DNA from: an uncultured Alphaproteobacteria bacterium | GTDB taxonomy: Bacteria; Pseudomonadota; Alphaproteobacteria; Rs-D84 | Direction of reading: 5' to 3' | DNA: 64,000 bases | NCBI GenBank assembly: GCA_905233975.1 | Contig: CAJOGD010000001.1 | Location: forward strand, 162,635-226,634 | Shown: piece after piece, positions 1 through 64,000 of the stretch | Layout of the letters: each line of letters starts with the position of its first letter | Position numbering within the stretch: position 1 is the stretch's first letter | Notes under the pieces: model-generated | The model's database searches: none | Told to the model about the DNA's origin: nothing | What the model saw: only the letters and a program-made list of their open reading frames with translations | Made by a program: the position numbers and the translations under genes

Positions 1-313
1 CGGCTATTGCAACATCACAATCTGTTTCCCGCGCAAGTGCCGCATCAAGTTTTTTTCGCAATTCGGCATTTTCTTCTTCCAAAATGGATACCCGGTGAAT
101 ACGTTTTATTATCTTGCCGCCCGCGCGAAAAGGCCATGTCACCGCATCACCAATGGAATGAAACACCGGAAAAATCACATGGGCAACACCATTTGCAACC
201 CGAAAATCGGGCTTTGCCACAATAATATATATTGTTATCGCAACAACCAAAGCGCCAAAGGTTATGGCTTTCATTACGGTGCGCGCTCTGGAAGATGTCT
301 TTTTAGAACTCAT
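1..313 (-). CDS. Partial CDS (N-terminal ~104 aa, continues past the window start). Predicted membrane-anchored protein with a coiled-coil region; the N-terminus resembles MreC or a septum-formation protein.
   Basis: Reverse-strand translation from the ATG at 313 is open to position 1 (MSSKKTSSRARTVMKAITFGALVVAITIYIIV...LEEENAELRKKLDAALARE). It shows a TM helix followed by a coiled coil. There is no strong SD. Confidence 0.3.
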   Translation of the reverse strand, partial: MSSKKTSSRARTVMKAITFGALVVAITIYIIVAKPDFRVANGVAHVIFPVFHSIGDAVTWPFRAGGKIIKRIHRVSILEEENAELRKKLDAALARETDCDVAIA

Positions 314-452
314 GTCATGCGCAGTTTAAACACAAAAAAATTATTATTCAATAAAAACTTGATTTTTGCAGAAATTATGTCATAATCGCGTGGCAAACGG
401 TCCGAAATGGCAAAGGCATTGCCATCAGGATATAATAACAAAAGAGGTAAAA

Positions 453-656
453 ATGCCAAAATTAAAAACAAAATCTTACATGAAAAAACGTGCAAGACTG
501 ACCGCAACCGGTAAAATCAACGTTCGCCGGAATGCCCACAAGAAACTTCTGCGTAAAAAATCCGCGCGCGCAAATAACGCGGGGACCAAGCCGCAGTATT
601 TAAATGATAACATGGTGGCCCAGGCTAAAATCTTGGCACCGTATGGTTTGAAATAA
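453..656 (+). CDS. rpmI: 50S ribosomal protein L35
   Basis: MPKLKTKSYMKKRARLTATGKINVRRNAHKK is a typical L35 sequence. SD 'aaagagg' lies upstream. The internal start of the 366..656 ORF was chosen. Confidence 0.85.
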   Translation: MPKLKTKSYMKKRARLTATGKINVRRNAHKKLLRKKSARANNAGTKPQYLNDNMVAQAKILAPYGLK

Positions 657-668
657 AAGGGGGCAAAG

Positions 669-1034
669 ATGGCAAGGGTAAAACGTGGAACAACGGTTCG
701 TCAAAAACACAATAAAATTTTAGAGCGGGCAAAGGGATTCCTGGGCCGGCACAGCAGCACGTATCGTGCCGCACGTGAAAAATCTGAAAAGGCGGGTCAA
801 TATGCATATCGCGACCGTCGCGTCAAAAAACGTGATTTTCGGTCACTGTGGATTGTTCGTATCAATGCCGCGGTGCGTCCGGCCGGTATTACATACAGCC
901 AATTCATGAACGGCTTGCACAAGGCCGGAATTGAACTTGACCGCAAGGTCTTGGCGGAAATGGCATATGTTGGTGATGCGAATTTCGCAAAACTGATTGA
1001 AACCGCAAAACGATTTATTGCCGGGGATAAATAA
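669..1034 (+). CDS. rplT: 50S ribosomal protein L20
   Basis: [24 protein letters not shown]... is the L20 signature. It lies immediately downstream of rpmI. Confidence 0.9.
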
Positions 1035-1114
1035 AACCCTTGGCGGCGAATTGTTTTTTGTTTAAAATTATGGGGCCGCGACCGCGACCCCGTATTTATT
1101 AAAAAGGTAAAATT

Positions 1115-2071
1115 ATGACAAAGGAAGAAATAAAAAATACAAAGACACTGGCCGAATTACAGGAATTATATACGTCTGTATTCGGTAAAAACGGCACAAT
1201 GACCGCGCGATTAAAAGAAATGAAAAATTTGGATAATGACGCGCGTGCAAAGTTAAATCTTGAAAATACCGAATTGCGCGAATTGTTTAAATCGCGCCAG
1301 GCGGAAATTGAAACGGCGGAATTGAACGCCGCCCTTGCCGGCCAGCGGTTAGATGTGACGCTTGATGCCGAACCGGAAAATCGTGGGACATTGCACCCCG
1401 TAAGTCGGTCTTTCAAAGAAGCAATCAGAATTTTCGAATCTTTGGGATATACCCTTATGACCGGGCCCGAAATCGAAGACGATTGGCATAATTTTACCGC
1501 ACTTAATACACCCGCGCACCACCCCGCGCGCGATATGCAAGACACGTTCTTTTTGCCGAACGGCAATGTTATGCGCACACAAACATCGGCGATTCAAATT
1601 CGTGCGATGGAAAAACTTGGCGCGCCACTTAAAATATTTGCCATTGGTAATTGTTATCGCAAAGAACTTGACGCAACGCATTCTGCGATGTTTGATCAAC
1701 TTGAAGGTTTGCATGTTGATACTATTGAAAAAAATATCAACTTGTCGGATTTGTTGGGGACAATGCGTGTTTTTGCATCAAAGTTTTTTGAACGCGATGA
1801 TGTGGAATTGCGAATCCGTCCGTCTTACTTTCCGTTTACAGACCCATCAATCGAAGTAGATATGAAATGGGGCGACAAATGGCTTGAATTGCTGTGTGGT
1901 GGCATGGTCCATCCAAATGTCTTGCGCAATTGCGGCATTGACCCCGATAAATACCAAGGTTTTGCGTTCGGCTTTGGTTGGGACAGATTGGTAATGTTAA
2001 AATATGGACTGGGTGATATTCGTGCCTTTACGGATAGTGACGTTCGTTGGCTTAAAACATGTGGTTTCTAA
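1115..2071 (+). CDS. pheS: Phenylalanine--tRNA ligase alpha subunit
   Basis: Class II aaRS motifs are present (FPFTDPSIEVD, GFAFGFGWDRL). It follows rplT as in the canonical operon. Confidence 0.9.
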   Translation: MTKEEIKNTKTLAELQELYTSVFGKNGTMTARLKEMKNLDNDARAKLNLENTELRELFKSRQAEIETAELNAALAGQRLDVTLDAEPENRGTLHPVSRSFKEAIRIFESLGYTLMTGPEIEDDWHNFTALNTPAHHPARDMQDTFFLPNGNVMRTQTSAIQIRAMEKLGAPLKIFAIGNCYRKELDATHSAMFDQLEGLHVDTIEKNINLSDLLGTMRVFASKFFERDDVELRIRPSYFPFTDPSIEVDMKWGDKWLELLCGGMVHPNVLRNCGIDPDKYQGFAFGFGWDRLVMLKYGLGDIRAFTDSDVRWLKTCGF

Positions 2072-2087
2072 TAAAAAGGTGTGAAAG

Positions 2088-4394
2088 ATGAAATGGACAT
2101 TTGATTGGTTAAAAGATTATTTGAAAACAGATTTATCCGCCGCGGAAATTGCGGATAAACTAACGCACATTGGGTTAGAGGTCGAAGATTTATCTGCGCC
2201 GGTGCCCCCGATCGCGGCAAAAATCGTTGAATGCCGGCCCCATGAAAACAGCGACCACCTGCATGTTTTAAAGGTCGATGACGGCGGCGCCGATTTGCGC
2301 CAGGTTGTATGCGGTGCCCCCAACGTTCGTGTTGGCATGATTTCTGCGCTTGCGCGGCCGGGTTGCGTTATCCAAGGGCACGAAATACAAAGTGGCAAAC
2401 TGCGTGGCGTTGTTTCCGACGGTATGATGTGCAGTGGTGAAGAATTGGGCATAAATGACGACGACACCGGCATTATTGAATTGCCCGATGACACACAAAT
2501 AGGCACGCCCGTTGTCGATTGCCCAACGGTCTTTGACGCGGGTATCACACCGAACAGACCGGATTATTTGGCGGTGCGTGGTGTTGCACGTGATTTGTCG
2601 GCGGCGGGCGCGGGCGAATATATTGAACCGAACGATGACAAATTCATGGTATCTGGCGCGGTGCGCGGTGTAAAACTAAATACAGATAAATGTCGCGCGT
2701 ATAAACTTGCGGAAATTCATGACATAAAAATGGCGCCAAGTTCGGCAAAAATCGCGTCGCGTCTGCACGCAATCGGCATAAACCCAAAGAACGCGCCAAT
2801 CGACGCAACAAATTATATTTGCTATGACATGGCGCAACCGATGCACTGTTTTGACGCGGACGAAATCGTTGGCGATATTACTGTGCGCATGGCGAACAAT
2901 GGCGAAGAATTTACCGACCTGTTCGGAAATAAACATGAACTAAAAGAAAACGATATTGTTGTTGCCGATGACGCGGGTGTTCTTGCGCTGGCCGGTGTGG
3001 TTGGTGGCGCGCGCGGTATGACAAGTGATAACACAAAAAATATCATACTGGAAAGTGCGTATTTTGATCCGGTGTGCATTCGTAAAACATCAAAGCGTCT
3101 TGGTATATCAACCGATGCTTCGTATCGCTATGAACGCGGAATTGACCCAACAATAACCGGACGGGCATTAATGGCGACCGTAAAGATTATTACCGACGCG
3201 TGTGGTGGTAAAATCGCTGGCTTTGCGGCGGCGGGAACGGACGCACCGATAAATCCGGAAATCGAATTTTCACCGGCGGTTTTTGTGCAAAAAACGGGTG
3301 TTGAAATGCCGGCGGACGAGATGAAGACTATTTTAACAAAACTTGGCTATACGGGGGATTTCGGCGGTGTGCCATGGAAAGTGACCGCGCCAAGTATGCG
3401 CGTTGATGTCCAAATTCCGGAAACGATTGTCGCGGATTTAATTCGTATCTATGGATATGACAAGGTCGGTTTGAATTATACGCCTGAAAAAATAGTTCCG
3501 GCGGAACATAACGATTTGGATATTCCGTTAAAAGAAAAATTGGCGGCCCGCGGATTGAACGAGGCGATTACTTTCGGTTTTGGCAATTCCGAAATTGAAA
3601 AGATTTTGACCGATAAACCAAGTATCATGGTTGCAAATCCGATTGTCGTGGATATGGATACGGCGCGCAACGGATTGCTTGGGAATCTTTTGGTTGCCGT
3701 CGCGAACAATGAAAAGCGCGGATATCCCGATTTGAATCTATTTGAAATGGGAACGGTGTTTGATGGCGACATGCCCGGCGAACAGCATACCGAAATCACA
3801 ATTGTTCGCACCGGCGCAACATCGCCGAAACATTGGCAGAAACGCAACCGCGACGTCGATATATATGATGTTAAGGCGGATATTGTTTCGCTGTTAAACG
3901 GCCAGAATTTTACAATATCAACGGAAAATCCGCCGCTTTGGGCGCACCCGTATCGCTATGGTGCGATTACCCAGGGTAATAAAAAACTTGGCGAATTTGG
4001 CGAATTGCATCCGTCGGTTGCGCGTAAATTAAAGATAAAAACCAAGGTGGTTATCGGCATCGTTGGCAATATAAATAACCTGCCCCGTCGGGTTTTGCCA
4101 CGTGGCCCAATCGCGATGAGTGATTTTCAACCAATAACGCGCGACTTTGCATTCGTTGTGCCGTCTGATTTTCCGGCGGACCGGTTGGTTGCGGCGGCGC
4201 GCTATGCCACGAATCCGATATCGGGTGCGGTTGTGTTCGATTCGTTTGAAATGGGTGATGGTAAAAAGTCCGTTGCGTTCACGATTACGTTCACGCCACG
4301 CGAAAAAATGTCGGAATCCGACTTGGCAAAACTGCATGCCGATATAATCGCGGCGGTTGAAAAGAAATGCCCCGCGCACGTTCGGGACAAGTAA
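2088..4394 (+). CDS. pheT: Phenylalanine--tRNA ligase beta subunit
   Basis: The 768-aa product has a tRNA-binding N-terminal domain followed by B3/4 and FDX-ACB-like regions. It lies immediately after pheS. Confidence 0.9.
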   Translation: MKWTFDWLKDYLKTDLSAAEIADKLTHIGLEVEDLSAPVPPIAAKIVECRPHENSDHLHVLKVDDGGADLRQVVCGAPNVRVGMISALARPGCVIQGHEIQSGKLRGVVSDGMMCSGEELGINDDDTGIIELPDDTQIGTPVVDCPTVFDAGITPNRPDYLAVRGVARDLSAAGAGEYIEPNDDKFMVSGAVRGVKLNTDKCRAYKLAEIHDIKMAPSSAKIASRLHAIGINPKNAPIDATNYICYDMAQPMHCFDADEIVGDITVRMANNGEEFTDLFGNKHELKENDIVVADDAGVLALAGVVGGARGMTSDNTKNIILESAYFDPVCIRKTSKRLGISTDASYRYERGIDPTITGRALMATVKIITDACGGKIAGFAAAGTDAPINPEIEFSPAVFVQKTGVEMPADEMKTILTKLGYTGDFGGVPWKVTAPSMRVDVQIPETIVADLIRIYGYDKVGLNYTPEKIVPAEHNDLDIPLKEKLAARGLNEAITFGFGNSEIEKILTDKPSIMVANPIVVDMDTARNGLLGNLLVAVANNEKRGYPDLNLFEMGTVFDGDMPGEQHTEITIVRTGATSPKHWQKRNRDVDIYDVKADIVSLLNGQNFTISTENPPLWAHPYRYGAITQGNKKLGEFGELHPSVARKLKIKTKVVIGIVGNINNLPRRVLPRGPIAMSDFQPITRDFAFVVPSDFPADRLVAAARYATNPISGAVVFDSFEMGDGKKSVAFTITFTPREKMSESDLAKLHADIIAAVEKKCPAHVRDK

Positions 4395-4420
4395 AGTCGA
4401 CGTTTTTGAATGTTTTTATC

Positions 4421-4447
4421 GTTTGGGCCGGCATTGCCGGCCTTTTT
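4421..4447 (+). terminator. Rho-independent terminator after pheT
   Basis: Hairpin gggccggcattgccggcc followed by tttttt. Confidence 0.6.
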
Positions 4448-4581
4448 TGCAAAAAATGTTAAAAACCCCGGGAAATATACCCACCGGACCCCATTTTCCT
4501 TGTTAGAAAAAGGTTGGAAAAATGCCTTGACGTTTTTTTTTTTTGTTTAAGGTGTGCGTGTGAAACAAAAGGAGAAACCAC

Positions 4582-5979
4582 ATGGACACAAAAGACATTA
4601 TAACGGTTACACCGATTGCCGAAACAAATGTTCCCCCAACGATACTTGGAAAACACGCGGCGCGCACATGTTATTCGGCCGACGTTCCGGAATTGGACGC
4701 AGATGTTAATGAAAAAAACACATCGTTTGTTAAAAATACTTTGTTTAACACCGGACACCACACAACATTGGAACATAATTATTTCACATTTAATATCGAA
4801 GGTATCCCGGTGTCCAGTCTTGTTTTTGGACTTCATCTGACCGCGCCGTTTTATGATACAGACCAACGTTCCGGGCGTTTTTCCAAAATGTATGAAAATG
4901 CCAACACGAAAGAAATAAAGCGTATGTTGGAAACATATTATCCAAATGTTTCACCGTATAATATAGACCAGGCGTGCAGTTGGATTGCCCAGGGTTTAAA
5001 TCTGTATGCGGATAACAATGCGCGCATAACCGAACTTGCACGTGATGCGATACATCGCGAACGGCCAAACGCAAATGATGAATATGTTGAAAAACAGGCA
5101 CCGAAATTGGCCCAAGAACAATTACGCATGTTTATATCAATGATTGCACCAACGGCACTTGATTGGACGGCGGACCTTGTGACAATCGCGGCGCTTTATC
5201 GGACGGCATGGACACCGTTTATGCGTGATACCATGGATAAAATCGCAAATGGAATAACGGAAAAGCACCCTGATATTTCGTATATATTTGATGTGGAAAG
5301 AAATAACAATGATTGGAACCCGAAATTTCCAGAAGATTATGCCGGTGTAAAAACAAAGCCGGGCTTTGAATTGCTGGATTACAAATACGATGACAAAGCC
5401 TTTGTTTCTGATAATTCGCGCGATATGGTTGATACATTACAGTTTCGACCGGAAACCATGAATAATTCAATGGGCTATGTGCATTCGCGCATTCATGTTG
5501 ATGCGGGTGCAACAATGGGACAAGACCAACGCCACCGCAGTATCAGACGTTCGGAACCAGTGTTCACAGGATATTTCTATTTGCCACCATTGTTGAATGC
5601 GGCGGGGTTGAAAGATTCTGCGGATAAATTTATGCGTGATTACTATAATATATTGTCAAATCCAACGGTTCCGCGGGGTATGATGATGTCTATTGCGCCA
5701 TACGGTGCGATGGTGCAATATGAAAAACGTGCGGATTTAAACGCGCTGATGCATGAACAGGGTAAACGTACATGTTGGTGCGCCCAAGAAGCAATATATC
5801 ATATTTCGTGCGATTTGCGGCGCGATTTGGGACAATATATCGGCCAAAACGCACAACTTATGCAGTATATGACGCCGCCATGTTTGTCACGCGGGCATTG
5901 CCCCGAAGGCGCGCGCTGTTGCGGACGCAGTATCGTCGATGCTAAGCTCAAGGGCTTTTTTACCGAAAGACAAATATAA
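4582..5979 (+). CDS. Flavin-dependent thymidylate synthase ThyX-like protein (divergent, duplicated or two-lobed, 465 aa)
   Basis: GHHTTLEH resembles the ThyX GHE(S/T)PFEH motif, and QRSGRFSKMY resembles SGRYS. The second half carries RHRSIRRS, which is ThyX-motif-like. SD 'aaaaggagaaacca' precedes the ATG. Confidence 0.4.
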   Translation: MDTKDIITVTPIAETNVPPTILGKHAARTCYSADVPELDADVNEKNTSFVKNTLFNTGHHTTLEHNYFTFNIEGIPVSSLVFGLHLTAPFYDTDQRSGRFSKMYENANTKEIKRMLETYYPNVSPYNIDQACSWIAQGLNLYADNNARITELARDAIHRERPNANDEYVEKQAPKLAQEQLRMFISMIAPTALDWTADLVTIAALYRTAWTPFMRDTMDKIANGITEKHPDISYIFDVERNNNDWNPKFPEDYAGVKTKPGFELLDYKYDDKAFVSDNSRDMVDTLQFRPETMNNSMGYVHSRIHVDAGATMGQDQRHRSIRRSEPVFTGYFYLPPLLNAAGLKDSADKFMRDYYNILSNPTVPRGMMMSIAPYGAMVQYEKRADLNALMHEQGKRTCWCAQEAIYHISCDLRRDLGQYIGQNAQLMQYMTPPCLSRGHCPEGARCCGRSIVDAKLKGFFTERQI

Positions 5980-5981
5980 AT

Positions 5982-6383
5982 ATGAAAAAAGCAACAGATT
6001 TTCATACGAAACGTCGGGCGTTTATAATAATGCCCGATGTTGGATTATTGGTTGCGCCACAACAAATTGATATATCGCACGAACAGATGTTAAAAAACAT
6101 CGGTCTGAATGCGTCTGATGTTATAAAATTCTTGTCTTTAAATCCGCGCGGTTATTTTATGAATGGCGAACTTTGCGTCTATATGGGATACGATATGACG
6201 CCAGGTGCGAAATGGGAACTGACCGCGGCCGGCAAAAAAACAGTGCAAACATACATCGCAGATTTGCGCGCGGTGTTTAACATGAACGATGAAACGCCTG
6301 TTTATACCGGTGTTATCGTTGGGCAAATTGGCGCAGTGTGGCAAAAAATCAACCAAACAAAATTAAAATCGTGGGAAATATAA
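5982..6383 (+). CDS. Hypothetical protein (133 aa)
   Basis: The ORF lies 3 nt after the thyX-like stop and is probably co-transcribed. No recognisable motifs. Confidence 0.4.
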   Translation: MKKATDFHTKRRAFIIMPDVGLLVAPQQIDISHEQMLKNIGLNASDVIKFLSLNPRGYFMNGELCVYMGYDMTPGAKWELTAAGKKTVQTYIADLRAVFNMNDETPVYTGVIVGQIGAVWQKINQTKLKSWEI

Positions 6384-6447
6384 TCACAAAAATATTGTTT
6401 TCAAAAAAAATCAGAACTGATTATACTTATCTAACAAAGGAGAGAAT

Positions 6448-6894
6448 ATGAAAGCAATATTGGTTGAATCTTCTAACGGTTATATGGCCAAAAATGCAAC
6501 CGACCCTGTGGATTGGTCGCCATCACTGGACAAGAAAATATTCAACATGCTAACCACCGTTGGCGGTGTGTGCGTTTGTTCAAAATATACCTATGGGGTG
6601 TTGCCGCAAAAAATGTTAAATGACCCGGCGCGCCAATTTATTATTGCGGAAAGGACGGGCGATAAATCGTTGCAATCCCTAAATGTTATATATCCAAATG
6701 CATATTTAATCGGGGGGCCAACATTTTTAAAGGCGGCCTATGATGCGGGCGTGGTTGACATGATAATAATCAACACCATGCAAACACCGATTGAATCAAC
6801 GGACAGATATAAAAACCCGTTCCATGGAAACTTGCCGCAACCGATAAAAGAAATTCGCTTTGATGAATTGACGGTTCGGATTTATAAAATATAA
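6448..6894 (+). CDS. Dihydrofolate reductase-like protein (DHFR / RibD-C fold)
   Basis: Pattern match to DHFR: (N-terminal hydrophobic strand)...W..P.....F...T.G.....G..T......LP.R..I..S...LIGGP..LKAAY. SD 'aaaggagag' lies upstream. Confidence 0.45.
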   Translation: MKAILVESSNGYMAKNATDPVDWSPSLDKKIFNMLTTVGGVCVCSKYTYGVLPQKMLNDPARQFIIAERTGDKSLQSLNVIYPNAYLIGGPTFLKAAYDAGVVDMIIINTMQTPIESTDRYKNPFHGNLPQPIKEIRFDELTVRIYKI

Positions 6895-6961
6895 CACGTA
6901 AAAATAAACGCGGAAAACACTTGAAAAATGAAATATTGTCATGTAAAGTATATGTCACGAT

Positions 6962-7037
6962 GCCGGTGTAGCTCAGTTGGTAGAGCATCTCATTCGTAAT
7001 GAGGGGGTCGTAGGTTCAAGTCCTATCACCGGCACCA
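6962..7037 (+). tRNA. tRNA-Thr (anticodon CGT)
   Basis: Cloverleaf: acceptor GCCGGTG/CACCGGC, D-arm GCTC..GAGC, anticodon loop TTCGTAA, T-loop GGTTCAAGTCC, 3' CCA. Confidence 0.85.
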
Positions 7038-7047
7038 CAAATTTTCG

Positions 7048-7078
7048 TTAATAAAAAATCGCCATTCGGCGAATTTTT
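7048..7078 (+). terminator. Rho-independent terminator after tRNA-Thr
   Basis: Hairpin aatcgccattcggcgatt followed by ttttatt. Confidence 0.55.
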
Positions 7079-7129
7079 TATTTAAGAAAATTTAGCGAAG
7101 TCGCGGCGGAACGCAGTGGAGACGGGCAA

Positions 7130-7420
7130 CTATCTTTTTTTATGAAACTTTTGTCGCCGGACAGTCTGCATACATTCAACGAACTTCAATCCCTTGTTGT
7201 AAAGGTGCATCGGCAAATAACTAACATAACTATCACAAAATATCGTTAGGTTCTTATCCAGTGCTTTGCCAAATGGTTCCGGTTTCCTGTCTTGCCTTTT
7301 ATCGGTATGCCTTTCATGAACGACATATAACGACACCAAAAACGGTGCAAGAACAAGAACGGCCGGCTTTAAACAATAGCCTGTAATAAACAATGCCCTT
7401 GGCAATATATCGCGTTTCAT
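7130..7420 (-). CDS. Hypothetical small membrane protein (96 aa)
   Basis: The ORF has a hydrophobic segment. No similarity recognised. Confidence 0.25.
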   Translation of the reverse strand: MKRDILPRALFITGYCLKPAVLVLAPFLVSLYVVHERHTDKRQDRKPEPFGKALDKNLTIFCDSYVSYLPMHLYNKGLKFVECMQTVRRQKFHKKR

Positions 7421-7626
7421 ACATTAAACCTTTCGTTCTATTTTATATCAAATACGCACATTGTCAAAAAAATACTTGAAATATTGTTTTTTGTATAATA
7501 AACTATCGCGCATGATGAACAAAGAAACAATCATTATTATAAGATAAACAGGCTATGCGCTTTGGCGATGGCCCGGGCGCAGGTGCGCCCGTTTTTTTAT
7601 GATAATCGCAAACAGGAGCAAATAAA

Positions 7627-10600
7627 ATGGCATACCCAAAAACAGATACAAAAGTCGATTTTCCAAAGCTGGAACATGAAATAATGGAATTTTGGCGCGG
7701 CGATGATACTTTTCATAAAAGTCTGAATAAAACCAAAATGGGGCACCCTTTCACATTCTATGACGGGCCACCGTTTGCCAATGGTTTGCCACATTGGGGG
7801 CACCTTGGGGTTTCCGCGGTCAAAGATATGGTTGCGCGCTTTCAAACAATGAATGGAAAATATGTAGAACGTGCGTTGGGATGGGATTGCCATGGGTTGC
7901 CGGCAGAGGCGTCGGTTGAAAAAAAACAACATCGCACCGCCAAAGATATTGTTGCAAGCGACGGAATTGCGGCGTTTTGTGATTTGTGTCGCACCGATGT
8001 TATGACATATTCAAACGAATGGTTGCGGTTTATTGAACGTGTTGGACGTTGGGTTGATGGTGGCGATGAATACGGATATCGCACAATGGATAAAAACTTT
8101 ATGGAATCTGTGATATGGGCAATGAAAGCATTGTATGAAAAAGGATTGCTCTATAAAGATTTCAAAGTGAATCCGTATGATTGGAAATTGGGAACGGTGT
8201 TATCAAATTCCGAGGCGTCGTCTGAATATCAAGATATTGTAGATGATACTGTGACCGTTTGGTTCGAACTTGAAAATGGCGATCGTGCTATGGCATGGAC
8301 AACAACGCCATGGACGCTGCCTGCGAATTCGGCTTTGGCGGTTAATAATAACATGAAATATGTTCGTATGAAACATAACGATGGTCATGTTTATATCTTG
8401 GCGGAATCGAGACTTTCGGCATATGACAAGATATTTGCAACTTCCGAAAACCTTGGGACGGTTATGGGGGCCGACCTGGTCGGATTGCATTATAAACCGA
8501 TTTTCCCATACTATATGGATTTGGCAAAAGACGGTCATGGCCTGTACACCGTAATTTCCGGCGATTATGTGTCAGACAGTGACGGAACCGGTATTGTGCA
8601 TATCGCGCCGGCGTATGGTGAAGACGACTATATCGTGGCCAAGGCGATCGACCCGCAATTTCCGGTTATATTAAATGTTGATGATTTCGGCAACTTTGAT
8701 AATACGGTGACAGATTGGGCGGGTGAAAATATATTCGTTGCCAATCCAAAGGTTATCGATTGGTTGCGTTCGAATGGAATCCTGGTTAAAAAAGACCAGC
8801 ATAAACACAGTTATCCGTTCGGCCCGCGCAGTAAAGAAAAACTTATATATCGCGCAACGGACGCATGGTATGTTGATGTGCCAAAGATTCGTGAGCGTTT
8901 AATTGAAATAACCAAGAACGATACAACATGGACATCGGCGGGCAATCGATTCCTTTCGTGGATCGAAAACGCGCGCCCGTGGGGAATTTCGCGCAACCGT
9001 TTCTGGGGTGTGCCATTACCAATCTGGGAACGTGACGGCGAATATAAAATCTTTGGTTCAATCGCAGAAATGGAAGAATTCTTTGGTGTAAAAATCGAAG
9101 ACCTGCATCGTCCAACACTGGATGCATTGACCAAGGACGGGTGGAAACGCATACCAGATGTTTTGGATTGTTGGTTTGAATCGGGTTCTATGCCGTTTGC
9201 GGCACTGCACTATCCGTTTGAAAACAAAGATCTGTTCGAAAAAACTTTCCCGGCGGATTATATTATCGAAGGCCAAGATCAAACACGTGGTTGGTTTTAT
9301 CATTTGATGATAATGGCGGTTGCACTGTTTGATAAACCGGCGTTTCGTGTTGTTTCGGCAAATGGTATGGTTGTTGATGAAAACAAAAGAAAGTTTTCAA
9401 AATCGCTTGGCAATTTTGTAAATCCGGCTGAACAACTTGAAACATACGGCGCGGACGCGGTTCGTTTGTTTATATTGGGCAGTAATTTTATGAAGGCCGA
9501 ACCCGTACCGGTTGATAAAGAAGGCAAGGTTTTCGCCGAACCGATAAAGACGATTTTAACACCGCTTTGGAACGCCTATCATTTCTTTACGCTTTATGCA
9601 AACCCGGCGAACATAACCGCGCGCGACGTATGGGATACTCCCGCACGAAATGTTCTGGATAAATATATCTTGTCGGAAACAAGTGTGTTGGTTGATACGG
9701 TTGGCAACGCTTTGAACGAATATAAACCTGATATCGCGGTCAAAGAATTTGTTCGATTCTTGGATGTTTTGAACAATTGGTATATCCGTCGGTCACGCAC
9801 ACGTTTCTGGGACGAAGACACAACGGCGTTTAATACGCTCTATACGGTGCTTTGTATCGTATGTCGCTGTTTGGCACCGTTTGCGCCGTTTATATCGGAA
9901 TACATCTACAAGAATTTAACTGGCGATGAATCTGTGCATTTGACCGATTGGCCGGTGGCAAATTCTGTGGATATGAAAATCGTCGCCGATATGCGCCGCG
10001 TCCAAGAAATTGTTTCGGTCGGAAAGCAATTGCGCGAACGGTACAAAGTTCACAATCGTTTGCCACTGAATAAATTGACGGTTGCGGGCGGTGCGCCAAT
10101 GACCGAATACACAAACATCATACGTGATGAATTGAATGTAAAGTCGGTCGAATGGGTTGACAACACGTCAAAGGTCGCGGACAGTTTCATATACCTGATC
10201 ACGCCGAAAATCGGTGCGCGCCTTGGTGGGGCACTGCGTGAAATTGCGCCGGCCGTAAAACGTGGCGACTATGAATTGTCGGGTGATAAATTGGTTGTGG
10301 GCGAATATACGTTGAACGCGGACGAATTCGAAAACCGTTTGAATATTCGCGATGGTATAACCGGCATGCCGTTGCCGGATAATACCGCGGTTGTCATTTT
10401 GGATACAGAATTAAATTCCGAACTGATTGCCGAAGGTTTGGCGAACGACGCACTGCGCTTTATCCAAGACACGCGCAAGGCATTGGGACTCGATGTTTCC
10501 GACCGGATAAATCTTACCTATACGGCGGATTTGGCGTTGTCCGGGGCATTGGAACAACATAAAAAGATGATAATGTCCAATGCACTGGTTCGTGAAATGT

Positions 10601-10671
10601 CGCCGGGTGCGGCTGAACACTTTACGGAAATCGAAGGGTACAACTTTGGAATCTCTATACAAAAGGCGTAA
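7627..10671 (+). CDS. ileS: Isoleucine--tRNA ligase, type 2 (eukaryote-like)
   Basis: FPKLEHEIMEFW...FTFYDGPPFANGLPHWGHL is the type-2 IleRS N-terminus. The KMSKS-region sequence KFSKS is present. 1014 aa. Confidence 0.9.
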   Translation: MAYPKTDTKVDFPKLEHEIMEFWRGDDTFHKSLNKTKMGHPFTFYDGPPFANGLPHWGHLGVSAVKDMVARFQTMNGKYVERALGWDCHGLPAEASVEKKQHRTAKDIVASDGIAAFCDLCRTDVMTYSNEWLRFIERVGRWVDGGDEYGYRTMDKNFMESVIWAMKALYEKGLLYKDFKVNPYDWKLGTVLSNSEASSEYQDIVDDTVTVWFELENGDRAMAWTTTPWTLPANSALAVNNNMKYVRMKHNDGHVYILAESRLSAYDKIFATSENLGTVMGADLVGLHYKPIFPYYMDLAKDGHGLYTVISGDYVSDSDGTGIVHIAPAYGEDDYIVAKAIDPQFPVILNVDDFGNFDNTVTDWAGENIFVANPKVIDWLRSNGILVKKDQHKHSYPFGPRSKEKLIYRATDAWYVDVPKIRERLIEITKNDTTWTSAGNRFLSWIENARPWGISRNRFWGVPLPIWERDGEYKIFGSIAEMEEFFGVKIEDLHRPTLDALTKDGWKRIPDVLDCWFESGSMPFAALHYPFENKDLFEKTFPADYIIEGQDQTRGWFYHLMIMAVALFDKPAFRVVSANGMVVDENKRKFSKSLGNFVNPAEQLETYGADAVRLFILGSNFMKAEPVPVDKEGKVFAEPIKTILTPLWNAYHFFTLYANPANITARDVWDTPARNVLDKYILSETSVLVDTVGNALNEYKPDIAVKEFVRFLDVLNNWYIRRSRTRFWDEDTTAFNTLYTVLCIVCRCLAPFAPFISEYIYKNLTGDESVHLTDWPVANSVDMKIVADMRRVQEIVSVGKQLRERYKVHNRLPLNKLTVAGGAPMTEYTNIIRDELNVKSVEWVDNTSKVADSFIYLITPKIGARLGGALREIAPAVKRGDYELSGDKLVVGEYTLNADEFENRLNIRDGITGMPLPDNTAVVILDTELNSELIAEGLANDALRFIQDTRKALGLDVSDRINLTYTADLALSGALEQHKKMIMSNALVREMSPGAAEHFTEIEGYNFGISIQKA

Positions 10672-10674
10672 AAA

Positions 10675-11346
10675 ATGAAAGAAAACAAATTTTTGTTTTA
10701 CGGTTCGATTGTGGTCACGATTGCGTGCGCGATGTGGTTGCATTTCTTTATGTCGGACGATATAGAATTTGCCTATGAATCAGAAACCATTGAATCTTTG
10801 GATTCAATGGAATCTGATGGGCTGTCACCGGAAGAACCGAAATACACCGTTTCGCATAAATGTGAAACACCGCGCAAGATTCATCACATCATATACGAAC
10901 GCGGGAATATTATTACCGACGAATACGATACTTATAATGCCCAGTGTTTATGCATGGTGTCGATTGGAAATCAAAAGCCGGTGTGGTTTGATTTAAAGTA
11001 TGTTGATTCAACAATGTTTGAATCAAAAACCGCCGATGAAACAACCGCGCGTTGTAATGACAATTGTCAAACGGTATGCGAAACGGGTTTTAAAATGTTC
11101 CTTGATGATAATCCGGATTTTAAACCGTTTGCGGACGGTGAATTTACCGGATGTTCATCGCAATTTGAATTGCAAAGTTGGGCCCAAGAAACAAATGGCC
11201 AGTCAACCGAACGCTATTACGCAACAAATACAATAACGTGCAATTGCGCGTCGGGCGACAGGACCCAAGAATATCAATATTTCTCTGAATCGGACACGAT
11301 AGAAACCGATTGCAACGAACTGTGCCCGGAAATTTGCGCCGAATAA
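10675..11346 (+). CDS. Cysteine-rich membrane-anchored hypothetical protein (223 aa, 17 Cys)
   Basis: N-terminal TM helix, acidic repeat, and many CxC or CxxxC pairs. It starts 4 nt after the ileS stop and ends 2 nt before nth. Confidence 0.45.
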   Translation: MKENKFLFYGSIVVTIACAMWLHFFMSDDIEFAYESETIESLDSMESDGLSPEEPKYTVSHKCETPRKIHHIIYERGNIITDEYDTYNAQCLCMVSIGNQKPVWFDLKYVDSTMFESKTADETTARCNDNCQTVCETGFKMFLDDNPDFKPFADGEFTGCSSQFELQSWAQETNGQSTERYYATNTITCNCASGDRTQEYQYFSESDTIETDCNELCPEICAE

Positions 11347-11347
11347 T

Positions 11348-11998
11348 ATGATAACGCCGCGGGATTTTTTCGAAATTGTTCCAAAGAATCTGAATATGGA
11401 AATTCGTTCGGAATTATATTCGACGAACGAATTTACATTTGCGGTCGCGGTGATTTTGTCGGCCCAGGCGACGGATAAAAAGGTGAACGAGGTCACGCCC
11501 GCCCTATTCCGCGTTGCGCCAACCCCGCAAAAAATGTTGGAATTGGGAATTGATGGTTTAAAAGAACACATCAAAGTAATTTCTTTTTTTAATAACAAGG
11601 CAAAAAATATAATCGCCCTCGCAGAAAGGTTAAAAGACATTCCAACCGATAAGGATAATTTTGTTTTCCCCAAAAAATATCATAATCGCGATGAACTTAT
11701 CAAACTGCCGGGCATCGGGCAAAAGACCGCAAACGTCATCACAAATGTTTTATGGAATGCGCCGAATATCGGGGTTGATACGCATGTTTTCCGCCTTTCG
11801 CATCGTTATGGTTGGGTGACGGATTCCGCAAATACGCCCGAAAAGGTAGAGGCGGAATTGCTGAAAAAAATTCCAAAGAAATACCACGCGATAACAAATC
11901 ATGTAATGGTGCTGTTCGGCCGATATACTTGCACCGCCCTGCGTCCCAAATGCGCAACCTGTCCCCTTGCAAAAATTTGCGATTACCATAATAAATAA
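11348..11998 (+). CDS. nth: Endonuclease III
   Basis: HhH-GPD (LPGIGQKTANVI) and a C-terminal 4Fe-4S cluster CATCPLAKIC. Confidence 0.85.
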   Translation: MITPRDFFEIVPKNLNMEIRSELYSTNEFTFAVAVILSAQATDKKVNEVTPALFRVAPTPQKMLELGIDGLKEHIKVISFFNNKAKNIIALAERLKDIPTDKDNFVFPKKYHNRDELIKLPGIGQKTANVITNVLWNAPNIGVDTHVFRLSHRYGWVTDSANTPEKVEAELLKKIPKKYHAITNHVMVLFGRYTCTALRPKCATCPLAKICDYHNK

Positions 11999-12056
11999 TC
12001 TTGCAAGTTGCCTTTTTACATATATAATGAAATCGTATGGCAACCACCATACCATG

Positions 12057-12212
12057 ACAGAGGCCTAAGAACCCTCTATAGACGCGCCTTAGAAAGACGA
12101 TAAAGCCTTCTGCGCTATGTGCAGGAGGCCGACCGAATAATCAATAAGTCGGGCTATTGTTGTCTATAGTAGTTCTTACCTCCTGCCATCTTTTTTGAAA
12201 GATGGTTTTTTA
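12057..12212 (+). ncRNA. Candidate structured small RNA or long imperfect inverted repeat, ending in a terminator-like hairpin
   Basis: Arm 'aggcctaagaaccctctatagac' (12060-12082) pairs with arm 'gtctatagtagttcttacctcct' (12163-12185). The hairpin ccatcttttttgaaagatgg + ttttt follows at 12185-12210. Confidence 0.3.
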
Positions 12213-12231
12213 AATAAGCAAAGGGGTAAAA

Positions 12232-12411
12232 ATGACACACGAAAAAGATTGGTTAAAAGATGTTGCTGAAAAATCATTACAGGGTTGTTTGATGAATTTC
12301 TTTGATAAAAACCCAAAATATAAAATTGACCCGATAAGTTTTGTGGCGGCTTTGCAATTGATGATAAATGAATTCGCCAAACGTTTTCAAAATCCGTCAC
12401 AATACGAATAA
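12232..12411 (+). CDS. Small hypothetical protein (59 aa, below the ORF-track cutoff)
   Basis: ATG at 12232 with SD 'aaagggg' 8 nt upstream. Translation: MTHEKDWLKDVAEKSLQGCLMNFFDKNPKYKIDPISFVAALQLMINEFAKRFQNPSQYE. Confidence 0.3.
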   Translation: MTHEKDWLKDVAEKSLQGCLMNFFDKNPKYKIDPISFVAALQLMINEFAKRFQNPSQYE

Positions 12412-12451
12412 CCCCTGTTCCACGAAACCTTGGCGAAGTGGGGACCGCCCA

Positions 12452-14095
12452 CTAACACTTTAACTTTCGCAGCACCACCATAATCCCCGCGGGTGTCATG
12501 CCGGGGATTTTTTGCAATTCTGCAATATTTGCCGGGCGAACATGTTTCAATTTTTCGCAAAGTTCGTTTGTCAGCCCCGGCATATTATCATAGTCAAAAT
12601 CGGCCGGGATTTTTATTTCCTTGTCGCGCCGATACGATTCAATTTCCCGGTTGTTTCGCATAATATACCCGGCATAGAATTTATCATTTTCGGAAATTTT
12701 CCCGGCTTTTTTGTTCATTTTGTTCAAAAAGGCCGGCAAATCGATTAAACCCAAATCGACACCAATTTGCCCCAAACGCGCAATCGCATTATCGGCACGC
12801 AGGTTCAAACGATACTCCGACCGCGATGTGAACATACGATACGGTTCGTCCACACCAAGTGTCGTTATGTCATCAATCATAACACCAATCATAGAATTTG
12901 TTCGGTCAATATCCAATGTGGAAAGGTCAAGCGCGAAAGCGGCGGCATTTGCACCCGCAACCAAGCCCTGGGCCGCGGCCTCTTCATAACCCGATGTTCC
13001 GTTTATTTGCCCGGCAAAGAATAACCCCGGCGCGCCACGCGCCATCAAATGTTTATCAATCGCGCGTGCATCAATCGCATCGTATTCAATCGCATATCCA
13101 TACCGCGCAAAGCGTGCATTTTGTAAGCCCGGAATTGTGCGAATCCATTGGTCTTGGATATCGGCACCGAAACTTGTTGAAATACCATTTGGATAAATCA
13201 AATCGCTGTGTAATCCTTCGGGTTCCAAAAATACATGGTGCGAAGTATGATCGGGAAACCGCATAACTTTATCTTCTATCGATGGACAATATCGCGGCCC
13301 AATGCCGGTTATGTCACCGTTATACATCGGCGCGTTTTTTATATTTTGCCGAATTATTTCATGTGTTTCGCCCGTTGTGTGCGTGATAAAGCAAACCGCC
13401 GTATTATTATCCACATCGCAACCATCGGAAAACCAATCGTGCGGTGTGTCGGGCAATTGTTCTTCGCATACGGAAAAATCGATAGAATCGCGATAAATCC
13501 GCGCCGGCGTTCCGGTTTTAAGTCGAATTATATCAAAACCAAAATCGCGCAATGCGGCGGAAATCACCGTATCGGGCAATTGATATTCACCGCTATCCAT
13601 AATTCGTCCGGACGGAATTTTATCGCCGCCCATCGTCACAAGACCGCACAAAAAAGTCCCGGTCGTGAATACGACGGATTTCGCCGTATAGACGCCGTTT
13701 ATAATTTTGTTTTCTAAATCGATAGATTCAACCTGTTCAAATTTAATGGTCAGGTTTGTATATTCACGCAAAATTTCCACAATCGCGGAATGATACAGTT
13801 CGCGGTCAATCTGCGCGCGCAAGGCCTGCGTCGCCGGGCCATGCGACGCATTAAGGGTTCGAAAATGAATGCCCGCCATATCCGCGGCGCGCGGCATAAC
13901 ACCACCCAGTGCGTCCATTTCCGCAACCATTTGCGATTTGCCCGGGCCGCCAATCGACGGATTGCACGACATCGCACCCAAATCAGATTCGCGCATTGTA
14001 ATCAGCAGTGTCCTTGCACCACGCCGCGCCGCGGCCGCGGCCGCTTCGGTTCCGGCATGTCCACCACCAATAACAATGACATCAAAATTTTGCAT
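12452..14095 (-). CDS. mnmG: tRNA uridine 5-carboxymethylaminomethyl modification enzyme MnmG (GidA)
   Basis: N-terminal FAD fold IVIGGGHAGTEAA and C-terminal PGMTPAGI motif. The stop overlaps the fabG start. Confidence 0.85.
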   Translation of the reverse strand: MQNFDVIVIGGGHAGTEAAAAAARRGARTLLITMRESDLGAMSCNPSIGGPGKSQMVAEMDALGGVMPRAADMAGIHFRTLNASHGPATQALRAQIDRELYHSAIVEILREYTNLTIKFEQVESIDLENKIINGVYTAKSVVFTTGTFLCGLVTMGGDKIPSGRIMDSGEYQLPDTVISAALRDFGFDIIRLKTGTPARIYRDSIDFSVCEEQLPDTPHDWFSDGCDVDNNTAVCFITHTTGETHEIIRQNIKNAPMYNGDITGIGPRYCPSIEDKVMRFPDHTSHHVFLEPEGLHSDLIYPNGISTSFGADIQDQWIRTIPGLQNARFARYGYAIEYDAIDARAIDKHLMARGAPGLFFAGQINGTSGYEEAAAQGLVAGANAAAFALDLSTLDIDRTNSMIGVMIDDITTLGVDEPYRMFTSRSEYRLNLRADNAIARLGQIGVDLGLIDLPAFLNKMNKKAGKISENDKFYAGYIMRNNREIESYRRDKEIKIPADFDYDNMPGLTNELCEKLKHVRPANIAELQKIPGMTPAGIMVVLRKLKC

Positions 14096-14826
14096 TAAAA
14101 CCGCCCAAGCCCACCATTGATATGCAATGTTTGGCCATTGATATATGACGCCGCGTCACTTGCCAAGAACACGCACGCGTTCGCAATATCTTCGGGTTCG
14201 CCAAAGCGGCCCGCCGGAATTTGCGCCAAATAATTCTTTTTCAATTCGTCGGGCAAAACATCAGTCATCGGTGTTTTGATAAAGCCTGGCGCAATCGCAT
14301 TCGCGGTAATGCCGCGCGATGCAACCTCTGCCGCAATCGATTTTGTCATCGCAATCATGCCGCCCTTGCTGGCCGCATAGTTCGCCTGGCCCGCGCCACC
14401 GATTGCACCGATAATCGACGCCATATTTATAATGCGGCCAAAGCGTTGCTTCATCATCGGCATAATCGCCGCACGACACATTTTGAAACAAGACCGCAAA
14501 TTCGTATTGATAACATTATCGAACTGTTCGTCCGTCATGCGCATAAGCAACGTATCCGCCGTAATTCCCGCGTTGTTGATTAAAACATCTAACCGTCCGC
14601 ATTTTTCGATTGCGTCCATAACCAATTCAACCGCCGCGCCATCGCCCGCCAAGTCCGCCGGAATCTTTACATAAGAATCGTCGAATTCAGAATTAAGTTT
14701 CGCGATATTACGCCCCGACACAACAACCGTTGCACCCGCCTCTTTCATTTTGCGCGCGATTGCCCCGCCGATTCCGCCGGTCGCGCCAGTTATTAAAACA
14801 ACTTTGTCTTTCAAATCGAACATCAT
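14095..14826 (-). CDS. fabG: 3-oxoacyl-[ACP] reductase
   Basis: SDR glycine motif ITGATGGIGGAIA and the catalytic NAGI...YAASK motif. Confidence 0.85.
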   Translation of the reverse strand: MMFDLKDKVVLITGATGGIGGAIARKMKEAGATVVVSGRNIAKLNSEFDDSYVKIPADLAGDGAAVELVMDAIEKCGRLDVLINNAGITADTLLMRMTDEQFDNVINTNLRSCFKMCRAAIMPMMKQRFGRIINMASIIGAIGGAGQANYAASKGGMIAMTKSIAAEVASRGITANAIAPGFIKTPMTDVLPDELKKNYLAQIPAGRFGEPEDIANACVFLASDAASYINGQTLHINGGLGRF

Positions 14827-14841
14827 AAATTCCTTTATCGC

Positions 14842-15042
14842 CTAGTGTGATTTCACGACCTGAACTACTTTTTGTGTGCCAGCCGACACCATGGCGGGCG
14901 TAATCGTCACATTTTTGCCGTTAATTTTCACCGTTGTAGATTTGCCGCTTTTTTCCACAACACTCATAATCCCCATCACAAAATCATAAAGTTTCGATGG
15001 TCCTTCACTTGAAGAATATGTTAATTCTATTCCTTTTTTCAT
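14842..15042 (-). CDS. Small hypothetical protein (66 aa) between fabD and fabG. It is not ACP-like.
   Basis: SD 'ggaga' lies 8 nt upstream. There is no DSL phosphopantetheine motif. The position matches where acpP is often found. Confidence 0.35.
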   Translation of the reverse strand: MKKGIELTYSSSEGPSKLYDFVMGIMSVVEKSGKSTTVKINGKNVTITPAMVSAGTQKVVQVVKSH

Positions 15043-15043
15043 T

Positions 15044-15919
15044 TTATATCTCCATTTTTTTTCCTTCCATGTCTGGACAGATTCTTTTTGTTAAACCGGT
15101 CAAGACCGCACCCGGCCCGACCTCTATCGTTTCTGTAATTCCCAAATCGTGCATGGCCAAAACGCTTTCGCGCCAACGAACGCCATGTGTGATTTGGTAA
15201 ACCAAAGCTTCACGAATTTCATCGGGTTCGCTTATCGGCGTGCATGTTTTATTTGAAATCAGCGCGGCCGCCGGTTTTTTTATTTCCGTCTGCGCCAATG
15301 CCGCGCGCATCTCTTCTGCGGCGGGCGATTGAATCCGACAATGCACCGGTACCGAAAGCGCAAGTGGCATGGCGCGTTTTGCACCGGCCGCCCGCGCGTC
15401 TTCTAACGTTTTTTCAACAATTTCGCGTGCGCCCGAAATCACAACCTGGCCCGGGGAATTATCGTTCGCAACATCACAATCGTTCTTTGCACAAATGTCG
15501 CGCACCGCGTCAATATCCAAACCCAAAATAACGGCGGTAAGGCCCCGCCCCACCGGCACCGCGCGCTGCATCGCGTCCCCACGCAGGCGCAATAATTTCG
15601 CCGTATCCGCAACCGACAACGCGCCCGCCGCACAAAGCGCCGTATATTCGCCCAGTGAATGTCCCGCAACGTATTGCGTGAGTGGCACGTTCGCCGCACG
15701 CAACATCGCAATAGATGTCGCCATAATTGCCGGCTGAACATTTGTGGTTAATGTTAAATCTTCCATCGGCCCGTTAAAAATAATATCGGACAGTTTTTGA
15801 CCCAATGCGTCGTCAACCTCGTCAAACACCGCGCGCGCGGCCGCATTATTTTCGTACAGTTCGCGCCCCATGCCGACGGCCTGGGAACCCTGACCCGGAA
15901 AAACAAATATCGATGACAT
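15044..15919 (-). CDS. fabD: Malonyl-CoA-ACP transacylase
   Basis: FVFPGQGSQAVGMG...GHSLGEY motifs. The start was moved to the internal ATG at 15919 (SD 'aaggag'), because the long N-terminal extension in the ORF track has no homology. Confidence 0.85.
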   Translation of the reverse strand: MSSIFVFPGQGSQAVGMGRELYENNAAARAVFDEVDDALGQKLSDIIFNGPMEDLTLTTNVQPAIMATSIAMLRAANVPLTQYVAGHSLGEYTALCAAGALSVADTAKLLRLRGDAMQRAVPVGRGLTAVILGLDIDAVRDICAKNDCDVANDNSPGQVVISGAREIVEKTLEDARAAGAKRAMPLALSVPVHCRIQSPAAEEMRAALAQTEIKKPAAALISNKTCTPISEPDEIREALVYQITHGVRWRESVLAMHDLGITETIEVGPGAVLTGLTKRICPDMEGKKMEI

Positions 15920-15950
15920 ATCGTCACTCCTTTGATAAATCATATGCTGA

Positions 15951-16493
15951 TTATACTTTACGAATACTAAATTCGCAACCGCAATAATTTTGGCGGTAAA
16001 AATCGGATTCACGATTGATTTTTTGCCGCAAAGTTTCGTCCCATTTAATCGGCAAATATGTAATTTTCCCCGGCGCGGATTCTGCCGCCGCGTCAACCTG
16101 GGCCTGGTCTTTGTGGCGCGATACACCGAATACGGACGCAATTGCATTGTACCCATTTTCGCGTGCGAACTTTTTCGCATATTCAAACCGGTATGCAAAA
16201 CAAACGCTGCACCGCGCGCCGCGTTCAGGCTCGGCCTCTAACCCCCGTACCGCCGCGCGCCATGCGTCATGGTCATATTCACAGATTTTATATTTTACGC
16301 CCAATTTTTCACAGTATTTAACCTGCTCTTGCATGCGTTTTGTGTATTCGCTTTCCGGCCAAATATTTGGATTGAAAAAAAGGACGATAAAATCGTCTAT
16401 GCGTTGGATTTCGCCGCGGACAAGTTGTTGAATGGCACCGGCCGAACATGGCGCACAGCAAGACATCAAAACAAGTTTAATTTTATCGTTCAA
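15951..16493 (-). CDS. queH: Epoxyqueuosine reductase QueH (DUF208)
   Basis: SCCAPCS...C..C motifs typical of QueH. 180 aa. Confidence 0.6.
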   Translation of the reverse strand: MNDKIKLVLMSCCAPCSAGAIQQLVRGEIQRIDDFIVLFFNPNIWPESEYTKRMQEQVKYCEKLGVKYKICEYDHDAWRAAVRGLEAEPERGARCSVCFAYRFEYAKKFARENGYNAIASVFGVSRHKDQAQVDAAAESAPGKITYLPIKWDETLRQKINRESDFYRQNYCGCEFSIRKV

Positions 16494-16517
16494 CTGTGCG
16501 CCTTTGTTCTCTTGATA

Positions 16518-17021
16518 TTACCCGATACGTGTTTTTGCTCTGAATTCCGGACCGAAAAAATTGTGTAAGGCAGGTGAGTCAACTGTCACAAAATCTTGTT
16601 TTTTGCCTTTGGATGCTTTTTTCGAATCAAGATTTATTGTTGATTGGGGCCAGACAAGCCGTATATGGCCGTCTACTACATCAACAACGACGTGTCTATC
16701 TTTGTTGAGGAGAGCATATACCCCAGAAGGTTGCAGAATAACCCCGGAATTTTCAAATCTTGGTTCGAGATTTAATTTCGGTAGATTATGTTCTTGCCGC
16801 CAAATGTTTGCCTCTTTTTGGGTCAAAACATACGGATAACTAATGATTATCGATTTTTTGTTTTTGGGTTTGCCATCTTCTGTTTCTTCTTTTTCCAATA
16901 CGAAGAATCCCGTAGGGGCCTGCAAGTTGTTTTTTCGTTTTTCGATAACTTTTGGTAATTCTTTCAACGAAATTTGTCGTCTTTCACCATCGATAATTGT
17001 GTAATATTTTTCTTCTGTCAT
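16518..17021 (-). CDS. Hypothetical protein (167 aa)
   Basis: ORF packed between queH and metG, with SD 'aaggag' upstream. Confidence 0.4.
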   Translation of the reverse strand: MTEEKYYTIIDGERRQISLKELPKVIEKRKNNLQAPTGFFVLEKEETEDGKPKNKKSIIISYPYVLTQKEANIWRQEHNLPKLNLEPRFENSGVILQPSGVYALLNKDRHVVVDVVDGHIRLVWPQSTINLDSKKASKGKKQDFVTVDSPALHNFFGPEFRAKTRIG

Positions 17022-17032
17022 TTTTTTACTCC

Positions 17033-18652
17033 TTATTCATCTTTTAGTTCGATTCTGTTAAAAAGGTTTTCTGGCACAGTAAACTTTTCGCCCGCGCCAA
17101 TGCGGTGTTCATATTCGGTCGGCCAAGACAAATCATGTTCGCCGGCAAAAATATTTTGAATTTTTTCCGCCGCGTCCGGGATAATCGGCGCCGACACACG
17201 CGCGAACAAATCAATCAACCCGAAACATTCATTCAAAACCGCCGCCGCGCCCGCCATATCGCCGTTTTTTACCAACGCCCATGGTTCCCGCGCCGTCATA
17301 TATTCGTTTGCGATTCCGTAAATATCACGCAGTGCGACAATGGATTTCCGAAATTCGCACGCGTCCAATGCCGCGGTCAGTTCCGCAATCTTTGCATTAA
17401 CCCGGCCCGCCAATTCCGCGTCCGCCGCGTCCGCCGCCGGCACAGTGTCGCCAAAATTTTTCTGCGACAGTTTGCACACGCGCGACACAAAGTTGCCAAG
17501 CAAACCGTTCAAATCTTTATTCACAATTTCCGCAAACCGCGTCATTGTAAAGTCAGTATCGTCGCTTTCGGGTGCGGACGCCAACAACGCATAACGCCAA
17601 CAATCAGACGGTGCGATGGAAAGCGCCGCATCAAGGAAAATTCCGTTGCCGGTTGACTTTGAAATTTTTGCGCCGTTAAAGTTCAAAAAGTTTTGACCCT
17701 TTAACACATCGACGGTTTTCCAATTGTCGTCCATCGCCAATTCTTGGGCCGGGAAAAACACAGAATGGAAAGACACGTTATCTTTGGCCATAAATTGTGT
17801 ATAGTGGCAATCGGGATTTTTCCACCACGACGCCCAATCCGGATTTGCAATCTGTGAAATTGAAACATAGCCCCATGGCGCGTCAAACCATACATAGAAA
17901 ACCTTGTCTTCGTATCCCGGTTTGTTCACCGGAATTCCCCATTTCAAATCGCGCGTAATTGGGTTGTCGTGCAAACCTTCGTCCAACCATTTGTTCGCAA
18001 TGGTAATCGCCGTCTTTGGCCAACCCACACGCGAATTTATCCATGCGCGCAGTTTATCTTGCATTTTGCTTAATTTAAAATACAAATGTTTTGTTTCGCG
18101 CATTTCAACGGGCGACGAAGGGTCAATCGCGCTATGCGGATTAATCAGTTCGTCCGGGTCCAACGATGCGCCGCATTTTTCGCATTCGTTTCCATACGCG
18201 CGTTCATAACCGCACCGCGGACATGTCCCAATAACATACCGGTCGGCCAAGAACTTTTTTTCATTTACCGAATACGGCTGGCGCGAAGATTTTTCTTCTA
18301 TCATGTTTTGTTCTTCCAACCGATTGAATAATTCGTGAATAAGTTTTTCATGTTGGGGGGTATGTGTGCGGCCATACAAATCAAAAGACAAATTAAAATC
18401 ACGAACGGCGGCCAAATGATTTGCACGATATTTTTCAACATAATCTTCGACAGACATATTTTCGCGCGCCGCGCCAATCTCACTCGTTGTGCCATGTTCG
18501 TCAGACCCGCCGATATAGAGCACATCACGCCCCATCGCGCGACAAAACCGCGCATACACATCGGACGGCAGCAGGCAACCAACCAAATGCCCAATGTGCA
18601 GGTTATTATTAACGTAAGGTAGCGCAGATGTTATAAGATATTTTTTGCCCAT
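17033..18652 (-). CDS. metG: Methionine--tRNA ligase
   Basis: ALPYVNNNLHIGHL (HIGH), KISKS (KMSKS) and a CxxC...CxxC zinc knuckle. The start was set at MGKKYLITSALPY (SD 'aagga'). Confidence 0.9.
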   Translation of the reverse strand: MGKKYLITSALPYVNNNLHIGHLVGCLLPSDVYARFCRAMGRDVLYIGGSDEHGTTSEIGAARENMSVEDYVEKYRANHLAAVRDFNLSFDLYGRTHTPQHEKLIHELFNRLEEQNMIEEKSSRQPYSVNEKKFLADRYVIGTCPRCGYERAYGNECEKCGASLDPDELINPHSAIDPSSPVEMRETKHLYFKLSKMQDKLRAWINSRVGWPKTAITIANKWLDEGLHDNPITRDLKWGIPVNKPGYEDKVFYVWFDAPWGYVSISQIANPDWASWWKNPDCHYTQFMAKDNVSFHSVFFPAQELAMDDNWKTVDVLKGQNFLNFNGAKISKSTGNGIFLDAALSIAPSDCWRYALLASAPESDDTDFTMTRFAEIVNKDLNGLLGNFVSRVCKLSQKNFGDTVPAADAADAELAGRVNAKIAELTAALDACEFRKSIVALRDIYGIANEYMTAREPWALVKNGDMAGAAAVLNECFGLIDLFARVSAPIIPDAAEKIQNIFAGEHDLSWPTEYEHRIGAGEKFTVPENLFNRIELKDE

Positions 18653-18814
18653 TTTGTTATTCCTTTTCGTAAAAAATGACGCCAAACGGGGCGTCCATCC
18701 GAAACCCGTTTATGTTTTTCACAAAATTATATCTGCATTCGTTTCATTTTTAACTCTCCGGAATCTCGCCAAAAACTCGTGGACTGCCACCCGAAGCGTC
18801 ATAGACGCGAAAGA

Positions 18815-18891
18815 TGGTGGGTGGTATTGGACTCGAACCAACGACCTTTACGATGTCAACGTAACGCTCTAACCAACTGAGCTAACCACCC
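18815..18891 (-). tRNA. tRNA-Val (anticodon GAC)
   Basis: The reverse strand folds as GGGTGGT..GCTCAGTTGGTTAGAGC..anticodon loop TTGACAT..GGTTCGAGTCC..ACCACCCACCA. Confidence 0.8.
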
Positions 18892-18941
18892 AAAGCAAGG
18901 GGCATTATAACAGACAATTTCTCAAATGCAAGGATTTAGTA

Positions 18942-20060
18942 TTATTGTTCCTGGGGGATGTAAAGATTTGCGTTTATTTCCGGCCCCGCCCGAAACGTTC
19001 CCGATCCAGACGCTTTGAAATCGCGGCCGATTGTGTCATACATTCCAACATCGTTCCCATGTCTTGCCGGCACAAGGTTTTGAATAAGTTCCCCATTTCT
19101 GTACACCTTATAACTTTTAATGCTGCCGTTAAAATAATACCCGTAAGATCCGCCATAATACCGCGCAAACAAATAATTGTTTGCTGTATTTGTAAATGAA
19201 AACGGTGTGAAATTAACGGTGTTATTATCTATGCTAAGACGTCCCGATACAAAATCGTGAACAATTTTATGCCAATTTGTATCCACAGGTATATTGGTGT
19301 TGACTTTGGTGTTTGTTGAATCATAGGCGTAATATGTTTGATATGCATAAAACGCGCTGCTTTCCCCGGTTTCGTACACCCCATATATGGCACCATATCC
19401 TGTCGCAGAAGAATTTTTAAATTCCGTTTCAACGACATCTGTCCCGGCAAGTTTTATTTCTGTATCAATCCATTGTGTGCCGTCGGATTCAATCCATTCC
19501 AATGGTGTGTAACCGGTCGGTAAAAGTGTGTTATCCGTCGTTGGATTATGTATCGAATAAACCCAACAAAGGTCTGTATCGGGTTTAAATTCCTTACATT
19601 TAAATTCGTTATCAAGTCCGGTCTTTAATGCCGCATTAAATGTTTTCGCATCGATAAGGTTGTCCGCTTGTTCGGTGTATGTGCCGGTGGCCTGATAAAT
19701 CCCCTTTTGCCCTATTCCGCCCGGCTGTCCGGTATATGTGACGGCGGTGTGGTCGTTGACGGCGGCGATGTCGTCTTGTTTCTGATTTAATTTTGTATTA
19801 ACGCCACCAACCATGGGAAGTGATGTGTCGGTTGTGTCGCTGCCCAAATCGGATTTAACTGTGCGTTTCTGCACCGTTCCGGCCGAATCGGTGTATTCCA
19901 TGGCTTTATTCGTGTCCACGCCAAATTTGTTTTGTCGCGTACTAAGTTCATGTTCGACATATTTTAATGACGTCGCGGTTTTCCGGTCCGCCGCTTCTTC
20001 GGCAAACGCTGGCAGTACCGCCGCAATCAACCCGAACAATAAAAACTTTTTTAAATGCAT
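18942..20060 (-). CDS. Secreted variable-family protein, paralog 1 (conserved N-terminal domain, unique C-terminal domain, ends YIPQEQ)
   Basis: Sec signal MHLKKFLLFGLIAAVLPAFA|EE. About 170 aa are nearly identical to the ORFs at 38121, 45432 and 58487. SD 'aagggagag'. Confidence 0.8.
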   Translation of the reverse strand: MHLKKFLLFGLIAAVLPAFAEEAADRKTATSLKYVEHELSTRQNKFGVDTNKAMEYTDSAGTVQKRTVKSDLGSDTTDTSLPMVGGVNTKLNQKQDDIAAVNDHTAVTYTGQPGGIGQKGIYQATGTYTEQADNLIDAKTFNAALKTGLDNEFKCKEFKPDTDLCWVYSIHNPTTDNTLLPTGYTPLEWIESDGTQWIDTEIKLAGTDVVETEFKNSSATGYGAIYGVYETGESSAFYAYQTYYAYDSTNTKVNTNIPVDTNWHKIVHDFVSGRLSIDNNTVNFTPFSFTNTANNYLFARYYGGSYGYYFNGSIKSYKVYRNGELIQNLVPARHGNDVGMYDTIGRDFKASGSGTFRAGPEINANLYIPQEQ

Positions 20061-20456
20061 ATCGCTCTCCCTTTTTCGTTTTAATAACCACTAAAACAAA
20101 CACCGCAATGGAAACCAAGCGGTCGGGGTGTTAGCGTATCACTCAAAACCAAATGATTGTCGACTTTTGGCAAAGCCTGTTGTATAACCGACGCACCCCG
20201 AACCTTTTTATTCGGGGAAAACATAACGATGCAAAATTACAGAAAATTGTCGGATTACGATGTATTCTAATAATTCTGCACCGGGTTTGATAGAGCACGC
20301 TAATGCCCCGAACCAGATTCCCATCTAGTTCAACGCTATTCTATCAGAACACACCAAAACGGGTCAAGGATTTTTTAGTGGTATTTTGCAAACGGGCCGT
20401 CGGGACCGGCTTACTTTTCACTTTTCTTTTATATTTTTTACTATTATAATGCGGGC
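20061..20456 (-). promoter_or_regulatory. Type-A conserved 5' leader: extended -10 box plus a structured ~270-nt 5' UTR
   Basis: Box cTGATAGAATAG (rc of 20336-20347). It shares long blocks (gatgggaatctggttcg, catcgtaatcc, caccccgaccgcttggtttccattgcgg) with the leader at 46398-46800. It has the hairpin ccccgaataaaaggttcgggg. Confidence 0.55.
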
Positions 20457-21500
20457 ATGTTAAAAATGATAAAATCTTTGATGATGCCACGCGCAACGAA
20501 AGTGACCGCGGGCGAATTGGCGGAAATGTTCGGTTTGGAACTGCGCGGAAATCCGAACACCGTTATATCGGGCGTTGCGCCGATCGCGGACGCGCGTGCG
20601 GGTCAAATTGCGTTCTATTCGACGGAACAGAACAGCAATGCGTTCAAGATTTTACCCGTATCTGTTTTGGAAAATACGCGCGCAAGTGTGATTTTATTGC
20701 AACCGGAAATGGTGTCGCATGCGCCAAATGGTGCGACGCTGTTGGTGTGCAACAGCCCGCGCGGCGAAATCGTAAAAATTTTGGGTGTGGTCTATCGCGA
20801 ACCGCCGCGGCGCGGAATATCTTCCGACGCGGTTATCGAACGTGGCGTGTTCTTTCGCAATCGGCGCAGTGTTTATGTCGGTCAATTCGCAACAATCGAA
20901 TCCGGCGCGGTTATCGAACCGGATGTGAAAATTTACCCGAATGTATATATCGGTCGTAACGTCACGATTGGTCGCGGAACGGTCGTTCATTCGGGCGCAC
21001 ATATTGAAAACGCAACAATCGGCGCGGATTGCGTAATTCACAATGGCGCATCAATTGGCAAGGACGGATTCGGCTATACCCGCCAAGACGGCCACAATGT
21101 CTTTATTCCGCACGTTGGTCGCGTTGTTATCGGCAACCGCGTGTCAATCGGTGCAAATTCCTGTGTCGATAGGGGTGCGCTTACTGATACAATGATTGGC
21201 GACGGGACCAAGGTGGATAACCTTTGCCAAATCGCGCATGGTGTTGTGATTGGTCGCGAATGCTTTTTGGCGGCGGGCGTCGGAATCGCGGGCGGTGTTA
21301 AAATCGGCGACCGCGCATTGCTTGCCGGGCATGTCGGCGTTGCCAACGGGGTCAAGATAGGTAATGATACCGAGGTTGGCGCGAACAGCGGCGTTTTCCG
21401 CGATATTCCGGACGGCGGTCGCCATATGGGCTATCCGGCGATGCCCGGGACGGAATTCTTGCGCCACTATGCGTGGGTAAAAAAACATATGAACGATTAA
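20457..21500 (+). CDS. lpxD: UDP-3-O-acylglucosamine N-acyltransferase
   Basis: Left-handed beta-helix hexapeptide repeats and an LpxD-like N-terminus. The true start may be an internal Met a few codons downstream. Confidence 0.8.
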   Translation: MLKMIKSLMMPRATKVTAGELAEMFGLELRGNPNTVISGVAPIADARAGQIAFYSTEQNSNAFKILPVSVLENTRASVILLQPEMVSHAPNGATLLVCNSPRGEIVKILGVVYREPPRRGISSDAVIERGVFFRNRRSVYVGQFATIESGAVIEPDVKIYPNVYIGRNVTIGRGTVVHSGAHIENATIGADCVIHNGASIGKDGFGYTRQDGHNVFIPHVGRVVIGNRVSIGANSCVDRGALTDTMIGDGTKVDNLCQIAHGVVIGRECFLAAGVGIAGGVKIGDRALLAGHVGVANGVKIGNDTEVGANSGVFRDIPDGGRHMGYPAMPGTEFLRHYAWVKKHMND

Positions 21501-21515
21501 TCAAAAGGGAACAAA

Positions 21516-21956
21516 ATGATTGATGCAACGGGTATAGAACGTGTTATTCCACATCGCGGCCACATGCGACTGGTTGATGAAATTCGCGAATTTACGGATA
21601 AAACCGCGACGGGCATAAAGTATGTGCGCGACGACGAATTTTGGTGCGCGGGTCATTTCCCGGCAAAATCAATCATGCCCGGCGTGTTGATAGTAGAGGC
21701 ATTGGCCCAAACCGCGTGCTTTACGATACTGAATGCAATCGGAAACAACGGCGGCAAAGCATTGGGCTATTTCGTCACAATCGAAAACGCAAAGTTCACA
21801 CATATGGTCGTGCCGGGCGATGTGTTGGAATTAAAGATAGAAGAAGTTGGCGCAAAAATGAAGCTGCACAAATTCGTTGGAAACGCGTTTGTAAATGGCA
21901 AACGTGTCGCAACGGCAACCTTTTCCGCCATGTTGGACAACGACCCACAGATTTAA
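21516..21956 (+). CDS. fabZ: 3-hydroxyacyl-[ACP] dehydratase
   Basis: Hot-dog fold, HFPAKSIMPGVLIVEALAQ motif. It follows lpxD as in the lpxD-fabZ-lpxA cluster. Confidence 0.85.
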   Translation: MIDATGIERVIPHRGHMRLVDEIREFTDKTATGIKYVRDDEFWCAGHFPAKSIMPGVLIVEALAQTACFTILNAIGNNGGKALGYFVTIENAKFTHMVVPGDVLELKIEEVGAKMKLHKFVGNAFVNGKRVATATFSAMLDNDPQI

Positions 21957-22009
21957 ATCGTTATTCCCAAAAATACTTTTGCGCCTTCACCGATTAGAAA
22001 TGCGGCGAA
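21953..22009. repeat. 57-bp direct repeat, copy 1 (a duplicated 3' end of the VIT-family gene). Copy 2 is at 23632-23688.
   Basis: ttaaatcgttattcccaaaaa(t/c)acttttgcgccttc(a/g)ccgattagaaa(t/c)gcggcgaa. 54 of 57 positions are identical. The two copies flank the 22010-23631 cassette. Confidence 0.85.
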
Positions 22010-22038
22010 GCGTAAGCGAAGACGGACGCGCCTGCGTT

Positions 22039-23376
22039 TTATTGAGCATTGGATGATATTGTTTGTATAAAGTGAACCGGCAAATCTGAACAATTAATAG
22101 TCCCTCCTTCAGATATATTTGCAGTATACTCTGCATAATACATAGCGCAATTACTTATATTCGCACATAAATGTTCGTTTACGTATGCCTGGGGGGAAAT
22201 ACCATCTGGCATATTAACAGCATACTCTGTGTTAATAAAACCTGACTGAGTATTAATGTTTGTGACACTATGTCCCGCTTGCCGTTTGAGTATACTGAAC
22301 CTGTTGTTACCTTTTTCACATAAAGAGCACCATTTATCCGAAAAAGTTCCACCACAGAAATTCAAGGCAAAATCTACAATTTCGCTATCTGATGCATCCG
22401 TTTCATATGTATAATATTTTACAAGTTCACCATACCGAGAATTTAAGTTAATAAGGTTAAAATATGGTTCTTGTTGTGTGCCACCCCCCGGATTTGTTGC
22501 GAGAGAGGCAATGGCTTCTTGAACAGCGCCCGCAGTAATCAATTGGTCTTCGTCCTCCATGTTTTCTAAACTTGTTGCTATCATTGTTGGTCTTATACGA
22601 ACTTCTTTTGCATTAGATGAATTGGTGTGCAATTCTATATAATCGCTACCGATGGCAATAGGGGTCCACCCACCATTTGGGGCACCAAGACTTAACGTTG
22701 TTGATTGGTCTTGTTTTTCATTCAGGGCGTTTGTTACGATTTTATTTTGTACGGGGTGTGTACTGGTTGTGGATAGGTTTCCGTCAACGACAATAACATC
22801 GTCGCCACCAATTACAACGTCACCAACATGAACAACGACCAAATTACCGTTCGGGTCGGTCCAGGTCATATTTCCCCTATCGTCAAGTTGGGGCAATTTT
22901 TTGATTACACTCGATAGTAAATTATCTATTTCTTCCTTTGTGTATGTTTTGGATTCGACGCTAGATGTGATTTTATTATCAATATTTGATTCTGTTATGA
23001 CTGTGCTTTGTTCTGCCTTGGCATCGACGAGTTTAGCTTGTAATTCTTCAATTTGTGAATTGATTTCGGCAAGGTCTTGTTTGGCGGCTTCTTGGTCTTT
23101 TATTGGCTTGGATTTCGAACTTTTGAAAAGTTTGGCTATTGCCATACGCGCTTCGGTTGATTCGTTTTTAACGGGTGTGGCAACAGATGTTGCATTGGAC
23201 ACAGGCGTTGTTTTTAATGTTGGGGCGCGCAGTGTTCCGGCGCGCGCCGATGTGATTGCTTGGGGTGTTGAATTTGTATTGTTTCCTGTTTTGGGCACCC
23301 GCACCGATGCCGCACCAAACGCCGCGGTTGTTATTGTGACAAGTGCTGTCGTGGTGAAAAGTGTTTTGGCCTTCAT
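22039..23376 (-). CDS. Secreted Ser/Thr-rich coiled-coil protein (445 aa), cargo of the inserted cassette
   Basis: Signal peptide MKAKTLFTTTALVTITTAAFGAAS. A coiled coil (EINSQIEELQAKLVDAKAE) is followed by a beta-rich C-terminus (VVVHVGDVVIGGDDVIVVDG). It is preceded by the family -10 box. Confidence 0.7.
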   Translation of the reverse strand: MKAKTLFTTTALVTITTAAFGAASVRVPKTGNNTNSTPQAITSARAGTLRAPTLKTTPVSNATSVATPVKNESTEARMAIAKLFKSSKSKPIKDQEAAKQDLAEINSQIEELQAKLVDAKAEQSTVITESNIDNKITSSVESKTYTKEEIDNLLSSVIKKLPQLDDRGNMTWTDPNGNLVVVHVGDVVIGGDDVIVVDGNLSTTSTHPVQNKIVTNALNEKQDQSTTLSLGAPNGGWTPIAIGSDYIELHTNSSNAKEVRIRPTMIATSLENMEDEDQLITAGAVQEAIASLATNPGGGTQQEPYFNLINLNSRYGELVKYYTYETDASDSEIVDFALNFCGGTFSDKWCSLCEKGNNRFSILKRQAGHSVTNINTQSGFINTEYAVNMPDGISPQAYVNEHLCANISNCAMYYAEYTANISEGGTINCSDLPVHFIQTISSNAQ

Positions 23377-23631
23377 TTTTTCTCCTTGCCTTCGTGCTAG
23401 GTAAACAGGACATAAAACAGCCCCGAACCAGATTTCATGGATTCAACGTTATTGTATCACAAAAAATGGACAATGAAAAATATATAATTTTGGTTGCGTT
23501 TTTGAACACCGTCATACCGCGGAAACGCGGTATCGTGTCGAACTTTCTGTGAATTTGCTATACGGATGAAACCACCCACAAAAATGTTACACATTTTTGT
23601 GGGGCTCGGTACTGCGGTATGACGGTGATTC
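23377..23631 (-). promoter_or_regulatory. Short leader with the family -10 box, plus a MITE-like palindromic module at the cassette's right end
   Basis: Box TGATACAATAA (rc of 23451-23461). Palindromes gtcataccgcggaaacgcggtat and cccacaaaaatgttacacatttttgtggg, also found at 38008-38075. Confidence 0.5.
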
Positions 23632-24120
23632 TTAAATCGTTATTCCCAAAAACACTTTTGCGCCTTCGCCGATTAGAAACGCGGCGAATGTGACAAGAAA
23701 GCATACCGAAAGCATTTCAATAAATGCCGGCCAGAATCTCTGGGCGTTTAGTTTTGATTTAAGAAAATTGAAAAAGAATATTATCGCGACCGCCACAACA
23801 TAGGTCATGATTGTTGCGATAATTGTATTCGACGTGAAAACAAACGGAACCAGCAGCATGCCGGCCGTTGCAACATATGCGCCGCCCGTCATAAACCCGC
23901 GCGCGGCCGCAATGCGCACGTTGCCACCCGCCTTTTGCGACAGGTATTCCGACGCCGTCATTGAAAGCCCCGCCGACATTGCGGCGATTGTCCCGGTCAG
24001 CACGATGACATATTGCGTTGCGTCTGCGAATGCAAGTCCCACAACCAGCCCCAGCGTCGAAACCAACGCATCGTGCATGCCCAAAACCAATGATGACCAA
24101 AAAGAATCTTGCGAAGTCAT
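23632..24120 (-). CDS. VIT1/CCC1-family (DUF125) membrane protein, iron/manganese transporter-like
   Basis: Multi-TM pattern with conserved G and E residues typical of the VIT family. Its 3' end is the template for the duplicated 57-bp repeat. Confidence 0.5.
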   Translation of the reverse strand: MTSQDSFWSSLVLGMHDALVSTLGLVVGLAFADATQYVIVLTGTIAAMSAGLSMTASEYLSQKAGGNVRIAAARGFMTGGAYVATAGMLLVPFVFTSNTIIATIMTYVVAVAIIFFFNFLKSKLNAQRFWPAFIEMLSVCFLVTFAAFLIGEGAKVFLGITI

Positions 24121-24174
24121 GTAAAAAATTTACCCCATTTTCATGGGGCAAATATACAAGATTAAATTCATATT

Positions 24175-24792
24175 TTACCATGTTGGCGCATGGTCGCCTT
24201 CCTTTACAATCGGGCGTTCGTCTTCCCACACCGAAAGACCGGTTTTAATATCGGTAAGTGTCATTTGCAAATAATATTCTACGCGCGTATCAATCGATGA
24301 AAACCAACCAGATTGCAATTTCATATTACGCTGAATCATCTTTCCTGAAAGCGACATGTTCGGCGCAACCAACGTTCCCTTTTGTGCGATTGTTGATTGG
24401 TCATATTCGTCATCACCGCGCGCCGCACGCACCGCATATGTTGATGTGTCTTCGGAGTAATCGTTATTTTCAAACGCGGTTGAAACCTGCGCCCGACCAG
24501 AATTGATAAGCGTCATGCGAATTTTTTTAACCAAAATATCCGTATCGAACCGCTGCATAGTATCGTTTTTTATTTCACCGATTCCAATCACCGGATTTTT
24601 TACGCGTGCAAACGCGCCACTGGCCAGCATAGATTTAGTCATGGCTTCTGCGGTTTGTGTCCAATCGCGATATTCCAATTCCATTACATGTTGCATATCG
24701 GCAACTTCCTTTTCGTCGTTCAAATCAACAACGCGCACTTCGCCACAGCCAACCAATGCGGCACATAGCGCAAACGGTAAAAGTTTTTTCAT
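24175..24792 (-). CDS. Lipoprotein, LpoB-like (penicillin-binding-protein activator family)
   Basis: Lipobox ALVGC. Size and motif pattern resemble LpoB (COG3417). Confidence 0.4.
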   Translation of the reverse strand: MKKLLPFALCAALVGCGEVRVVDLNDEKEVADMQHVMELEYRDWTQTAEAMTKSMLASGAFARVKNPVIGIGEIKNDTMQRFDTDILVKKIRMTLINSGRAQVSTAFENNDYSEDTSTYAVRAARGDDEYDQSTIAQKGTLVAPNMSLSGKMIQRNMKLQSGWFSSIDTRVEYYLQMTLTDIKTGLSVWEDERPIVKEGDHAPTW

Positions 24793-24804
24793 GTTTTCTC
24801 CTTT

Positions 24805-26022
24805 TTATTTTGTTTTCATTATTTTTATATCTTGCCGGCCGTCCGCCAACCGAACATAGACCAAATAATTTCCGGGCGTTTCAATATTAACCTTTGCAAT
24901 AACATTACCATGCGATTTTAAATCAATCAAGCCATTGTTCTTCACGCGCAGCACCGAAATAGTTTTCGGCAGTGTCGCCCACGTCCGCACCTCTGCATTC
25001 GTTGTCGATTCAGAATAAATCAGTGACAACAACCCCAAGATTTGCGCCGCATCGGAATCAGAATTAAACATCGTTGCCTGTAATGCCGCACGTCCCGCCG
25101 CCGCGGCCACCGCACGCAGAACTTCATTTGTGTGATATTCGTTATATTCCGTCATAAACATTGCGTCAACATTCGCGATTTGTTCCGCGCCGTCAATCGT
25201 GACGTTTCCATTCAACAAAATCGGCTGCGATACTGCGACCGTCACCAACGACAACCCCTTGTCCACCACCAATGGCAAACTGGTGCGTCGTTCGGTCAGT
25301 TTCGGCGCGAACCCATCTTCGATAAAAATCCAAATGGTGTTTTTGGGTTTCTTTTTTGATTGCGCCAAATTTAAATCGTCCACAACGAACCCGTTTTCCG
25401 GCACCATGCCATGCGCACGCCCAAGGTATGTCACCGCATCATTAAAATCGCCCGCTGTTAGAAAGTAAATACCCGACAAATACATCAGCGCCGGATTCAT
25501 AATATCGCGATACGCGGCCCACCGTTCTATTTTGTCCGCGGTTTCTGTGTGTTCTGCGATTTCTTTCTGGTTGGATTCAACAAGTTTTTTATACGCGACC
25601 GACATGTTTTGTTGTCGCGCATAAGATTGATTGATAATCACACGTGCGTCGTTCCATCGCCCGTCCGCAATCGCCGCCCATAACTGATAATAAGACACAA
25701 ATAATGTGTCCATCATAAACGGCCGATAATCATTTGCGTTTGCGCCGAATGCAAAGTTCGTCGCTTCGCGCCAAAAATCGCCAGATGTGACGTCCGTATT
25801 TTTCCGATTGAATTCTTCGTACATTGCGTCCGCACCGGCAATGTCGCCGTCGTGAAACTTTTTGTCGGCATTGATTAACAGACCAAGGTTGCCGTCGCCC
25901 GCAAATTGTGATTCGCCCGCGGTCATATATGTTCCGCGCACTAAATCCAGGCGCGATTCGACCGCCGCACTGCACCCCGACAACAAAACCAATATCGCCA
26001 AGAAACGTGATAGTTTTAACAT
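24805..26022 (-). CDS. Lipoprotein (405 aa), probably co-operonic with the LpoB-like gene
   Basis: Lipobox LLSGCS. There is a 12-nt gap to the downstream gene. Confidence 0.5.
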   Translation of the reverse strand: MLKLSRFLAILVLLSGCSAAVESRLDLVRGTYMTAGESQFAGDGNLGLLINADKKFHDGDIAGADAMYEEFNRKNTDVTSGDFWREATNFAFGANANDYRPFMMDTLFVSYYQLWAAIADGRWNDARVIINQSYARQQNMSVAYKKLVESNQKEIAEHTETADKIERWAAYRDIMNPALMYLSGIYFLTAGDFNDAVTYLGRAHGMVPENGFVVDDLNLAQSKKKPKNTIWIFIEDGFAPKLTERRTSLPLVVDKGLSLVTVAVSQPILLNGNVTIDGAEQIANVDAMFMTEYNEYHTNEVLRAVAAAAGRAALQATMFNSDSDAAQILGLLSLIYSESTTNAEVRTWATLPKTISVLRVKNNGLIDLKSHGNVIAKVNIETPGNYLVYVRLADGRQDIKIMKTK

Positions 26023-26026
26023 ATTC

Positions 26027-28285
26027 CTATCTTACAACAGGTGCCAAATCTTTCAACTCATTTGTTTGCGGGTTGTAATAGCGCGGATTTCCATTATATT
26101 CCAAAATCGCATGATGCATAGGAATCAGAAATTCCGGCAACGGCGATGACCGCCCCATTTTCATGTATTCTGACATCTTCGGGTCGCTAAACGCCATGCG
26201 CATTTCTGCCTTGATTGGACGTTGATACCAACCTTCGTACAATATAACCGCTTCGGCCGGTTTTCCACCAACAGTGACTTTCAGTTTCATAAGGTCGAAC
26301 TCACTAAACACCGGTTCTTCCTTCTTTTCTTTCTGTTCTGTTTCCTTGCCGTCCGGGCCTTTGACCTTTTTCTTTTCGGTTGTTATCTTCATTGGCATCA
26401 TTTTTGCAAATCGCACAGCGGTATCGATATCGTTTTGGCGGAACACAATCTTTGCCGCCGTTGTTGACATAATCGTTGCCGCCGCATCCGCACCGTATCT
26501 CTCTTGAATCTGGTGAATGTCCTGACCGATGAACAGATACGATATCTGCTGACTACGACCGACATCGGGCCCTTGGATAACGGCCTGCATCTTTTGCATT
26601 TTTGGCATTTCATCAAGCAAGAATAACACCGGATACGGTCCCATTTTTTCGCCACTGCGCCCGACGTGATCCGGTGGATTGGCAAGCAAGAAATTCGACA
26701 TCGTTTCAATAAACATTGCGGTAATTGGATTTAACGCCTTGGCATCAACCATGTTGATGGACAGATACACCGTCACCGGCTTCATTTTTCCGTCGCGTGG
26801 GTCAACCATTCCGCGCATATCGGCAAAATGAAAGTCCGAATGCGACGTCCGATTACGAACGGCGGCGTTGCGGAATATGGCAAGTCCGGTCAATATTGTT
26901 GAAATAATTGACCCGCGTTCGGTTGCCGGTGTGTTGGCCAATTTAGTAAGTTCCGCCACCGCACGATTTGAATACGCGAACGCGCGACATTCGGCCACCG
27001 CACCTTCCAACCAATCTTTCATTGGGTCCGCCATCATAACCGTTTGATCACCCTGCTTTTGTCGTTCTGCTAAATTTGCCGCAACGGCAATTTGCGCTTC
27101 GGTAATCCAATCAAGCATCATGGAAAATGACGCCTCTTTTCCAAGCCACATTTGCGGTATGTTTGCCCACGTTCCGATATGCACGTAATTCATCGCGTTT
27201 AATTCGCCATTCTTCAACAGGCCCATCGCTGCAAAGGCATTTGGGTCATTTACCATTGAAAAATAGTAATCGGAAAGCACCGCCGCGTCTTCGGCATCAA
27301 ATGTTCCGGATTGAAGTCGGCCATAGAAATAATCGTCCGCCTTGGCACGTTCGATTTTCGAAACGATGAATTGAATAAACCCGGCAAGCCCCGCCCGCCC
27401 AGATTGTGTCCAGTGTGGGTCGGCACTGCTGCCCGTTGCATCGGGGACAAGTACATCGCAAATATAATCGACATACAATTCGCGTTGTTCAATGCTAAAC
27501 GGTATATGCCCCGGCGAAAGCGGATTCCACGACGGATAATAAATACCCTTTTCTGGTTCGTCTTGGCCCGCCCAATTCATAATGAATACCGGACCAACCC
27601 GTTCCGAACGAAAGCCACTGGACTTTTCGTCGATTTCCGGTTTTGGGTCGTTTATAATCATCGACACATTTTGGCATTCAAAAATCGTAGGCAACGCAAT
27701 AGCCTGGGTTTTACCGGTTCCCGGGGGCGCCAAGCACAAAACAGATAATGTTTTTGGTAGTTTCAATGGCTTTTTCTTAAAATACCCAAGTACCATCATG
27801 AAACCATCAAACAGGCCCATTTCTTTGACGTCTTTCTCGTTCGCTTCACGCCCAGATTTTTTGTCGAATTCGTCCTTTCCGTTCGGATTGAATTCTTTCT
27901 TTAACGTATCATCGACCAAAAGGTAATACGCCAACACCGGAATCAGTGGCACAATGCACGCAAAATCCGGGTGCATAAGACACCTTACAACCCAATATGG
28001 AATTTCCGCAACGACCGATAGGCCCGCGCTTTGAAACATGTTGGTTAAATAGATTTTCATCCAATTCGCGGTTGCCGGCGACCAACCATATCGCCACAAA
28101 TGTTCAAACAAAAACGAAAAGCAAAACACCAACGCGCATATCAACCACACGCCAATCGACCAACGCAGAGCCCAAAAAACCTGGGCCATGGGGGTTTGTT
28201 CGTGTTCTTTATATGCGCTGGATTTGAAAATATTCAAACCCTTGCTATCTTTGCCCGCAGATAAAATCTTGAACTTTTGAACCAT
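26027..28285 (-). CDS. virD4: Type IV secretion system coupling protein (VirD4/TraG/TraD family)
   Basis: N-terminal TM helices, Walker A LAPPGTGKTQAIALPT, and the family motif IINDPKPEI. 752 aa. Confidence 0.7.
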   Translation of the reverse strand: MVQKFKILSAGKDSKGLNIFKSSAYKEHEQTPMAQVFWALRWSIGVWLICALVFCFSFLFEHLWRYGWSPATANWMKIYLTNMFQSAGLSVVAEIPYWVVRCLMHPDFACIVPLIPVLAYYLLVDDTLKKEFNPNGKDEFDKKSGREANEKDVKEMGLFDGFMMVLGYFKKKPLKLPKTLSVLCLAPPGTGKTQAIALPTIFECQNVSMIINDPKPEIDEKSSGFRSERVGPVFIMNWAGQDEPEKGIYYPSWNPLSPGHIPFSIEQRELYVDYICDVLVPDATGSSADPHWTQSGRAGLAGFIQFIVSKIERAKADDYFYGRLQSGTFDAEDAAVLSDYYFSMVNDPNAFAAMGLLKNGELNAMNYVHIGTWANIPQMWLGKEASFSMMLDWITEAQIAVAANLAERQKQGDQTVMMADPMKDWLEGAVAECRAFAYSNRAVAELTKLANTPATERGSIISTILTGLAIFRNAAVRNRTSHSDFHFADMRGMVDPRDGKMKPVTVYLSINMVDAKALNPITAMFIETMSNFLLANPPDHVGRSGEKMGPYPVLFLLDEMPKMQKMQAVIQGPDVGRSQQISYLFIGQDIHQIQERYGADAAATIMSTTAAKIVFRQNDIDTAVRFAKMMPMKITTEKKKVKGPDGKETEQKEKKEEPVFSEFDLMKLKVTVGGKPAEAVILYEGWYQRPIKAEMRMAFSDPKMSEYMKMGRSSPLPEFLIPMHHAILEYNGNPRYYNPQTNELKDLAPVVR

Positions 28286-28342
28286 CGTGTTATGATTATA
28301 TCAGAAAAAAGAAAAACAATAAAGCATGGAAACGAATTTTAT

Positions 28343-29002
28343 ATGAAAAATATTCCGCGCATTTTTATCGACCATGAAATCAAAACCGGTGACAGTTTCC
28401 CGGTGGATAAATCGGTGTCGCACTATTTGTCGCACGTTATGCGTACCAATAAATGTATTGTTTTTGGGCGCGGCCACGAATTTAACGCCGAACTTGCGAC
28501 GGATGGAAAAACTATGACGGTTGGGGCGGATACCGGACACGCGGACGTCGTTTCCGATATAACACTTTATTTCGCGCCGATAAAGCGCACCGATGATTTG
28601 ATTGCGATGGCGACCCAGATGGGGATAAAAAAATTCGTGCCGGTGATAACCGAACACACCGTAAATCATCATGTTAATTGGGAACGTATGCGCAAGATTG
28701 CGATTGAATCCGCCGAACAATCAAATTGCAACAGTGTCCCTGAAATTGCCGCGCCGATAAAGTTTGATAAATTAAACCTGTCGTCGCTTTGCTTTGCGGA
28801 CGAACGTTTTGCATATGGCGACAAACCCGCACCGGAAAACCCAACGGACGCGAATGCGATTTTGGTCGGACCCGAAGGTGGTTTTTCTGAATCTGAATTT
28901 GCGGCATTGGACGCGGCGGGCGCGATTCCGATGTCACTTGGAAAAACAATTCTGCGTGCCGAAGTTGCCGCGGTCATAGCCATAGAAAAGATACGAAAAT
29001 GA
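28343..29002 (+). CDS. rsmE: 16S rRNA (uracil1498-N3)-methyltransferase RsmE
   Basis: PRIFID start typical of RsmE and a C-terminal SPOUT motif ILVGPEGGFSESE. The start was set at the internal Met (MKNIPRIF). Confidence 0.7.
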   Translation: MKNIPRIFIDHEIKTGDSFPVDKSVSHYLSHVMRTNKCIVFGRGHEFNAELATDGKTMTVGADTGHADVVSDITLYFAPIKRTDDLIAMATQMGIKKFVPVITEHTVNHHVNWERMRKIAIESAEQSNCNSVPEIAAPIKFDKLNLSSLCFADERFAYGDKPAPENPTDANAILVGPEGGFSESEFAALDAAGAIPMSLGKTILRAEVAAVIAIEKIRK

Positions 29003-29700
29003 AAATACGAATTGCAAAATTTATTGCCGACAGTGGTATAACATCGCGCCGCGGTGCGGAACAAATGATTGCCGACGGCAAAGTCATTGTGAACGGTGTG
29101 CCCGCGACAACGCCGGTAATGTTTGTTGATGACGCGGACGAAATAGTGGTGAACGGTAAAAAAATCGAACCGCGCACAGATACGGAACTTTACGCGTTTC
29201 ACAAACCAATCGGCACAATGACAACTACGCGTGACCCGCGCGGCCGCAACACTATCTATGATATTTTGCCGCGTGAATATCGCCATTTGCGTTATGTCGG
29301 GCGGTTGGATTTTAAAACAACCGGATTGTTGCTTATGACGAACGACGGATTGCTTGCGCGGAAACTGACCGCGCCGAACGCGAATATTCCACGTGTCTAT
29401 ATTGTTGATGTCGCGGGAAACAACATGTCGAAATTGGACAAGGCACGCAAAGGTATCACCATTGACGGAATAAAATATCGCCCGATGAAAATTGAAATAT
29501 TGCGCGATAAAAAATTACGCGTCACCGTCACCGAAGGTAAAAAGAATGAAATCCGCATTGTGTTAAAGCATTGTGGGTTGCCAGTGCGAACACTGCACCG
29601 CGTTATGTATGGCCCGATAAGCATAAAAGATATCCCGACGGGAAAAATTGTTAAATTAGATGAAAAAACAATTGACGACTTTATAAAAACTTATCTATAA
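28999..29700 (+). CDS. rRNA pseudouridine synthase (RsuA/RluB family)
   Basis: S4 domain (RIAKFIADSGITSRRGAEQMIADGKV) and the catalytic motif YVGRLDFKTTGLLLMTNDG. Confidence 0.75.
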   Translation: MKIRIAKFIADSGITSRRGAEQMIADGKVIVNGVPATTPVMFVDDADEIVVNGKKIEPRTDTELYAFHKPIGTMTTTRDPRGRNTIYDILPREYRHLRYVGRLDFKTTGLLLMTNDGLLARKLTAPNANIPRVYIVDVAGNNMSKLDKARKGITIDGIKYRPMKIEILRDKKLRVTVTEGKKNEIRIVLKHCGLPVRTLHRVMYGPISIKDIPTGKIVKLDEKTIDDFIKTYL

Positions 29701-29727
29701 TCACGACATAAGGAAGGGAGATTTTGC

Positions 29728-30711
29728 ATGAAAAAGAAAACTACAAAACAATCCAAACCCAAAGCCGCCGCTTCGCGCAAGGTTAATGTAAAGGTCGCAC
29801 GTCGCACGAATAATGTTTCGTCGTGGTCGATGTCGATTTATGTTTATTGGTTTATAATCTTGTTCTTTATCGCCGCAACGTTTTTCATACTGGGGCGCAG
29901 TCAGTTTTCGGCCACGCCACGCGGTGGATTAAAGAACGGAATCTCCGAAGAAGTTTTGATGCGCGCAAATGATTACTATAATCGCGGCAAAGAAGAAATC
30001 TTGGCCGGTAATTTGGAAGGTGCCATCGCCGATTTAACGTCCGCAATAACAACCGATAAAGATATGACGGACGCATATATCCTGCGGGGCGAGGCATATA
30101 TGCAGGCCGGCGATTACAGCGCGGCATTAAATGATTTTGATGCGGCAATCGAAATGGATTCACAAAATTCTGTGGCGTATTATGACCGTTCCTTGTTGAA
30201 CACGCGGTTGGAAGATTTTAATGCCGCGATGAACGATATTAACAACGCACTTGCCACATATGCGGCGAATCCGAATGAATTTTTACAGTTGCGTGATTTG
30301 TATGCGAAACGCGGTCAATTAAACCTTTGGCAAAAAAATTGGGAAGGCGCGATTGCGGATTATACCAATTCGCTTGCGCGGCCCGAAGGTATAATAAGTC
30401 CGTCGGTTTATGCCGAACGTGCCGAAGCATATACCGCGGTTGGAAATTATGCCGAAGCGGTTAATGATTATACGGCGGCGATTCGCGTGATTTCTGAACA
30501 GATTCAGGGTGCAACGACCATAGAACAGAAAGAAGATCTTTCTATGCGTGCGATGAATTATTTTGAAAAATCCGCGGCGTTGAATTTAAGTTTGGGTAAT
30601 TCTGTATCTGCGCGGTCTGATTTGGAATCGGCATATCAAATCGCAACGTCATTGAATGACCCAGAAACCGTCGAAAGATTCCAAAGATTATTGGAAGAAT
30701 TAGAAAAGTAA
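29728..30711 (+). CDS. Tetratricopeptide-repeat protein with an N-terminal TM helix
   Basis: Multiple TPR-like A-x-x-x-Y/A-x-x-A repeats with a TM segment at residues 30-55. Confidence 0.6.
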   Translation: MKKKTTKQSKPKAAASRKVNVKVARRTNNVSSWSMSIYVYWFIILFFIAATFFILGRSQFSATPRGGLKNGISEEVLMRANDYYNRGKEEILAGNLEGAIADLTSAITTDKDMTDAYILRGEAYMQAGDYSAALNDFDAAIEMDSQNSVAYYDRSLLNTRLEDFNAAMNDINNALATYAANPNEFLQLRDLYAKRGQLNLWQKNWEGAIADYTNSLARPEGIISPSVYAERAEAYTAVGNYAEAVNDYTAAIRVISEQIQGATTIEQKEDLSMRAMNYFEKSAALNLSLGNSVSARSDLESAYQIATSLNDPETVERFQRLLEELEK

Positions 30712-30756
30712 GTTTTGTCCAAAACATAAAAGACCACCGTTTCGGTGGTTTTTTCT

Positions 30757-31788
30757 TTAGAACGTTGCGCGCAGACCCGCAGCGACAAATGGTTCGCGGC
30801 GCGACATACCAATCGATGTCCATGCGTCGATATAGCGATTGTATTTATACCGAAATGACGCAACGGTTGTGTGGTCGGCATAATCCGGCGCCCATTCGTG
30901 CCATATACCCGTTTCTGAAAATAAATACGAAAGCGATAGGGTATAATTCAAAATATCATAACTGATACCCGCGCCGGCAACAATACCATCGGACACTGTG
31001 CCGATTGGGTTTTTATCATACACCGCGCGCCCGGTCAGTGCGAAAATCCAACTGTTGTATTGCACATTCGCGCCGATTCCAACCTGTGCCCGCCAATCTG
31101 CGGTGACGATTGGACTAAATGTATCGGTTTCATATCCGTCGGGCGAATCAATAAACGACGCTCCCAGTGAAAACGCATATTTCGTTTTTGATGCAGAATG
31201 TTTTATTTTTATTCCCGTATCGATATTCATTTTATAGTCACCGGTAATACCGGCAACCGAAACACCATATTGCAAATTTGGATTATGTGCCGCAACGATA
31301 TTCATGCGCAGCGCTTCGGATCCAACTGTTATTTCGGGGTTTGCGATAACGGGCCCGTCGGTTCCGACCTTGCGATAAAGCAAAGAATCATGATTTAATC
31401 GCAACCCACCAACGTCCGGCAACCCCAATCCCAATTTGTGCGCAACCGAATCCGTAAGACCAAATTCCACGCGCCCAACACCGCGCCATTGCCAAAAACC
31501 GAATGCTTCATGCCAATATTTATCTTCATTGATTGCGATTTCATCAATCATATACACCGCGCCAAAAGTGTGGTCTTTAACACCTTCGTACGTAATCTGT
31601 GTGCGAACGCGAAAATCGCCAAGAAAATCCGGCTTGTTAAAATCCGGTTCTATAATTCCGGCGGTGCCATAACCGGTAAGTGCGAAATTAAAATCGCCGG
31701 CACGATAAGATATTGCGTTTGCGCACGACGGTGCCGCGGCGACGGTCAAAATCGCAAGTATTGAAATTGTTTTAATTTTGTTTGTCAT
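30757..31788 (-). CDS. Outer-membrane beta-barrel protein (C-terminal Phe)
   Basis: Signal peptide MTNKIKTISILAILTVAAAPSCANA. Alternating amphipathic strands, and the protein ends ...AAGLRATF. The chosen start overlaps the rpoH stop by 17 nt; the ORF-track start at 31917 is less likely. Confidence 0.55.
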   Translation of the reverse strand: MTNKIKTISILAILTVAAAPSCANAISYRAGDFNFALTGYGTAGIIEPDFNKPDFLGDFRVRTQITYEGVKDHTFGAVYMIDEIAINEDKYWHEAFGFWQWRGVGRVEFGLTDSVAHKLGLGLPDVGGLRLNHDSLLYRKVGTDGPVIANPEITVGSEALRMNIVAAHNPNLQYGVSVAGITGDYKMNIDTGIKIKHSASKTKYAFSLGASFIDSPDGYETDTFSPIVTADWRAQVGIGANVQYNSWIFALTGRAVYDKNPIGTVSDGIVAGAGISYDILNYTLSLSYLFSETGIWHEWAPDYADHTTVASFRYKYNRYIDAWTSIGMSRREPFVAAGLRATF

Positions 31789-32698
31789 CTGGGTTTTCCG
31801 TATCGTTAATGATTGCTTCGCGTAATTTGTTATATGCGCGTTCTTCGATTTGACGCACGCGTTCGCGGGAAACGTTATACTTTTTTGCCAACGCGTCCAA
31901 TGTGAGTGCCGGTTCACTCAGTCGCCGCGCGCGCAAGATTTCGCGGTCGCGTTCCGGGAGTGCCGCCAAATGTTTTTTAAGCAACGCCCCACCCCGTCGC
32001 ATAAATTCAGACCGTTCGACATTTTCTACAATATCTGTTTTCGCGTCGGCCATATTTGATAACATGTCGGCGCCGTCTTGTTCGGCACTGCGTGCCGGCG
32101 CATTAAGCGATAAATCGCGCGCAACAATTCGTGTGGACATGCGTTTAACATCTTCGGCGGGCACATTCAGGTAATTTGCAATTTTTTCCGCCTGGGTTTC
32201 AGACAAATTGCCGTCCATAATCCCCAACGCCCGTTTTGCGCGGGCCAGGTTAAAGAACACGCGCTTTTGATTCGCCGAAGTTCCGATTTTCACAATGGAC
32301 CAATTATTCAAAATGGTTTCATAAATTTCGGCGCGAATCCAAAACATGGCATATGTCGAAAACCGAAAACCTTTTTCAGGGTCGAATTTTTGCAACGCCT
32401 GCATAAGGCCCATGTTACCACTTGCCACCAATTCTTGAACCGGAATGCCATAGTTTCGAAAATCATACGCAACGGACACAACAAGTCGTAAATGACTTAC
32501 CAACAATTTTTCTGCGGCGTCATTATCATGATTTTGCACCCACCGCGTGGCATAGTCATATTCTTGTTCGGCGGATAAAATCGGAAATTTAGCAATCGTT
32601 CGAATATAGTTCGCAAAACCCGCGTCATCGCCGGCGCCAATCGTCGCGATATTGGTGCCTGATTTTATTGGTAAAGCTTCCTTGATTTGTTCCGTCAT
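31772..32698 (-). CDS. rpoH: RNA polymerase sigma-32 factor RpoH
   Basis: Sigma-70 regions 2 and 4, and the RpoH box QKRVFFNLARAKR. Confidence 0.85.
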   Translation of the reverse strand: MTEQIKEALPIKSGTNIATIGAGDDAGFANYIRTIAKFPILSAEQEYDYATRWVQNHDNDAAEKLLVSHLRLVVSVAYDFRNYGIPVQELVASGNMGLMQALQKFDPEKGFRFSTYAMFWIRAEIYETILNNWSIVKIGTSANQKRVFFNLARAKRALGIMDGNLSETQAEKIANYLNVPAEDVKRMSTRIVARDLSLNAPARSAEQDGADMLSNMADAKTDIVENVERSEFMRRGGALLKKHLAALPERDREILRARRLSEPALTLDALAKKYNVSRERVRQIEERAYNKLREAIINDTENPDDKQN

Positions 32699-32762
32699 TA
32701 TGTTTATAGTATAGCAATAAAATAGAATTTATCAAGGTGTCATAAAAATACAGGAGATTTAA

Positions 32763-33413
32763 ATGGCAAATATGTTGGAAAGAAATAAAAAAGTCAAAGC
32801 CCCACAAAAAACAATGCAAGAACACGCCGAAGACGCACTTTATCGCGAAGTATGGGAAGATGTGAATAATGAAAAAACTCAACAGTTCCTTAAAAAATAT
32901 GGGCGTTATTTGATTGCGGGCGCAATTGCCATTATGATTGTTGTGACGGGTATTCAAATTGGTATTCGTTCGCATAATGCCGCGCGTATGGCGGTTGCCG
33001 CAAATTATGAAACGGCAATTGAAAATTCTGATGCGAATGCGTTGGTCGGCATATCACAAAACACATCGGGCGCAACATCTGATTTGGCATTATTCCAAGC
33101 ATATGTTTTGGATAAAGATGTAAAAAAACTTGAAGAATTGGTTGCCAATGGTAAAACGGCGGAATTTCGTGACCTTGCGCGGTTGCATATAATTGCGCTG
33201 CGTGGTGATGAAATGGATGCGGACGCGGTTGCGGAATATTTGGCGCCATTGGATACAAAAAAATCGCCGTTCTATTACACCGCGGCGTTGACGGTTGCCC
33301 GTAAATATATTGCGTCGGAAAATAGGACAGCGGCCAATAAGTGGCTTGATAAAATACTTGACGATGCCGATGCACCGGCGGTAATTCGTGCGGACGCGGA
33401 AACATTAAGATAG
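32763..33413 (+). CDS. YfgM-like membrane-anchored TPR-like protein (ancillary SecYEG or chaperone factor)
   Basis: N-terminal cytoplasmic tail, one TM helix (YLIAGAIAIMIVVTG), and a helical periplasmic domain. It lies upstream of a BamB-like gene, as yfgM-bamB-der do in E. coli. Confidence 0.45.
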   Translation: MANMLERNKKVKAPQKTMQEHAEDALYREVWEDVNNEKTQQFLKKYGRYLIAGAIAIMIVVTGIQIGIRSHNAARMAVAANYETAIENSDANALVGISQNTSGATSDLALFQAYVLDKDVKKLEELVANGKTAEFRDLARLHIIALRGDEMDADAVAEYLAPLDTKKSPFYYTAALTVARKYIASENRTAANKWLDKILDDADAPAVIRADAETLR

Positions 33414-33425
33414 GAATAAACGCAA

Positions 33426-34154
33426 ATGAAGAAAACCGCGCTTTTTATGATTGGTTTTGTTGCACTGTGCGCGTGTGATAAACATGACCCGATTTTGCCG
33501 GGCGAACGAACCAATATTTTTGCAACTGAAAAAGTGCGCGTTTTAAATACAGCGGTTCCAGATGTGGCGGAAAATATCGAAGAAAGTGCGGTCAATGATT
33601 GTCCGTATCGGTTGGACACGCAAAATACAATCTGGGACGGCGATAAGAAAATATTTGCCGGATTCCCAACCAATAATTATGTTCGTGGGCAAAAAAATCC
33701 GGTGTGCGATGGTGGATTCGTTTATGCGGGGCTGTCCACCGGTGAATTGATAAAGGTGAATCCACAAAATCGCCAAATTGCATGGATTGCAGATGTGTAT
33801 CGCCAAAGCAATATGACCGGTGGCGCGTCCGTTTTGGACATTATTGCGCCGATTCAAATTTATAAAAAATATGTGTATGCGGGCGGCCTGGGGGGCGCGT
33901 TCTGCAAGATTTCTGATGCGACCGGTGCGACCGCATGGTGCGCCGATATTGGTGTGGAACATGCCTTTATAATTACAAATGATACCGCGTATGTTTTGGA
34001 TACGGATAATAATTTAAATGCGGTTCGTTTGCGCGACGGCGCGTTTTATTGGCGTACACCGGTTAAAAAATCCGCCGCGCCACAATACAAAAATAAAACG
34101 ATTATCGTCGCCAACGAAAAATTCGACGCCGAAAGTGGAAAGTTGATTAAATAA
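33426..34154 (+). CDS. Lipoprotein with PQQ/beta-propeller-like repeats (BamB-like, short)
   Basis: Lipobox VALCAC. Repeats such as YAGGLGGAFCKISDATGATAW and AYVLDTDNNLNAV. Confidence 0.4.
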   Translation: MKKTALFMIGFVALCACDKHDPILPGERTNIFATEKVRVLNTAVPDVAENIEESAVNDCPYRLDTQNTIWDGDKKIFAGFPTNNYVRGQKNPVCDGGFVYAGLSTGELIKVNPQNRQIAWIADVYRQSNMTGGASVLDIIAPIQIYKKYVYAGGLGGAFCKISDATGATAWCADIGVEHAFIITNDTAYVLDTDNNLNAVRLRDGAFYWRTPVKKSAAPQYKNKTIIVANEKFDAESGKLIK

Positions 34155-34197
34155 GTGGGAAAACAACTCTCACTAACCACTTACACTAACCACTAAA

Positions 34198-35316
<1,119 letters not shown>

Positions 35317-35368
35317 TTAAAAAACGTTTTTTATTTGACTTTGATTATATTTTGCTATTATTAGCACC

Positions 35369-35749
35369 ATGCGAGATACAATAAAATCACATGCAGATTT
35401 CCATACGACCGACAATGACCCGTCGGCCAAGGCATTGTTCTTTTTCATTCGGGCAAAGCCGGCGCGTTTCCCGCAAAATCCGCGCATTGGGTTTATGGCG
35501 ACCAAGCATACGTTCAAATTGGCGGTTGAACGCAATCGTGCAAAGAGGCTTTTGCGTGATTGGGTGCAATATCACCATCGGTTAATGGCGCCTGAATTTG
35601 ATTATATTTTCATCGCACGCCATATGATTTTGGACGCGACGCGACCGGCGGGCCGCATTGCGATGGAAAAGGCCCTGACGCACATTGCGCACAAATACCT
35701 TCCGAAATATCTTCCCAAAAAAGCAAAGAAAAATGGAAAAAATTCGTAA
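35369..35749 (+). CDS. rnpA: Ribonuclease P protein component
   Basis: RNR motif region KLAVERNRAKRLLRD. It overlaps the yidD start as in the canonical operon. No rpmH was seen upstream. Confidence 0.7.
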   Translation: MRDTIKSHADFHTTDNDPSAKALFFFIRAKPARFPQNPRIGFMATKHTFKLAVERNRAKRLLRDWVQYHHRLMAPEFDYIFIARHMILDATRPAGRIAMEKALTHIAHKYLPKYLPKKAKKNGKNS

Positions 35750-35969
35750 GATTCCAACCTATATCGGCCTTGGCCTGATTTGGGTGTACCAACATTTTAT
35801 ATCGCCGGCCTTTGGCGGCCGCGCCGCGTGTCGCTTTACCCCCACGTGCAGTGAATATACAAAAACGGCAATTTTGCGATACGGACTTATTCGCGGTTGC
35901 ATAATGGGAATGCGCAGAATTTCGCGCTGTCGCCCCGGTGGCGGGTTCGGGTTTGACCCTGTGCCTTGA
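35733..35969 (+). CDS. yidD: Membrane protein insertion efficiency factor YidD
   Basis: LIWVYQHFISP...C.F.PTCSEY motif. The start was set at the internal Met (MEKIRKIP). Confidence 0.8.
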   Translation: MEKIRKIPTYIGLGLIWVYQHFISPAFGGRAACRFTPTCSEYTKTAILRYGLIRGCIMGMRRISRCRPGGGFGFDPVP

Positions 35970-36033
35970 CAATCAATGGTTTTAAGATTAAAATTTATGG
36001 GACATAAAAGAATTTTTAAAAAAGGATAAAGAA

Positions 36034-36480
36034 ATGTCATTTCGTTCAACCGTAGAATCCATGTCAAAAATTATGGACGATATGGGGATAACAGAACTTG
36101 ATTTGGAACGTCAGTTTTTATTTGGCGTTTATCGCAAACATATTCATCTTTCAAAGCAATCGGGCGCGACGGTCGCAATGCCTGCGTTGCCAACGTCCGA
36201 TGTGGCAAAGCATACAACCAGTGAACCGGCCGATGAAACCACGTCTGGCTATGCGTTGAAATCGCCAATGGTCGGTGTTGCATACCTTGCACCGGAACCG
36301 GGGGCAAAGCCATTTACCAAGGTTGGTGCGTCGATCAAGGCCGGCGATACGGTGATTTTGGTAGAGGCAATGAAGACATTCAACCCGATTAAATCTGATA
36401 AAGACGGTGTTGTCAAAGAAATCTTGGTGGCGGACGGTGCGGCCGTTGAATTTGACCAACCATTAATAATTATTGAATAA
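36034..36480 (+). CDS. accB: Biotin carboxyl carrier protein of acetyl-CoA carboxylase
   Basis: Biotinyl-lysine motif EAMKTFN. Confidence 0.85.
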   Translation: MSFRSTVESMSKIMDDMGITELDLERQFLFGVYRKHIHLSKQSGATVAMPALPTSDVAKHTTSEPADETTSGYALKSPMVGVAYLAPEPGAKPFTKVGASIKAGDTVILVEAMKTFNPIKSDKDGVVKEILVADGAAVEFDQPLIIIE

Positions 36481-36488
36481 GAAAAATC

Positions 36489-37847
36489 ATGCCAAAAATA
36501 AAAAAAGTTTTAATTGCCAATCGTGGCGAAATTGCGTTGCGAATAATTCGCGCGTGCCGCGATATGGGCATTCGAACGGTCGCGGTGTATTCTACGGTCG
36601 ATAGGAACGCCATGCATGTGCAATTGGCGGACGAATCTGTGTGCATTGGGCCGGGACCATCAAAGGATTCTTACCTTAACGAATCCGCGATATTGACGGC
36701 GGCGTTGTTGACCAATGCGGACGCAATTCACCCCGGATACGGGTTTTTATCCGAACGTGCGGACTTTGTGCAAAAGGTTGAACAGCATGGCCTTATATGG
36801 ATTGGACCCGACGCGGCGATGATAAATAAAATGGGGGACAAGGTTAACGCCAAAAAAACCGCGATTGAATGCGGTCTGCCGGTTGTGCCGGGATCCGATG
36901 GTGCGGTCGATACGGTCGAAGATGCATTAAAATGGGCGGAAAAAATCGGATACCCCGTAATGTTAAAGGCCGCGGCCGGTGGCGGTGGTCGTGGTATGCG
37001 TCCCGTTATGTCGGCCGACGAAATGACCGAGGCGTTTGAGATTACCAAGAACGAGGCCCGCAGTGGTTTCGGCGACGATACGCTTTATATGGAAAAATTA
37101 TTATTGCACCCGCGGCATATTGAGTTCCAGGTCTTGGGCGACAAACATGGCGACGTTGTAATCTTTGGCGAACGCGATTGTTCGTTGCAACGCAAGAATC
37201 AAAAGGTTATGGAGGAATGCCCCGCCGCCGCACTGACACAAAAACAGCGCGACGATATGATTGAAATTTGCAAAAATGCGGCAAAGAAAATGGGCTATAC
37301 GAACGCCGGCACGTTTGAATTTATGTACGAAGATGGCAAGTTTTATTTCTTGGAAATGAACACGCGGCTTCAGGTTGAACACCCCGTAACGGAAATGGTT
37401 TACGGTGTCGATTTGGTGCGCGAACAAATTCGCGTTGCGGCGGGCGAAAAATTGGGCTATACCCAGGCAAACGTTATCCCGCATGGTCACGCGATTGAAT
37501 TTCGAATCAATGCCGAAGACCCAACGGACTTTGTGCCCTGCCCCGGCAAAATCACGCTTTATGCGCCGTCGGGCGGCCTTGGCGTTCGCGTGGACAGTGC
37601 GGTCTATACCGGATACACAATTCCACCAACGTATGATTCGATGATTGCAAAGTTAATCGTGCATGCGCAAACGCGGTCTGCGTGTATAATGCGTGCGGAA
37701 CGCGCACTGGACGAATTTGTTATCGAAGGCGTAAAAACAACCATTCCGTTGCAAAAGAAATTGCTTAATAATCGCGACGTCCGCACATTGAACTTTGATA
37801 ACCATTGGTTGGAAGGTTATCTAAAGAAAGAAAATAAGAAGAAGTGA
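36489..37847 (+). CDS. accC: Biotin carboxylase
   Basis: ATP-grasp fold, 452 aa. It lies immediately after accB. Confidence 0.9.
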   Translation: MPKIKKVLIANRGEIALRIIRACRDMGIRTVAVYSTVDRNAMHVQLADESVCIGPGPSKDSYLNESAILTAALLTNADAIHPGYGFLSERADFVQKVEQHGLIWIGPDAAMINKMGDKVNAKKTAIECGLPVVPGSDGAVDTVEDALKWAEKIGYPVMLKAAAGGGGRGMRPVMSADEMTEAFEITKNEARSGFGDDTLYMEKLLLHPRHIEFQVLGDKHGDVVIFGERDCSLQRKNQKVMEECPAAALTQKQRDDMIEICKNAAKKMGYTNAGTFEFMYEDGKFYFLEMNTRLQVEHPVTEMVYGVDLVREQIRVAAGEKLGYTQANVIPHGHAIEFRINAEDPTDFVPCPGKITLYAPSGGLGVRVDSAVYTGYTIPPTYDSMIAKLIVHAQTRSACIMRAERALDEFVIEGVKTTIPLQKKLLNNRDVRTLNFDNHWLEGYLKKENKKK

Positions 37848-38126
37848 GTGGCGAGTGTTAGTGCTAGTGATTGGTGCGCGGGGCAACAAAGCCCCGCTTT
37901 TTTATTTCCGTCATATCGCGCTATCGGGCCCCGCAAAAAATGCCGTCATACCGCTGTAAAGCGGTATCTCGTCGGAACCGTCGCGGGGTAATTCTCAGAA
38001 AAGCCTAAGGAGATACCGCGTCAGGCGCGGTATGACGGCTTGAAATCACCCACAAAAAACGCTATGCGTTTTTTGCGGGGGCCGATACCGCGGGGTGACG
38101 TCACTAATACTTCCCACTAATTATTG
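37848..38126. mobile_element. MITE-like composite repeat (~280 bp). TTAGTG-type terminal arms enclose nested palindromes.
   Basis: Left arm gtggcgagtgttagtgctagtgattggtg. Right arm gtcactaatacttcccactaattattg. Internal: gcggggcaacaaagccccgctttttt (the accC terminator), gtcataccgctgtaaagcggtat, ataccgcgtcaggcgcggtatgacgg and cccacaaaaaacg..cgttttttgcggggg. Confidence 0.6.
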
Positions 38127-39128
38127 ATTCTGGGGGATATAAATTGTTTCTCCGTTCCAATCTTCTTCCACCGGCGTGGCAAGTGGATAATACACCGTCA
38201 CCGGTGTTCCTGCGGCGTATTGCCCGGCAAGATAGGCTTCAAAATCGGCAATTGTTGGATAATTAACACGCGACACATTCACCGTAAATGAACCAACACC
38301 ATCTATACGGGCATAGCGCAAAGCCGACGTTATTGCATCTGCGTTATACTGGTAATTTCCCTGTCTTGGAAAGTTTGAATAATAACCACTAGTTGCCCAA
38401 TTTAACCACTCTTCTGTTCCGTCCAAAACCTTTACCCCAACGCGTCGTGTGATTTTGTGGGTTGTGGCGTCGTATGAATCGGCATAGTCGCCAACGCGAC
38501 GCAGAATTAGGTTATCTTGTTGATAAAAAACGGGATAAATCGGATTTTCTGGCGTCGGTGTGCCGTCTTGTGTGACGGTGCCGGTCGCCGAAACGTATTC
38601 GGTGTTATTATGTATCGTATAGAGCCAACAAAGGTTGGACACCGGATCGCGGTTATCTTCCCTACATACAAATTCACTATCAAGACCATTCTTTAATGCC
38701 GCGTTGAACGTTTTGGCGTCAATCAGGTTGTCGGATTGGGTGGCATACGATTCGCTTGTTTGATAAATTCCTTTCCGCCCTATTCCACCCGGTTGGCCTG
38801 TATATGTGACGGCGGTGTGATCGTTAACCGGGCCAATGTCATCTTGCTTTTGATTTAATTTTGTATTCACACCACCAACCATGGGCAGTGATGTGTCGGA
38901 CGTATCGCTACCCAAATCGGATTTAACTGTGCGTTTCTGCACATCGCCGGCCGAATTAGTGTATTCCATGGCCTTGTCCGCTTCCGCGGTAAATTTATTT
39001 TGTCGTGTACTAAGTTCATGTTCGACATATTTTAATGACGTCGCCGTCTTGCGGTCCGCGGCTTCTTCCGCCACCGCCGGCAACACCGCCGCAATTAATC
39101 CGAACAACAAAAACTTTTTCAAAAACAT
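38121..39128 (-). CDS. Secreted variable-family protein, paralog 2 (ends YIPQNQ)
   Basis: Start set at MFLKKFLLFGLIAAVLPAVA (SD 'aaggggagg'). The N-terminal 170 aa are conserved. The C-terminus is unique. Confidence 0.8.
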   Translation of the reverse strand: MFLKKFLLFGLIAAVLPAVAEEAADRKTATSLKYVEHELSTRQNKFTAEADKAMEYTNSAGDVQKRTVKSDLGSDTSDTSLPMVGGVNTKLNQKQDDIGPVNDHTAVTYTGQPGGIGRKGIYQTSESYATQSDNLIDAKTFNAALKNGLDSEFVCREDNRDPVSNLCWLYTIHNNTEYVSATGTVTQDGTPTPENPIYPVFYQQDNLILRRVGDYADSYDATTHKITRRVGVKVLDGTEEWLNWATSGYYSNFPRQGNYQYNADAITSALRYARIDGVGSFTVNVSRVNYPTIADFEAYLAGQYAAGTPVTVYYPLATPVEEDWNGETIYIPQNQ

Positions 39129-39385
39129 TTTCCTCCCCTTTGTTCTTTGCACTAACACTAAGTAAAAAACCACAGAAAACGTGTGGTTGGAGGTTAACGA
39201 CTATAATGTTCGGAAAATAGTGGGCTTATTCGATATATTCACCGCCCTCCAACCAAATTAGGTTGGAGGTGTTTTATGTCCCCGCGGACACCGAACATTA
39301 TAAAGGGTCGTTACACCACATCGGCGGAACACCCACCGACAGACCTATTCTATCAAAAAACGGAAATAAAAAACAAGAGAAAAAA
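39129..39385 (-). promoter_or_regulatory. Type-B conserved 5' leader: extended -10 box, a conserved hairpin, and a terminator-like hairpin 35 nt before the start codon
   Basis: Box TTTTGATAGAATAG (rc of 39346-39357). Hairpin cctccaacc-N7-ggttggagg (39245-39269). Hairpin aaccacag-aaaacg-tgtggtt plus a U-run (39163-39189). About 200 nt are almost identical to 58157-58320. Confidence 0.6.
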
Positions 39386-39538
39386 GTGGTTAGTGTTAGT
39401 GATTAGTGTAAGTGGTTTGTGTTCCGCCTTCGCTGTCGCTGCGCCGCGACTGCGCCAGGGTTTCGCCCCGGCTTGGTGTAAAAGAAACGGGCGCAAATGC
39501 GCCCGCACTAATCACTTACACTAACACTTTTCACTATC
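39386..39538. mobile_element. MITE-like repeat with TTAGTG or CACTAA inverted arms (~150 bp)
   Basis: Left arm gtggttagtgttagtgattagtgtaagtggtttgtg. Right arm cactaatcacttacactaacacttttcactatcc. GC-rich palindromes lie inside. Confidence 0.6.
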
Positions 39539-40132
39539 CTATATCAAACAAGACAATGCGGCGCTGGTGTTCTTTAATAAAAACCATCCGATATGATAAT
39601 TTGTTAAATACACCGTTATCATAAATATCGCAAAGATACCAACAACAACCGTCACCGCCGCACGCCGGCCGCGCATGCAATACAGTGCGATATTGTAAAA
39701 CAAAAACAGCACATATAAATCGCCAACGATACTGATTATCCACATGGAAAGGCAATTAAACGCGGCCGCATTCAACGCCAATATTACGGGATATATAAAA
39801 AATATCGACGCCAAACCCTTTATCGCAATTTCCCAATCGCGTTCGCCACCCGTTATTTCGGAAACCAACATCAACAGGCCCCCGCCGACAAACAACAATG
39901 CGACCGCAACGACCGGAACGATTATAACCGCCGTAAAGACAGAATTTATTGTTATCGTCGCGCCCCCCAGCAATTTCATTCCTAAAACCAGCAGGCCGCC
40001 CAACAATCCATATATAAACGCCTTTAACATAGATTCTTCGATATCGCCGTCGGCAACAATTTTTGAAAAGAATCTGCGCGGGTTCACAATAATATCTTTG
40101 ATAGACCGAAACCAATTTTTTATTTTTTTCAT
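39539..40132 (-). CDS. Yip1-domain family membrane protein
   Basis: Five predicted TM helices and an N-terminal soluble region. 197 aa. Confidence 0.45.
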   Translation of the reverse strand: MKKIKNWFRSIKDIIVNPRRFFSKIVADGDIEESMLKAFIYGLLGGLLVLGMKLLGGATITINSVFTAVIIVPVVAVALLFVGGGLLMLVSEITGGERDWEIAIKGLASIFFIYPVILALNAAAFNCLSMWIISIVGDLYVLFLFYNIALYCMRGRRAAVTVVVGIFAIFMITVYLTNYHIGWFLLKNTSAALSCLI

Positions 40133-40209
40133 AATGCGCCCCTTTTGCTTCCTTTATTTGATTATTTATATTTTTGCTTTATAATTACAAAAAATCAATG
40201 GAAAAACGC

Positions 40210-41541
40210 ATGAAGAAAATTGCCATCGCCGGACGGCCAAACACCGGCAAATCGACACTGTTTAACGCCCTGACGGGGACGCGGGACGCGTTGGTGCACG
40301 ACCGCCCCGGGGTCACGCGCGACACAATTTGTGGAACAATGACGTTTCGGGCGGATTGCACATTGTGCGATACGGCGGGGTTGGAAAACGCGCGCGCGGG
40401 TATTGCCGCCGATTCAACAAACATGGCGATTGATGCGATTTCTGGGGCCGATGCGATTCTGTTTGTCGTTGATGGGCGCGCCGGATTATTGCCCGAAGAT
40501 ATGAACTGGGCGCGCGCCGTTCGTCGCAAAACTAAATCGCCAATATTGTTGTTGGTGAATAAATCGGAATCAGTGCGGCGACTGGGCGATGTGCATGAGT
40601 TTTATAAGTTGGGCTTTGGCGAACCGGTTTTGATTTCGGCGGAACATAAACGCGGATTTGATGAAATTTTCGAATTTATAAATCGTGTTGCGCCGGAAAC
40701 GGATTCCATGGCGGCAAAACCTGAAGAAAGTCGCATAAAGATTGCAATTTTGGGACAACCGAATGTCGGAAAATCAACCCTGGTTAATCGTGTGTTGGGT
40801 GAAAACCGCCAAATTGTAAAGGACGAACCCGGTGTGACACGTGATACGGTTAAAATCCCGGCGCGGTTTTATGGACGCGAAATATTATTGATGGATACGG
40901 CGGGATTGCGGCGTAAATCCAATGTGCGCGACGATGTTGAAACGCTATCTGCGCTAAAATCGATTGACGCCATAGACAAGGCGAACGTCGTTATCTTGGT
41001 CGTTGACGCCACGCGCGATATTGAAAACCAGGCGTTGGGCATTGCCGCGCGTGTTTACGACGCCGGAAAAATTCTGTGCGTTGCGTTGAATAAATGGGAC
41101 CTGGTGCCGGCGGAAGAACGCGATGAAAAACTGTTGAAACTTAAACACCATTTTGCGAATTCGTATCATCAGATAATAAAGCCGATGATGTTGGCGATTT
41201 CTGCGGAAACCGGAACCGGCGTTCAAAATATGTTTAAACGCATTTACGAACAATGGGACATTTCGACTGCAACCGCACCAACAAGTTTGATAAATAAAAT
41301 CATCGCGGAATTGGTTGAAAAGCGGCAACCGCCTATGTCGCGCCTTAAACGCCCGATGAAGATAAAGTTCGCGTCACAGACCGGCCGGCACCCAATGCGC
41401 ATTACGATAAATGTTGGTGGCGCGTCGGACATACCGGAATCATATACGCGATACCTGCGCCGCGGAATTGCGAACGCGTTGCATTGGGAACATTTGCCGA
41501 TAGTTATCGAATATAAAAAATCAGAAAACCCGTTTGACTAA
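40210..41541 (+). CDS. der: Ribosome-biogenesis GTPase Der (EngA), tandem GTPase domains
   Basis: Two G1 motifs, GRPNTGKST and GQPNVGKST, and a C-terminal KH-like domain. The start was set at MKKIAIAG. Confidence 0.9.
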   Translation: MKKIAIAGRPNTGKSTLFNALTGTRDALVHDRPGVTRDTICGTMTFRADCTLCDTAGLENARAGIAADSTNMAIDAISGADAILFVVDGRAGLLPEDMNWARAVRRKTKSPILLLVNKSESVRRLGDVHEFYKLGFGEPVLISAEHKRGFDEIFEFINRVAPETDSMAAKPEESRIKIAILGQPNVGKSTLVNRVLGENRQIVKDEPGVTRDTVKIPARFYGREILLMDTAGLRRKSNVRDDVETLSALKSIDAIDKANVVILVVDATRDIENQALGIAARVYDAGKILCVALNKWDLVPAEERDEKLLKLKHHFANSYHQIIKPMMLAISAETGTGVQNMFKRIYEQWDISTATAPTSLINKIIAELVEKRQPPMSRLKRPMKIKFASQTGRHPMRITINVGGASDIPESYTRYLRRGIANALHWEHLPIVIEYKKSENPFD

Positions 41542-41594
41542 ATCCTTGAATTTTAATAATGGTCTGCTATGCTGATGTGCAAAAGGAAGACGGT

Positions 41595-43121
41595 ATGGAT
41601 ACCAATTACACTGTTTTGGCGCGAAAGTATCGCAGTCAGGATTTTCAATCTCTTATTGGCCAAGATGTTTTGGTTAAAACACTAACGACCGCAATTAAAA
41701 CCGGCCGCATTGCACACGCATATATTTTCACCGGAATTCGTGGAACCGGAAAAACCAGTACTGCACGTATTCTGGCCAAGGCGTTAAATTGCCTGTCGTC
41801 TGATGGACCGACGGCAACGCCATGTGGAACGTGTGAAAATTGTCGTGCAATTGCCGCGGGGCAACATATCGACGTGTTGGAAATCGACGCGGCGTCGCAT
41901 ACGGGCGTTGATAACATGCGCGAAATTTTGGACGCGGCACAGTATCGTCCAACCAATGGCCGGTACAAGGTTTATATTATCGACGAAGTTCATATGCTTT
42001 CGTCCAGTGCGTTTAACGCGTTGCTTAAAACATTGGAAGAACCGCCGGCACATGTGATATTCATACTTGCCACCACCGAAATACGCAAGGTTCCCGTCAC
42101 GATTCTTTCGCGGTGTCAACGTTTTGACCTGGTGCGCGTTCCGGTTGATACATTGAAAAAACATTTCGCATGGATTGCGGACCAAGAAAAGGTCGAATTA
42201 AGTGACGCGGCAAATGAATTACTCGCGCGGGCGGCGGACGGTTCTGTGCGTGACGGGCTTTCGTTGCTTGACCAGGCGATTGCGCAAACCGGCGGACACG
42301 TTGATGAAAAATCCGTTATGGATATGTTAAAGCGCGCGGATCGCGGTGTTGTCGTTGACTTTATGCAAACGATTTTATCTGGGAATGTCGCGGCGGCACT
42401 TGCCAAAACGGACGAGATTTATACGAATGGCGCGGACCTGACGATGTTGCTGACCGACATGATGGAATGGGTTCATTGGGCAACGCGTATGCATCCCGTT
42501 CTGCGCGCGGGCGATAGCAATCATGTCCCATATACCGCGGACCAGCGCGAACGTATAAATGAAATAAATAAACATGTGTCGTTGAATACCCTATCACGAA
42601 TATGGCAGGTTTTGGTCGCGTCTGTGTCCGAAATGGCGGCGGCGACGAATCAAAAGCAATGTTTTGATATGTTGGTAATTCGGTTAATGCATGTTGCGGA
42701 TATGCCGTCTTTGCCGGAAATATTGAAACAGGAAAAAACCGACGCACCGCGGCCGGCACCAAAAATCGAAGAACCGAAAAAATTAGAAATTCGTTCTGCG
42801 TCAGAATTGGCGGACGCATTGGAACGTGCGCGCGAAATGTTGCTCTATTCATATTTCACGAAAAATATAGAGGTTTCAGATTTTTCCGGCACGCATATAT
42901 CTTACTTTGACCGCGGCAATGATTCTGATTTCCAAAAGAAATTGGTCGCGTGGTTAAACAGTAAGACCGGCGCAAATTGGGTCGTGGAAAAAATTGAAAA
43001 ATCCGCACTTAACCAAACTGTCGGTGAACAAGAAAAGGCCGCGGCCGAATCTGATCCGATGGTTGCGGATGCGATGTCATTGTTCGAAGGTGCGGAAATC
43101 GTCGGTATTGCAAAACAATAA
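41595..43121 (+). CDS. dnaX: DNA polymerase III subunit gamma/tau
   Basis: AAA+ GIRGTGKTSTARILA, zinc module CGTCENC, SRC motif. The start was set at MDTNYTVLARKY (SD 'aaggaag'). Confidence 0.85.
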   Translation: MDTNYTVLARKYRSQDFQSLIGQDVLVKTLTTAIKTGRIAHAYIFTGIRGTGKTSTARILAKALNCLSSDGPTATPCGTCENCRAIAAGQHIDVLEIDAASHTGVDNMREILDAAQYRPTNGRYKVYIIDEVHMLSSSAFNALLKTLEEPPAHVIFILATTEIRKVPVTILSRCQRFDLVRVPVDTLKKHFAWIADQEKVELSDAANELLARAADGSVRDGLSLLDQAIAQTGGHVDEKSVMDMLKRADRGVVVDFMQTILSGNVAAALAKTDEIYTNGADLTMLLTDMMEWVHWATRMHPVLRAGDSNHVPYTADQRERINEINKHVSLNTLSRIWQVLVASVSEMAAATNQKQCFDMLVIRLMHVADMPSLPEILKQEKTDAPRPAPKIEEPKKLEIRSASELADALERAREMLLYSYFTKNIEVSDFSGTHISYFDRGNDSDFQKKLVAWLNSKTGANWVVEKIEKSALNQTVGEQEKAAAESDPMVADAMSLFEGAEIVGIAKQ

Positions 43122-43140
43122 TTGTTATATGGGGGGAAAT

Positions 43141-43596
43141 ATGAAAACCGAATCAGGACGTTCTTTGATTGAAATCATTGGGGTTGTGGCCGTCACCGGG
43201 GTAATGACGGCGGGCGCGATTGCGATATATAATTCAATACGACATAATCAACGGAATACTATTGCCGCCGCCGAATTGCGTCAACTTGCCAAGGATATAA
43301 ACATGCTGATGGGAATGCGTGGTGATTACACCGGCATATCTGTCGATTATTTGGTCAAGGCGGGCGCATTACAAAACCCCAACGCGCCGATTGGCAAAAC
43401 ATGGACCATTGATGTTGGGATTGATAAAACAACATTTGTGATAAATATATACGGCATGTCGCGCGGCGAATGTGAATTCTTTGCGTCTGCGGCACCGGCA
43501 TGGGCAACAGGCATGTATATCAATGGATACCGGGCCGAAGAAGTTGTGAATTGTTTTGACGGTACCGAAAACAATATTTCTTTTACGGGTATGTAG
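43141..43596 (+). CDS. Type IV pilin-like or pseudopilin-like protein with an atypical prepilin N-terminus
   Basis: MKTESG|RSLIEIIGVVAVTGVMTAGAIAIY. Gly(-1), Glu(+5) and a hydrophobic helix are present. Arg replaces Phe or Met at +1. A C-terminal Cys pair is present. SD 'ggggg'. Confidence 0.5.
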   Translation: MKTESGRSLIEIIGVVAVTGVMTAGAIAIYNSIRHNQRNTIAAAELRQLAKDINMLMGMRGDYTGISVDYLVKAGALQNPNAPIGKTWTIDVGIDKTTFVINIYGMSRGECEFFASAAPAWATGMYINGYRAEEVVNCFDGTENNISFTGM

Positions 43597-43597
43597 T

Positions 43598-44275
43598 ATG
43601 CATCGGTTAATGGTTGCGACTTTTGCATTGTTATTTGTGTCCGGCTGTATGTCGTACAGAAGCCCGGACCGTTCCACATGGTCAACCTATTTGTATGGTG
43701 CAAGTTTTACCGACATGACCGAAACCGCACGAATTGCGAAAAAACCGATTTACCAAGGCCGGGGCGGAAAAACGGTGGCCGAAGTTTCTGACCAAAACCC
43801 GGGCATGGAATATGGCGATAAAAATCAAAACGAATCGGCGATGTATGTTGAATATATGTCTGAATTGGAAAGCGCGTTATATGACGCGTTGCGCCGTCCC
43901 GGCCTTTCGGTCCAACGTGCCGGCACAGACGTCGTGGTCATATTGGTTCGCGATGCGATTATGGAATTGAACGCCCCGGAAATATCGGCGGACGGCGACG
44001 ACAACCTTGGCACTATTGCAAAAATTTTAAAGAAATATGACGCGACGTTTGTTGAAATTGCGGGCTATACCGATTCTATGCGTGACACAAATGCGGCGCG
44101 TGCATTTTCATTGGACATGGCGGAACGCGTCGGTGTTTATTTGTCGCGTTATGGTGTAAAGACCGCACGCATGTTTATCGTTGGTCGCGGGTCCGCACGC
44201 CCGATTGCCGCCCAAGATGAATGGGGCCGCCTTACCAATCGGCGCGTTGAATTAAGAATATCGCCCGTTCGATAA
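43598..44275 (+). CDS. OmpA-family lipoprotein (peptidoglycan-binding)
   Basis: Lipobox LFVSGC. C-terminal OmpA-domain motifs TDSMRDTNAARAFSLDMAERV...NRRVELRI. Confidence 0.7.
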   Translation: MHRLMVATFALLFVSGCMSYRSPDRSTWSTYLYGASFTDMTETARIAKKPIYQGRGGKTVAEVSDQNPGMEYGDKNQNESAMYVEYMSELESALYDALRRPGLSVQRAGTDVVVILVRDAIMELNAPEISADGDDNLGTIAKILKKYDATFVEIAGYTDSMRDTNAARAFSLDMAERVGVYLSRYGVKTARMFIVGRGSARPIAAQDEWGRLTNRRVELRISPVR

Positions 44276-44352
44276 AAAAATAATAAAATTGTCTTTTATT
44301 TTTTATTTTTTGTTGTTATAGTCACACCGTCAACAAAACAAAAGGAAGAAAA

Positions 44353-45021
44353 ATGGTAAAAACAAAAACTCAAGCCGGGGAGACGGCAACAAAAAAATAT
44401 GTTAAATTTGGTATCGTGGCGGCTATCGTAATCGCGGTTGCGGTTATTGGCCTGTTCGCTGTCAGGGCTTTTTCGGGCAGAACGGTTAGCGCCGAAACGG
44501 CGATTGACGGCATTACACCTGACGCGGTATCTGGTGGCGATTTGCGTGTTGCGGTTGTGCGTATGGACGCGATTCAGTCCGAGGCCAAGGCCCTGCAGGA
44601 TTTGCGCAAACAACGTGAAAACTATGAAAGCAAACTGCGTGATGAATTGACCAAGGAACAAAAAGAATTGGAAAAAGAAAAAGAAGAAATCGAAAAATCC
44701 CAAGACGTCTTGTCCCAGGAAGCATTGCAACGTCGCGTTGTTGAATACCAAGGCAAGGTGACAAAATTGCAACGTGATTTGACCGAACGTGCCCAGGCTG
44801 TGGACGCCGCGTTCCAAAAGGCGTTGGTCGAAATCCAAGAAAAGCACCTTGATCCGATTATCGAAGCGGTTATTGCGAAAAAGAATTTGTCTTTGGTAAT
44901 TGATGGTCGTTTTGCGCGTGTTGCACCAAACATTGAAAACCTGGATATCACCAACGATGTTATCAAGGCGTTGGATAAAAAGGTTTCGAATGTAAAAATG
45001 GAAACACCGAAAGGGTTTTAA
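44353..45021 (+). CDS. skp: Skp/OmpH-family periplasmic chaperone
   Basis: N-terminal TM or signal segment, then a long coiled coil rich in K, E and Q (LQDLRKQRENYESKLRDELTKEQKELEKEKEE). SD 'aaaggaag'. Confidence 0.6.
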   Translation: MVKTKTQAGETATKKYVKFGIVAAIVIAVAVIGLFAVRAFSGRTVSAETAIDGITPDAVSGGDLRVAVVRMDAIQSEAKALQDLRKQRENYESKLRDELTKEQKELEKEKEEIEKSQDVLSQEALQRRVVEYQGKVTKLQRDLTERAQAVDAAFQKALVEIQEKHLDPIIEAVIAKKNLSLVIDGRFARVAPNIENLDITNDVIKALDKKVSNVKMETPKGF

Positions 45022-45122
45022 TGGAAAGTGTTTAGTGTTAGTGAAACCGGCGCACCCGCGCCGGTTTTTTACTACCCCGAAATACAATGGACAAACGTGC
45101 CGCGTTTGCGTAGAATGCATGC

Positions 45123-45428
45123 ATGGCATCAAGTAAAGATTTTTTGGAATTTGTATTGGACGGGCTATGCGAATTGCCCGACATAACATATCGCGCGATG
45201 ATGGGCGAATATGTCATTTACTATCGCGGCAAAGTTGTTGCGGGAATCTATGACAATCGTTTTTTGGTAAAACCAACGCCGGGCGTATTACGAATTGTTC
45301 CAAATGCGCCAATGGAAATACCATATGACGGCGGCCGCCCAATGATTATGATAGAAGACGCGGAAAACCGCGCATTGTTGCGTGAACTGTTCGACGCGAT
45401 ATATAACGATTTGCCAAAGAAAAAATAA
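45123..45428 (+). CDS. TfoX/Sxy N-terminal-domain protein (101 aa)
   Basis: RAMMGEYVIYYRGKVVAGIYDNRFLVKP matches the TfoX_N pattern (R.MFGG..lY..G..fa.v.d..LylK). Confidence 0.45.
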   Translation: MASSKDFLEFVLDGLCELPDITYRAMMGEYVIYYRGKVVAGIYDNRFLVKPTPGVLRIVPNAPMEIPYDGGRPMIMIEDAENRALLRELFDAIYNDLPKKK

Positions 45429-45431
45429 TTA

Positions 45432-46397
45432 TTATTGGTTTTGCGGGATATACACGTTTTTGTATGGTTCGTATTCTGTAATAACGTCACCTTGTTCCAA
45501 CTGCAAACCGTTCGCAAGTTGTATAAGCTGGTTTTGTGAAAATGAACCGAAACTTGAAATATTTATATATGCCGCATTATCTTGGAAAGTCCAACGCCTG
45601 CCTAGCCATATATGGTCGTTATTGGCACTGGTGGTATGCGCTGAAATTATCCGACCGTTTGCATCATAAACATATAAATTAAACTGTGTTGTAATATTAC
45701 AATTGGTAGAACCATTATAACTCAATATATACGTTTCACCGCCAATAATCGGAATAGGTGAACCGTTTGCCAATTTACCAGCGTTAGGTGCTTGGGTCGT
45801 ATACGTGGCGCCCCCATAGCTAGCCCAATCATTAAAACCAATATTGTTTTTATTAAATAAATTTTTGGTGTGTTCTTCGGTTGGGTTGTGTATCGAATAC
45901 ACCCAACAAAGGTCTGTTCCGGGTTTAAATTCCTTACATTTGAATTCTCTATCAAGTCCCTTCTTTAATGCGGCGTTAAAGGTTTTGGCGTCGATTAAAT
46001 TATCCGATTGTTCGGCGTATGTGCCGGTTGTCTGATAAATTCCTTTCTGCCCTATTCCGCCGGAATCACCGGTATATGTGACGGCGGTATGGTCGTTCAC
46101 CGCGGCGATGTCGTCCTGTTTTGTATCAAGTTTTGTATTCACGCCACCAACCATAGGCAGTGAATCTGTCCCGCCATTATCTAAATCCGATGTGACCGCA
46201 CGTTTTTGCACCGTTCCGGCCGCATTAGTATATTCCATCGCCTTGTTTGCTTCCGCGGTAAATTTATTTTGACGTGTATCAAGTTCATGTTCGACATAGT
46301 TAAGTGACGTTGCTGTTTTGCGGTCCGCGGCTTCCTCCGCCACCGCCGGCAATATTGCCGCCATCAACCCGAACAACAAAAACTTTTTCAACTGCAT
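45432..46397 (-). CDS. Secreted variable-family protein, paralog 3 (ends YIPQNQ)
   Basis: Start at MQLKKFLLFGLMAAILPAVA (SD 'aaggaga'). The N-terminus is conserved. The unique C-terminus contains a QLEQGDVITEYEPY jelly-roll-like terminal strand. Confidence 0.8.
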   Translation of the reverse strand: MQLKKFLLFGLMAAILPAVAEEAADRKTATSLNYVEHELDTRQNKFTAEANKAMEYTNAAGTVQKRAVTSDLDNGGTDSLPMVGGVNTKLDTKQDDIAAVNDHTAVTYTGDSGGIGQKGIYQTTGTYAEQSDNLIDAKTFNAALKKGLDREFKCKEFKPGTDLCWVYSIHNPTEEHTKNLFNKNNIGFNDWASYGGATYTTQAPNAGKLANGSPIPIIGGETYILSYNGSTNCNITTQFNLYVYDANGRIISAHTTSANNDHIWLGRRWTFQDNAAYINISSFGSFSQNQLIQLANGLQLEQGDVITEYEPYKNVYIPQNQ

Positions 46398-46800
46398 ATC
46401 GCTCTCCTTTTCTTTTTTCCCCGTCATCCCGCGCTTGACGCGGGATCTCCCCGTTATTGTCGCGGTTTTGCCCCTCGACGGCTCCGACGGGATTCCGGCT
46501 TTCGCCGGAATGACGGCTTTATGTAAGTCTCACTAGCCACTAACACTTACACCAAAATAAGTGCCGCAATGGAAACCAAGCGGTCGGGGTGTTCGAAAAT
46601 CATTTATGTCATTGATTCCCATGGCCTTTTGCAAAAGCATTATAGCCATAGGCACCCCAACATTGGGGTAAAATCTATAACGGTGCAAAACACGAATGGA
46701 GATTACGTGGATTACGATGCTTTGCACCGGACATAAACAGGCTTTCGACAGCCACGAACCAGATTCCCATCTGACTCACATTCATTATATCAAAAACCTT
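46398..46800 (-). promoter_or_regulatory. Type-A conserved 5' leader (second copy) with an upstream palindromic repeat module
   Basis: Box TGATATAAT (rc of ~46784-46793), a perfect extended -10. The covarying hairpin ccccaatgttgggg stands in for ccccgaataaaaggttcgggg of copy 1. It shares caccccgaccgcttggtttccattgcgg. Confidence 0.55.
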
Positions 46801-46817
46801 GGAAATGCGTCAAGACG

Positions 46818-46842
46818 AAAAAACGGCGCATACGCGCCGTTG
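46818..46842 (-). terminator. Rho-independent terminator after the sspB-like gene
   Basis: Hairpin aacggcgcatacgcgccgtt followed by a T-run on the reverse strand. Confidence 0.55.
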
Positions 46843-46843
46843 A

Positions 46844-47314
46844 TTAATCATTTTTTTTGCGCTTTCTAAATTCGTCCAGTGAAACAACCCGGCCGTCGTC
46901 GGGGATTGTGTCGCCCGTCCCGTCCAACGGCAATTCAATGTCATTATCCGGCGCGTTGCGTTCCGGGCCTTTGTGGAAAGACAACATGAAATCAACCGAC
47001 GGGTCTTTGAATTCAACAAGTGCCGAAAACGGAACACGAATAAAGAACGGTCGCCCATCAAATGTTAACTGAACACCGAATTCTTTGTCCGACACGTGCA
47101 AATTATTATACGAATATTGCAACACAATCGTCATCACGTCGGGATAGCGTATGCGCAGGAAATCCGGCAACACAACACCAAAATCATGCGTGCGAAAAGT
47201 GATAAAAAAATGCATGCCATCGCCAAGCCCGTTTATCTGGGCATGGATTAATGCTTCGCGCACAACGTTTTTTAATGCATTGTCTAATAATGATTGATAA
47301 TCGATTCTTGCCAT
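46844..47314 (-). CDS. ClpXP adaptor SspB-like protein (stringent starvation protein B family)
   Basis: The N-terminal fold pattern resembles SspB (LLDNALKNVVREAL...GMHFFITF...). The acidic C-terminal tail ends in ...EFRKRKKND. Confidence 0.45.
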   Translation of the reverse strand: MARIDYQSLLDNALKNVVREALIHAQINGLGDGMHFFITFRTHDFGVVLPDFLRIRYPDVMTIVLQYSYNNLHVSDKEFGVQLTFDGRPFFIRVPFSALVEFKDPSVDFMLSFHKGPERNAPDNDIELPLDGTGDTIPDDGRVVSLDEFRKRKKND

Positions 47315-47333
47315 TTCTTCCTCTTTGCGATAC

Positions 47334-48401
47334 CTAGATTATATTACTTACTTTATCTTTTGTGCAAGTGACAAATGCGGCGTCCGAAACATCGGCAAAA
47401 ACATCGGCGTCAATGCCGGTTGCCCAAACCTGGGCCGATGCGTCGCGCAGTTCGTCGAATAATTTTTTGCGTGCGTTCTTATCCAAATGCGCCGCGGCTT
47501 CATCAAGCAATATAATCGGATTCGCGCCCGTTTTTGTGTGAACAAGTTTCGCGTGCGCCAATATCATTTTTAACAATAATGTTTTTTGCTGGCCGGTGCT
47601 GGTAAGGTTCGCCGGCAAATTTAGTTCGTGATTAAACACGCCAAAGTCAGATTTATTCACGCCGTCCAAAACCATTTTGTCATTCACCAATTCACGATTG
47701 TTTTTTAGATAATCCAAATATTTTCTTTCTGCCACGCCGGCGCCGGATTCCATAATCATTGATTCAACCATACCGTCCACAGAAACCGCCGCGTTATCCA
47801 AGAAATAATTTATTTCGCCGGCATATTGAATACGCGCGGCGGCGATTGCAACGGCGGTCGCGGCGATTTGCGTGTCCAACGCGTCAATCCATTTCGCATT
47901 TGCACCCGCCTTTAACGCGCCCGCCCTTTCGGACAAAAGTTTTGCATGACGCGCCACGCGTCCGGCGTGTGCCGAATCAAAACTTGCGGCAAGCCGGTCA
48001 AAGAACGCGCGTCGCTCTGACGCGGCATCGATAAAGATTCTGTCTTCGCGCGGTGTAATCCAAACAATGCGTAAACGCCCCGCCAAATCGGAAAGTGTCG
48101 CCACGTCACCGTCAATCCGCGCATGTCGATTCGAATCACCGTTGTTAAAGTAAATGCAAATTTCCGTATCGTCGCAAAGTTCCGCAATTACCGAAAAACC
48201 GCCGTCGCCATCAAATCGCGCAATATCGGTCATGGGCGCGCCACGCATTCCACGATCGCCGGCAAGCATCGATACGGCCTCTATAATTGCGGTCTTGCCG
48301 GTTCCGTTTGCGCCGGTGATGATAACGTTCCTATGATCGCCGACAGAAAAGCGGCATGAAATATGGTTTCTAAAATTCGCAAGCGCAAGGTTTTTAATCA
48401 T
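47334..48401 (-). CDS. recF: DNA replication and repair protein RecF
   Basis: Walker A GANGTGKT and SMC-like signature regions. Confidence 0.85.
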   Translation of the reverse strand: MIKNLALANFRNHISCRFSVGDHRNVIITGANGTGKTAIIEAVSMLAGDRGMRGAPMTDIARFDGDGGFSVIAELCDDTEICIYFNNGDSNRHARIDGDVATLSDLAGRLRIVWITPREDRIFIDAASERRAFFDRLAASFDSAHAGRVARHAKLLSERAGALKAGANAKWIDALDTQIAATAVAIAAARIQYAGEINYFLDNAAVSVDGMVESMIMESGAGVAERKYLDYLKNNRELVNDKMVLDGVNKSDFGVFNHELNLPANLTSTGQQKTLLLKMILAHAKLVHTKTGANPIILLDEAAAHLDKNARKKLFDELRDASAQVWATGIDADVFADVSDAAFVTCTKDKVSNII

Positions 48402-48510
48402 ATTTTAACCAATAATTCAAGGTTCAGATTAAAGAGTTTTTCGCCATTTTGCAAGTGTAAAAGAAACCCAAAAAACAAAGAAAAAAGCGACAATTGTCGC
48501 CTTTTGAATT

Positions 48511-48584
48511 TGGAGGCTTGGGTCGGAATCGAACCGGCATACAAGGATTTGCAGTCCTCTGCATAACCACTCTGCCACCAAGCC
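48511..48584 (-). tRNA. tRNA-Cys (anticodon GCA)
   Basis: Reverse strand GGCTTGGTGGCAGAGTGGTTATGCAGAGGACTGCAAATCCTTGTATGCCGGTTCGATTCCGACCCAAGCCTCCA, with anticodon loop CTGCAAA. Confidence 0.8.
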
Positions 48585-48672
48585 ATTAAACAGCGTTTGG
48601 ATAATAACCAAAAAAAAATTGTTTTTCAACATAAAAAAATATACAATAAGTATTATCCCAAAGAGATGAAAA

Positions 48673-49998
48673 ATGACACGTTGGCAAATTGTTGCACTCT
48701 TTTGTTTTGTTCCTTTGTTCGCGCATGGGGCGAATAATGATTGTTTGTCGCGCAAAAATGCGCCAGACGGTGTTCTTGATTTGCAAACTGTTATTGAACT
48801 TGGATTATGTCGCAATCCTGAAACTATGTCGGCGTATTATTCGATGGAATCTGCGCGGTATAACAAAAACGCCGGATACGCCGGTTATTTGCCCGCGGTA
48901 AACGGCAACGCCAATATGACCAAGGGCTATCAAAATCATAATTGGGGGCCATGGGAATATGGCGCATCGATTTCCGCGTCTTATTTGATTTTTGACTTTG
49001 GCAAACGTTTGGCGGATTTGAATCAGTTGTCGTCCACGTGGCGCGCCATGGGATTTGATTATGATGATCGTGTGCAAAACTATGTCTATGGTGTAATCGG
49101 TGCGTATTACGCATTGCTGAATGCAGATGCCGATGTTGAAAGCGCGCGGTCACTGCGCACCGTTGCGCAAACCGCACTTGATACCGCAAACAAAAAATAT
49201 AGGGCCGGTGTCGTTGCGCGTGCCGATGTGTTAAAGGCCGAAACAACATTGGCAAGTCGGAACCTGGATTTGGAACGCGCAAAAAATAATCGTGAAATTG
49301 CCAAGGGAACATTACTAACCAAACTTTCGTTTCCGGCGGACGACGAAATAACTATTGCGGATATGTCTGGCGATTTCGGTTCGCCGCGCGAAAATCGCAG
49401 TATTGAAGAATTGATATCCGTTGCGCGTGAAAAACGCCCTGACCTGTTGCGGGCGGCGGCAAACAAAGACGCCGCGTGGCATCGGCGCAATTCTATGTTC
49501 CTGAAAAATTTGCCAAGTATAAGTGCGACCGGCACATTGTCTTGGAATGATAATGGAAACGAATATTTTTATAATGACAATTCACATATGGGTGGCAGTA
49601 TCGGTATCCGCGCGTCAATGCCGATATTTGCGGGCTTTGCAAATATGTATGGTGTCAAAAGTGCGCAGGCGTCTTATGAAGGCGCGGCGGAAAACCTGCG
49701 CAATGCAAATGATAATGCGATGCTTGATGTGTTTACCGCATATCAAAACTATAAAACCGCACAGACAGTTTTAATGCAAACCGAAACATTATTAAAATCT
49801 GCGACCGAATCAGAACATGTGACCGCGGGCATGTATAGGGTTGGACGTGCAACTATGCTTGATTGGCAAACGGCACAATCTGAATTGGTGTCTGCGCAGA
49901 AACAAAATAACGCGGCAAAATACGATTTGTTTATAAGACGTGCCGCGGTCGCATTGGCCATTGGTGATATTAAATCAGAAATTGAAAAGGAAGAATAA
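48673..49998 (+). CDS. TolC-family outer-membrane efflux protein
   Basis: Signal peptide and two repeated coiled-coil/beta segments typical of outer-membrane factors. 441 aa. Confidence 0.7.
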   Translation: MTRWQIVALFCFVPLFAHGANNDCLSRKNAPDGVLDLQTVIELGLCRNPETMSAYYSMESARYNKNAGYAGYLPAVNGNANMTKGYQNHNWGPWEYGASISASYLIFDFGKRLADLNQLSSTWRAMGFDYDDRVQNYVYGVIGAYYALLNADADVESARSLRTVAQTALDTANKKYRAGVVARADVLKAETTLASRNLDLERAKNNREIAKGTLLTKLSFPADDEITIADMSGDFGSPRENRSIEELISVAREKRPDLLRAAANKDAAWHRRNSMFLKNLPSISATGTLSWNDNGNEYFYNDNSHMGGSIGIRASMPIFAGFANMYGVKSAQASYEGAAENLRNANDNAMLDVFTAYQNYKTAQTVLMQTETLLKSATESEHVTAGMYRVGRATMLDWQTAQSELVSAQKQNNAAKYDLFIRRAAVALAIGDIKSEIEKEE

Positions 49999-50000
49999 CG

Positions 50001-51182
50001 GTGAAAGAAAAAAAGCGTTCTTTTATTCGTCGATTTTTTGCCTGGGTTTGGCGGCATAAATGGTGGTCGCTTTGTGCGGTAATTCTTTTGTTGGCGGGTG
50101 GTGTGTGGTGGATTATCGCAAGCATCGGCGACAAAGTTGAATACGTGACCGTTGGCGTCACGCGTGGCGATATACGACATGTTGTCACCGCAACCGGCGA
50201 AATAAATCCGGTGAATACGGTAAGCGTCGGTTCGCAAGTGTCGGGCACAATCGCGGATATTTACGTCGATTACAATTCGCATGTTACAAAAGGGCAATTG
50301 TTGTTGGAAATCGAACCGTCTGTATTACAGGCCACCGTTGACGAAGCACGCGCCGCATTGGATTCGGCGAAATCACAATTAAACCTTGCGCGGAATGATT
50401 ACGAACGGAATAAAACGCTTTATGATTCCGGATATATTGCGCGCGCAGAAATGGAACAATCGCAAACGAATTACGAACAGGCGTTGCAAAGTGTAAAACG
50501 TATGGAATCGCAATACGAACGCGCGGTGACGAACCTTTCGTATGCAACGATAACTTCGCCGGTTGATGGCACCGTTATTTCGCGCAAGGTTGATAAAGGT
50601 CAAACAGTTGCGGCGTCTTTCCAAACACCGGATTTATTCGAAATCGCCGAAGATTTATCGAAAATGCAAATTGAAACCGCGGTATCAGAGGCCGATATTG
50701 GTGTTATCAAAGAAGGTCAAAATGTGACATTTACCGTTGACGCATATCCGCGCAAAACATTCAACGGTATTGTGAAACAGGTTCGTCTGTCGCCGACAAC
50801 AACATCTAATGTCGTCGTTTACACCGTTGTAATAGATGTCGATAACGCGGATTTAAGCCTTATGCCCGGAATGACCGCATTTGTGACGATAATGATAGAT
50901 GCGGCAAATGATGTTTTGAAAACGCAAAATGCCGCGTTTCTTGTTCGCAATTTTAAAAACATTATCACAGATACGCCTGATAACGTAAGCCCAACCGAAT
51001 ACATTGCCGTTTTGCGTGATGATAAACCGGTTTTTATCAAATATCACAAAGGCATTATTACCGCAACCGAAACACAAATTGTATCCGACGAATTAAAACC
51101 CGATGACCGAATTATCGTTGGTCGTGTCGGTCAATCAACAAGTTCCGCCGCCACCCAGGCGCGTCGCAGGGGACCATTTTAA
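50001..51182 (+). CDS. Efflux transporter periplasmic adaptor (HlyD/MacA family)
   Basis: N-terminal TM, then coiled-coil, lipoyl and beta-barrel domains. Confidence 0.75.
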   Translation: MKEKKRSFIRRFFAWVWRHKWWSLCAVILLLAGGVWWIIASIGDKVEYVTVGVTRGDIRHVVTATGEINPVNTVSVGSQVSGTIADIYVDYNSHVTKGQLLLEIEPSVLQATVDEARAALDSAKSQLNLARNDYERNKTLYDSGYIARAEMEQSQTNYEQALQSVKRMESQYERAVTNLSYATITSPVDGTVISRKVDKGQTVAASFQTPDLFEIAEDLSKMQIETAVSEADIGVIKEGQNVTFTVDAYPRKTFNGIVKQVRLSPTTTSNVVVYTVVIDVDNADLSLMPGMTAFVTIMIDAANDVLKTQNAAFLVRNFKNIITDTPDNVSPTEYIAVLRDDKPVFIKYHKGIITATETQIVSDELKPDDRIIVGRVGQSTSSAATQARRRGPF

Positions 51183-51187
51183 AGCCA

Positions 51188-51922
51188 ATGAAAAAGACAC
51201 AAAACATAATTTCAATGAACAAAATTTGTAAAAGTTTCCCACTTGAAATCGGTGGTGTGCAACAGGTTTTATTCGACATAAATTTTGATATTTCCGCGGG
51301 TGAATTTGTTGCGATTATGGGGCCATCGGGGTCGGGAAAATCAACATGCATGAATATCATCGGTGCGCTTGATACGCCGACATCCGGCGTGTACGAACTT
51401 TATGGGAAAAATATAACGAATATGACGCCGGACGAACTGGCAATAATTCGCAACGAATATATCGGATTTGTTTTTCAAAATTTTAATTTACTGTCAAAGC
51501 GAAATGTGTTGGACAATGTTATGTTGCCATTGATGTATCGTGGAATATCGCCGGCTGAGCGAATCCGCCGTTCGCGCGAAATGTTGCGACGTGTCGGACT
51601 TGAAAATTTTGAAACATATTTGCCAACGCAACTTTCGGGTGGAATGAAGCAACGTGTTGCGATCGCGCGCGCATTGGCTGGTGACCCAAAATTAATTTTG
51701 GCAGACGAACCAACGGGTGCACTGGATTCCAAAATGGGGAACGAGATTTTGCGATTTTTCAAAAAACTAAATGATGAAATGGGAATAACAATAGTAATGA
51801 TAACGCATGAATTTGATACAGCGCAATATGCAAAACGTCTTATACACATTTATGACGGACGGATAAATTATGATGGCGCGGTTCCAAAAAGCGAAGACGC
51901 ACTAAACCGGAAAACAAAATGA
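51188..51922 (+). CDS. ABC transporter ATP-binding protein (MacB/LolD type)
   Basis: Walker A GPSGSGKST, ABC signature LSGGMKQR, Walker B ILADEPT. Confidence 0.85.
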   Translation: MKKTQNIISMNKICKSFPLEIGGVQQVLFDINFDISAGEFVAIMGPSGSGKSTCMNIIGALDTPTSGVYELYGKNITNMTPDELAIIRNEYIGFVFQNFNLLSKRNVLDNVMLPLMYRGISPAERIRRSREMLRRVGLENFETYLPTQLSGGMKQRVAIARALAGDPKLILADEPTGALDSKMGNEILRFFKKLNDEMGITIVMITHEFDTAQYAKRLIHIYDGRINYDGAVPKSEDALNRKTK

Positions 51923-53136
51923 CATTTAATGACATAATAAAAGAATCGTGGCTTTCAATAAGCGCCAATAAAATCCGTTCGTTTTTAACGGTGCTGGGCA
52001 TAATTATTGGCGTGTTGGCGGTTGTGATAATGGTTGCGGTTGGCGAAACGGTGCAAACCGAAATAACGGATCAGTTTTCATCACTTGGCACAAATACAAT
52101 TGTGATACGCGCGGGCGCGGCACGAATTGGCGGTGTGCGCAGTGGAAATCTGCAAACACTTACGACGGATGATGCGGCGATAATTGCAAGGTTGCCCGAT
52201 GTTGCGGCAATCACCCCGGTTCAGGCATCGGCCGCACATGTTGTTTATGGAAACAAAAACTGGGCAACATCAATGATTGGTGTGTATCCGGATTATACAA
52301 CGGTGCAAAGTGTTGATATTGAATATGGCGCATTCTTTGACGACAGTGCCGTTCGTAATGCATCAACATACGCGGTAATCGGTCCCAAGACGGCCACTGA
52401 ACTCGGCATGGATAAAAACCCTGTGGGCGAAGTAATTCGTATTCAAAATGTGCCATTTGTTATTGTGGGCGTTGCTAAAGAACGCGGCGATACCGCGATG
52501 GGTTCCCAAGATGATATGGTCATGATACCGATTACAACATTAAAAAAACGACTCCAGGGAAGTAAATTTCCAAATTCGGTCAGTATGATTGCACTTAAAC
52601 TTTTCCAAGACGCCGATAATTCCGTTGTGATTGACCAGATTTCCGCCCTGCTCCGCGATCGCCACAGATTGAAAGACGGCGACGAAGATGACTTTCAAAT
52701 TATGGACATGCGACAAATAATGGAAACTATGACAACCGTTACGGGTTATTTGAAATTGTTATTAATAGCGATTGCGGCGGTATCTCTGCTCGTCGGCGCG
52801 ATTGGCATTATGAACATGATGTTGGTGTCGGTCGCAGAACGCACACGCGAAATCGGTATTCGCAAGGCAATCGGCGCGCGCGAACGCCACATAATAACGC
52901 AATTTTTGGCCGAATCCATTATGATATCTTTTATCGGTTCAATGATTGGTCTTGTCCTGGGCGTCGGCCTATCCCAAGGTGTCGGGCGTTTTATGCTTGG
53001 TTATAATGTCCCGTTTAGTTTATGGCCCGTAGTGCTTTCGATAACCGTCGCGGTTGTCGTTGGCCTTGCGTCCGGCGTGGTCCCGGCAATAAAAGCCGCA
53101 AAACTAAACCCAATTGACAGTCTGCGATATGAATAA
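51919..53136 (+). CDS. ABC transporter permease (FtsX/MacB family)
   Basis: N-terminal TM, a large periplasmic domain, and a C-terminal FtsX-type TM bundle. The start overlaps the ATPase stop. Confidence 0.75.
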   Translation: MTFNDIIKESWLSISANKIRSFLTVLGIIIGVLAVVIMVAVGETVQTEITDQFSSLGTNTIVIRAGAARIGGVRSGNLQTLTTDDAAIIARLPDVAAITPVQASAAHVVYGNKNWATSMIGVYPDYTTVQSVDIEYGAFFDDSAVRNASTYAVIGPKTATELGMDKNPVGEVIRIQNVPFVIVGVAKERGDTAMGSQDDMVMIPITTLKKRLQGSKFPNSVSMIALKLFQDADNSVVIDQISALLRDRHRLKDGDEDDFQIMDMRQIMETMTTVTGYLKLLLIAIAAVSLLVGAIGIMNMMLVSVAERTREIGIRKAIGARERHIITQFLAESIMISFIGSMIGLVLGVGLSQGVGRFMLGYNVPFSLWPVVLSITVAVVVGLASGVVPAIKAAKLNPIDSLRYE

Positions 53137-53137
53137 T

Positions 53138-54004
53138 TTATTTTGATAATTTTTCATACATTGCCGATAGAAATGGAATATCGACCCTAACCTCGTTCGC
53201 CTTGGTGACAAGTGCGGCAAGTGCTGATAATCCTTCGACGGTGCCAATGGGCTTTTCGCCCTTTGCAAGCGCAACACCCGCAGAAAAATTACGGCTTGTT
53301 GTCGATGTGGCGGTCAGCAATAAATCACCAAGCCCACAAAAATCAAGAAATGTTTTCTCCAGGGCGCCCAATTTTAACCCCAATCGAACAACATCGTTCC
53401 ACGTGGTCGTCATGGAAAGCGCGGATTCGTTTTCCCCCCTGCCCTTGACTTTAACATAACCACTAATCACAGAAACCGCATTTTTACCAACGCCACAAAG
53501 AATAGTTCCAATGACATCGTCAGTATAGCTTAGGTATAATTGGTTAAACACCTTTTCGCCGATATTGTGAATCTTGTCACTGCCTGCAAGTGTTGAACCC
53601 GTTGGGACGCCATGTGCAACCTCGCCCGCGAATTGCGGCCCCGATAAAACACCAATGTTTTGCTTGGCGGGTTTGATTGTTTCATACAAAACCTCGGTCA
53701 TGAATTTACCGGTTTTCGGTTCCGCGCCCTTGGTGCAAATAATAATCGGTTGACCGGCATAAAAATCTTTGGCCTTTGCCATGGTATCACGAAAGAAAGC
53801 CGCCGGTGTGACCGCAATCCATGTATCACAGTCTTGCAAATCGCCCATATTCATCGTCACAATCACGCGTTGTGGTAAATCGATACCATCAAAATGTTCA
53901 TAGTTTCCTTCGAACGACCACAAAACAACATCGTTTCCGCCACGCGCAACAGTATGTGCAAGCGCACTGCCCCATGCTCCTGCGCCTATGATTCCTACTT
54001 TCAT
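53138..54004 (-). CDS. gpsA: Glycerol-3-phosphate dehydrogenase [NAD(P)+]
   Basis: Rossmann motif KVGIIGAGAWGSALA and GpsA-like catalytic region. Confidence 0.7.
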   Translation of the reverse strand: MKVGIIGAGAWGSALAHTVARGGNDVVLWSFEGNYEHFDGIDLPQRVIVTMNMGDLQDCDTWIAVTPAAFFRDTMAKAKDFYAGQPIIICTKGAEPKTGKFMTEVLYETIKPAKQNIGVLSGPQFAGEVAHGVPTGSTLAGSDKIHNIGEKVFNQLYLSYTDDVIGTILCGVGKNAVSVISGYVKVKGRGENESALSMTTTWNDVVRLGLKLGALEKTFLDFCGLGDLLLTATSTTSRNFSAGVALAKGEKPIGTVEGLSALAALVTKANEVRVDIPFLSAMYEKLSK

Positions 54005-55611
54005 TTTATTTTCCTTATTTTTTTCTGTATATTTGGCACGACAACCAAACCATCTTCGGACAATTCAATTGCCCGATTATACGCCTCTCGTGCAAGGCCC
54101 GGCTTGCCCGCGGCCACATATGCGTCACCCAAATGTTCAAACAGCGATGAACACGAATTTGCGGTTCCTGCAATCTTTTCAAGTATATCCAATGCCTCGT
54201 CATTCCCTTCGCGGACCGATACAACAACCGCAACGGTATCCCACGCAAATATGTCCATAGGGTCGAGTTTAACCATTGCCATGGCATAGGTATAGGCCTC
54301 TTCTATTTCGCGTTCCTGGGCGGCCCAGATTCGTGCCTGAATAGCCAATATTTCTGGGTCCGGTATTTGGGCTTTTGCAATTTCTCGAATATCGCTTTGG
54401 GCGCGCTCATAATCGCCGAACATCATATAAACAAATGCGCGTTTCTTCATCAGGTATGCACGCCCCGATTCAGAAAGATTTTCATTATCCAACGTGCGAT
54501 TTATCACGCGCAAGGCATGTGATTTGTCCCCTGCCCTGATATGTGCCGCAACGATTTTGTTAAGCGCGGGAATAAACAACTGGTGCGCCCGCAAAATCTT
54601 TTCAATTTCAATAATGGAATCTGTGGTTTTCATTTTTGCGAACAGATAGAACGGACTATCCGCCGAAATAGAATTAAAATAATGTGCATAATTTCCATGT
54701 GTGTTCGCAAAAAACTGTCCGGTGTAGTAATTTATCATGTCTTGAAAGAATTGCGAATCTTGACCGATTATTTGCGCAAAACGCAACATTAACACCGAAA
54801 GATCGGAATAAAGCATTACTTGCGAATGCGAAACATTTTGAATCACATTAAAGGCCAATTCGTTCTTGGTGCCCGCAAAGGTCGTTTTCCAATCCGGAAT
54901 ATCGTCATAGTAAGACAAAAACATTCCGCCCGGTGTTGCGGAAAAACTTTGTTTCAAAATCTCTGCGTTTTCATTCATGCCATGTGTGCGATAAAACGAC
55001 ATGATATAGATATAATCGTTCATGTTCATAAAATCCGTACGAACATTGGCAAACGCGCCAGCGGCCTTTTCGAAATCGCCAGATTCTGCATATATTTGGC
55101 CGCGCACGAACATTTTCCACGACGGATTAGATTCTAACTTTTCTATATATTTTAAAACGTCCTTTGTGTGCCCTGCCCCGACGCCGGACCAAATACGAAA
55201 AGGCGCATATATCGTAAGCTTGTCGGCGTGGTGCCGTTTGTACAGGTCGGCCCAACGATTGTTTTTGGCCAGGTACGCGTCGTATATAATTTTTGCCGCA
55301 ATGCCCTTTTCGTCGGCAAGTTTTTTCACGTCCTTTGGAATGTCGCCAGACAGGAAATCGACCAATGCACGCGTATCTTGGACAACGCCATATTCGACAT
55401 CGTTAACACCGTCCATAAATTCTTTAGCTTTATCAAAATCATTCGCGTAAACCGCATGCTGGGCGGCCAAGAAATCGCCGTATTTGCAAGATTCGGTTTC
55501 GTTTGTATCCGGTAATTTTTCCGCCGAAAAAATATGCAGGGACGCGACGTAGATTAAAACTCCGACTATTGTGAATAACCCGCAAAAAAATAACGTTTTT
55601 AATTTTGTCAT
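54001..55611 (-). CDS. Membrane-anchored TPR-repeat protein (536 aa)
   Basis: N-terminal TM followed by many TPR-like repeats. Confidence 0.55.
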   Translation of the reverse strand: MTKLKTLFFCGLFTIVGVLIYVASLHIFSAEKLPDTNETESCKYGDFLAAQHAVYANDFDKAKEFMDGVNDVEYGVVQDTRALVDFLSGDIPKDVKKLADEKGIAAKIIYDAYLAKNNRWADLYKRHHADKLTIYAPFRIWSGVGAGHTKDVLKYIEKLESNPSWKMFVRGQIYAESGDFEKAAGAFANVRTDFMNMNDYIYIMSFYRTHGMNENAEILKQSFSATPGGMFLSYYDDIPDWKTTFAGTKNELAFNVIQNVSHSQVMLYSDLSVLMLRFAQIIGQDSQFFQDMINYYTGQFFANTHGNYAHYFNSISADSPFYLFAKMKTTDSIIEIEKILRAHQLFIPALNKIVAAHIRAGDKSHALRVINRTLDNENLSESGRAYLMKKRAFVYMMFGDYERAQSDIREIAKAQIPDPEILAIQARIWAAQEREIEEAYTYAMAMVKLDPMDIFAWDTVAVVVSVREGNDEALDILEKIAGTANSCSSLFEHLGDAYVAAGKPGLAREAYNRAIELSEDGLVVVPNIQKKIRKIK

Positions 55612-55637
55612 TTGTGAAAATATGCTACAATAATAAT

Positions 55638-56210
55638 ATGAATAGTAAAGAAAAATTTATACGCTATGCGGAAATTCTGCGCGATTGGAATTCGCGAATG
55701 AATCTTGTTGCGCGCGGCACGTTGGACGATATTGAAAACCGGCATTTTGCGGATTCGGCGCAGCTTGCGGACGTTTTGCCAACGGGCGTCCATGTTATCG
55801 ATTTTGGGTCTGGGGCCGGGTTCCCGGGTGTGGTTTTGGCGATTTTGGGCTGGCACGTGACATGTATCGAATCGATTGGCAAAAAAGTATCTTTTCTAAA
55901 TGAATTAAAAACGAAACTTGAACTTGAAAATCTAACAATTTATCATGGGCGGGTTGAAGACTTTTTGCCGGGCTTTTTGAACAAAAATGCAAAAAAAGCC
56001 GGGGATTTTGTTATAACCGCACGTGCTTTCGCGTCACTTGTAAAGATTTTAGATTATGTTCGGGGGATAAATTGCCGGCTTTTTTTGCTAAAAGGCCGGG
56101 AAATAGAAAGTGAAATTGCTGACGCAAAAAAGAAATATCGGTTTGATTATGAATTGACGCCATCGAAAACGGGCGACGGTTTTGTAATAAGTGTGCGATT
56201 CGGATTATAA
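55638..56210 (+). CDS. rsmG: 16S rRNA (guanine527-N7)-methyltransferase RsmG (GidB)
   Basis: SAM motif VIDFGSGAGFPG. It lies upstream of parA-parB. The start was set at MNSKEKFIRY. Confidence 0.8.
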   Translation: MNSKEKFIRYAEILRDWNSRMNLVARGTLDDIENRHFADSAQLADVLPTGVHVIDFGSGAGFPGVVLAILGWHVTCIESIGKKVSFLNELKTKLELENLTIYHGRVEDFLPGFLNKNAKKAGDFVITARAFASLVKILDYVRGINCRLFLLKGREIESEIADAKKKYRFDYELTPSKTGDGFVISVRFGL

Positions 56211-56329
56211 TTTCATGTGAAATAACGATTAGCGTATTGATTTTACGGCATTTTTTAATTTTGTTTTTTATTTCTTGATTCTGGGGCGGTTCGTTTATAT
56301 ACTGCAACAAAAAGAACGAAGGAAAGGAT

Positions 56330-57103
56330 ATGACGGAAATAATCGCGTTTGCAAATCAAAAAGGTGGCGTTGGCAAAACCACGACGGCAATAAATTTGGG
56401 TGCTTCGCTTGCGGCGATAAAAAAACGGGTTTTGTTGATAGATTTGGATTCCCAGGGTAATGCCGGGACGGGTCTTGGGTTTGTGCGTTCTTCACACACG
56501 CAAAGTGTCTATGATGTAATTATGGGTGTGTCGGGCGTTGCGGAAAATATACTTTCGACCGCGGTCCCGGGCATGCACATCTTGCCATCGACCCAGGCAC
56601 TTGCCGGGGCCGAGGTTGAATTGCTGGACATGGAAAACAAAGAATATCGTCTGCGTGATGCGTTGCAACCGATAATGGAACACTATGATTATATTTTGTT
56701 GGATTGCCCACCAAATTTGGGGTATATAACGCTTAATGCGCTGACTACGGCAAATCATGTGATTATACCGCTGCAGTGCGAGTTCTTTGCTCTGGAGGGG
56801 GTTTTGCACCTTATAAATACAATCAAAGGTATTCGGGAAAAGTGGAATCCAAATTTAGATGTGTTGGGCGTTTTGCTGACCATGTACGATCGGCGGTATG
56901 GCATGACGCGTGATGTCGAAGACAATGTTCGCGAAACGTTCGGTGATTTGGTGTTCAAAACGGTTGTCCCGCGCAATGTCCGCGTGGCCGAGGCGCCAAG
57001 TCATGGCAAACCGGCACTGTTTTACGATTTTAATTCAAGCGGCGCCCAGGCGTATTTGCGCTTTGCGACCGAGGTTATTCAGAAAATAGAAAAGGGGGAA
57101 TAA
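56330..57103 (+). CDS. parA: Chromosome partitioning ATPase ParA
   Basis: Deviant Walker A NQKGGVGKTTT. Confidence 0.9.
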   Translation: MTEIIAFANQKGGVGKTTTAINLGASLAAIKKRVLLIDLDSQGNAGTGLGFVRSSHTQSVYDVIMGVSGVAENILSTAVPGMHILPSTQALAGAEVELLDMENKEYRLRDALQPIMEHYDYILLDCPPNLGYITLNALTTANHVIIPLQCEFFALEGVLHLINTIKGIREKWNPNLDVLGVLLTMYDRRYGMTRDVEDNVRETFGDLVFKTVVPRNVRVAEAPSHGKPALFYDFNSSGAQAYLRFATEVIQKIEKGE

Positions 57104-57104
57104 T

Positions 57105-57989
57105 ATGGGAAAATTTGGCCTTGGACGGAATTTAACGGATTTACAGACTGAAATGGGCGTGGCGCCGGAAATATCGATATTAAACGGCGCCGAACGTGTT
57201 GTTGTGCGGCAAATCCCGATGGCGCAAATCGGTGTGAACCCTGACCAACCGCGCAAGACATTTACTCCCGAAGATTTGGCGGATTTGTCGGCGTCTATAA
57301 AAGAGAAGGGCGTGTTGCAGCCGATTCTGTTGCGTTCGGTTAAAAATCGGCCGTATATGTATGAAATTGTCGCGGGCGAACGCCGCTATCGCGCAAGTAA
57401 AATGGCGGGCCTCTCCGAAATTCCGGCGTTGGTAAAGAATTTGGCGGACAATAATGCGATGGAAATCGCGCTGATCGAAAACGTGCAACGCGAAAACCTG
57501 AACCCGATAGAGGAGGCCGCGGCGTATGTGAACCTTATGAACAAATGTGAATACAGCATGGCGGACGTGTCTAATTTGATTGGGAAATCCGAAAGTTATA
57601 TCCGGAATTTGGTGCGCCTTAACGGTTTGCCGGTGTCGGTCAAAAAAATGGTAGAGCAGGGCGCACTTTCCGCATCGCACGCGCGTGCGATTGCCGTCGC
57701 CGAAGACCCGGAAAAAATGGCGCGCGAAATTGTAGCGCAAAAATTATCGGTCGCGGACACCGAAAAACGCATGAAAAACGTGGCGCGTTCCGGCCAAAAC
57801 CGCAAGTTTGCAAATAAAACCATGGACACAAAAACCGTCAAAGAATTGACGGCGCGTGCGGGGCGCGCCCTGGGTGCAACGGTCAAAATTACCGAAAAAC
57901 GCGGCGGCGCTGGCGTGATAACAATAAACTTTGACACGCGTAATCAGTTGAACGAAATCATCGACAAAATTGCCGGCCGAATCGCATAA
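57105..57989 (+). CDS. parB: Chromosome partitioning protein ParB
   Basis: ParB box GERRYRA and an HTH region. Confidence 0.9.
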   Translation: MGKFGLGRNLTDLQTEMGVAPEISILNGAERVVVRQIPMAQIGVNPDQPRKTFTPEDLADLSASIKEKGVLQPILLRSVKNRPYMYEIVAGERRYRASKMAGLSEIPALVKNLADNNAMEIALIENVQRENLNPIEEAAAYVNLMNKCEYSMADVSNLIGKSESYIRNLVRLNGLPVSVKKMVEQGALSASHARAIAVAEDPEKMAREIVAQKLSVADTEKRMKNVARSGQNRKFANKTMDTKTVKELTARAGRALGATVKITEKRGGAGVITINFDTRNQLNEIIDKIAGRIA

Positions 57990-58010
57990 AAATATCAAAA
58001 AACCCGGGAA

Positions 58011-58126
58011 GTGCAGTGTAAGTGTTAGTGGTTAGTGATAGTGACGTCATACCGCCCTTCGGCGGTATGACGCGGTTCAGGCAGAACTTACACTAATTAC
58101 TAATACTAATCACTAACACTAACCAC
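58011..58126. mobile_element. MITE-like element (~116 bp). TTAGTG and CACTAA inverted terminal arms surround a perfect hairpin.
   Basis: Left arm gtgcagtgtaagtgttagtggttagtgatagtg. Central hairpin acgtcataccgcccttcggcggtatgacg. Right arm ttacactaattactaatactaatcactaacactaaccac. Confidence 0.65.
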
Positions 58127-58130
58127 TTTT

Positions 58131-58486
58131 TTCACTTGTTTTTTGTTTCTGTTTTTTGATAGAATAGGGGTGTCGGTGGGTGTTCCGCCGGCGGGGTGTC
58201 AAGACCCTTGGGTTCCGGGTGTCCGCGGGGACATAAAATACCTCCAACCAAAAAGTGGTTGGAGGGCGGTGAATATATCGAATAAGCCCACTATTTTCTC
58301 GGAACATAGTCTTGAACCTCCAACCACTAGAAGATTTTCGGTGGTTTCGTTTATTTGTGTGCAAATAAACGAAACAGCAGAGAACCGTCATTCCGGCGAA
58401 TCCGCCGCGGATTGGGTCTCTGCAACACTTAGGAGATACCGCGTCAAGCGCGGTATGACGAGAAAAAAGGAAACAAGGGGAGAAAA
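58131..58486 (+). promoter_or_regulatory. Type-B conserved 5' leader (second copy): extended -10 box plus a ~310-nt structured 5' UTR
   Basis: Box TTTTGATAGAATAG (58157-58168). Hairpin cctccaacc-aaaaagt-ggttggagg (58241-58265). Terminator-like hairpin aaccac..gtggtt plus a U-rich run (58311-58345). Palindromes ccgtcattccggcgaa.. and gagataccgcgtcaagcgcggtatgacg come before SD 'aaggggag'. Confidence 0.6.
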
Positions 58487-59437
58487 ATGCAATTGAAAAA
58501 GTTTTTGATGTTCGGGTTGATGGCGGCGGTGTTGCCGGCGGTGGCGGAAGAGGCCGCAGACCGGAAAACGGCGACGTCATTAAAATACGTCGAACATGAA
58601 CTTGATACGCGTCAGAATAAATTTACCGCGGAACAAAACAAAGCCATGGAATACACCGATTCGGCCGGCGTGGTGCAAAAACGTGCCGTCACGTCGGACC
58701 TGGATAATGGTGGAACCGATTCGTTGCCCATGGTTGGTGGTGTGAATACAAAACTAAACCAAAAACAGGACGACATCGCCGCGGTCAACGACCATACCGC
58801 CGTCACATATACCGGGCAGCCCGGCGGAATAGGGCGGAAAGGAATATATCAGGCCACCGAATCGTATGCCAACCAATCTGATAACCTTATCGACGCCAAA
58901 ACGTTCAACGCGGCACTTAAAAACGGACTTGATAGCGAATTTAAATGCAGGGAAGATAACCGCGATCCAGTGTCCGGACTTTGTTGGCTCTATACGATAC
59001 ATAACACCAGTCCGAATTTGTTTGATAAAAATAATTTAACACGCATATATGGTTATTTCCCATCTAGCGGTTCAGATTGGACGTATGTAACCGCAGGATA
59101 TTCAATAAGAATACCATGTCAGCCAAGCACAACATATACGGCGCGTTATAATGGCAATAGTTCCCAAGTTGTATTATCCTTTGCGTCCACAGGCAGTGAT
59201 GAAATACCATTGGGTGGATCGCGTGTTGCATGCACTAACAGTATTCGGCAAAACAACCCAACAATCGATACGCCAATAACATTCACTACTGGTCCAAATG
59301 ACAAATGGCTAATTGTTCAATACAATGTTAACGAACCACAAAATACCGACATGGCAAACAATCTACAGGTTGAAATTGGTTCAACCGCAACACCGTACGT
59401 TCCATACGGCAGCGTTTACATTCCACAGAACCAATAA
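58487..59437 (+). CDS. Secreted variable-family protein, paralog 4 (ends YIPQNQ)
   Basis: MQLKKFLMFGLMAAVLPAVA signal. The N-terminus is a mosaic of paralogs 2 and 3. The unique C-terminus carries LQVEIGSTATPYVPY, a jelly-roll-like terminal strand. Confidence 0.8.
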   Translation: MQLKKFLMFGLMAAVLPAVAEEAADRKTATSLKYVEHELDTRQNKFTAEQNKAMEYTDSAGVVQKRAVTSDLDNGGTDSLPMVGGVNTKLNQKQDDIAAVNDHTAVTYTGQPGGIGRKGIYQATESYANQSDNLIDAKTFNAALKNGLDSEFKCREDNRDPVSGLCWLYTIHNTSPNLFDKNNLTRIYGYFPSSGSDWTYVTAGYSIRIPCQPSTTYTARYNGNSSQVVLSFASTGSDEIPLGGSRVACTNSIRQNNPTIDTPITFTTGPNDKWLIVQYNVNEPQNTDMANNLQVEIGSTATPYVPYGSVYIPQNQ

Positions 59438-59618
59438 CGTCATACCGCCGAAAATTTGTATGTGAGAACGAGCGTAAGCGAAGTTCAAACAACTACAAAT
59501 TTGCGCGCAGGCTGTAAGCCGAGCGAAATGCGGTATCTTGTCAGTGTTGCAGAGAGTAAAGTCCCCTTCGCTGGCGAAGGGGTGGCGGAAAAAAACACCG
59601 GCGGGTTGCCGGTGCAAG

Positions 59619-59646
59619 AAAAAACGCCCCGACCGGGGCGTTTTTA
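59619..59646. terminator. Bidirectional Rho-independent terminator between paralog 4 and pal
   Basis: aaaaaacgccccgaccggggcgtttttatt. Confidence 0.6.
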
Positions 59647-60063
59647 TTATTTAACGGTCGTTGTGGCGTTACGGTTAAATTTCCAAACCTTTTCGCCTGT
59701 GCCCTTGACCAACGGGCGTTCTTTACCATAAGAAATGGTAGAAATACGTTTCGCGTTAACGCCTTCGTTAACAATAACCTGTTTCGCAGCGTTTGCACGA
59801 CGTGCACCCAGAGCCAAGTTATATTCCCTGGTTCCGCGTTCGTCGCAGTTACCGGCAATTTGAACCTTTACATTGTCGTGTGATTTCAAATATGCCGCCT
59901 GACCCAACAAGTTATCATGCGCCGCATCGGAAATTTCCGAAGAGTTAAACGCAAAGAAAACGCGTTGATTTTCGATTGTTTCCGGCTCAACAATTGTTGA
60001 ACCACCGCACGCCGCCAGAACACCGGCCGCGCCAGCCAATAAAGCAAAGTTTTTTATTTTCAT
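59647..60063 (-). CDS. pal: Peptidoglycan-associated lipoprotein Pal (OmpA family)
   Basis: Lipobox LAACGG. OmpA-like domain NLALGARRANAAKQ. Confidence 0.75.
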   Translation of the reverse strand: MKIKNFALLAGAAGVLAACGGSTIVEPETIENQRVFFAFNSSEISDAAHDNLLGQAAYLKSHDNVKVQIAGNCDERGTREYNLALGARRANAAKQVIVNEGVNAKRISTISYGKERPLVKGTGEKVWKFNRNATTTVK

Positions 60064-60147
60064 GAAAATACTCCCTTGAGTTTATGTTGCTCATGTTATA
60101 GTGTATATTAAAGTTTTGATAAAATCAAGACAAAAGGAATATATTCG

Positions 60148-60888
60148 ATGAATAATGATATGTTAAAAGATTTGGTCATGGCGGGTGTAAAATGGGAACT
60201 GGGCGACGAAACCGTTGGATTTGTTGCGCAATCCGCGCCCCAGCCCCAGCCACGCGTGCGAACGATTCCAAATGTTGTGCCACCGATTTCACCGGTGCTA
60301 ACTGTTTCGATTGAAACGGCACGCGCCATGGCCGAAAGGCCGACAACAACCGCCGTTTTGGCACGCATGATAGATGAATTTAATCACCCGCTGCGTGCGT
60401 CGGTATCAAATGTTGTCGTGCCGCATATTGCGCCGAATCCAAATGGCGTTTTGGTGATTACCGATATCCCGTCCAGTGAAGATGACGCAAATGGTAGGAT
60501 TCTGTCGGGCGCGGCGGGCGAATTGTTTGATAAAATGATTGGTGCAATTGGTATGTCGCGCGAAAGCGTTTCGATTTCTCCGATTCTGTTTTGGCGCACG
60601 CCGGGCGGGCGCACGCCGTCGCGGGTGGAACTGGATTTGGGGCGGCCGTTTGTGAATCGGTTAATCGAACTGCTGGAACCGCGGATAATTATAACACTGG
60701 GGACATTGGCGGCGGCGGAAATCGCGGGCGTTGATTTAATGCGGGGGCATGGTGCCGAAACGGTTTTGCAGAACGACATTCACGTGTTTTCGATTTATCA
60801 TCCGAATTATTTGATTCTTAAAAGTGCGGCGAAACAAGATGTTTGGACGGTGCTGCAAAATGTGCAAAAAATGTTGAAAACTGTGTAA
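60148..60888 (+). CDS. Uracil-DNA glycosylase superfamily protein (family 4/5-like)
   Basis: The UDG-fold motif positions are ITDIPSSEDD...GAAGELFDKM and a C-terminal HPNYL (HPSP-like) motif. Confidence 0.45.
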   Translation: MNNDMLKDLVMAGVKWELGDETVGFVAQSAPQPQPRVRTIPNVVPPISPVLTVSIETARAMAERPTTTAVLARMIDEFNHPLRASVSNVVVPHIAPNPNGVLVITDIPSSEDDANGRILSGAAGELFDKMIGAIGMSRESVSISPILFWRTPGGRTPSRVELDLGRPFVNRLIELLEPRIIITLGTLAAAEIAGVDLMRGHGAETVLQNDIHVFSIYHPNYLILKSAAKQDVWTVLQNVQKMLKTV

Positions 60889-60931
60889 AATCGTGTATAA
60901 TTCGCGCGTAAACACTTAAAAGGAGCCTACA

Positions 60932-61489
60932 ATTAAACCGCAAAATAATCGTGATAATCGGCGTGATATGGGACCACGCACAAACAATAGAATAATCGCA
61001 AAGTCTGTTCAGGTTATCGGTGCAGACGGCCAAAATCTGGGTGTTATGCCAACGGCGGACGCATTACAGATTGCAATGGATTTGGGACTTGATTTGGTGG
61101 AATTAAATGCAAATTCTGTGCCGCCTGTTGCGAAAATAATGGATTTTGGAAAATTCAAATACGAACAGAAAAAACGCGCAAACGAAGCCAAGAAAAAACA
61201 AAAAATCACCGAATTGAAAGAGGTTTGGATAAAACCTTTTATCGAAGAAAACGATTTGCAAATCAAATTGCGCAAGGTTCTTGAATTCCTTGATGCCGGT
61301 GACAAGGTTAAAATATCGGTCATGACCAAGGGAAATCGTCGCGTGCTGGCCATTGGACGTGATTCTGTGCCGGCGTTGTTCGAACATGTCATCGAATTAA
61401 TCGGCGAACATGGAACACTGGAAAGTCGTTCCAAACCGGACGAGCGAACAAAGTCAATTATTGTTGCGCCGGCAAAACCGGCAAAGTAA
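60932..61489 (+). CDS. infC: Translation initiation factor IF-3, probably starting at a non-canonical AUU
   Basis: IF-3 N- and C-domain motifs (VQVIGADGQNLGVM, PPVAKIMDFGK). An in-frame ATT at 60932 lies 6 nt after SD 'aaaggag', which fits the classic autoregulated AUU start. The ORF-track ATG at 60968 would give a truncated N-terminus. Confidence 0.75.
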   Translation: MKPQNNRDNRRDMGPRTNNRIIAKSVQVIGADGQNLGVMPTADALQIAMDLGLDLVELNANSVPPVAKIMDFGKFKYEQKKRANEAKKKQKITELKEVWIKPFIEENDLQIKLRKVLEFLDAGDKVKISVMTKGNRRVLAIGRDSVPALFEHVIELIGEHGTLESRSKPDERTKSIIVAPAKPAK

Positions 61490-61557
61490 AAAAATCCGCC
61501 GTCTGGCGGATTTTTTAGCGGTTAGTGTAAGTGTTAGTGGTTAATGCGGGCGCGGTC

Positions 61558-62655
61558 TTATTTGCGTTTTCCCCCACGAAACAATCCGCTTAAAAATCCA
61601 TTGCGACATTTTGTTGATTCGTTTTGTGTTTGTAACGCTGTAAAATATTTAGCTTCGGCCGCCTTGGTTGCGGTGACCAAATCCGCGCGAATATCGACAA
61701 GTGGCCGCGGATTTCCGTCTGAACCACGCCATGGAACGGTTATCTTTTCACCTTCGGCGGCACCAAGTGTGACATTTCCAAACGAATCAAACGCAACAAG
61801 AACTTCGTTGTTCGGACAGAGAATTGTGAATTGCGGCGTTGGGTTGTGAAATGCATACGGAATGTTTGTGGCGCGGCCATTACTGGAAACATACGGGGCA
61901 GAGCTGTATTCCAGTGCCAATCGGCCATTCACGAGGACCACAGAGTCGTTTTTAACTTCTTGGGTTTTGGGGTCAATAAGTTGTCCCCATTCGGCCGATA
62001 TGCCGGCATTGCGTAATTTGTTCAACAATTCGTCAAACATTAGTCTATCAAAATCGAAAGAAGACACGCGGACAGCGTACGTTGCGCCATTGATTTTTTG
62101 TTGTGATAACCTTTTAAGGACTTCGAAATCACGTTCCATGCAATTGTTATGAAAACGATCTAATGATAATTGTATTTCAAAAGGATAATGCGTACGTGCG
62201 TTTTTAGATGTTATAACTTTTGGCCTTTGTCGCAGCATTAGGTTGTGAATGTCGTTAAAAACTGTATCGCAAAATGGTTGGTCAACAAAGTATGCATTGG
62301 TGTTGGCGGCAACAAGAACTTTGCGGTTTAGCGCATATTCAATAATATTTGTGAAATAATGTCTGCGTGCATTAGGCGCGTCTAGAAATTCATAGGCGGA
62401 CGTTGGTTCGCCACCGGTCACGATAAAGTTTTTTGAAAAAAGAGGATCTTGTAAGGCCTGGTCTATATAACCGGTAATAACTTTTTCTGGGATAAAGTTT
62501 TTGGGTTGGTCGGGGCCAGAATTTTCAAAACAGTGCGCGCATTTATCAGGGCAAAAATGTGTGGTTTTGACCACCAGTGCGTATGGTTGGTTCGCGACAA
62601 GGTTCGAAATGGTGCCGTTTTCACAGAATAGAAAAAATTCTGGTGCTGGCTGCAT
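61558..62655 (-). CDS. Radical SAM domain protein of unknown function (365 aa)
   Basis: CPDKCAHC is a CX3CX2C motif at residues ~35-42. A glycine-rich SAM-binding region GGEPT follows. Confidence 0.6.
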   Translation of the reverse strand: MQPAPEFFLFCENGTISNLVANQPYALVVKTTHFCPDKCAHCFENSGPDQPKNFIPEKVITGYIDQALQDPLFSKNFIVTGGEPTSAYEFLDAPNARRHYFTNIIEYALNRKVLVAANTNAYFVDQPFCDTVFNDIHNLMLRQRPKVITSKNARTHYPFEIQLSLDRFHNNCMERDFEVLKRLSQQKINGATYAVRVSSFDFDRLMFDELLNKLRNAGISAEWGQLIDPKTQEVKNDSVVLVNGRLALEYSSAPYVSSNGRATNIPYAFHNPTPQFTILCPNNEVLVAFDSFGNVTLGAAEGEKITVPWRGSDGNPRPLVDIRADLVTATKAAEAKYFTALQTQNESTKCRNGFLSGLFRGGKRK

Positions 62656-62791
62656 ATAAGAGCTCCTTTTGTTATGGCTTGTATTTTATGTTAACACAAA
62701 ATAATCGATTGTCAATAATTTTAGCGGGATTTATCATTTGATTTTTGGATAATCTTTTTGTATCTTTGACCCGTACTACAAGGGGTTTTAA

Positions 62792-62995
62792 ATGGATAAC
62801 GATAAATTAACGTTTGAAGAGGCGTATAAACAACTGACCGAACTGGTCAAAAAAATGGAATCGGGTGAAATGCCACTTGCGGATTCGGTCGCCGCGTATG
62901 AACAGGGAATAAAGTTAAAGGCCTATTGCGAACAGTTGCTGAAAGAGGCCGAATTGAAAATCGAAACGCTTAAGATTACAAGCCCGAACGAATAA
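62792..62995 (+). CDS. xseB: Exodeoxyribonuclease VII small subunit
   Basis: The 67-aa helical protein starts with an XseB-like LTFEEAYKQLTELVKKMESGEMPLADSVAAYEQG. Confidence 0.75.
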   Translation: MDNDKLTFEEAYKQLTELVKKMESGEMPLADSVAAYEQGIKLKAYCEQLLKEAELKIETLKITSPNE

Positions 62996-63006
62996 CGGAT
63001 TTGGCG

Positions 63007-64000
63007 ATGGCCGATAAAAGTAAATTGACACCGGTAATGCAACAGTATGTGGATTTCAAAGCTGAAAATCCCGATGCTTTGCTTATGTTTCGGCTTGGTG
63101 ATTTTTATGAATCTTTCTTTGAAGACGCAAAAACAATAAGTTCTAAATTGGGTTTGGTTCTGACGTCGCGCGGGACGGACGGCGATGGTGCGGATATTCC
63201 GATGTGTGGTATTCCATGGCATGCGGCCGAGGGGTATTTCGGTCGCCTGGTGCGGGCTGGATATAAACTTGCGTTGGTTGAGCAAATGGAAACCCCGGCC
63301 CAGGCAAAAGAGCGCGGACATAAATACATCGAACGAAAAATCACGCGTGTTTTGACGCCGGGGACACTTACCGATGAAAATTTATTGTCGCCAAAAAGTT
63401 CAAATTTCTTGGTGGCGATTGTGCGCGTGGGCGGCGAAAGTTTTGACTTTGCGGGGTGTGATATTTCGACGGGTGAATTCTTTGTTGGCCGCACAGACGA
63501 CATTATTGACGACATGGTTCGTATTTCGCCGGCGGAAATAATTTATCCGGCATCGGACGCGGAACATGAAACAATTTTGCATGTTCGCGATATGTTCAAG
63601 GCAACGCCGGTGTTTGACAAGATTTATCGTCGTGGCGACATAGACACGATAATTGGTGCGGTCTTTTCCGGCGTGCGTGCCGAAGAACGACAAGAAAACA
63701 TTGCGATTGGGTTGCTTGCCGCGTATTTGTTTAATACGCAACGTGGCGCGTCGCTAACCTTTCGGGCACCGTATAAATTTAATGCCGGGGCGCAATTGTT
63801 GGTTGATTCTGCAACATGGAAAAGTTTGGAAATTGATTCCGCGCTAAACGACGGCGGGCGTTGTTTGTTGGACGTGTTGGACAATACGAAAACCGCCGCG
63901 GGTGGACGAAAGTTGCGCGCGTATTTGCGTAATCCGGTGGCGGATGCGGTCGAAATCAAAAATCGTCAGGACCACATTGAACACATGGTTTTAAATTCGG
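63007..64000 (+). CDS. mutS: DNA mismatch repair protein MutS (N-terminal part; continues beyond the window)
   Basis: Mismatch-binding domain LTPVMQQYVDFKAENPDALLMFRLGDFYESFFEDA with the conserved Phe-x-Glu. Confidence 0.85.
   Translation, partial: MADKSKLTPVMQQYVDFKAENPDALLMFRLGDFYESFFEDAKTISSKLGLVLTSRGTDGDGADIPMCGIPWHAAEGYFGRLVRAGYKLALVEQMETPAQAKERGHKYIERKITRVLTPGTLTDENLLSPKSSNFLVAIVRVGGESFDFAGCDISTGEFFVGRTDDIIDDMVRISPAEIIYPASDAEHETILHVRDMFKATPVFDKIYRRGDIDTIIGAVFSGVRAEERQENIAIGLLAAYLFNTQRGASLTFRAPYKFNAGAQLLVDSATWKSLEIDSALNDGGRCLLDVLDNTKTAAGGRKLRAYLRNPVADAVEIKNRQDHIEHMVLNS

Follow-up and report, generated by a model that had tools for sequence, protein, structure and literature searches.

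We asked what kind of protein is encoded by four genes that begin alike, end alike, differ in between, and lie scattered along the 64,000-nucleotide stretch of DNA analyzed here (the window). An earlier note had described a dispersed multigene family of Sec-secreted proteins that join a constant N-terminal module to exchangeable lectin-type C-terminal domains, and this description was upheld. The four genes that it had located are all complete open reading frames, namely paralogs A (18942..20060, minus strand, 372 aa), B (38121..39128, minus strand, 335 aa, with the RBS GGGGAGG preceding its ATG at 39128), C (45432..46397, minus strand, 321 aa), and D (58487..59437, plus strand, 316 aa). As had been proposed, each occupies a different site flanked by unrelated housekeeping genes (MetRS/tRNA-Val and LpxD; AccC and Der; Skp/TfoX and SspB/RecF; ParAB and Pal/UDG), and none of the copies has phage structural genes nearby. 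By tblastn, the 64-kb window contained no copies or fragments beyond these four, and at least five family members are present on about 245 kb of the genome.

All four proteins start with the Sec signal peptide that had been reported, M.LKKFL.FGL.AA.LPA.A with EEAADRK after the cleavage point, a type-I signal peptide whose AxA cleavage site was read by eye (20001-20060 in A, 39069-39128 in B, 46338-46397 in C, and 58487-58546 in D). An N-domain of ~155 residues follows (19536-20000, 38604-39068, 45873-46337, and 58547-59011, respectively), and the first ~175 residues are 72-87% identical among the copies. The claim of a near-identical N-terminus therefore holds for the protein but not for the DNA, in which the N-domains are 77-81% identical with a dS of 0.84-1.05. 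The C-terminal end was also as reported in all four proteins, being YIPQEQ in A (18945-18962; stop codon 18942-18944) and YIPQNQ in B (38124-38141; stop 38121-38123), C (45435-45452; stop 45432-45434), and D (59417-59434; stop 59435-59437). In contrast, the suggestion that the stop codon falls within an arm of CACTAA repeats does not apply generally: none of seven intergenic CACTAA-type clusters covers a stop codon, with the B stop adjoining two TTAGTG units, a single TACTAA following the A stop, and the C and D stops lacking any such unit.

Four genes proved to be a serious underestimate of the family, since a profile search with the N-domain matched 320 cluster representatives (50% identity clusters, E<=1e-3), 34 of them at 1e-30 or below. 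Nearly all of the 147 matches listed open with what resembles a signal peptide and continue with a TSK.YVD..L..KQD motif, and every member whose source is named is a protein from a rumen or gut Alphaproteobacteria MAG. The earlier note had not recognized the family, and the N-domain indeed has no match in Pfam, NCBIfam, PHROGs, PADLOC, or PDB. Two cysteines do not vary within the family, which fits an oxidizing extracytoplasmic location. The four genes thus belong to a large family, as yet without a name, of modular proteins that uncultured rumen/gut Alphaproteobacteria export by Sec.

Relatives of different lengths clarified how these proteins are built. In N-only members of ~185 residues, the N-domain runs straight into a ..GTYVPQNQ end, indicating that the variable domains have been inserted where N-domain and tail meet. 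The shared C-terminal hexapeptide, taken previously as a point on which diverged domains converge again, is rather part of a conserved scaffold with the inserts placed before it. Y[IVLMT]P occurs within the last 12 residues of 126 of 184 members, the tail variant tracks the N-domain subfamily and not the insert type, one N-only gene apparently forms an operon with a larger gene of the family, and a 756-residue relative contains eight successive stretches that match the N-domain profile. In the AF2 model of full-length B (pLDDT 76.9), the N-domain is predicted to form three helix-plus-hairpin repeats with a Cys-Cys loop closing the stalk, and the tail is left undocked from it, its last four residues (332-335) having a pLDDT <50. 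The N-domain model has no structural relative among phage proteins or in PDB.

The copies are old. N-domain dN/dS is ~0.1 (0.09-0.15) at a dS of about 0.9, synonymous sites are nearly saturated, and stretches of identical DNA between copies reach 23-43 bp at most. The N-domains are therefore ancient duplicates on which purifying selection acts, and neither silent cassettes nor the identical IS-borne passengers that the earlier note had considered. The same paralog is found at the same site in related strains, and no silent cassettes were present in the window or in the loci of relatives that we examined. Informative sites along the N-domain DNA are mosaic, grouping the copies as AB/CD versus AC/BD.

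The inserts comprise an Ac-type domain in A (LamG/ConA-like, 18963-19535), a Bc-type domain in B (38142-38603), a Dc-class domain in C (45453-45872), and a Dc-type domain in D (59012-59416). They are variable, as described, but not all unrelated: the inserts of C and D share about 28% identity (BLAST E about 1e-6) and are homologs, making three classes rather than four. Across the insert, C is 97% identical to P0125 and D is 100% identical to P0272. The D insert also shares 34% identity with the phage Dit protein P0305 (its residues 192-323), and in a phage Dit protein Dc aligns with an insertion ahead of the C-terminal domain, SPP1_Dit. Ac and Bc are 50-60% and 30-40% identical, respectively, to proteins without a signal peptide, one of which is encoded on a 37.7-kb contig between BppL_N and Mtd_N genes and an M15 endolysin gene. 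A Foldseek search of the B model against BFVD returned 19 phage tail-fibre, Dit, BppU, or head-fibre proteins (E<=1e-3), assigned to the Bc domain by aligned length alone. Since tblastn against 50,697 deposited phage genomes gave no match to Ac and a single weak match to Bc, the phage link rests on metagenomic contigs. All three insert classes are shared with phage tail-tip proteins. The idea that two of the C-terminal domains look like carbohydrate-binding jelly rolls was borne out for one class, Ac, which is confidently modeled as a LamG/ConA-like lectin fold, although this does not in itself prove sugar binding.

Upstream of every copy are its own promoter, an RBS, and one of two types of structured leader. 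These leader RNAs had been overlooked by the earlier note. Type-1 leaders precede A (20089..20333, minus strand) and C (46550..46779, minus strand), which as training sequences match the covariance model at 215 and 223 bits, respectively. The A leader has eight helices, the last being a terminator-like hairpin followed by a U-rich tract, and the C leader is separated from its RBS by CACTAA and REP-like repeats (about 46400-46549). Promoter-like sites with an 18-nt spacer and an extended -10 TG lie at 20338..20367 for A (minus strand; TTGACC and TAGAAT, 10/12 matches in the scan) and at 46784..46813 for C (minus strand; TTGACG and TATAAT, 11/12 matches). Type-2 leaders precede B (39150..39345, minus strand, by alignment with the D leader) and D (58167..58370, plus strand, by alignment with the B leader and L019), each next to the extended -10 box TGATAGAAT (about 39347-39355, minus strand, and about 58157-58165, plus strand). 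The B leader has six compensated pairs by RNAalifold and a terminator-like hairpin, AACCAC..GTGGTT plus a T-run, that the terminator scan reported (39168-39188); REP-like repeats lie between the D leader and its RBS (about 58375-58470).

The type-1 structure is supported by strong covariation, with 93-94% of cells paired and 13-16 pairs showing compensatory changes. None of 500 shuffles was as good, and sliding the pairing partner reduced the paired fraction to 34-45%. Three matches to the covariance model outside the training set lie upstream of other family genes (E 1e-20, 4e-18, and 5e-38), and the leader recurs ahead of family genes in other genomes. Both types resemble transcription-terminating riboswitches and attenuator leaders: a long-range helix that covaries closes off a core of several helices with conserved unpaired motifs, and immediately after it, ahead of the RBS, come a hairpin and a U-rich tract; in type 2, a duplicated CCUCCAACC could pair alternatively with GGUUGGAGG. 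They differ from such leaders in that the genes encode secreted adhesin-like proteins rather than enzymes or transporters, that neither type matches an Rfam family, and that the type-1 terminator-like hairpins of A and C are weak, failing the strict terminator scan. Because each copy has its own promoter and a leader with a terminator-like hairpin, conditional read-through of a riboswitch- or attenuator-like kind, and not DNA rearrangement, probably controls expression.

These observations bear on several alternatives. The antigenic variation that the earlier note had raised alongside host adhesion, whether by gene conversion of C-terminal cassettes through the constant ends or by frameshifts acting as on/off switches, fits the constant-variable-constant layout, the mosaic N-domain DNA, and the truncated and frameshifted copies in related assemblies (P0001, P0003, P0004). 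However, assembly errors may account for those frameshifts, the constant stretch at the 3' end is just 18 nt, N-domain dS and the short identical runs indicate long divergence, the window contains no promoterless cassette, each copy having its own promoter, leader, and RBS, and paralogs keep their sites between strains, so we find this reading unsupported and very improbable. Still harder to credit is that these are tail-fibre genes which were domesticated from a prophage, gene-transfer agent (GTA), or tailocin and are now scattered over the chromosome, with their products assembled onto particles. Alphaproteobacterial GTAs do encode some fibre genes apart from their main cluster, and the inserts are shared with phage tail tips, but the family-wide cleavable Sec signal would keep the protein away from particles assembled in the cytoplasm, neither PHROGs nor the 50,697 phage genomes contain a match to the N-domain, the neighbors are housekeeping genes, and every gene comes with a promoter and structured leader of its own. 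The earlier argument from the Sec signal against phage tail fibres stands for the whole protein but not for the inserts.

Homology of the inserts to phage receptor-binding modules could also mean that the proteins stay in the envelope and bind the producer's own glycans, as envelope organizers or as decoys built from captured phage receptor-binding domains that mask phage receptors. Extracytoplasmic placement (signal peptide, conserved disulfide) and a domain repertoire as diverse as an arms race would predict agree with this. BppL_N, YopX, and M15 endolysin genes are typical of phages of Gram-positive bacteria rather than of an alphaproteobacterial phage, and the sole phage contig examined (L013) carries these; moreover, no PADLOC defense model matches, no phage or defense genes are adjacent, and the copies hold their positions as orthologs between strains and evolve under purifying selection, leaving this distinctly unlikely. 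We also consider it unlikely, though somewhat less so, that the proteins are subunits of a polymeric pilus- or S-layer-like surface fibre, in which the tail would dock into the N-domain of the next subunit by strand or peptide donation, with N-only members as plain shaft and insert-bearing paralogs as binding decorations. N-only proteins consisting of N-domain and tail, the apparent operon of one with a larger member, a tail that co-varies with N-domain subfamily rather than insert, and its undocked, low-confidence state in monomer models are what such a fibre would lead one to expect, but no chaperone, usher, sortase, or other assembly gene lies beside any copy examined, the window has no N-only member, and the tail is just six residues long.

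Among known systems, the closest parallel is the mosaic adhesive trimer (MAT) fibre superfamily of Bdellovibrio bacteriovorus, with 21 members, whose N-domain, described as beta-rich, was proposed to hold the protein at the cell surface and present a tip reported to be borne on an intertwined trimeric beta-prism or beta-helical shaft, 13 of the 21 having an S74 protease-chaperone domain (Caulton et al. 2024, PMC10769870). Both are multigene families (21 in Bdellovibrio, at least five on about 245 kb here) in which a signal peptide precedes a conserved N-domain of about 130-155 residues without a PDB structural homologue, and in each the binding tips at the C terminus are mosaic and exchangeable, with folds of lectin type and an ancestry that is phage-like. 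However, we detected no sequence relationship, the MAT N-domain being compared by description; the N-domain here models as helix-plus-hairpin repeats rather than as beta-rich, and the 316-372-residue proteins lack such a shaft, have no Pfam match to S74 (Pfam includes an S74 peptidase model), and end in a YxPQNQ tail before which the tip is inserted.

Homologs of the Ac, Bc, and Dc domains are found in the tail modules of phages, among whose receptor-binding proteins and tail fibres are also 'evolved' Dit proteins into which carbohydrate-binding modules have been inserted, and the repeated motif P(S/T)..AV...L..KQD of the family may recall fibre repeats; the family differs from them in its signal peptide, promoters and leaders, phage-free housekeeping context, and an N-domain absent from phage collections. 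The same three domain classes recur in proteins from other gut Alphaproteobacteria MAGs that are secreted or lipoprotein-like and equally uncharacterized (e.g., P0078-P0117); these also have signal peptides but string the domains Dc-Bc-Ac in one 470-636-residue chain, lack the N-domain and YxPQNQ tail, and have a lipobox-like signal peptide end, ..A(A/N)C.

Taken together, we give about an even chance to the reading that these proteins are modular lectin-type adhesins, analogous to Bdellovibrio MAT fibres without being members of that superfamily. The stalk-like N-terminal module and the Y-x-P-Q-N-Q tail would form a conserved scaffold for oligomerization and/or anchoring to the producer's envelope, and the single exchangeable domain between them may bind a surface glycan of another cell, a host surface, or a polymer. 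Such adhesins would be displayed at the cell surface; the proteins could instead be retained in the periplasm after Sec export, no outer-membrane route having been identified. The genome would hold a repertoire of adhesin-like proteins encoded at fixed positions in the chromosome, every gene having a sigma-70-type promoter of its own and being transcribed through a structured leader whose terminator-like end may answer to a regulatory signal.

ORF listing and translation confirmed the four complete genes that an earlier note had claimed in the window, namely paralogs A (18942-20060, minus strand), B (38121-39128, minus strand), C (45432-46397, minus strand) and D (58487-59437, plus strand), and the shorter ATG starts proposed for them are those with GGAG-type ribosome-binding sites upstream. 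Read by eye, all four open with a Sec type-I signal peptide, M.LKKFL.FGL.AA.LPA.A, running into EEAADRK, and all four end in YIPQNQ or YIPQEQ after a diverged middle part. The description of their N-terminus as near-identical suited the protein, whose first ~175 residues are 72-87% identical, and did not hold for the DNA, which is 77-81% identical in the N-domain (the conserved ~155-aa module after the signal peptide). The C-terminal domains had been taken to be four unrelated ones; the inserts of C and D proved to be homologous to each other, leaving three classes (Ac in A, Bc in B, and Dc in C and D). Each paralog does occupy a separate housekeeping site with unrelated genes on either side: MetRS/tRNA-Val and LpxD flank A, AccC and Der flank B, Skp/TfoX and SspB/RecF flank C, and ParAB and Pal/UDG flank D. 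A tblastn search found no further family copies or fragments in the 64 kb, and there were no phage structural genes near any of the four copies.

We counted the family as clusters at 50% identity. An exhaustive HMMER search with the N-domain profile matched 320 cluster representatives at E<=1e-3, of which 177 also pass <=1e-10 and 34 pass <=1e-30, superseding a word-indexed search whose sensitivity was limited (4 relatives only, with the window's own proteins not among them). The 147 matches listed range from 69 to 714 aa in length, and almost all start like a signal peptide and continue with a motif similar to TSK.YVD..L..KQD; every source-named member is an "Alphaproteobacteria bacterium" MAG protein. 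The patterns AEEAADRK and SL[KN]YVEHE recovered no relatives in a first scan of genome contigs, nor did a pattern scan of metagenome contigs; a second pattern scan of genome contigs matched three rumen MAGs, at 9 loci in total. At least 7 family copies are present in RGIG8185, all at contig ends, as expected of an assembly-breaking repeat. Searches of Pfam, NCBIfam, PHROGs and PADLOC returned nothing credible for the four paralogs, while PDB profile searches with the N-domain, N-domain plus Bc, and Ac gave chance matches only (e.g. designed PPR repeats). Taken together, the four-paralog observation is real and much broader than could be seen from the window's sequence, in that it concerns a large protein family without a name in any database searched.

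An N-only architecture in the family bears on how the longer ones are built. Members of ~185 aa consist of the signal peptide and N-domain and then run directly into ..GTYVPQNQ; the tail is thus part of the scaffold, and the variable domain is an insertion in front of it. The segment between N-domain and C-terminus ranges from 0 to 413 residues (median 170), and Y[IVLMT]P occurs within the last 12 residues of 126 of the 184 members. Of the 35 members in the EEAADRK subfamily, 27 have ..PQNQ as their end irrespective of the insert (Ac-like, Dc-like or other), and most of the GENIPTSK subfamily terminates in ..PSGN or a close variant, likewise with either insert type. Judged from these endings, the tail variant tracks the N-domain subfamily and not the insert.

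The structural models were built from per-domain and same-architecture alignments; whole multi-domain MAFFT alignments mis-registered the domains and were discarded. Full-length B, modelled with AF2 on 44 sequences (mean pLDDT 76.9; about 75-90 in the N-domain), was predicted to contain three helix + beta-hairpin units, a disordered linker and then the Bc domain, with its last four residues falling below pLDDT 50. The three units correspond to three sequence repeats recognized by eye (TSLKYVEHELSTRQNKF, LPMVGGVNTKLNQKQDDI and LIDAKTFNAALKTGLDNEF), the family alignment has two invariant cysteines near the N-domain end, and the linker to the insert is ~15 residues long in paralogs of 316-372 aa. 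A 756-aa relative at locus L022, from another genome (GCA_045591135.1, JAZNSK010000006.1; 1322-3592), has about eight N-domain repeat units, seen as eight successive N-domain profile stretches with the same Cys-Cys cap at the end; the N-domain unit can therefore be iterated into a longer rod. The same locus holds, at 8001-10928, an N-only 185-aa gene and, 16 nt after it, the gene of a 784-aa protein that combines an internal N-domain with four Cys-rich repeats (CWCKMESPGESSW). At another locus, L011 (RGIG10173; 2143-3792), N-domain and Ac-like segments alternate in the order N residues 7-89, Ac, N residues 86-152, Ac, so the binding domain seems to be placed inside the stalk as well as after it.

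We next considered where the variable domains occur. A query of Ac and Bc joined by a linker gave 688 matches in three groups: members of the four-paralog family; 440-640-aa proteins without a signal peptide in which an Ac-like domain (50-60% identity) is followed by a Bc-like one (30-40%); and alphaproteobacterial proteins of 470-636 aa with a signal peptide/lipoprotein-like start and tandem Dc-, Bc- and Ac-like domains. Database proteins P0078-P0117, from gut/rumen Alphaproteobacteria MAGs, have these lengths (470-636 aa) and tandem domains and form a second unannotated family with a lipoprotein-like signal peptide (..A(A/N)C) and without the N-domain and tail. One of the 440-640-aa proteins that have no signal peptide sits on a 37.7-kb contig between BppL_N and Mtd_N genes and a DUF1353 + M15 endolysin pair, a neighbourhood that is a phage tail and lysis module. 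Dc is 34% identical to residues 192-323 of the database protein P0305, a segment directly preceding an SPP1_Dit C-terminal domain in a protein that also matches the PHROG for the distal tail protein Dit. Structural comparison pointed the same way: the model of B had 19 BFVD matches at E<=1e-3, those with functional names being phage tail fibre, Dit, BppU, head fibre and similar structural proteins, and most of the remainder unnamed proteins of uncultured phages. These matches span about 120-165 aligned columns, a length that corresponds to Bc (aligned ranges are absent from the output). Because deposited phage genomes hold almost no Ac or Bc domains, the phage link rests on metagenomic contigs. 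The N-domain, by comparison, had no credible PHROGs match and no tblastn match in 50,697 phage records; with neither a phage relative nor phage structural genes nearby, a phage-attachment origin for this domain, which the note had named as the result that would overturn its proposal, finds no support. The note's proposal of exchangeable domains on a constant anchor was right in outline.

The exchange of such domains raises the rival explanation that the paralogs serve antigenic variation by cassette exchange, as the note had suggested. N-domain DNA preserves old mosaicism at informative sites: one stretch groups the copies as AB|CD, other stretches as AC|BD. However, direct tests argue against cassette exchange, and we disfavour it; on antigenic variation the note was wrong. 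Systems of the pilE/pilS, vlsE and msp2 types combine one expression site with promoterless silent cassettes, whereas a promoter, leader, RBS and complete ORF are present in all four copies and the window contains no cassette fragments. Those systems also depend on near-identical DNA flanks that drive frequent gene conversion, whereas pairs of copies share no identical DNA run longer than 23-43 bp, even with the leaders counted. Given these short runs, the divergence of the N-domain DNA, and dS of 0.84-1.05 with dN/dS of 0.09-0.15 between N-domains, the paralogs are old duplicates kept by purifying selection, without recent homogenisation; the dS values also rule out copies carried as passengers by an IS. 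In related strains, the AccC/Der site holds a B-type gene and the ParAB/Pal/UDG site a D-type one. The database copies of A, B and D share their 245-kb contig with a fifth paralog, P0290, which we examined as locus L023, taken from another sample. Three truncated family members from related assemblies (contigs of 271,882 and 101,446 bp) change frame inside the N-domain, P0001 following ..TYTG.. and both P0003 and P0004 following ..VNTKL.. in the sequence. Homopolymer-tract phase variation was considered for these three; they look like deletions/frameshifts of uncertain origin and may be pseudogenes, on/off variants or assembly errors.

Upstream of every paralog lies a promoter-like site with an extended -10 box (TTGACC-18-TAGAAT for A, TTGACG-18-TATAAT for C, and TGATAGAAT with a weak -35 for B and D), followed by a conserved leader of 200-245 nt. 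The leaders are of two unrelated types. The type-1 leader precedes A and C (20089-20333 and 46550-46779, both minus strand) and recurs in other genomes at L011:1750-2002, L016:2067-2290, L017:2005-2271, L021:1234-1458, L022:1097-1300, L022:7759-7958 and L023:2053-2293; in all sequence examined it lies only upstream of family genes. Both units of L022, the 756-aa gene and the pair of N-only gene and 784-aa gene, have it. It is ~240 nt long, with eight helices and the conserved unpaired motifs CAUCGUAAUCC, GUAUACA and GGAAUC. In a hand-built structure for six sequences, 94% of cells were paired and 13 of 42 pairs showed compensatory double changes, with one long-range helix covarying at 5 of its 6 pairs in several different sequence versions; none of 500 shuffles did as well, and sliding the partner reduced pairing to 34-45%. 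An alignment of eight sequences, including the two L022 instances, raised the number of compensated pairs to 16; over both alignments 93-94% of cells were paired, in a covariation set of only 8-9 sequences that also served to derive the structure. A covariance model trained on six leaders recognized three instances outside its training set, upstream of the 756-aa and N-only genes of L022 (E 1.5e-20 and 3.6e-18) and of the fifth paralog in L023 (E 4.7e-38). A pairing of the 5' end with the terminator region proposed by RNAalifold was replaced by a local 5' hairpin with better covariation.

The type-2 leader precedes B (39150-39345, minus strand) and D (58167-58370, plus strand) and was also found at L018:1270-1465 and L019:1167-1372, which amount to two effective variants only; a long-range helix shows six compensated pairs between the versions of B and D. 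In this leader CCUCCAACC forms a hairpin with GGUUGGAGG, and an additional CCUCCAACC copy that overlaps the terminator 5' arm could take over the pairing with GGUUGGAGG, as in a terminator/antiterminator switch. In all copies of both types, a hairpin and U-rich tract directly follow the closing helix. A strict terminator scan accepted the hairpin of B alone and rejected, among others, those of type 1, whose terminator-like helix is 83-87% paired with little covariation. In A and B the start codon lies only some 35-45 nt beyond the hairpin, so transcription of the gene has to pass through the leader; the corresponding interval in C, D and several relatives contains inserted REP-like and CACTAA repeats. 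Rfam detected only 3 tRNAs in the window at gathering thresholds, and its E-value scans gave chance-level matches for both leaders. The type-1 leader has the covarying structure across species expected of a riboswitch or other cis-regulatory leader, and its strong covariation, with no Rfam match, makes it a candidate new riboswitch-like element; we regard the two leader types as candidate new cis-regulatory RNAs.

The repeats in these intervals are of two kinds. The note had placed the stop codons of the paralogs inside a CACTAA-repeat arm. We located seven CACTAA-type clusters (34171-34197, 39390-39415, 39506-39525, 46538-46564, 58019-58038, 58091-58123 and 61522-61540), none of which covers any stop codon; two TTAGTG units abut the stop of B only, and a single TACTAA follows that of A. 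The CACTAA-type array is a genome-wide intergenic repeat and not a feature of the adhesin genes. Its (C/T)ACT(A/T)A units are intergenic, often as inverted pairs around GC-rich hairpins. REP-/MITE-like palindromic units (CGTCATTCCGGCGAAAGCCGGAATCCCGTCGG... and GATCCCGCGTCAAGCGCGGGATGACG; about 37870-38100, 46400-46540 and 58375-58470), which may resemble Neisseria-type dRS3/Correia repeats, lie between leader terminator and RBS in several paralogs and also downstream of B, and occur before family genes in L016, L017, L019 and L023 as well.

Two further observations concern the neighbourhood of family genes. A 445-aa ORF (22039-23376, minus strand) without a Pfam match has a signal-peptide-like start, a low-complexity region, a coiled coil, a Cys-rich C-terminus and helix motifs (NKIVTNALNEKQDQ, LITAGAVQEAIASLA) resembling those of the N-domain. 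Its upstream region (23377-23470) shares the promoter and first ~30 nt of the type-1 leader without the rest; the ORF may encode a further secreted fibre-like protein that is controlled in a related way. Fic-domain genes lie beside family genes at L018:2534-3553 and L001:3991-5609; one of the two has RhuM and adjoins a resolvase. The L018 gene lies between the ortholog of B and AccC, a site without a Fic gene in the window.

The best-supported interpretation is that the family comprises exported, modular, lectin-type binding proteins. The conserved stalk and tail would form a scaffold, with an exchangeable binding domain shared with phages inserted between them, and the proteins would be encoded as a stable repertoire, each regulated individually through its structured leader. 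Surface display and glycan binding are inferred, as are the oligomeric state, the tail's function and the signal that the leaders sense. The architecture recalls the MAT fibres of Bdellovibrio: there a signal peptide precedes a conserved N-domain (~130 aa, with no homologue in the PDB), and the variable tips are lectin-like and of phage ancestry, the N-domain being proposed to anchor the protein at the cell surface (PMC10769870). All paralogs likewise have a signal peptide directly before a common N-domain, a likeness of architecture only and not of homology, and variable C-terminal tips with predicted adhesive or lectin folds. However, the N-domain is beta-rich in MATs and mixed alpha/beta by prediction here, which argues against homology, and MATs are reported to have an intertwined trimeric beta-prism/beta-helix shaft and, in most members, an S74 protease-chaperone. 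We found no such shaft in the paralogs and no S74 peptidase domain (they had no Pfam match at all), and a PDB profile search, in which the MAT entries are C-terminal fragments only, gave no sequence link to the N-domain. Because of these differences in shaft, S74 domain, N-domain secondary structure and sequence, membership of the MAT family is not supported; as an analogue, MAT fibres are the closest functional counterpart. The paralogs also differ from trimeric autotransporters in having no YadA-type anchor or head, neck and stalk repeats (no Pfam domain) and in their six-residue polar C-terminal tail.

Other roles for such proteins have to be weighed. As fibres of a phage-like particle, the paralogs would share with phage tail fibres and receptor-binding proteins the homology of their C-terminal domains to phage tip domains; yet direct tests go against this explanation, which we disfavour. 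No N-terminal virion-attachment domain related to phage proteins was found in PHROGs or the 50,697 phage records, and the genes lie among MetRS, LpxD, AccC, Der, Skp, TfoX, SspB, RecF, ParAB, Pal and UDG and not in a tail or baseplate module. On signal peptide and gene context we reject a GTA or prophage fibre. Two other rivals were weighed: the paralogs could be polymer subunits, the tail docking subunit to subunit, or they could bind the surface of their own producer, as receptor-masking or other envelope proteins. A more ambitious proposal, which we consider improbable, is that an uncultured epibiotic or predatory alphaproteobacterium of the rumen/gut uses them as cell-recognition fibres, with tips borrowed from phages, two new riboswitch classes choosing the fibre and a new surface scaffold. 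The receptor-binding domains would then have been taken from phages of the bacteria it attaches to, the riboswitches would sense an environmental or partner-derived signal, and the N-domain and YxPQNQ tail would be a new way to anchor or assemble surface proteins. Returning to modular binding proteins, our verdict is that the family is of a known kind, bacterial fibre-/lectin-type adhesins with phage-derived tips, to which it brings a distinctive constant-insert-constant layout and the two candidate cis-regulatory RNAs.

The findings document traffic of receptor-binding modules between phages and bacterial secreted proteins. Adhesin genes are an unusual target for riboswitch-like control, and the covariation of the type-1 leader is sufficient to justify biochemical work. 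For uncultured rumen/gut Alphaproteobacteria this family seems to serve as a main outward-facing toolkit, and its resemblance to prey-recognition MAT fibres suggests, by analogy, physical engagement of other cells or host glycans, an idea for which each binding domain, expressible as a probe, would be a concrete reagent.

Follow-up and report, generated by a model that had tools for sequence, protein, structure and literature searches.

Genes and repeats between fabZ and the VIT-family gene

The window, that is, the whole 64,000-nucleotide stretch analyzed here, contains two copies of a 57-nt direct repeat between fabZ and a convergent VIT-family gene, separated by an insert of 1,622 bp. The locus comprises the following features:

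20250–22009, plus strand: low-divergence tract (lpxD, fabZ and relic), matching cassette-less ("E-type") strains by its few SNPs
20457–21500, plus strand: LpxD (Pfam LpxD/Hexapep)
21516–21956, plus strand: FabZ (Pfam FabA)
21953–22009, minus strand: repeat copy 1, apparently the displaced last 18 codons and stop of the VIT gene (relic), matching empty-site VIT 3' ends at 57/57 positions and recovered by tblastn
22010–22038, minus strand: 29-bp remnant from the cassette gene stop codon to the relic; its left edge, 22009/22010, is the putative illegitimate joint
22039–23376, minus strand: ORF for the cargo, a 445-aa protein with signal peptide, low-complexity region, coiled coil and Cys-containing C-terminal domain
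23377–23490, minus strand: cassette promoter and leader, with a promoter-like TTTTCA-17-TACAAT and upstream TG at 23479–23451
23507–23627, no strand: REP/MITE-like module of nested palindromes, lying between promoter and VIT stop, from inverted repeats and folding
23632–24120, minus strand: intact VIT-family (iron/manganese transporter-like) gene (Pfam VIT1)
23632–23688, minus strand: repeat copy 2, the working VIT 3' end, in frame with the rest of VIT

The gene identities proposed in the preliminary description for fabZ, lpxD and the VIT-family gene were upheld by Pfam, and the content it placed between the repeats was found as described: a signal-peptide/coiled-coil ORF at 22039–23376, a promoter-like site and a palindromic module. 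Its view that the insert interrupts an lpxD-fabZ-(lpxA) cluster had to be abandoned, as a convergent VIT gene follows fabZ in 12 related species and no lpxA has thus been displaced.

The duplication was also confirmed, with 54 of 57 positions identical between 21953–22009 and 23632–23688 and mismatches at offsets 21, 36, and 48. Both edges are sharp, similarity being lost abruptly, and about 1.2e-19 such repeat pairs would be expected by chance in 64 kb. An assembly artefact is excluded by contigs from three independent samples, obtained with different assemblers (L002/L008, L003, and L005), which match the window at 100% identity over both junctions. Each of the three mismatches falls at a third codon position of the VIT frame and is synonymous, so that both copies encode FAAFLIGEGAKVFLGITI followed by a stop. 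Copy 1, which includes the fabZ stop TAA (21954–21956), is a 100% match to VIT residues 145–162 by tblastn; it is preceded by no further VIT sequence, the similarity ending at 22009/22010. Only one ORF crosses this copy, a TTG ORF of 46 aa whose frame differs from that of the cassette gene, which answers the reservation that copy 1 might be part of a functional gene. The adjoining 29-bp remnant showed no similarity to VIT or to the sequence 3' of the homologous gene in a sister species (L031). A terminator-like structure is absent 3' of the cassette gene in the window, while the L031 gene is followed by a clear hairpin and T-run.

Searches for the family or fold of the cargo protein in Pfam, NCBIfam, PHROGs, PDB sequences and with AlphaFold2 plus Foldseek returned nothing usable; the AlphaFold2 model was confident for residues ~300–445 only, with no fold match in the PDB. 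A PHROG "integrase" match was rejected as compositional, as it covered the coiled coil alone and the protein has a signal peptide. All 33 relatives found come from gut or rumen metagenomes or from alphaproteobacterial MAGs. The GC content of the gene is 0.38–0.42, versus ~0.50 in the flanks. BLASTP detected no relationship between the 445-aa protein and the four-member secreted-protein family of the window, and none of the genes of that family, or of the other cassettes in the window, has duplicated flanks. The locus consequently does not provide the direct evidence for mobile secreted-protein cassettes that had been claimed for it, and the search for analogous flanks at other cassette copies, proposed at the same time, yielded none. 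Nothing points to autonomous mobility of the cassette.

Upstream of the gene, the arms of the palindromic module (23507–23527 and 23607–23627) are 21 nt long and 86% complementary, and enclose a hairpin with a perfect 13-bp stem at 23575–23603; the DNA folding z-score of the module is −7.9. It is one of a family of dispersed repeats whose termini are CGTCATACCGCG, a motif present 11 times versus 0.6 expected. An Rfam search of 21000–25000 gave no match, and the 10-mer GGTTCGGGGC, which several secreted-protein genes have in their leaders, shows no over-representation by itself. Sequence homologous to the promoter and leader also precedes the gene in L031 and in L048, a cassette-bearing strain of the same species as the window, and L031 has a module of the same type at the same position. 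L048 lacks the module, with 32 nt where the window has 141 nt.

Empty and filled haplotypes and the origin of the two copies

The empty fabZ|VIT site predicted from the window alone was found in five contigs from five samples (L001, L004, L006, L011, and L013), in which the 57-mer is single and fabZ and VIT overlap by 4 bp (TTAA). The flanks of these contigs are 97–99% identical to the window and their FabZ and VIT proteins are identical to those of the window. Filled sites came from five samples distinct from the five with empty sites, and cassette alleles differ by 0.7–3.3% among filled haplotypes. The 1.6-kb segment is therefore a genuine presence/absence polymorphism within one species. 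No genome showed the layout that would have spoken against an insertion, two 57-bp copies without a cassette. JGI metagenome contigs gave no match to any allele of the 57-mer and, for the cassette protein, one partial locus (L037), whose context is uninformative.

In the sister species L031, a homologous gene occupies the same slot and the duplication is absent from the recovered sequence, which shows VIT, module, promoter and gene as a native contiguous block. The recovered sequence of L048 is likewise free of duplication, its contig ending inside the cassette gene with the fabZ side not recovered. Five of 12 other species carry different genes in the VIT|fabZ gap, none with duplicated ends; inserts at this position in L015, L016, L018, L022, L024, and L031 do not reuse the same boundaries, as none has duplicated VIT or fabZ ends. 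By comparison of these genomes, the gap is a recurrent indel hotspot.

The two copies differ in their affinities. Copy 1 agrees at 57/57 positions with the end of VIT in each of the five empty-site contigs, and shares with these strains the exact TTAA overlap with the fabZ stop. At the three mismatched sites, VIT gene positions 441, 453, and 468, empty strains and relic have A/T/A (gene orientation), while copy 2 has G/C/G, like the outgroups L014 and L047. The copies thus appear to be two different pre-existing VIT alleles and not one copied target. The mismatches would then be allelic differences older than the joint and do not date it, so that the earlier deduction from them, that the event is not very recent, no longer holds.

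The neighboring sequence points in the same direction. Across 20250–22009, the window differs from the empty-site contig L007 by 9 SNPs in 1760 bp (0.5%), as against 3.3% to the left of this tract and 2.2% to its right (Fisher p = 3e-12 and 4e-6); third-codon divergence is 6/495 in the tract versus 58/1307 in neighboring genes (p = 5e-4). SNP density in the population is a mosaic, from 0 to 17% per 250 bp, and the boundaries of the tract are accordingly soft. On the other side of the insert, the window shares the L048 allele at positions 171, 225, 372, 375, and 387 of the VIT body and differs there from every empty strain. With copy 1 carrying the empty allele and the VIT body the L048 allele, empty-type DNA begins exactly at the relic. 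Six SNPs lie close together within the final 118 nt of VIT and were considered as a short foreign tract that came with the cassette; this was rejected because L048 and two further body SNPs assign VIT over its full length to the type of the cassette-bearing lineage.

In two filled haplotypes, L036 and L048, the VIT-proximal copy has the empty-type base(s); for L036, only the base at gene position 468 was actually observed. The L036 contig stops exactly 30 nt beyond the insert on either side, a break expected of a perfect 57-bp repeat at k = 31, but an empty-site strain co-occurring in this sample would break the contig at these very points, and we did not retain a perfect repeat in this haplotype.

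Possible routes to the duplication

Probably, though by no means certainly, the repeat marks a hybrid joint where a haplotype with the cassette recombined with one lacking it, the exchange having been homologous at one end and illegitimate at the other (22009/22010). Both parents would belong to one species of uncultured gut/rumen alphaproteobacterium. Parent A would have had the order VIT, palindromic module, promoter, 445-aa gene, spacer, fabZ, a layout still seen in L031; parent B would have lacked the gene, with VIT and fabZ overlapping at TTAA. An illegitimate join would have fused the sequence ending 29 bp past the cassette stop codon to the VIT gene of parent B, entered 57 bp short of its end, so that these last 57 bp would now sit dead beside fabZ, while the complete VIT gene of parent A would stay upstream. 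Copy 1, on the fabZ side, is accordingly best read as a displaced and dead VIT 3' end. We infer a single event, whose product is the outcome expected of homology-facilitated illegitimate recombination (HFIR) with imported linear DNA, and cassette-less (L001, L004, L006, L011, and L013) and cassette-bearing (L031 and L048) configurations both exist. In keeping with this reading, the insert and its protein family matched nothing among plasmids, phages and viral contigs. HFIR classically removes recipient DNA, and a short duplication is not its usual trace.

Two polarities would give the same product. Either a cassette-less fragment comprising the last 57 bp of VIT, fabZ and lpxD replaced the fabZ side of a cassette-bearing chromosome, with a crossover near 20250, or a fragment comprising the 3' part of VIT, the module, the gene and the 29 bp entered a cassette-less chromosome, with a homologous crossover inside VIT. 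The divergence pattern modestly favors the former. The duplication may also have been perfect at first and patched later by ordinary recombination, as the empty-type base(s) in L036 and L048 might suggest.

A different scenario is a Campbell-type integration, in which a circle carrying the cassette and exactly 57 bp of VIT 3' end underwent one crossover with the chromosomal VIT end, giving a CIME- or genomic-islet-like arrangement. The crossover could be homologous or due to a trans-acting site-specific recombinase using an att-like VIT end, perhaps with the module; taken together, we consider these two routes unlikely, if still to be reckoned with. The topology fits, since direct repeats derive from the target 3' end and the gene is kept intact; the outer edge of the repeat coincides with the VIT stop codon, the module beginning 4 bp beyond it, and the empty-type bases of copy 2 in L036 and L048 are compatible with differing crossover points. 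In E. coli, circles carrying a gene end gave duplications of 109–950 bp through single crossovers, and did so more often than true HFIR occurred (PMC3240628). However, Pfam identified no transposase, integrase or other recombinase among the about 57 ORFs of the 64-kb window, and there is no second example: the inserts in five further species and L031, like the other cassettes of the window, lack duplicated ends. Moreover, 57 bp is short for a RecA-dependent crossover, the window haplotype would require this crossover in the first 8 nt of the 57-nt homology, and the agreement of the window with L048, and not with the empty strains, at five VIT-body sites would be left unexplained.

It is less probable again, in our estimation, that the relic-bearing filled allele is the older one and that empty sites are deletions between the 57-bp repeats, i.e., losses rather than gains. 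Direct repeats at a distance of 1.6 kb lend themselves to precise deletion, whose product would display the observed TTAA overlap. The divergence among cassette alleles implies that the species has carried the gene for some time, L031 has a homologous gene in the same slot, and overlapping stops were found in none of the 12 other species, so that this arrangement is itself derived. Yet such deletions do not explain how a VIT end came to lie over the fabZ stop, for which a cassette-less parent is still needed, and the sampled empty strains are set apart from every filled haplotype by the five VIT-body sites upstream of the repeat; they are thus not recent deletion products of the sampled filled haplotypes.

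We would regard as quite doubtful a more elaborate proposal, according to which the VIT 3' end and the REP/MITE-like module form an attachment site for a recombinase encoded elsewhere, which would shuttle single secreted-protein genes with their own promoters between convergent housekeeping genes. Were it true, uncultured gut alphaproteobacteria would possess an integron-like cassette system whose integrase acts in trans.

Transposition or cut-and-paste insertion, with 57 bp of target duplicated in situ and three later point mutations, would account for direct repeats around an insert that is missing from related strains but is highly improbable: known target-site duplications are typically 2–15 bp, far shorter than 57 bp; the insert ends (22010–22040 versus 23600–23631) have no terminal inverted repeats, strong inverted repeats being internal to the module only; the window holds neither a transposase, nor a second copy of the insert, nor another cassette with such flanks; and the three differences, all synonymous, each separate the empty-strain allele, carried by copy 1, from the outgroup allele, carried by copy 2, so that drift would need three parallel hits (rough p ~0.005). 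Between the two mechanisms envisaged in the preliminary description, recombination through a copied 3' gene end is close to the data, while a long target duplication disagrees with the two pre-existing alleles and with the lack of terminal inverted repeats, transposase and integrase.

Relation to known systems

Reconstructed entirely from metagenomes, the locus offers a natural example of the way in which genes for accessory surface or secreted proteins may be gained, lost and swapped in a tight housekeeping neighborhood without mobile-element machinery, with both parental alleles and the hybrid apparently still segregating in the population. It also calls for caution in two respects, as a long direct repeat around an insert does not by itself amount to a target-site duplication and the mismatches between its copies are not necessarily a clock for the event. 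In this uncultured lineage, the VIT|fabZ gap emerges as a recurrent hotspot for strain-specific secreted proteins, which may matter for interactions with hosts or phages.

Integron cassettes, promoterless ORFs with attC behind them that insert at attI beside intI, are a poor match: here the module precedes a gene that has a promoter-like site of its own, and the window encodes no integrase. The resemblance to genomic islands and CIMEs inserted in gene 3' ends is closer, as the repeats derive from the target 3' end, here that of VIT, and a replacement end keeps the gene intact, but neither the insert nor its surroundings encode a recombinase, only one gene is carried as cargo and the boundaries do not recur in other genomes. 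With Campbell integration (PMC3240628) the locus shares a direct duplication whose length equals the homology carried; it differs in that the circular intermediate would have only 57 bp of homology and that the VIT alleles would require the crossover in its first 8 nt.

The order of a gene body, a working 3' end, cargo and a displaced 3' end is also that of C-terminal displacement in Rhs/CDI/T6SS loci (Jackson et al. 2009; Kirchberger et al. 2017, PMC5361080), for whose orphan ends the same mechanism, a homologous anchor with an illegitimate end, has been proposed (PMC5361080). In contrast to these loci, the duplicated gene encodes a VIT1-family transporter and not a polymorphic toxin, both ends encode the same peptide, the displaced piece is just 57 bp long, and there is neither an immunity gene nor an array.

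HFIR combines one homologous anchor with one illegitimate joint and has been put forward as the origin of displaced "orphan" 3' gene ends (PMC5361080). The kind of event is thus already known and no new mechanism is revealed; the instance is new. By comparison with HFIR as far as it is outlined in work cited there (de Vries and Wackernagel 2002; Prudhomme et al. 2002; Meier and Wackernagel 2003, cited in PMC5361080), our case is deduced from natural haplotypes, and its putative joint leaves a 57-bp gene-end duplication, not a deletion. It shares with HFIR, so outlined, a probable homologous end and an abrupt, apparently homology-free joint, non-homologous DNA beside the anchor, independence from a dedicated recombinase, and the coexistence of both parental configurations in the population.

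The fabZ-VIT junction and its insert

In the window, fabZ and a convergent VIT1-family gene are separated by an insert bounded by two copies of a 57-nt sequence:

20457-21500 (+): lpxD (Pfam)
21516-21956 (+): fabZ (Pfam)
21953-22009: copy 1 of the repeat, on the fabZ side (the relic)
22010-23631: insert (cassette) of 1,622 bp, between the two 57-nt copies
22039-23376 (-): 445-aa ORF encoding the secreted coiled-coil cargo (ORF call)
23479-23451: promoter-like site inside the insert
23507-23627: nested palindrome inside the insert
23632-23688: copy 2 of the repeat, 3' end of the VIT gene
23632-24120 (-): VIT1-family gene (Pfam)

The copies form a direct repeat with 54/57 identities, similarity being cut off sharply at both ends, and the chance expectation for such pairs is ~1e-19 per 64 kb. 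Both translate in the VIT frame as FAAFLIGEGAKVFLGITI*, and all three mismatches are synonymous and fall at third-codon positions. The GC content of the insert is 0.38-0.42, versus ~0.50 in its flanks. Contigs built by different assemblers from three independent samples match the window at 100% across each junction, so the structure is real, and the 57-bp duplication reported in the preliminary description stands.

That description took it as evidence of a mobile cassette, with either a long target duplication or homologous recombination through a copied 3' gene end as the mechanism. This interpretation is only partly supported, and a mobile cassette with a long target duplication is not sustained: we found no terminal inverted repeats at the insert ends and no transposase, integrase or other recombinase among the ~57 ORFs spanning the window, and the two copies are different alleles. 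Plasmid, phage and viral-contig searches with the insert returned no match. A PHROG match of the cargo to an integrase was rejected, as it covers only the coiled coil, and family and fold searches (Pfam, NCBIfam, AlphaFold2, Foldseek) yielded no functional assignment. Analogous duplicated flanks, proposed as a check, were absent from four paralogous secreted-protein genes of the window, for which BLASTP shows no relationship to the cargo.

Alleles at empty and filled sites

Look-up of the exact VIT and FabZ proteins retrieved contigs with flanks 97-99% identical, in which the site is empty, from five samples (L001/L007, L004/L009, L006/L010, L011 and L013); these contain a single 57-mer, and their fabZ and VIT genes share 4 bp (TTAA) at the stops. 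Five samples distinct from the former yielded filled contigs: the window-type L002/L008, L003 and L005, then L036, whose cassette is 99.3% identical to that of the window, and L048, whose cassette gene is 96.7% identical and which lacks the palindromic module. Empty and filled contigs thus coexist within one species, and the predicted presence/absence polymorphism is real.

Since each empty site bears the copy-1 version of the 57-mer, the fabZ-side copy is the end that VIT has in the cassette-less (E-type) haplotype. Copy 2, which completes the window VIT, differs from it at three sites, all of which (3/3) match L014 and L047, the closest outgroup species.

VIT haplotypes at positions 171, 225, 372, 375, 387, 441, 453 and 468
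Window: GGACC-GCG
Filled haplotype L048: GGACC-ATA
All empty strains: AAGTT-ATA
Relic (last three sites): ATA
Outgroup L047: GTACC-GCG
Outgroup L014: AAATC-GCG

The window VIT differs from that of the empty strains at eight sites, every one of them synonymous. By this table, the whole window VIT gene is of the cassette-bearing type and E-type DNA starts exactly at the relic. E-type bases are found in the VIT-proximal copy of L036 and L048; subsequent conversion may account for them, or the repeat may have been perfect at the outset.

From lpxD to fabZ (20250-22009), only 9/1,760 positions differ from the empty strains, versus 3.3% further left (p = 3e-12) and 2.2% beyond VIT (p = 4e-6), the boundaries of this tract being soft because recombination has made a mosaic of the population (divergence of 0-17% per 250 bp). 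At third-codon positions the tract has 6/495 differences and the genes around it 58/1307 (p = 5e-4). Taken with the VIT alleles, the tract points to a hybrid haplotype, of cassette-bearing ancestry as far as 29 bp beyond the cassette gene and of cassette-less ancestry across relic, fabZ and lpxD.

Elsewhere, positions 26439-27938 within a type IV coupling protein gene (TraG/VirD4-like, 26027-28285; product of 752 vs 742 aa between strains) are 6-17% diverged in strains otherwise differing by 1-3%, which suggests a replaced or fast-evolving allele. The 5' part (19500-20000) of a 372-aa secreted-protein gene is likewise 10-14% diverged.

The gap in other species, and repeats elsewhere in the window

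The organism is one of the uncultured Alphaproteobacteria of gut and rumen, close to 'Candidatus Enterousia'. In 12/12 other species examined (L014-L025), VIT and fabZ lie side by side in convergent orientation, so that no lpxA was displaced and the supposed interruption of an lpxD-fabZ-(lpxA) cluster falls away. Their gap measures 21-77 bp in seven of these species, usually with a terminator-like hairpin, and consists of 0.67-2.5 kb of unrelated DNA in five, four of which (L015, L016, L022, L024) have it filled by different signal-peptide or lipoprotein genes; duplicated gene ends were found there in none of the 12. The gap is a cross-species hotspot. Overlapping TTAA stops, as in the empty strains, occur in this species alone among those compared, which makes this layout a derived one too.

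Apart from the protein itself, the nearest relative of the 445-aa product (P0002, 61% identity) occupies the same slot in the sister species L031, in the order VIT, palindromic module (with CGTCAxxCCGCG-type termini, as in the window), homologous promoter/leader, gene, proper terminator, ~300 bp repeat-rich spacer and fabZ; the VIT duplication is absent. FabZ is 96% identical between the two, versus 60-61% for VIT and the cassette protein, and VIT and its downstream gene thus behave like a linked, fast-changing block. Relatives at 49-58% identity (L027, L029, L032-L034) lie in another conserved convergent gap, downstream of and codirectional with mnmE and facing an AMP-binding enzyme gene, so the family has settled in two or more intergenic slots.

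In the L015 species, one strain (L046, SRR4449258, 1036-1185) has a mosaic VIT end, identical to L015 from position 280 to gene position 467 and then showing nine differences in 21 nt, mostly in agreement with the window species (C-terminus ...FLGITI, not ...FFGVEI). Its downstream DNA is rearranged and contains inverted tRNA-Val region sequence located ~6.4 kb off in L015; either an inversion breakpoint or a chimeric contig may be behind this.

Repeats and a protein family in the window:

CGTCATACCGCG palindromic motif: 3012, 23510, 23613, 37909, 37944, 38026, 46422, 58045, 58061, 58449, 59438
CACTAA/CACTTA (TTAGTG/TAAGTG) clusters: 34171-34196, 39390-39414, 39506-39524, 46538-46563, 58019-58037, 61522-61539
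Shared leader element: 23408-23441, 20305-20368, 46751-46814, 39248-39281
Four paralogous signal-peptide proteins: 18942-20060 (-), 38121-39173 (-), 45432-46427 (-), 58487-59437 (+)

The CGTCATACCGCG family (11 occurrences vs 0.6 expected; 10/11 intergenic, adjoining Pfam-less secreted-protein genes) has a similar module in L031 and none in L048; the window showed no transposase cognate to it. The hexamers form arrays of 3-4, several directly after gene 3' ends (six clusters vs 0.02 expected in shuffles), and also occur in the VIT/fabZ gaps of L019 and L031. The leader element, of ~30-60 nt with GGTTCGGGGC...TTTTATG, emerged from a repeat search as common to several secreted-protein genes; the GGTTCGGGGC 10-mer alone is not over-represented, and Rfam gave no match in 21000-25000. 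The paralogous proteins are conserved over their N-terminal ~180 aa (72-87% identity) but not at their C-termini, and match no family in Pfam, PHROG or NCBIfam; the VIT/fabZ gap of L016 holds a distant relative. A second strain polymorphism lies between accC and a 350-aa secreted-protein gene: ~250 bp of REP/MITE-like palindromes in the window (37871-38118), and, in other strains of the species (L038 11838-12990; also L040, L043), a gene for a 339-aa Fic-domain protein that has a terminator of its own, with no sequence in common.

Probable origin of the fabZ-side VIT end

We lean towards reading the feature as a scar left by recombination, in which a VIT 3' end was displaced to a hybrid joint in the manner of homology-facilitated illegitimate recombination (HFIR). 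The simplest history would be that a chromosome with the cassette and one lacking it recombined in a single event, with a first crossover within shared sequence and a second joint made by illegitimate end-joining at 22009/22010, 29 bp past the cassette gene stop; the terminator present in L031 is missing around this joint. The observed product is compatible with either polarity of exchange. Import of an E-type fragment (last 57 bp of VIT, fabZ-lpxD) into a cassette-bearing chromosome is modestly favoured, because lpxD-fabZ diverges so little from the empty strains and VIT is of the filled type throughout. If so, no cassette insertion happened, and a scrap of a neighbour's VIT arrived with fabZ.

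In the main alternative, a circular molecule with 57 bp of VIT would have integrated by one crossover, whether or not a recombinase acted in trans. It has a precedent in E. coli, where duplications of 109-950 bp arose in this way (PMC3240628), but it is weakened by an allele pattern that would demand a crossover in the first 8 nt, by a window devoid of any recombinase and by the fact that other genomes show no recurrence. Empty sites could be produced by deletion between the 57-bp repeats, but it leaves the origin of the relic unaccounted for, and the sampled empty strains do not derive from the sampled filled ones. Duplication in situ followed by drift is disfavoured, as it would require three parallel synonymous changes (rough p ~0.005).

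Read as a recombination scar, the joint has the geometry of HFIR, one homologous crossover and one illegitimate end-join. The same geometry has been proposed for the orphan 3' ends of T6SS, Rhs and CDI loci (PMC5361080); the event would be a fresh instance of an already known kind.

Follow-up and report, generated by a model that had tools for sequence, protein, structure and literature searches.

Introduction

Repeats of the REP/BIME/REPIN type in Enterobacteria and Pseudomonas have been proposed to act in termination and mRNA stability, and their proximity to the stop codon matters. The DUS of Neisseria and the USS of Pasteurellaceae are group-specific words, which often stand as inverted pairs downstream of genes and double as terminators. 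The STRR heptamers of cyanobacteria belong to the same class of short tandem intergenic repeats as the arrays described here. Direct repeats of the heptamer TAACTGA have been found in Beggiatoaceae, Cyanobacteria, and Bacteroidetes, mostly a few nucleotides ahead of start codons, with a single indirect repeat (PMC4679880). Ca. Enterousia belongs to Rs-D84, an order with reduced genomes of mostly less than 1 Mb, at about 0.75-1.0 Mb (PMC12306168).

In this study, we analyzed tandem tracts of TTAGTG-type units in a 64-kb window, by which we mean the whole stretch of 64,000 nucleotides, and in related loci (numbered with L). A preliminary description of the window had read the interval 37848-38126 and similar sites as MITE-like composite repeats, in which TTAGTG or CACTAA arms enclose GC-rich palindromes. 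We found that, on the sense strand, the tracts are anchored at the 3' boundaries of genes in the Ca. Enterousia (Rs-D84) group.

Results

TTAGTG-type tracts in the window

The sequence TTAGTGTTAGTG was searched in the 64-kb window at up to two mismatches. It gave 24 matches against 2.20 expected, and 0 of 100 shuffles reached 24. Tracts of at least three units numbered eight in the genuine sequence and 0.06 in shuffles, and Tandem Repeats Finder detected arrays with periods of 6, 7, and 13 at 34171, 39385, 39506, 58015, 58086, and 61521. The match excess, the long tracts and these periods indicate that the TTAGTG observation is real. Outside the tracts the hexamer is scarce: it occurs 8 times in 64 kb, whereas same-composition hexamers have a median count of 34. 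TTAGTG-type units were present at every one of the at least 11 places listed earlier, but the place near 20085 holds one degenerate unit; two further short sites were found at 39150-39161 and 12450-12461. The flanking genes encode AccC, ParB, IF3, OmpH/Skp, MreB, and MnmG, which confirms the four gene identities given before (accC, parB, infC, and skp). The tracts start 0-24 nt past the stop codons, and tracts at stop codons adjoin terminators, again as described. The anatomy matched none of REP, ERIC, Correia, and RPE and is that of a real, unusual repeat family. No Rfam family was found in the window or in 12 related loci, and our literature search found no paper mentioning the TTAGTG tract sequence.

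The interval 37848-38126 opens with GTGGCGAGTGTTAGTGCTAGTGATTGGTG, immediately 3' of the accC stop codon (TGA, 37845-37847). The tract here, at 37848-37876 (plus strand), is abutted by an intrinsic-terminator-like hairpin, GCGGGGCAACAAAGCCCCGC, with a T-run (37878-37907, plus). Nested GC-rich palindromes of the CGTCATMCCGC family occupy 37902-38107, with arms at 37902-37943/38066-38107 and 37942-37954/38027-38039, and contain the palindrome CCCACAAAAAACGC/GCGTTTTTTGCGGG at 38049-38079. The convergent variable-family gene at 38121-39173 has its stop codon at 38121-38123, where a degenerate tract (38098-38126; minus-strand sequence TAA TTAGTG GGAAGTA TTAGTG) sets in, and the interval ends with TCACTAATACTTCCCACTAA, which overlaps this stop. 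These results show that 37848-38126 consists of two independent tracts of convergent genes, which flank a separate GTCATACCGC palindrome family.

Two other inverted pairs were present in the window. The gene at 39539-40132 is followed on the minus strand by its stop-proximal tract (39506-39538) and a terminator hairpin, GCGGGCGCATTTGCGCCCGT (39506-39487), which together span 39487-39538. The far arm of this pair, at 39386-39421 (plus), lies downstream of the gene, with an A-run before it, and the 39386/39506 module has a fold energy of -70.2 kcal/mol (z=-8.0). The terminator-like sites adjoining tracts at 37878 and 39506 were the two best between 33000 and 47500. In the third pair, the 5' arm at 58008-58043 (plus) starts about 20 nt past the parB stop codon (57987-57989). 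A core hairpin, GTCATACCGCC-CTTC-GGCGGTATGAC (58045-58072), stands between the arms, and the 3' arm at 58085-58133 (minus) is a period-13 array of 3.2 copies followed by T6. The parB module at 57995-58140 folds with -59.7 kcal/mol on the plus strand and -56.1 on the minus strand (z about -7). Overall, the window pair modules reached -56 to -70 kcal/mol with z from -6.9 to -8.0 and were flanked by A-runs and U-runs.

The remaining tracts of the window were single or remnant. The tract at 34160-34196 (minus) begins one base past the mreB stop codon (34198-34200), fills a 43-bp convergent gap and has stops in all six frames; alone it folds weakly (34150-34205, -10.1 and -7.4 kcal/mol). After the OmpH/Skp stop codon (45019-45021), a tract at 45022-45043 is followed by the terminator CCGGCGC-ACCC-GCGCCGG and T6, the whole spanning 45022-45070 (plus). 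Upstream of the variable-family gene at 45432-46427 lies a tract at 46531-46555 (minus), which adjoins hypervariable palindromic filler at 46421-46530. At 61515-61546 (plus), a tract directly follows the terminator 3' of the infC (IF3) stop codon (61487-61489) and is separated by 12 nt from the stop of the convergent gene at 61558-62655. A two-unit tract (39150-39161, minus) stands between the leader terminator and the ribosome-binding site of the variable-family gene at 38121-39173. The remnant tract at 12450-12461 (minus) contains the mnmG stop codon, and the mnmG ortholog in L019 has a full tract, TAGTGTAAGTGGTTAGTGGGTAGTG. It had been suggested that tracts bracket every variable-family cassette. 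An upstream tract was found in 4/4 paralogs (at 30-360 nt), but a tract at the 3' end only in 38121-39173.

Unit structure and distribution in the clade

A scan with the pattern TWAGTGTWAGTGNTTAGTG, with one genome per species, returned at least 112 stretches. About 90 among the matches listed came from 44 assemblies labelled Ca. Enterousia, Alphaproteobacteria, or proteobacterium (gut/rumen). The tracts are not restricted to the 64-kb window and occur in at least 44 species-level genomes. Exact AccC matches came from gut metagenome assemblies, and in the nearest loci MreB, AccC, and MnmG were 91-97% identical to those of the window. A search for ParB-encoding contigs of further strains returned the same strain alone. 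Since the same tracts stand in loci of many related gut/rumen assemblies, they are clade-wide rather than local.

The sample of 162 tracts used below comprises the window and the loci retrieved through a strong tract; its densities and some of its proportions are biased because most loci were chosen for containing such a tract. In this biased sample, roughly a tenth of the genes carry a tract. The commonest units were GTTAGTG (185), TTAGTG (114), TAAGTG (98), and ATTAGTG (46), all tandem 6- or 7-mers without an internal palindrome. Units of the types T(T/A)AGTG and (G/A)TTAGTG alternate, with 286 transitions from 6 to 7 or 7 to 6 versus 85 between units of the same length. This alternation results in a 13-nt super-period.

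The tracts are attached to the ends of genes

The relationship between tracts and genes was examined with simple ORF calls, in which an ORF of at least 80 codons was taken as long and was counted if its end lay between 60 nt upstream of the tract and the tract end. Only 3 of 162 tracts lay inside long ORFs. Read in the TTAGTG sense, 107 of 162 followed an ORF of at least 80 codons, compared with 57 of 162 in antisense. The TAG or TAA of the first unit is itself the stop codon of the upstream gene in 33 of 162 tracts, and antisense ORFs ended in the tract in 17. TAG made up 66% of the stops of tract-bearing genes versus 14% in others. A general preference for a stop followed by GTG was absent from genes without tracts. 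In convergent gaps with a single tract, the tract hugged the gene read in the TTAGTG sense in 24/29 cases, and the median distances to the two genes were 20 and 103 nt. By gap context, 52 tracts were convergent, 67 tandem, and 16 divergent. Because tracts start at or just after the stops of many genes across the clade, they look like a gene-end repeat rather than the ends of a MITE.

The tracts are rich in stop codons. At a median length of 26 nt, 127 of 162 (78%) had stops in all three sense frames, and 81 of 162 in all six. The 127 compare with 18 in composition shuffles and 91 in unit-order shuffles. Among the tracts that the search pattern had not picked, 36 of 63 had three-frame stops versus 26.4 in 500 unit-order shuffles (maximum 34), a test in which selection for frame coverage is inseparable from simple slippage of the 13-mer. 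In-frame backup stops, which result from 6-to-6 transitions, were the rarest arrangement.

Terminators were frequent beside the tracts. A canonical terminator-like site was found within 100 nt in 32% of tract genes versus 10.6% of other genes, and its stem started 0-3 nt past the tract in 23 of 27 cases. A GC hairpin with a U-run was present in the separate hairpins that adjoin tracts and in the window's two tract-pair modules, and absent from most pairs and from the rpoB-rpoC module. A Rho-loading site on the C-rich strand was considered, but the sense strand is G-rich and C-free, and paired arms would be base-paired.

Pairing of the tracts

The arms had been described as usually forming inverted pairs. 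In the window only three pairs were found (37848/38098, 39386/39506, and 58011/58085), which account for 6 of 13 tracts, the others being single. With loose calling across the clade, 75 of 162 tracts (46%) were paired and 87 (54%) single, and 3 had a CACTAA-like run on the "wrong" side. What held was the order of the arms, TTAGTG and then CACTAA, where pairs exist. Strict calling gave 32 pairs, all in this order, and 0 in the reverse order. The pair spacers measured 13-350 nt (mostly 13-100) and were non-homologous; neither sequence nor size was conserved between the arms. Flanking A-runs and T-runs were found in about 7 of 30 pairs in the clade.

The arms of a pair showed no sign of common origin. 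Their complementarity was 0.716 within pairs versus 0.733 across loci (p=0.78), and arm lengths within pairs were not correlated (rho -0.28). Selection for balanced or compensated stems was not supported, as arm lengths were uncorrelated and arms did not co-vary. An origin of single tracts from decayed pairs was rejected, as no excess of downstream CACTAA or ACTAA remnants was found. No target-site duplication was detected; the longest direct flank match was 3.43, compared with 3.41 in mismatched controls. Presence/absence polymorphism of tracts was not seen: the stop codon of the same gene keeps its tract, and it is the DNA between tracts that varies. A cognate transposase was sought among 20 window proteins scanned, in gene tables and by a crude regex screen of about 1.06 Mb for HUH/Y1 motifs, a weak test, and none was found.

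Orthologous sites and strain variation

Next to accC, a 3' tract was present in the window, in the 97.8%-identical strain L001, in L102, and in L042, and the downstream DNA was wholly different each time; accC of L037 had a terminator only. The mreB orthologs of L019, L102, L112, and L037 all carried a tract, in varying arrangements. In the rpoB-rpoC spacer of 8 species, the rpoB stop codon lies in the first unit of a TTAGTG arm, which is followed by unrelated spacer, a CACTAA arm, a Shine-Dalgarno sequence, and the rpoC ATG. The skp tract differed between the window and L001 at 8/25 positions versus about 2-3% in the flanks. Between these two strains, the segments 37871-38118 and 46421-46530 were replaced wholesale. 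In L001 (11383-12535), a 339-aa Fic-domain gene takes the place of the palindromic filler 37871-38118 between accC and the variable-family gene, and two AATCGTCTCAAAAAA direct repeats stand ahead of it.

Other repeats and genes near the tracts

Palindromes bounded by CGTCATMCCGC numbered 13 in the window against 2.7 expected. Nested inverted repeats of this family lie at 37902-38107, 46421-46516, and 23507-23627, and further copies at 58045-58072 and 59438-59448. Some copies contain an inner CCCACAAAAA...TTTTTGTGGG palindrome. The element at 23507-23627, which is bounded by CGTCATACCGC and has 21-nt arms that are 86% complementary, stands without TTAGTG tracts, and the palindrome and tract families are therefore independent. 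The exact CGTCATMCCGC-family motif occurred 9 times in the window, whereas about 680 kb of other species' sequence contained only 4 copies. Thus, the arms and palindromes that the preliminary description had joined into one composite element, quoting palindromes that do exist in the window, are two independent repeat families. The GTCATACCGC palindromes are young, nearly species-specific filler, and the tracts are an old, clade-wide family. The CGTCATMCCGC family is the more MITE- or REP-like of the two.

Other small elements were seen between or beside tracts. A recurrent spacer, TCTGGAATnATTTCRTAATTAC...ATTCCAGA, was always nested between arms in L024, L033, L055, L057, L061, L075, L080, and L089, and was absent from the window. 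A palindromic element, CCGYCWYCG...GACRRGG, lay within or beside tracts at 39422-39475 of the window and near the mreB or accC 3' ends of L019, L033, L042, L102, and L112; taking it out of L042 would restore a continuous tract.

The variable family has four paralogs of 316-372 aa in the window, at 18942-20060, 38121-39173, 45432-46427 (all minus), and 58487-59437 (plus). They have no Pfam domain, their 5' halves are about 80% identical and their 3' halves variable, and distant relatives exist in other Enterousia-like loci. A conserved leader of about 200 nt precedes members of the family at 39162-39385 (minus) and 58128-58486 (plus) of the window, at 7330-7620 of L102, and at 13560-13850 of L001. 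It contains a CCTCCAACC/GGTTGGAGG hairpin, an invariant GAATATATCGAATAAGC, a second AACCTCCAACC with potential alternative pairing, and a terminator-like hairpin right before the ribosome-binding site. The leader had no Rfam match and looks like an attenuator or a riboswitch-type leader.

Small genes for four-helix-bundle proteins, which may be like the 23S rRNA intervening-sequence proteins, lie between or adjoin tracts in L023 (5302-5670), L030 (1119-1487), L074 (3213-3515), and L035 (2824-3201), that is, in Enterousia-like and Prevotella genomes alike. A TraG/VirD4-type coupling protein of 752 aa (T4SS-DNA_transf, TrwB_AAD_bind, TraG-D_C) is encoded at 26027-28285 (minus) in this reduced genome. 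Typical tract modules were present on the IMG/VR contigs L122, L123, and L124, which encode terminase, a portal-like adaptor, major head, and tail proteins beside DnaB and probably come from an Enterousia-like chromosome, as a cluster of the gene-transfer-agent or prophage type. Carriage of tracts by phages was considered from these three contigs, but they look chromosomal, next to dnaB, and are uninformative in this respect.

Similar arrays in other phyla

Matches outside Enterousia came from Bacteroidales, Prevotella, Muribaculaceae, Nitrospirae, Stigonema, and Saprospiraceae, which carry similar arrays. A long ORF ended at or in the array in 17 of 32 of these tracts, often at its first base, and some had inverted partners. 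Arrays such as TTAAGTATTAAGTGTTAGTGATTAGTGATTAAGT and (GTTAGTG)n stand at the stops of long ORFs in L035, L036, L046, L048, L053, L074, and L104 (Bacteroidales), L018 (Stigonema), L078 and L099 (Nitrospirae), and L005. The tracts may possibly belong to a broader class of stop-anchored, stop-saturated repeats.

Discussion

The reading that we tentatively prefer, at somewhat less than an even chance, is that the tracts are lineage-wide, sense-specific gene-end modules: arrays of stops in all frames that stand beside terminators, form long hairpins when paired, and are remodelled by slippage. We infer this function from the anatomy alone. In the transcript, the tract would open the 3' UTR and, over about 26 nt from where the ORF ends, would offer TAG, TAA, or TGA in all three frames, often in all six. 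At these stops, ribosomes in any frame would be released before they reach the terminator hairpin beside the tract or a neighbouring gene. A second tract downstream is nearly always opposite in orientation, so the arms can pair, and paired tracts could build a long stem that encloses a variable GC-rich core; flanked by A-runs and U-runs, this stem would make a bidirectional terminator. Inside operons such as rpoB-rpoC, the pair may act as a hairpin between cistrons, with a possible part in processing or stability. Replication slippage would rapidly alter how many units a tract has and in what order. Against this reading, stop content leaves the AGTG core and the conservation of the same unit unaccounted for, and other stop-rich sequences would serve as well; in-frame backup stops are the rarest arrangement, and only roughly a tenth of the genes carry a tract. 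Selection on the hairpin itself is weakly indicated, as arm lengths are uncorrelated, the arms do not co-vary, and few pairs have flanking A-runs and T-runs.

Such arrays may instead be a selected all-frame stop cassette of wider use, possibly read by a dedicated factor, which releases ribosomes in every frame and insulates neighbouring genes. It would have arisen in, or spread to, more than one phylum of gut and environmental bacteria, with Ca. Enterousia/Rs-D84, Bacteroidales, Nitrospirota, and heterocystous cyanobacteria as the groups concerned; arrays start exactly at stop codons in all of them. We consider this unlikely.

Two other explanations appear doubtful, to the same degree. The first is a selfish hairpin like a REPIN, in which a TTAGTG-then-CACTAA doublet would replicate and be mobilised in trans (e.g., by a RAYT/HUH-type enzyme), single tracts would be decayed halves, and anchoring at stops would follow from deletion bias and harmlessness at gene ends. 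The extragenic position at gene 3' ends, the hundreds of copies implied, the fixed orientation of the doublet (32 to 0), the long hairpins, and the fast turnover in hypervariable neighbourhoods agree with it, and REPIN populations are known to persist vertically across a clade. However, these are tandem repeats without an internal palindrome, 54% stand alone and show no remnant of a partner, paired arms have no shared ancestry, the spacers are non-homologous, and the polarity toward one gene is strong; nor did the crude screen of about 1.06 Mb contain an ORF with an HUH/Y1 motif.

The second is a binding array for a clade-specific DNA or RNA factor. This might be a protein that acts as a polar roadblock or terminator, or one that binds RNA in the 3' UTR and reads (U/A)AG triplets spaced 6-7 nt apart; a DNA-uptake signal is a further variant. 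Such a factor could account for the AGTG core kept in at least 44 genomes while copy number turns over rapidly, for the regular 13-nt period, and for the polarity relative to genes, and the (U/A)AG spacing may be likened to that of TRAP and HutP sites. Its weak points are that no candidate protein emerged, that the hexamer is rare outside tracts, unlike DUS/USS, and that stop-anchored arrays occur in unrelated phyla, which argues for universal over clade-specific machinery.

It is improbable that the tracts are a functionless, microsatellite-like by-product, i.e., slippage-prone arrays kept only where they are tolerated, in the intergenic DNA at gene ends. Their tandem structure would fit, and so would the differences among strains and species in the number and order of units, as would the analogous heptamer arrays of cyanobacteria and Beggiatoaceae, which have no assigned function (PMC4679880). 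However, reduced genomes of about 0.75-1.0 Mb (PMC12306168) usually purge useless DNA, the same unit stands at orthologous sites of many species, rpoBC included, the tracts are polar to the sense strand, and frame coverage exceeded that of all unit-order shuffles.

The initial view of MITE-like elements with terminal inverted repeats of TTAGTG hexamers, in favour of which stand the three window pairs that enclose palindromic DNA and the strain-variable segments that abut tracts, is largely refuted and very improbable, as target sites are not duplicated, the DNA between the arms is conserved in neither sequence nor size, there is no common ancestry of paired arms, no transposase in the window proteins scanned or the crude screen of about 1.06 Mb, about half of the tracts are unpaired, and the same gene's stop precedes the tract across species, whatever DNA lies downstream.

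Reduced genomes normally shed repeats, and retention of the tracts at orthologous gene ends in dozens of species, even within rpoBC, suggests a working signal where translation and transcription termination meet. If confirmed, the tracts, preferably read as gene-end modules, would represent a new type of 3'-end element that combines sense polarity, a 13-nt period, and saturation with stops, and would offer a handle on how gene boundaries are defined in uncultured gut Alphaproteobacteria. Annotators would also be cautioned against taking them for MITEs or assembly noise. The tracts affect gene calling, as the tract provides the upstream stop codon in 33 of 162 cases.

Compared with known systems, the tracts share with bacterial MITEs (Correia, RPE, and ERIC) that they are small, non-coding intergenic DNA with inverted repeats, but they are not a discrete element and have no target-site duplication, conserved core, or insertion polymorphism. 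The analogy to DNA-uptake sequences was rejected: DUS and USS are single 9-12-mers over-represented genome-wide, coding DNA included, whereas TTAGTG is tandem and rare outside the tracts. The likeness to rho-independent terminators is that tracts abut GC hairpins with T-runs and that paired tracts with A- and T-runs fold as long bidirectional terminators; the tract itself is neither a GC stem nor a U-run, most pairs have no U-runs, and one conserved pair lies inside the rpoBC operon. REP, BIME, and REPIN sequences are likewise extragenic, stand at gene 3' ends and in operons, occur as single copies and inverted hairpin doublets, and form mosaics with small palindromes. REPs are imperfect palindromes of 20-40 nt with a GTAG/GTGG head and a RAYT gene, whereas the tracts are palindrome-free tandem 6/7-mers, polar to the upstream gene, and the crude motif screen, a weak test, showed no RAYT. 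The closest described phenomenon is the intergenic TAACTGA heptamer repeat (PMC4679880). Like the TAACTGA and STRR repeats, the tracts are intergenic tandem arrays of 6-7-nt units with stop codons, a lineage-characteristic unit, and a patchy presence in other phyla. They differ from the TAACTGA repeats in their TTAGTG/GTTAGTG unit, their anchoring at stop codons, their 13-nt super-period, and the 46% that stand in inverted pairs.

Follow-up and report, generated by a model that had tools for sequence, protein, structure and literature searches.

The DNA analysed here, a 64-kb stretch (the window) from Candidatus Enterousia, a rumen alphaproteobacterium with a genome of ~0.9 Mb, holds four intact paralogous genes (P1-P4) set between housekeeping genes, whose N-terminal regions combine shared motifs in conflicting ways. 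This raises the question of whether the copies have exchanged segments and, if so, which parts and by what means. The original prediction proposed repeated recombination between the paralogs, anchored in the conserved 5' part and in a 3' arm (YIPQNQ or CACTAA), as machinery for swapping C-terminal specificity domains. The motifs on which it was built were all found as described: P1 and P2 share DLGSDT(T/S)DTSLP where P3 and P4 have DLDNGGTD-SLP; P1 and P3 share KCKEFKP(D/G)TDLCWVYSIHNPT where P2 and P4 have (V/K)CREDNRDPVS(N/G)LCWLYTIHN; and P3 and P4 share NLF(N/D)KNN. The range assigned to the patchwork, 38121-59437, encloses P2, P3 and P4, but P1 lies outside it (Table 1).

All four proteins have in common a signal peptide, a conserved N-domain of ~155 aa and the C-terminal YIPQNQ, and their C-terminal modules are unrelated. 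As read from the sequence, the signal peptide is of the Sec type, with an AXA motif preceding EEAADRK; the N-domain contains two invariant cysteines and is probably an anchoring or oligomerising stalk. Across the family, the proteins are 316-540 aa long, all end in YIPQNQ and carry either a single lectin-like C-terminal module or a pair, with folds unrelated to one another: a CBM-like beta-sandwich as in phage tails, a laminin-G-like fold, or a type recognised by its GTPTP motif; there are at least three module classes plus tandem arrangements, and both tandem and reversed orders are seen. In the structural models, the globular module follows the N-domain directly, without a long shaft, and for P4 the pLDDT is ~90 in the C-domain and ~45-55 in the N-domain. 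The low-confidence N-domain lowers whole-model Foldseek scores, and we used the C-module matches alone. The tips are diverse, with phage-like or lectin folds: the class-a module of P4 matched carbohydrate-binding-like domains of phage tail fibres, Dit and BppU (E down to 2e-6), with weak matches to CBMs as well, and the class-b module of P1, with a laminin-G/concanavalin-like fold (C-domain pLDDT ~90), matched LamG/LNS domains (E ~1e-5, TMt 0.5-0.6). We infer that the family proteins act at the cell surface as adhesins towards a partner organism.

Searches of P1-P4 against Pfam, PHROGs and NCBIfam returned nothing meaningful; the family is without a Pfam domain or a name, and PDB sequence and profile searches gave no match. 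This adhesin-like family comprises at least 190 proteins, occurring in Candidatus Enterousia at a density of about one copy per 20-25 kb, which would amount to some 35-45 intact copies dispersed over each ~0.9 Mb genome. A scan of genome contigs with the four-protein alignment yielded 198 pattern sites, of which tblastn confirmed 0; this is probably a limitation of the alignment query, because Enterousia genomes are present in the scanned collection. Each of the 13 family copies examined, from two strains, is full-length and has both a start codon and a signal peptide, and P1-P4 carry a GGAG-type ribosome-binding site. P1-P4 are chromosomal, Sec-secreted cellular proteins encoded among core genes, outside any prophage, and the family copies appear to be complete paralogs at separate chromosomal loci that are predicted to be expressed independently. 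A weak TfoX_N-like gene adjoins P3, and an Rfam scan of the window returned three tRNAs only. The window's dRS3-like palindromes hinted at a Neisseriaceae source, which was rejected: DNA uptake sequences are not enriched, and IleRS assigns the window to Enterousia.

Table 1. Coordinates of the paralogs, their parts and associated elements in the window.
Feature	Position	Strand	Remarks
Paralog 1 (P1)	18942..20060	-	372 aa
P1 signal peptide	20004-20060	-	
P1 N-domain	19545-20003	-	
P1 class-b C-module	18942-19544	-	
Paralog 2 (P2)	38121..39128	-	335 aa from ATG at 39128; GGAG-type ribosome-binding site ahead of the ATG
P2 N-domain	38607-39071	-	
P2 class-c C-module		-	with YVSATGT...GTPTPENPI motif
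Paralog 3 (P3)	45432..46397	-	321 aa from ATG at 46397
P3 N-domain	45885-46340	-	
P3 class-a beta-sandwich C-module		-	starts NLFNKNN
Paralog 4 (P4)	58487..59437	+	316 aa
P4 signal peptide	58487-58543	+	
P4 N-domain	58544-59005	+	
P4 class-a beta-sandwich C-module	59006-59437	+	starts NLFDKNN
Switch from 12|34 to 13|24	58822..58836	+	approximate, P4 coordinates; alignment nt 339-353
CACTAA-type hexamer tract	58091..58122	+	upstream of P4
Similar CACTAA-type tracts	58019-58037, 39390-39414, 39506-39524, 46531-46549, 37845-37869		
CACTAA-type tracts at intergenic sites	34171-34196 and 61522-39		unrelated to paralogs
TGATAGAAT extended -10-like motif	58157..58165	+	330 nt upstream of P4 start
TGATAGAAT motif at P1	about 20338-20346		
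TGATAGAAT motif at P2	39347-39355		
TGATAGAAT motif at P3	about 46784-46792		as TGATATAAT
Palindromic element, 50 nt	38058..38107	-	directly 3' of P2 stop codon

The nucleotide alignment of P1-P4 contains 60 quartet-informative sites in 522 ungapped columns and does not follow a clean single tree. Over nt 1-339, the grouping 12|34 is backed by 22 sites vs 5 for 13|24, and over nt 353-531 13|24 is backed by 21 sites vs 2 for 12|34, with a significant maximum chi-square breakpoint near codon 115, where the grouping flips (permutation p = 3e-4). Synonymous codons of the first segment give the same 12|34 signal (9 sites). Even the best-matching pairs within each segment are only ~84% identical, and P1-P4 are therefore not each other's recent donors; rather, they are a sample of a much larger exchanging family.

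The signal extends beyond the four genes. A PHI-type test on six same-genome copies gave p = 2e-4, and Sawyer-type runs identified 23 concordant polymorphic sites between paralogs W2 and W5 (global p = 0.005) and 20 between W4 and W6 (global p = 0.017). Among 96 family N-domains, all four combinations occur in 1109 of 1326 (84%) pairs of common polymorphic columns, and the mean r2 falls smoothly with distance, from 0.48 between neighbouring columns to 0.04 at separations above 15 residues. In all C-module classes but the tandem one, which carries xKP-type junction blocks only, the two motif blocks are found in every combination. The paralogs remain only 75-88% identical to one another, so conversion is not homogenising them.

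Comparison with a second strain (strain B), ~98.8% identical to the window in the flanks (1.2% difference) and collinear with it across all four loci, locates the exchange. The N-domains differ by 13.3% (P1), 15.3% (P2), 3.9% (P3) and 12.8% (P4), and the C-domains by 1.8% (P1), 7.5% (P2) and 4.0% (P3); the 1.8% in the P1 C-module, which is without a close paralog, provides an internal control. At 80-89% of the differing N-domain sites, both alleles are found in other paralogs, vs ~41-43% expected from random mutation. The strain-B P4 ortholog is syntenic, in the same position between parB and ompA, and its divergence is patchy: it equals paralog W6 at 11 differing sites in a row (nt 75-120, p = 0.005), and matching sites, several with bases unique to W6, extend to nt 153. 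Likewise, nt 414-468 of W2 match W5 (p = 6e-4). The paralog DNA available comprises 13 sequences from two strains, so most patches show only partial donor matches. About three quarters of the N-domain changes between the strains are synonymous (39:11, 42:15 and 37:13 codons), as would be expected if old, selection-filtered variation is shuffled. Two further proteins, P0003 and P0005, were considered as P4 orthologs with swapped tips and rejected, as they are encoded at separate loci, after rpmA and after ybaB.

Together, the breakpoint, the PHI-type test, the four-gamete violations, the linkage decay and the strain-B patches bear out repeated recombination between paralogs as the source of the patchwork. 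The proposed anchors and the proposed function fared differently. The last 33 nt, encoding the YIPQNQ end, are only 21-24/33 identical, with a longest exact run of at most 9 nt, so this end is conserved at the protein level and is a poor candidate for a 3' recombination anchor. The CACTAA arms are not supported as anchors either: P1 has none, and others sit in intergenic DNA (34171, 61522) that has nothing to do with the paralogs. Nor is there support for a machinery that swaps C-terminal domains, since the C-module type is identical in the two strains at 4/4 loci and cassettes, partial copies and template-like repeats were not found; C-module shuffling is visible at deep divergence only, and exchange falls mainly within the N-domain, the part for which the paralogs offer homology. 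A whole-protein tblastn of the window recovered the four full-length genes only, and neither it nor the 13 complete fetched copies revealed silent, truncated or partial copies. The repeat scan of the window detected paralog N-domains, leaders and short palindromic elements only, with no DGR template/variable repeats; the subset of window ORFs scanned included no reverse transcriptase or dedicated recombinase; and shufflon-type inversion was not seen at the four collinear loci, with no invertase beside the genes.

The CACTAA hexamer clusters lie immediately upstream of a conserved promoter-like motif, TGATAGAAT, and the tract in strain B that corresponds to the one at P4 is 12 nt (two units) shorter. 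The motif is found upstream of 10 of the 13 paralogs; we regard it as a putative promoter element, whose positions would give leaders of 230-420 nt, and a generic sigma-70 scan upstream of P4 found no full promoter match. The 50-nt palindrome 3' of P2 also follows the stop codon of the strain-B P4 ortholog (98% identical) and is missing after P4 of the window; it includes a near-variant of a repeat of the GCGGTATGAC type that is present 9 times in the window.

We consider it likely that the N-domain mosaics reflect interparalog gene conversion, in which short tracts are exchanged among many sister genes. Because N-domain DNA is the sole long stretch common to all copies, general homologous recombination would repeatedly copy short tracts, tens of nt long and at most ~120-180 nt, from one paralog to another. 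Old, mostly synonymous variation would thereby be reshuffled in blocks, yielding a distinct mosaic per locus and strain, and the unique C-module cores, with no donor in the genome, would keep their identity. The N-domains are statistically supported mosaics, the hot spots centre on them, and the variant bases pre-exist in other paralogs; the exchange would be intragenomic and of the RecA type. As a counterpoint, MutS and MutL, encoded nearby, should oppose exchange between such diverged copies.

Part of the divergence falls where there is no paralog homology, in the parB 3' end (57480-57960), the variable C-module cores of P2 and P4 and a VirD4-like gene, so allelic import from other strains also operates and could explain part of the signal. 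In its full form, this explanation holds that the strain differences are allelic replacements from divergent Enterousia lineages via the housekeeping flanks and that the mosaics are ancient, with no ongoing exchange within genomes. It would account for divergent patches that run into parB, a 2-kb VirD4-like region that is 5-24% divergent, clustered changes in C-module cores without an in-genome homolog and replaced 3' flanks, and the TfoX_N-like gene beside P3 fits with it as well. We nevertheless judge it improbable, given that P1 diverges in its N-domain only, with its C-module and flanks at background, that patches span tens of nt instead of kb-scale tracts, and that variant runs match particular paralogs at other loci; moreover, the mosaic would still require earlier interparalog exchange.

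Segmental tracts in a secreted protein family of a host-associated alphaproteobacterium also recall programmed antigenic variation of the msp2/vlsE/pilE-pilS type, in which silent donor cassettes diversify an expression site. The completeness of 13/13 copies, none of them truncated, together with the ribosome-binding sites in the window and the upstream motif at 10 of 13, makes this very unlikely, as does the fact that the converted part is the conserved N-domain, with mostly synonymous changes, and not a hypervariable exposed region. Less probable still is an artefact, whether chimeric assembly across paralogs or convergence at a few selected motifs. Every sequence used stems from a metagenome assembly, and short reads of a repeated gene family could in principle be misjoined, but the longest exact match between same-genome paralogs (68 nt) is below the assembly k of 141, identical proteins came out of independent assemblies of several samples, the incongruent signal is present at synonymous sites as well, and linkage decays smoothly over the 96 sequences.

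Interparalog gene conversion thus remains our preferred explanation, and the family provides a clean natural example of ectopic conversion shaping a multigene family: strain divergence tracks the availability of paralogous donors, with C-modules that lack a paralog as a built-in control. The secreted-protein family itself has not been described before, and its mode of evolution is already well known from other surface-protein families. Being secreted, very numerous, equipped with lectin-like tips and the fastest-changing part of near-identical genomes, the family is a candidate attachment apparatus of Enterousia to a partner cell. The members of the Rs-D84 order, Enterousia among them, are uncultured bacteria of gut and rumen whose genomes are below 1 Mb; they lack respiration, the TCA cycle and standard transporters and are suspected to live off a partner cell (PMC12306168). 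A more far-reaching and rather doubtful reading is that this ultra-reduced, probably partner-dependent gut alphaproteobacterium devotes ~5% of its genome to a combinatorial attachment repertoire of phage-like tips on a common stalk, with the stalk DNA deliberately kept open to conversion at a high rate in spite of MutS and MutL. If so, stalk conversion could keep all tips compatible with one anchoring partner, stalk variation could act against phages or antibodies, and stalk homology could occasionally move tips between loci.

Among known systems, the dispersed, intact outer-surface multigene families opa of Neisseria and babA/babB/hop of Helicobacter pylori evolve by interparalog recombination. 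The Enterousia family resembles them in its many complete, probably separately promoted copies scattered among housekeeping genes, in segments with conflicting phylogenies, in the lack of a dedicated recombinase among the ORFs scanned and in single loci that differ between near-identical strains by short imported tracts; separate complete paralogs, conflicting segment phylogenies and paralog-matching strain differences, with a surface location that is predicted, would place it with this type. It differs in that its proteins are unrelated, are not beta-barrels and have no Pfam domain, that exchange falls in the conserved N-terminal domain with mostly synonymous changes, that the 5' coding sequence has no visible coding-repeat phase switch, and that the copies are very numerous for a genome of ~0.9 Mb. 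Segmental conversion into an expression site from silent cassettes is known for Anaplasma msp2/msp3, Borrelia vlsE and Neisseria pilE/pilS, Anaplasma likewise being an alphaproteobacterium with a reduced genome. Short segmental tracts that produce combinatorial mosaics of a secreted or surface protein are common to both, whereas the Enterousia family, in the copies examined, has neither silent or truncated cassettes nor a single expression site, and its variation does not centre on an exposed hypervariable region.

In overall layout, the Enterousia proteins also resemble the mosaic adhesive trimer (MAT) fibre family of Bdellovibrio bacteriovorus, in which a signal peptide likewise precedes a conserved N-terminal domain (of ~130 aa, against ~155 aa in Enterousia) and diverse phage-like C-terminal tips, with many paralogs per genome (PMC10769870); the N-domain likeness is one of layout only. 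Bdellovibrio depends on contact with other cells, as Enterousia probably does to judge by its metabolism. The Enterousia proteins, at 316-540 aa, lack the long beta-helical or beta-prism shaft, P1-P4 have no Pfam match to Peptidase_S74, the chaperone-protease of a MAT subfamily, and gene conversion was outside the subject of the MAT work (PMC10769870). Finally, the C-modules resemble the carbohydrate-binding domains of phage receptor-binding proteins (tail fibres, Dit, BppU), and in both cases modules are freely joined to different N-terminal parts, including in tandem and reversed orders, but the Enterousia genes are chromosomal and their products Sec-secreted, amid core genes and not in a prophage. 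Under the attachment-repertoire reading, the family would mirror phage tail-fibre evolution in a cellular setting and form a compact analogue of the MAT fibres of Bdellovibrio.

The window holds four full-length paralogs of one secreted-protein family (P1 to P4, at loci 1 to 4; see table). The stretch to which the original prediction had assigned the four copies contains P2 to P4 but not P1, and all the motifs it quoted were found in the sequences as given there. Each paralog carries a Sec-type signal peptide (...LPAVA|EEAADRK), a conserved ~155-aa N-domain in which two cysteines are invariant, and a C-terminal part that is wholly different from copy to copy, and the four proteins share the end YIPQ(N/E)Q. 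AlphaFold models were confident for the C-terminal modules (C-modules; pLDDT ~90) and poorly defined for the N-domains (pLDDT 30-55). The C-terminal parts of 96 close family members fell into four groups, namely class b (LPxGYTxLEYIE...; 39/96), class c (YVSATGT...GTPTP...; 29/96), class a (NLFDK...; 12/96) and a tandem a+b arrangement (16/96). The predicted class a model resembled the carbohydrate-binding domains that decorate phage tail proteins (matches in BFVD, E down to 2e-6), with weak CBM and tailspike matches in the PDB, and the predicted class b model had a laminin-G/concanavalin-like fold (E ~1e-5, TMt 0.5-0.6).

Coordinates of the paralogs, their leaders and other features of the window (strain B, second strain with collinear contigs)
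Feature	Position	Strand	Remark
P1	18942-20060	(-)	full-length paralog
P1 leader	20061-20346		TGATAGAAT or TGATATAAT motif to start codon
P2	38121-39128	(-)	full-length paralog
P2 leader	39129-39355		TGATAGAAT or TGATATAAT motif to start codon
P2 C-module variable core	38232-38606
P3	45432-46397	(-)	full-length paralog
P3 leader	46398-46792		TGATAGAAT or TGATATAAT motif to start codon
P4	58487-59437	(+)	full-length paralog
P4 leader	58157-58486		TGATAGAAT or TGATATAAT motif to start codon
Leader hairpin (example)	58241-58265
P4 C-module variable core	59040-59339
P4 CACTAA tract	58093-58104		two units (12 nt) longer than in strain B
GT dinucleotide	58016-58017		near the P4 hexamer tract
VirD4-like gene	26027-28285	(-)	type IV secretion coupling protein
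445-aa ORF	22039-23376	(-)	window strain only
Direct repeats	21953-22009, 23632-23688		57 nt, 95% identical
167-aa ORF	16518-17021	(-)	188 aa in strain B
Poorly aligned stretches	16416-17015, 15516-16115		the former at the 167-aa ORF, the latter beyond it
TTAGTG hexamers, palindromic elements	~37870-38120		only ~270 nt
REP/MITE-like elements	3013, 23511-23614, 37945-38037, 58046-58062, 58450, 59439; also 46420-46530		GCGGTATGAC core
Fic-domain gene (strain B)	L054 11034-12053		339 aa

We aligned the N-terminal ~530 nt of P1 to P4 by codon, which yielded 60 quartet-informative sites. As far as nt 339, 22 sites favored (P1,P2|P3,P4) and 5 favored (P1,P3|P2,P4), and from nt 353 the latter grouping prevailed by 21 sites to 2. 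A maximum chi-square test with permuted site order returned a significant breakpoint (p = 3e-4), and the signal of the first segment was also carried by codons synonymous in all four copies. The leaders add a further switch, with one type common to P1 and P3 and another to P2 and P4. Even the nearest pair in each segment reached only ~84% identity, so P1 to P4 are not recent donors to each other.

The same pattern extends across the family. Among 96 N-domains, 52 columns had at least two common alleles; they form 1326 pairs, and 1109 of these showed all four combinations. Mean r2 was 0.48 between adjacent columns, dropped to 0.12 at a spacing of 9-15 residues and was ~0.04 at larger distances. 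The two N-terminal motifs highlighted in the original prediction occur in all four state combinations in the family set, each of them alongside all C-module classes apart from the tandem one, which was seen with xKP-type junction blocks only. Each window copy has its closest N-domain relatives (90-94% identity) among proteins with unrelated C-modules. Within the window strain itself, a PHI-type test on six paralogs gave p = 2e-4, and in two of the pairs the runs of concordant polymorphic sites were significant globally.

Strain B, represented by contigs from other rumen samples, is collinear with the window across loci 1 to 4 and differs from it by 1.2% outside them. At loci 1 to 4, the N-domains differed by 13.3%, 15.3%, 3.9% and 12.8%, and the C-modules by 1.8%, 7.5%, 4.0% and 10.7%, respectively. 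The C-module of P1, for which no family-set relative exceeds ~40% identity, is at background divergence while its N-domain is ten-fold hotter, as expected if exchange requires a paralogous donor. Changes between the strains were patchy, with clusters of 9-34 within 55-180 nt separated by identical stretches, and about three quarters of the altered N-domain codons were synonymous. At the three divergent loci, 80-89% of differing sites had both alleles represented in at least one of the 11 other paralogs sequenced (67% at locus 3), compared to about 41-46% expected from random mutation at the same sites. The strain-B ortholog of P4 matches W6, a window-strain paralog at another locus, at 11 differing sites in a row (nt 75-120, p = 0.005); W6-like sites continue to nt 153, and several of these bases are carried by no other paralog. 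Similarly, nt 414-468 of W2 match W5 (p = 6e-4), both being paralogs from the window strain. The leaders are almost identical between the strains and so lie outside the hot tract.

Short-tract ectopic gene conversion is the simplest account of these mosaics: general homologous recombination would act wherever paralogs have common sequence, reshuffling old, selection-filtered variation into a distinct mosaic for each locus and strain. The central proposal of recombination between copies is accordingly supported, and exchange has continued within the last ~1% of genome divergence. An assembly artefact is unlikely, given that same-genome paralogs have at most 68 identical nt in common, versus an assembly k of 141, and that assemblies of several independent samples recovered identical proteins.

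Allelic import between strains may contribute alongside conversion, as patches of divergence are also seen in parB, at its 3' end, and in C-module cores with no homolog elsewhere in the genome. A VirD4-like gene is affected too, being 5-24% divergent over 26016-28115, with ~1% strain difference in the adjoining genes. In the C-modules, synonymous and replacement changes were similar in number, and the variable cores of P2 and P4 held tight replacement clusters (e.g., ALRYARI vs AFAISRT) with no homologous donor among the sequenced paralogs, a pattern suggestive of either allelic import into putative binding modules or diversifying selection on them.

The original prediction further invoked YIPQNQ and CACTAA as homology anchors within a machinery for swapping C-terminal domains, and neither part was supported. 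The 3' coding ends share 21-24 of 33 nt with exact runs of at most 9 nt; conservation in protein but not in DNA argues for YIPQNQ as a functional motif rather than an anchor. C-module type was unchanged between strains at all loci, no truncated copies or template-like repeats were found, and the ORFs scanned included no reverse transcriptase or invertase. Module shuffling is nevertheless evident at deep divergence: the P4 C-module is 61-75% identical to modules on N-domains that are just 30-45% identical or of shorter architecture, its type occurs in reversed order in one protein, and modules that follow N-domains of 92-94% identity are 38% identical or differ in fold.

In 10 of 13 copies, a conserved extended -10-like motif, TGATAGAAT, precedes the start codon by 227-423 nt, and the CACTAA-type tracts lie directly upstream of this motif. 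Since the tracts are absent at P1 and present at unrelated intergenic sites, a promoter-associated role is more plausible than one as a recombination arm. The length difference of the P4 tract may reflect slipped-strand variation beside a putative promoter; a nearby GT dinucleotide also varies between strains. The leaders are long (230-420 nt) and conserved, contain strong hairpins, comprise at least two sequence types (75-86% similar among paralog subsets) and matched no Rfam family.

Other elements of the window also vary between strains. Nine copies of REP/MITE-like short palindromes are intergenic, often beside paralogs, and their insertions vary by strain immediately upstream of both P3 and P4, as well as downstream of the latter; the strain-B P4 ortholog is followed by a 50-nt element that also lies behind the P2 stop codon. 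Strain B has a Fic-domain gene between its P2 ortholog and accC, where the window has only hexamers and palindromic elements. The 445-aa ORF has a signal peptide and a coiled-coil-like region and gave no significant Pfam match; in strain B, fabZ is directly followed by a VIT1-like gene at this spot, and the flanking direct repeats suggest insertion or deletion through them. The 167-aa ORF, without a Pfam domain, lies where the strains align poorly.

The window is core chromosome (pheT, ileS, mnmG, metG, lpxD, fabZ, accC, der, recF, gidB-parA-parB), and its IleRS is up to 96% identical to that of MAGs assigned by name to Candidatus Enterousia or to rumen Alphaproteobacteria. Members of this lineage have 0.75-1.0 Mb genomes and no TCA cycle, respiration or standard transporters, and dependence on a partner organism has been proposed for them (PMC12306168). 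A large protein collection contained 190 P4 relatives, none with a Pfam domain or name and many on the same long contigs; a density of ~1 copy per 20-25 kb extrapolates to roughly 35-45 copies per genome. With the N-domain as sole query, the full library gave just 260 clusters at 50% identity. In many of the distant members the match covers residues 66-154 alone, pointing to an Enterousia N-domain composed of a core and an N-terminal extension. A genome-contig scan with the four-protein alignment gave 198 pattern matches, none confirmed by tblastn, in a collection that does contain close Enterousia relatives, such that this result does not equate to absence of the family.

Bdellovibrio MAT fibres have a conserved N-domain behind a signal peptide, and their phage-like tips vary (PMC10769870). 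The Enterousia family parallels this layout, a likeness of architecture, without the long trimeric shaft and S74 domain of MAT. Cassettes are the defining feature of expression-site/cassette systems, and their absence here sets the family apart from these. Instead, the mechanism would resemble that of Neisseria opa and Helicobacter bab/hop, which are likewise dispersed families of intact surface-protein genes; the family and its host are undescribed, and the mechanism is familiar.
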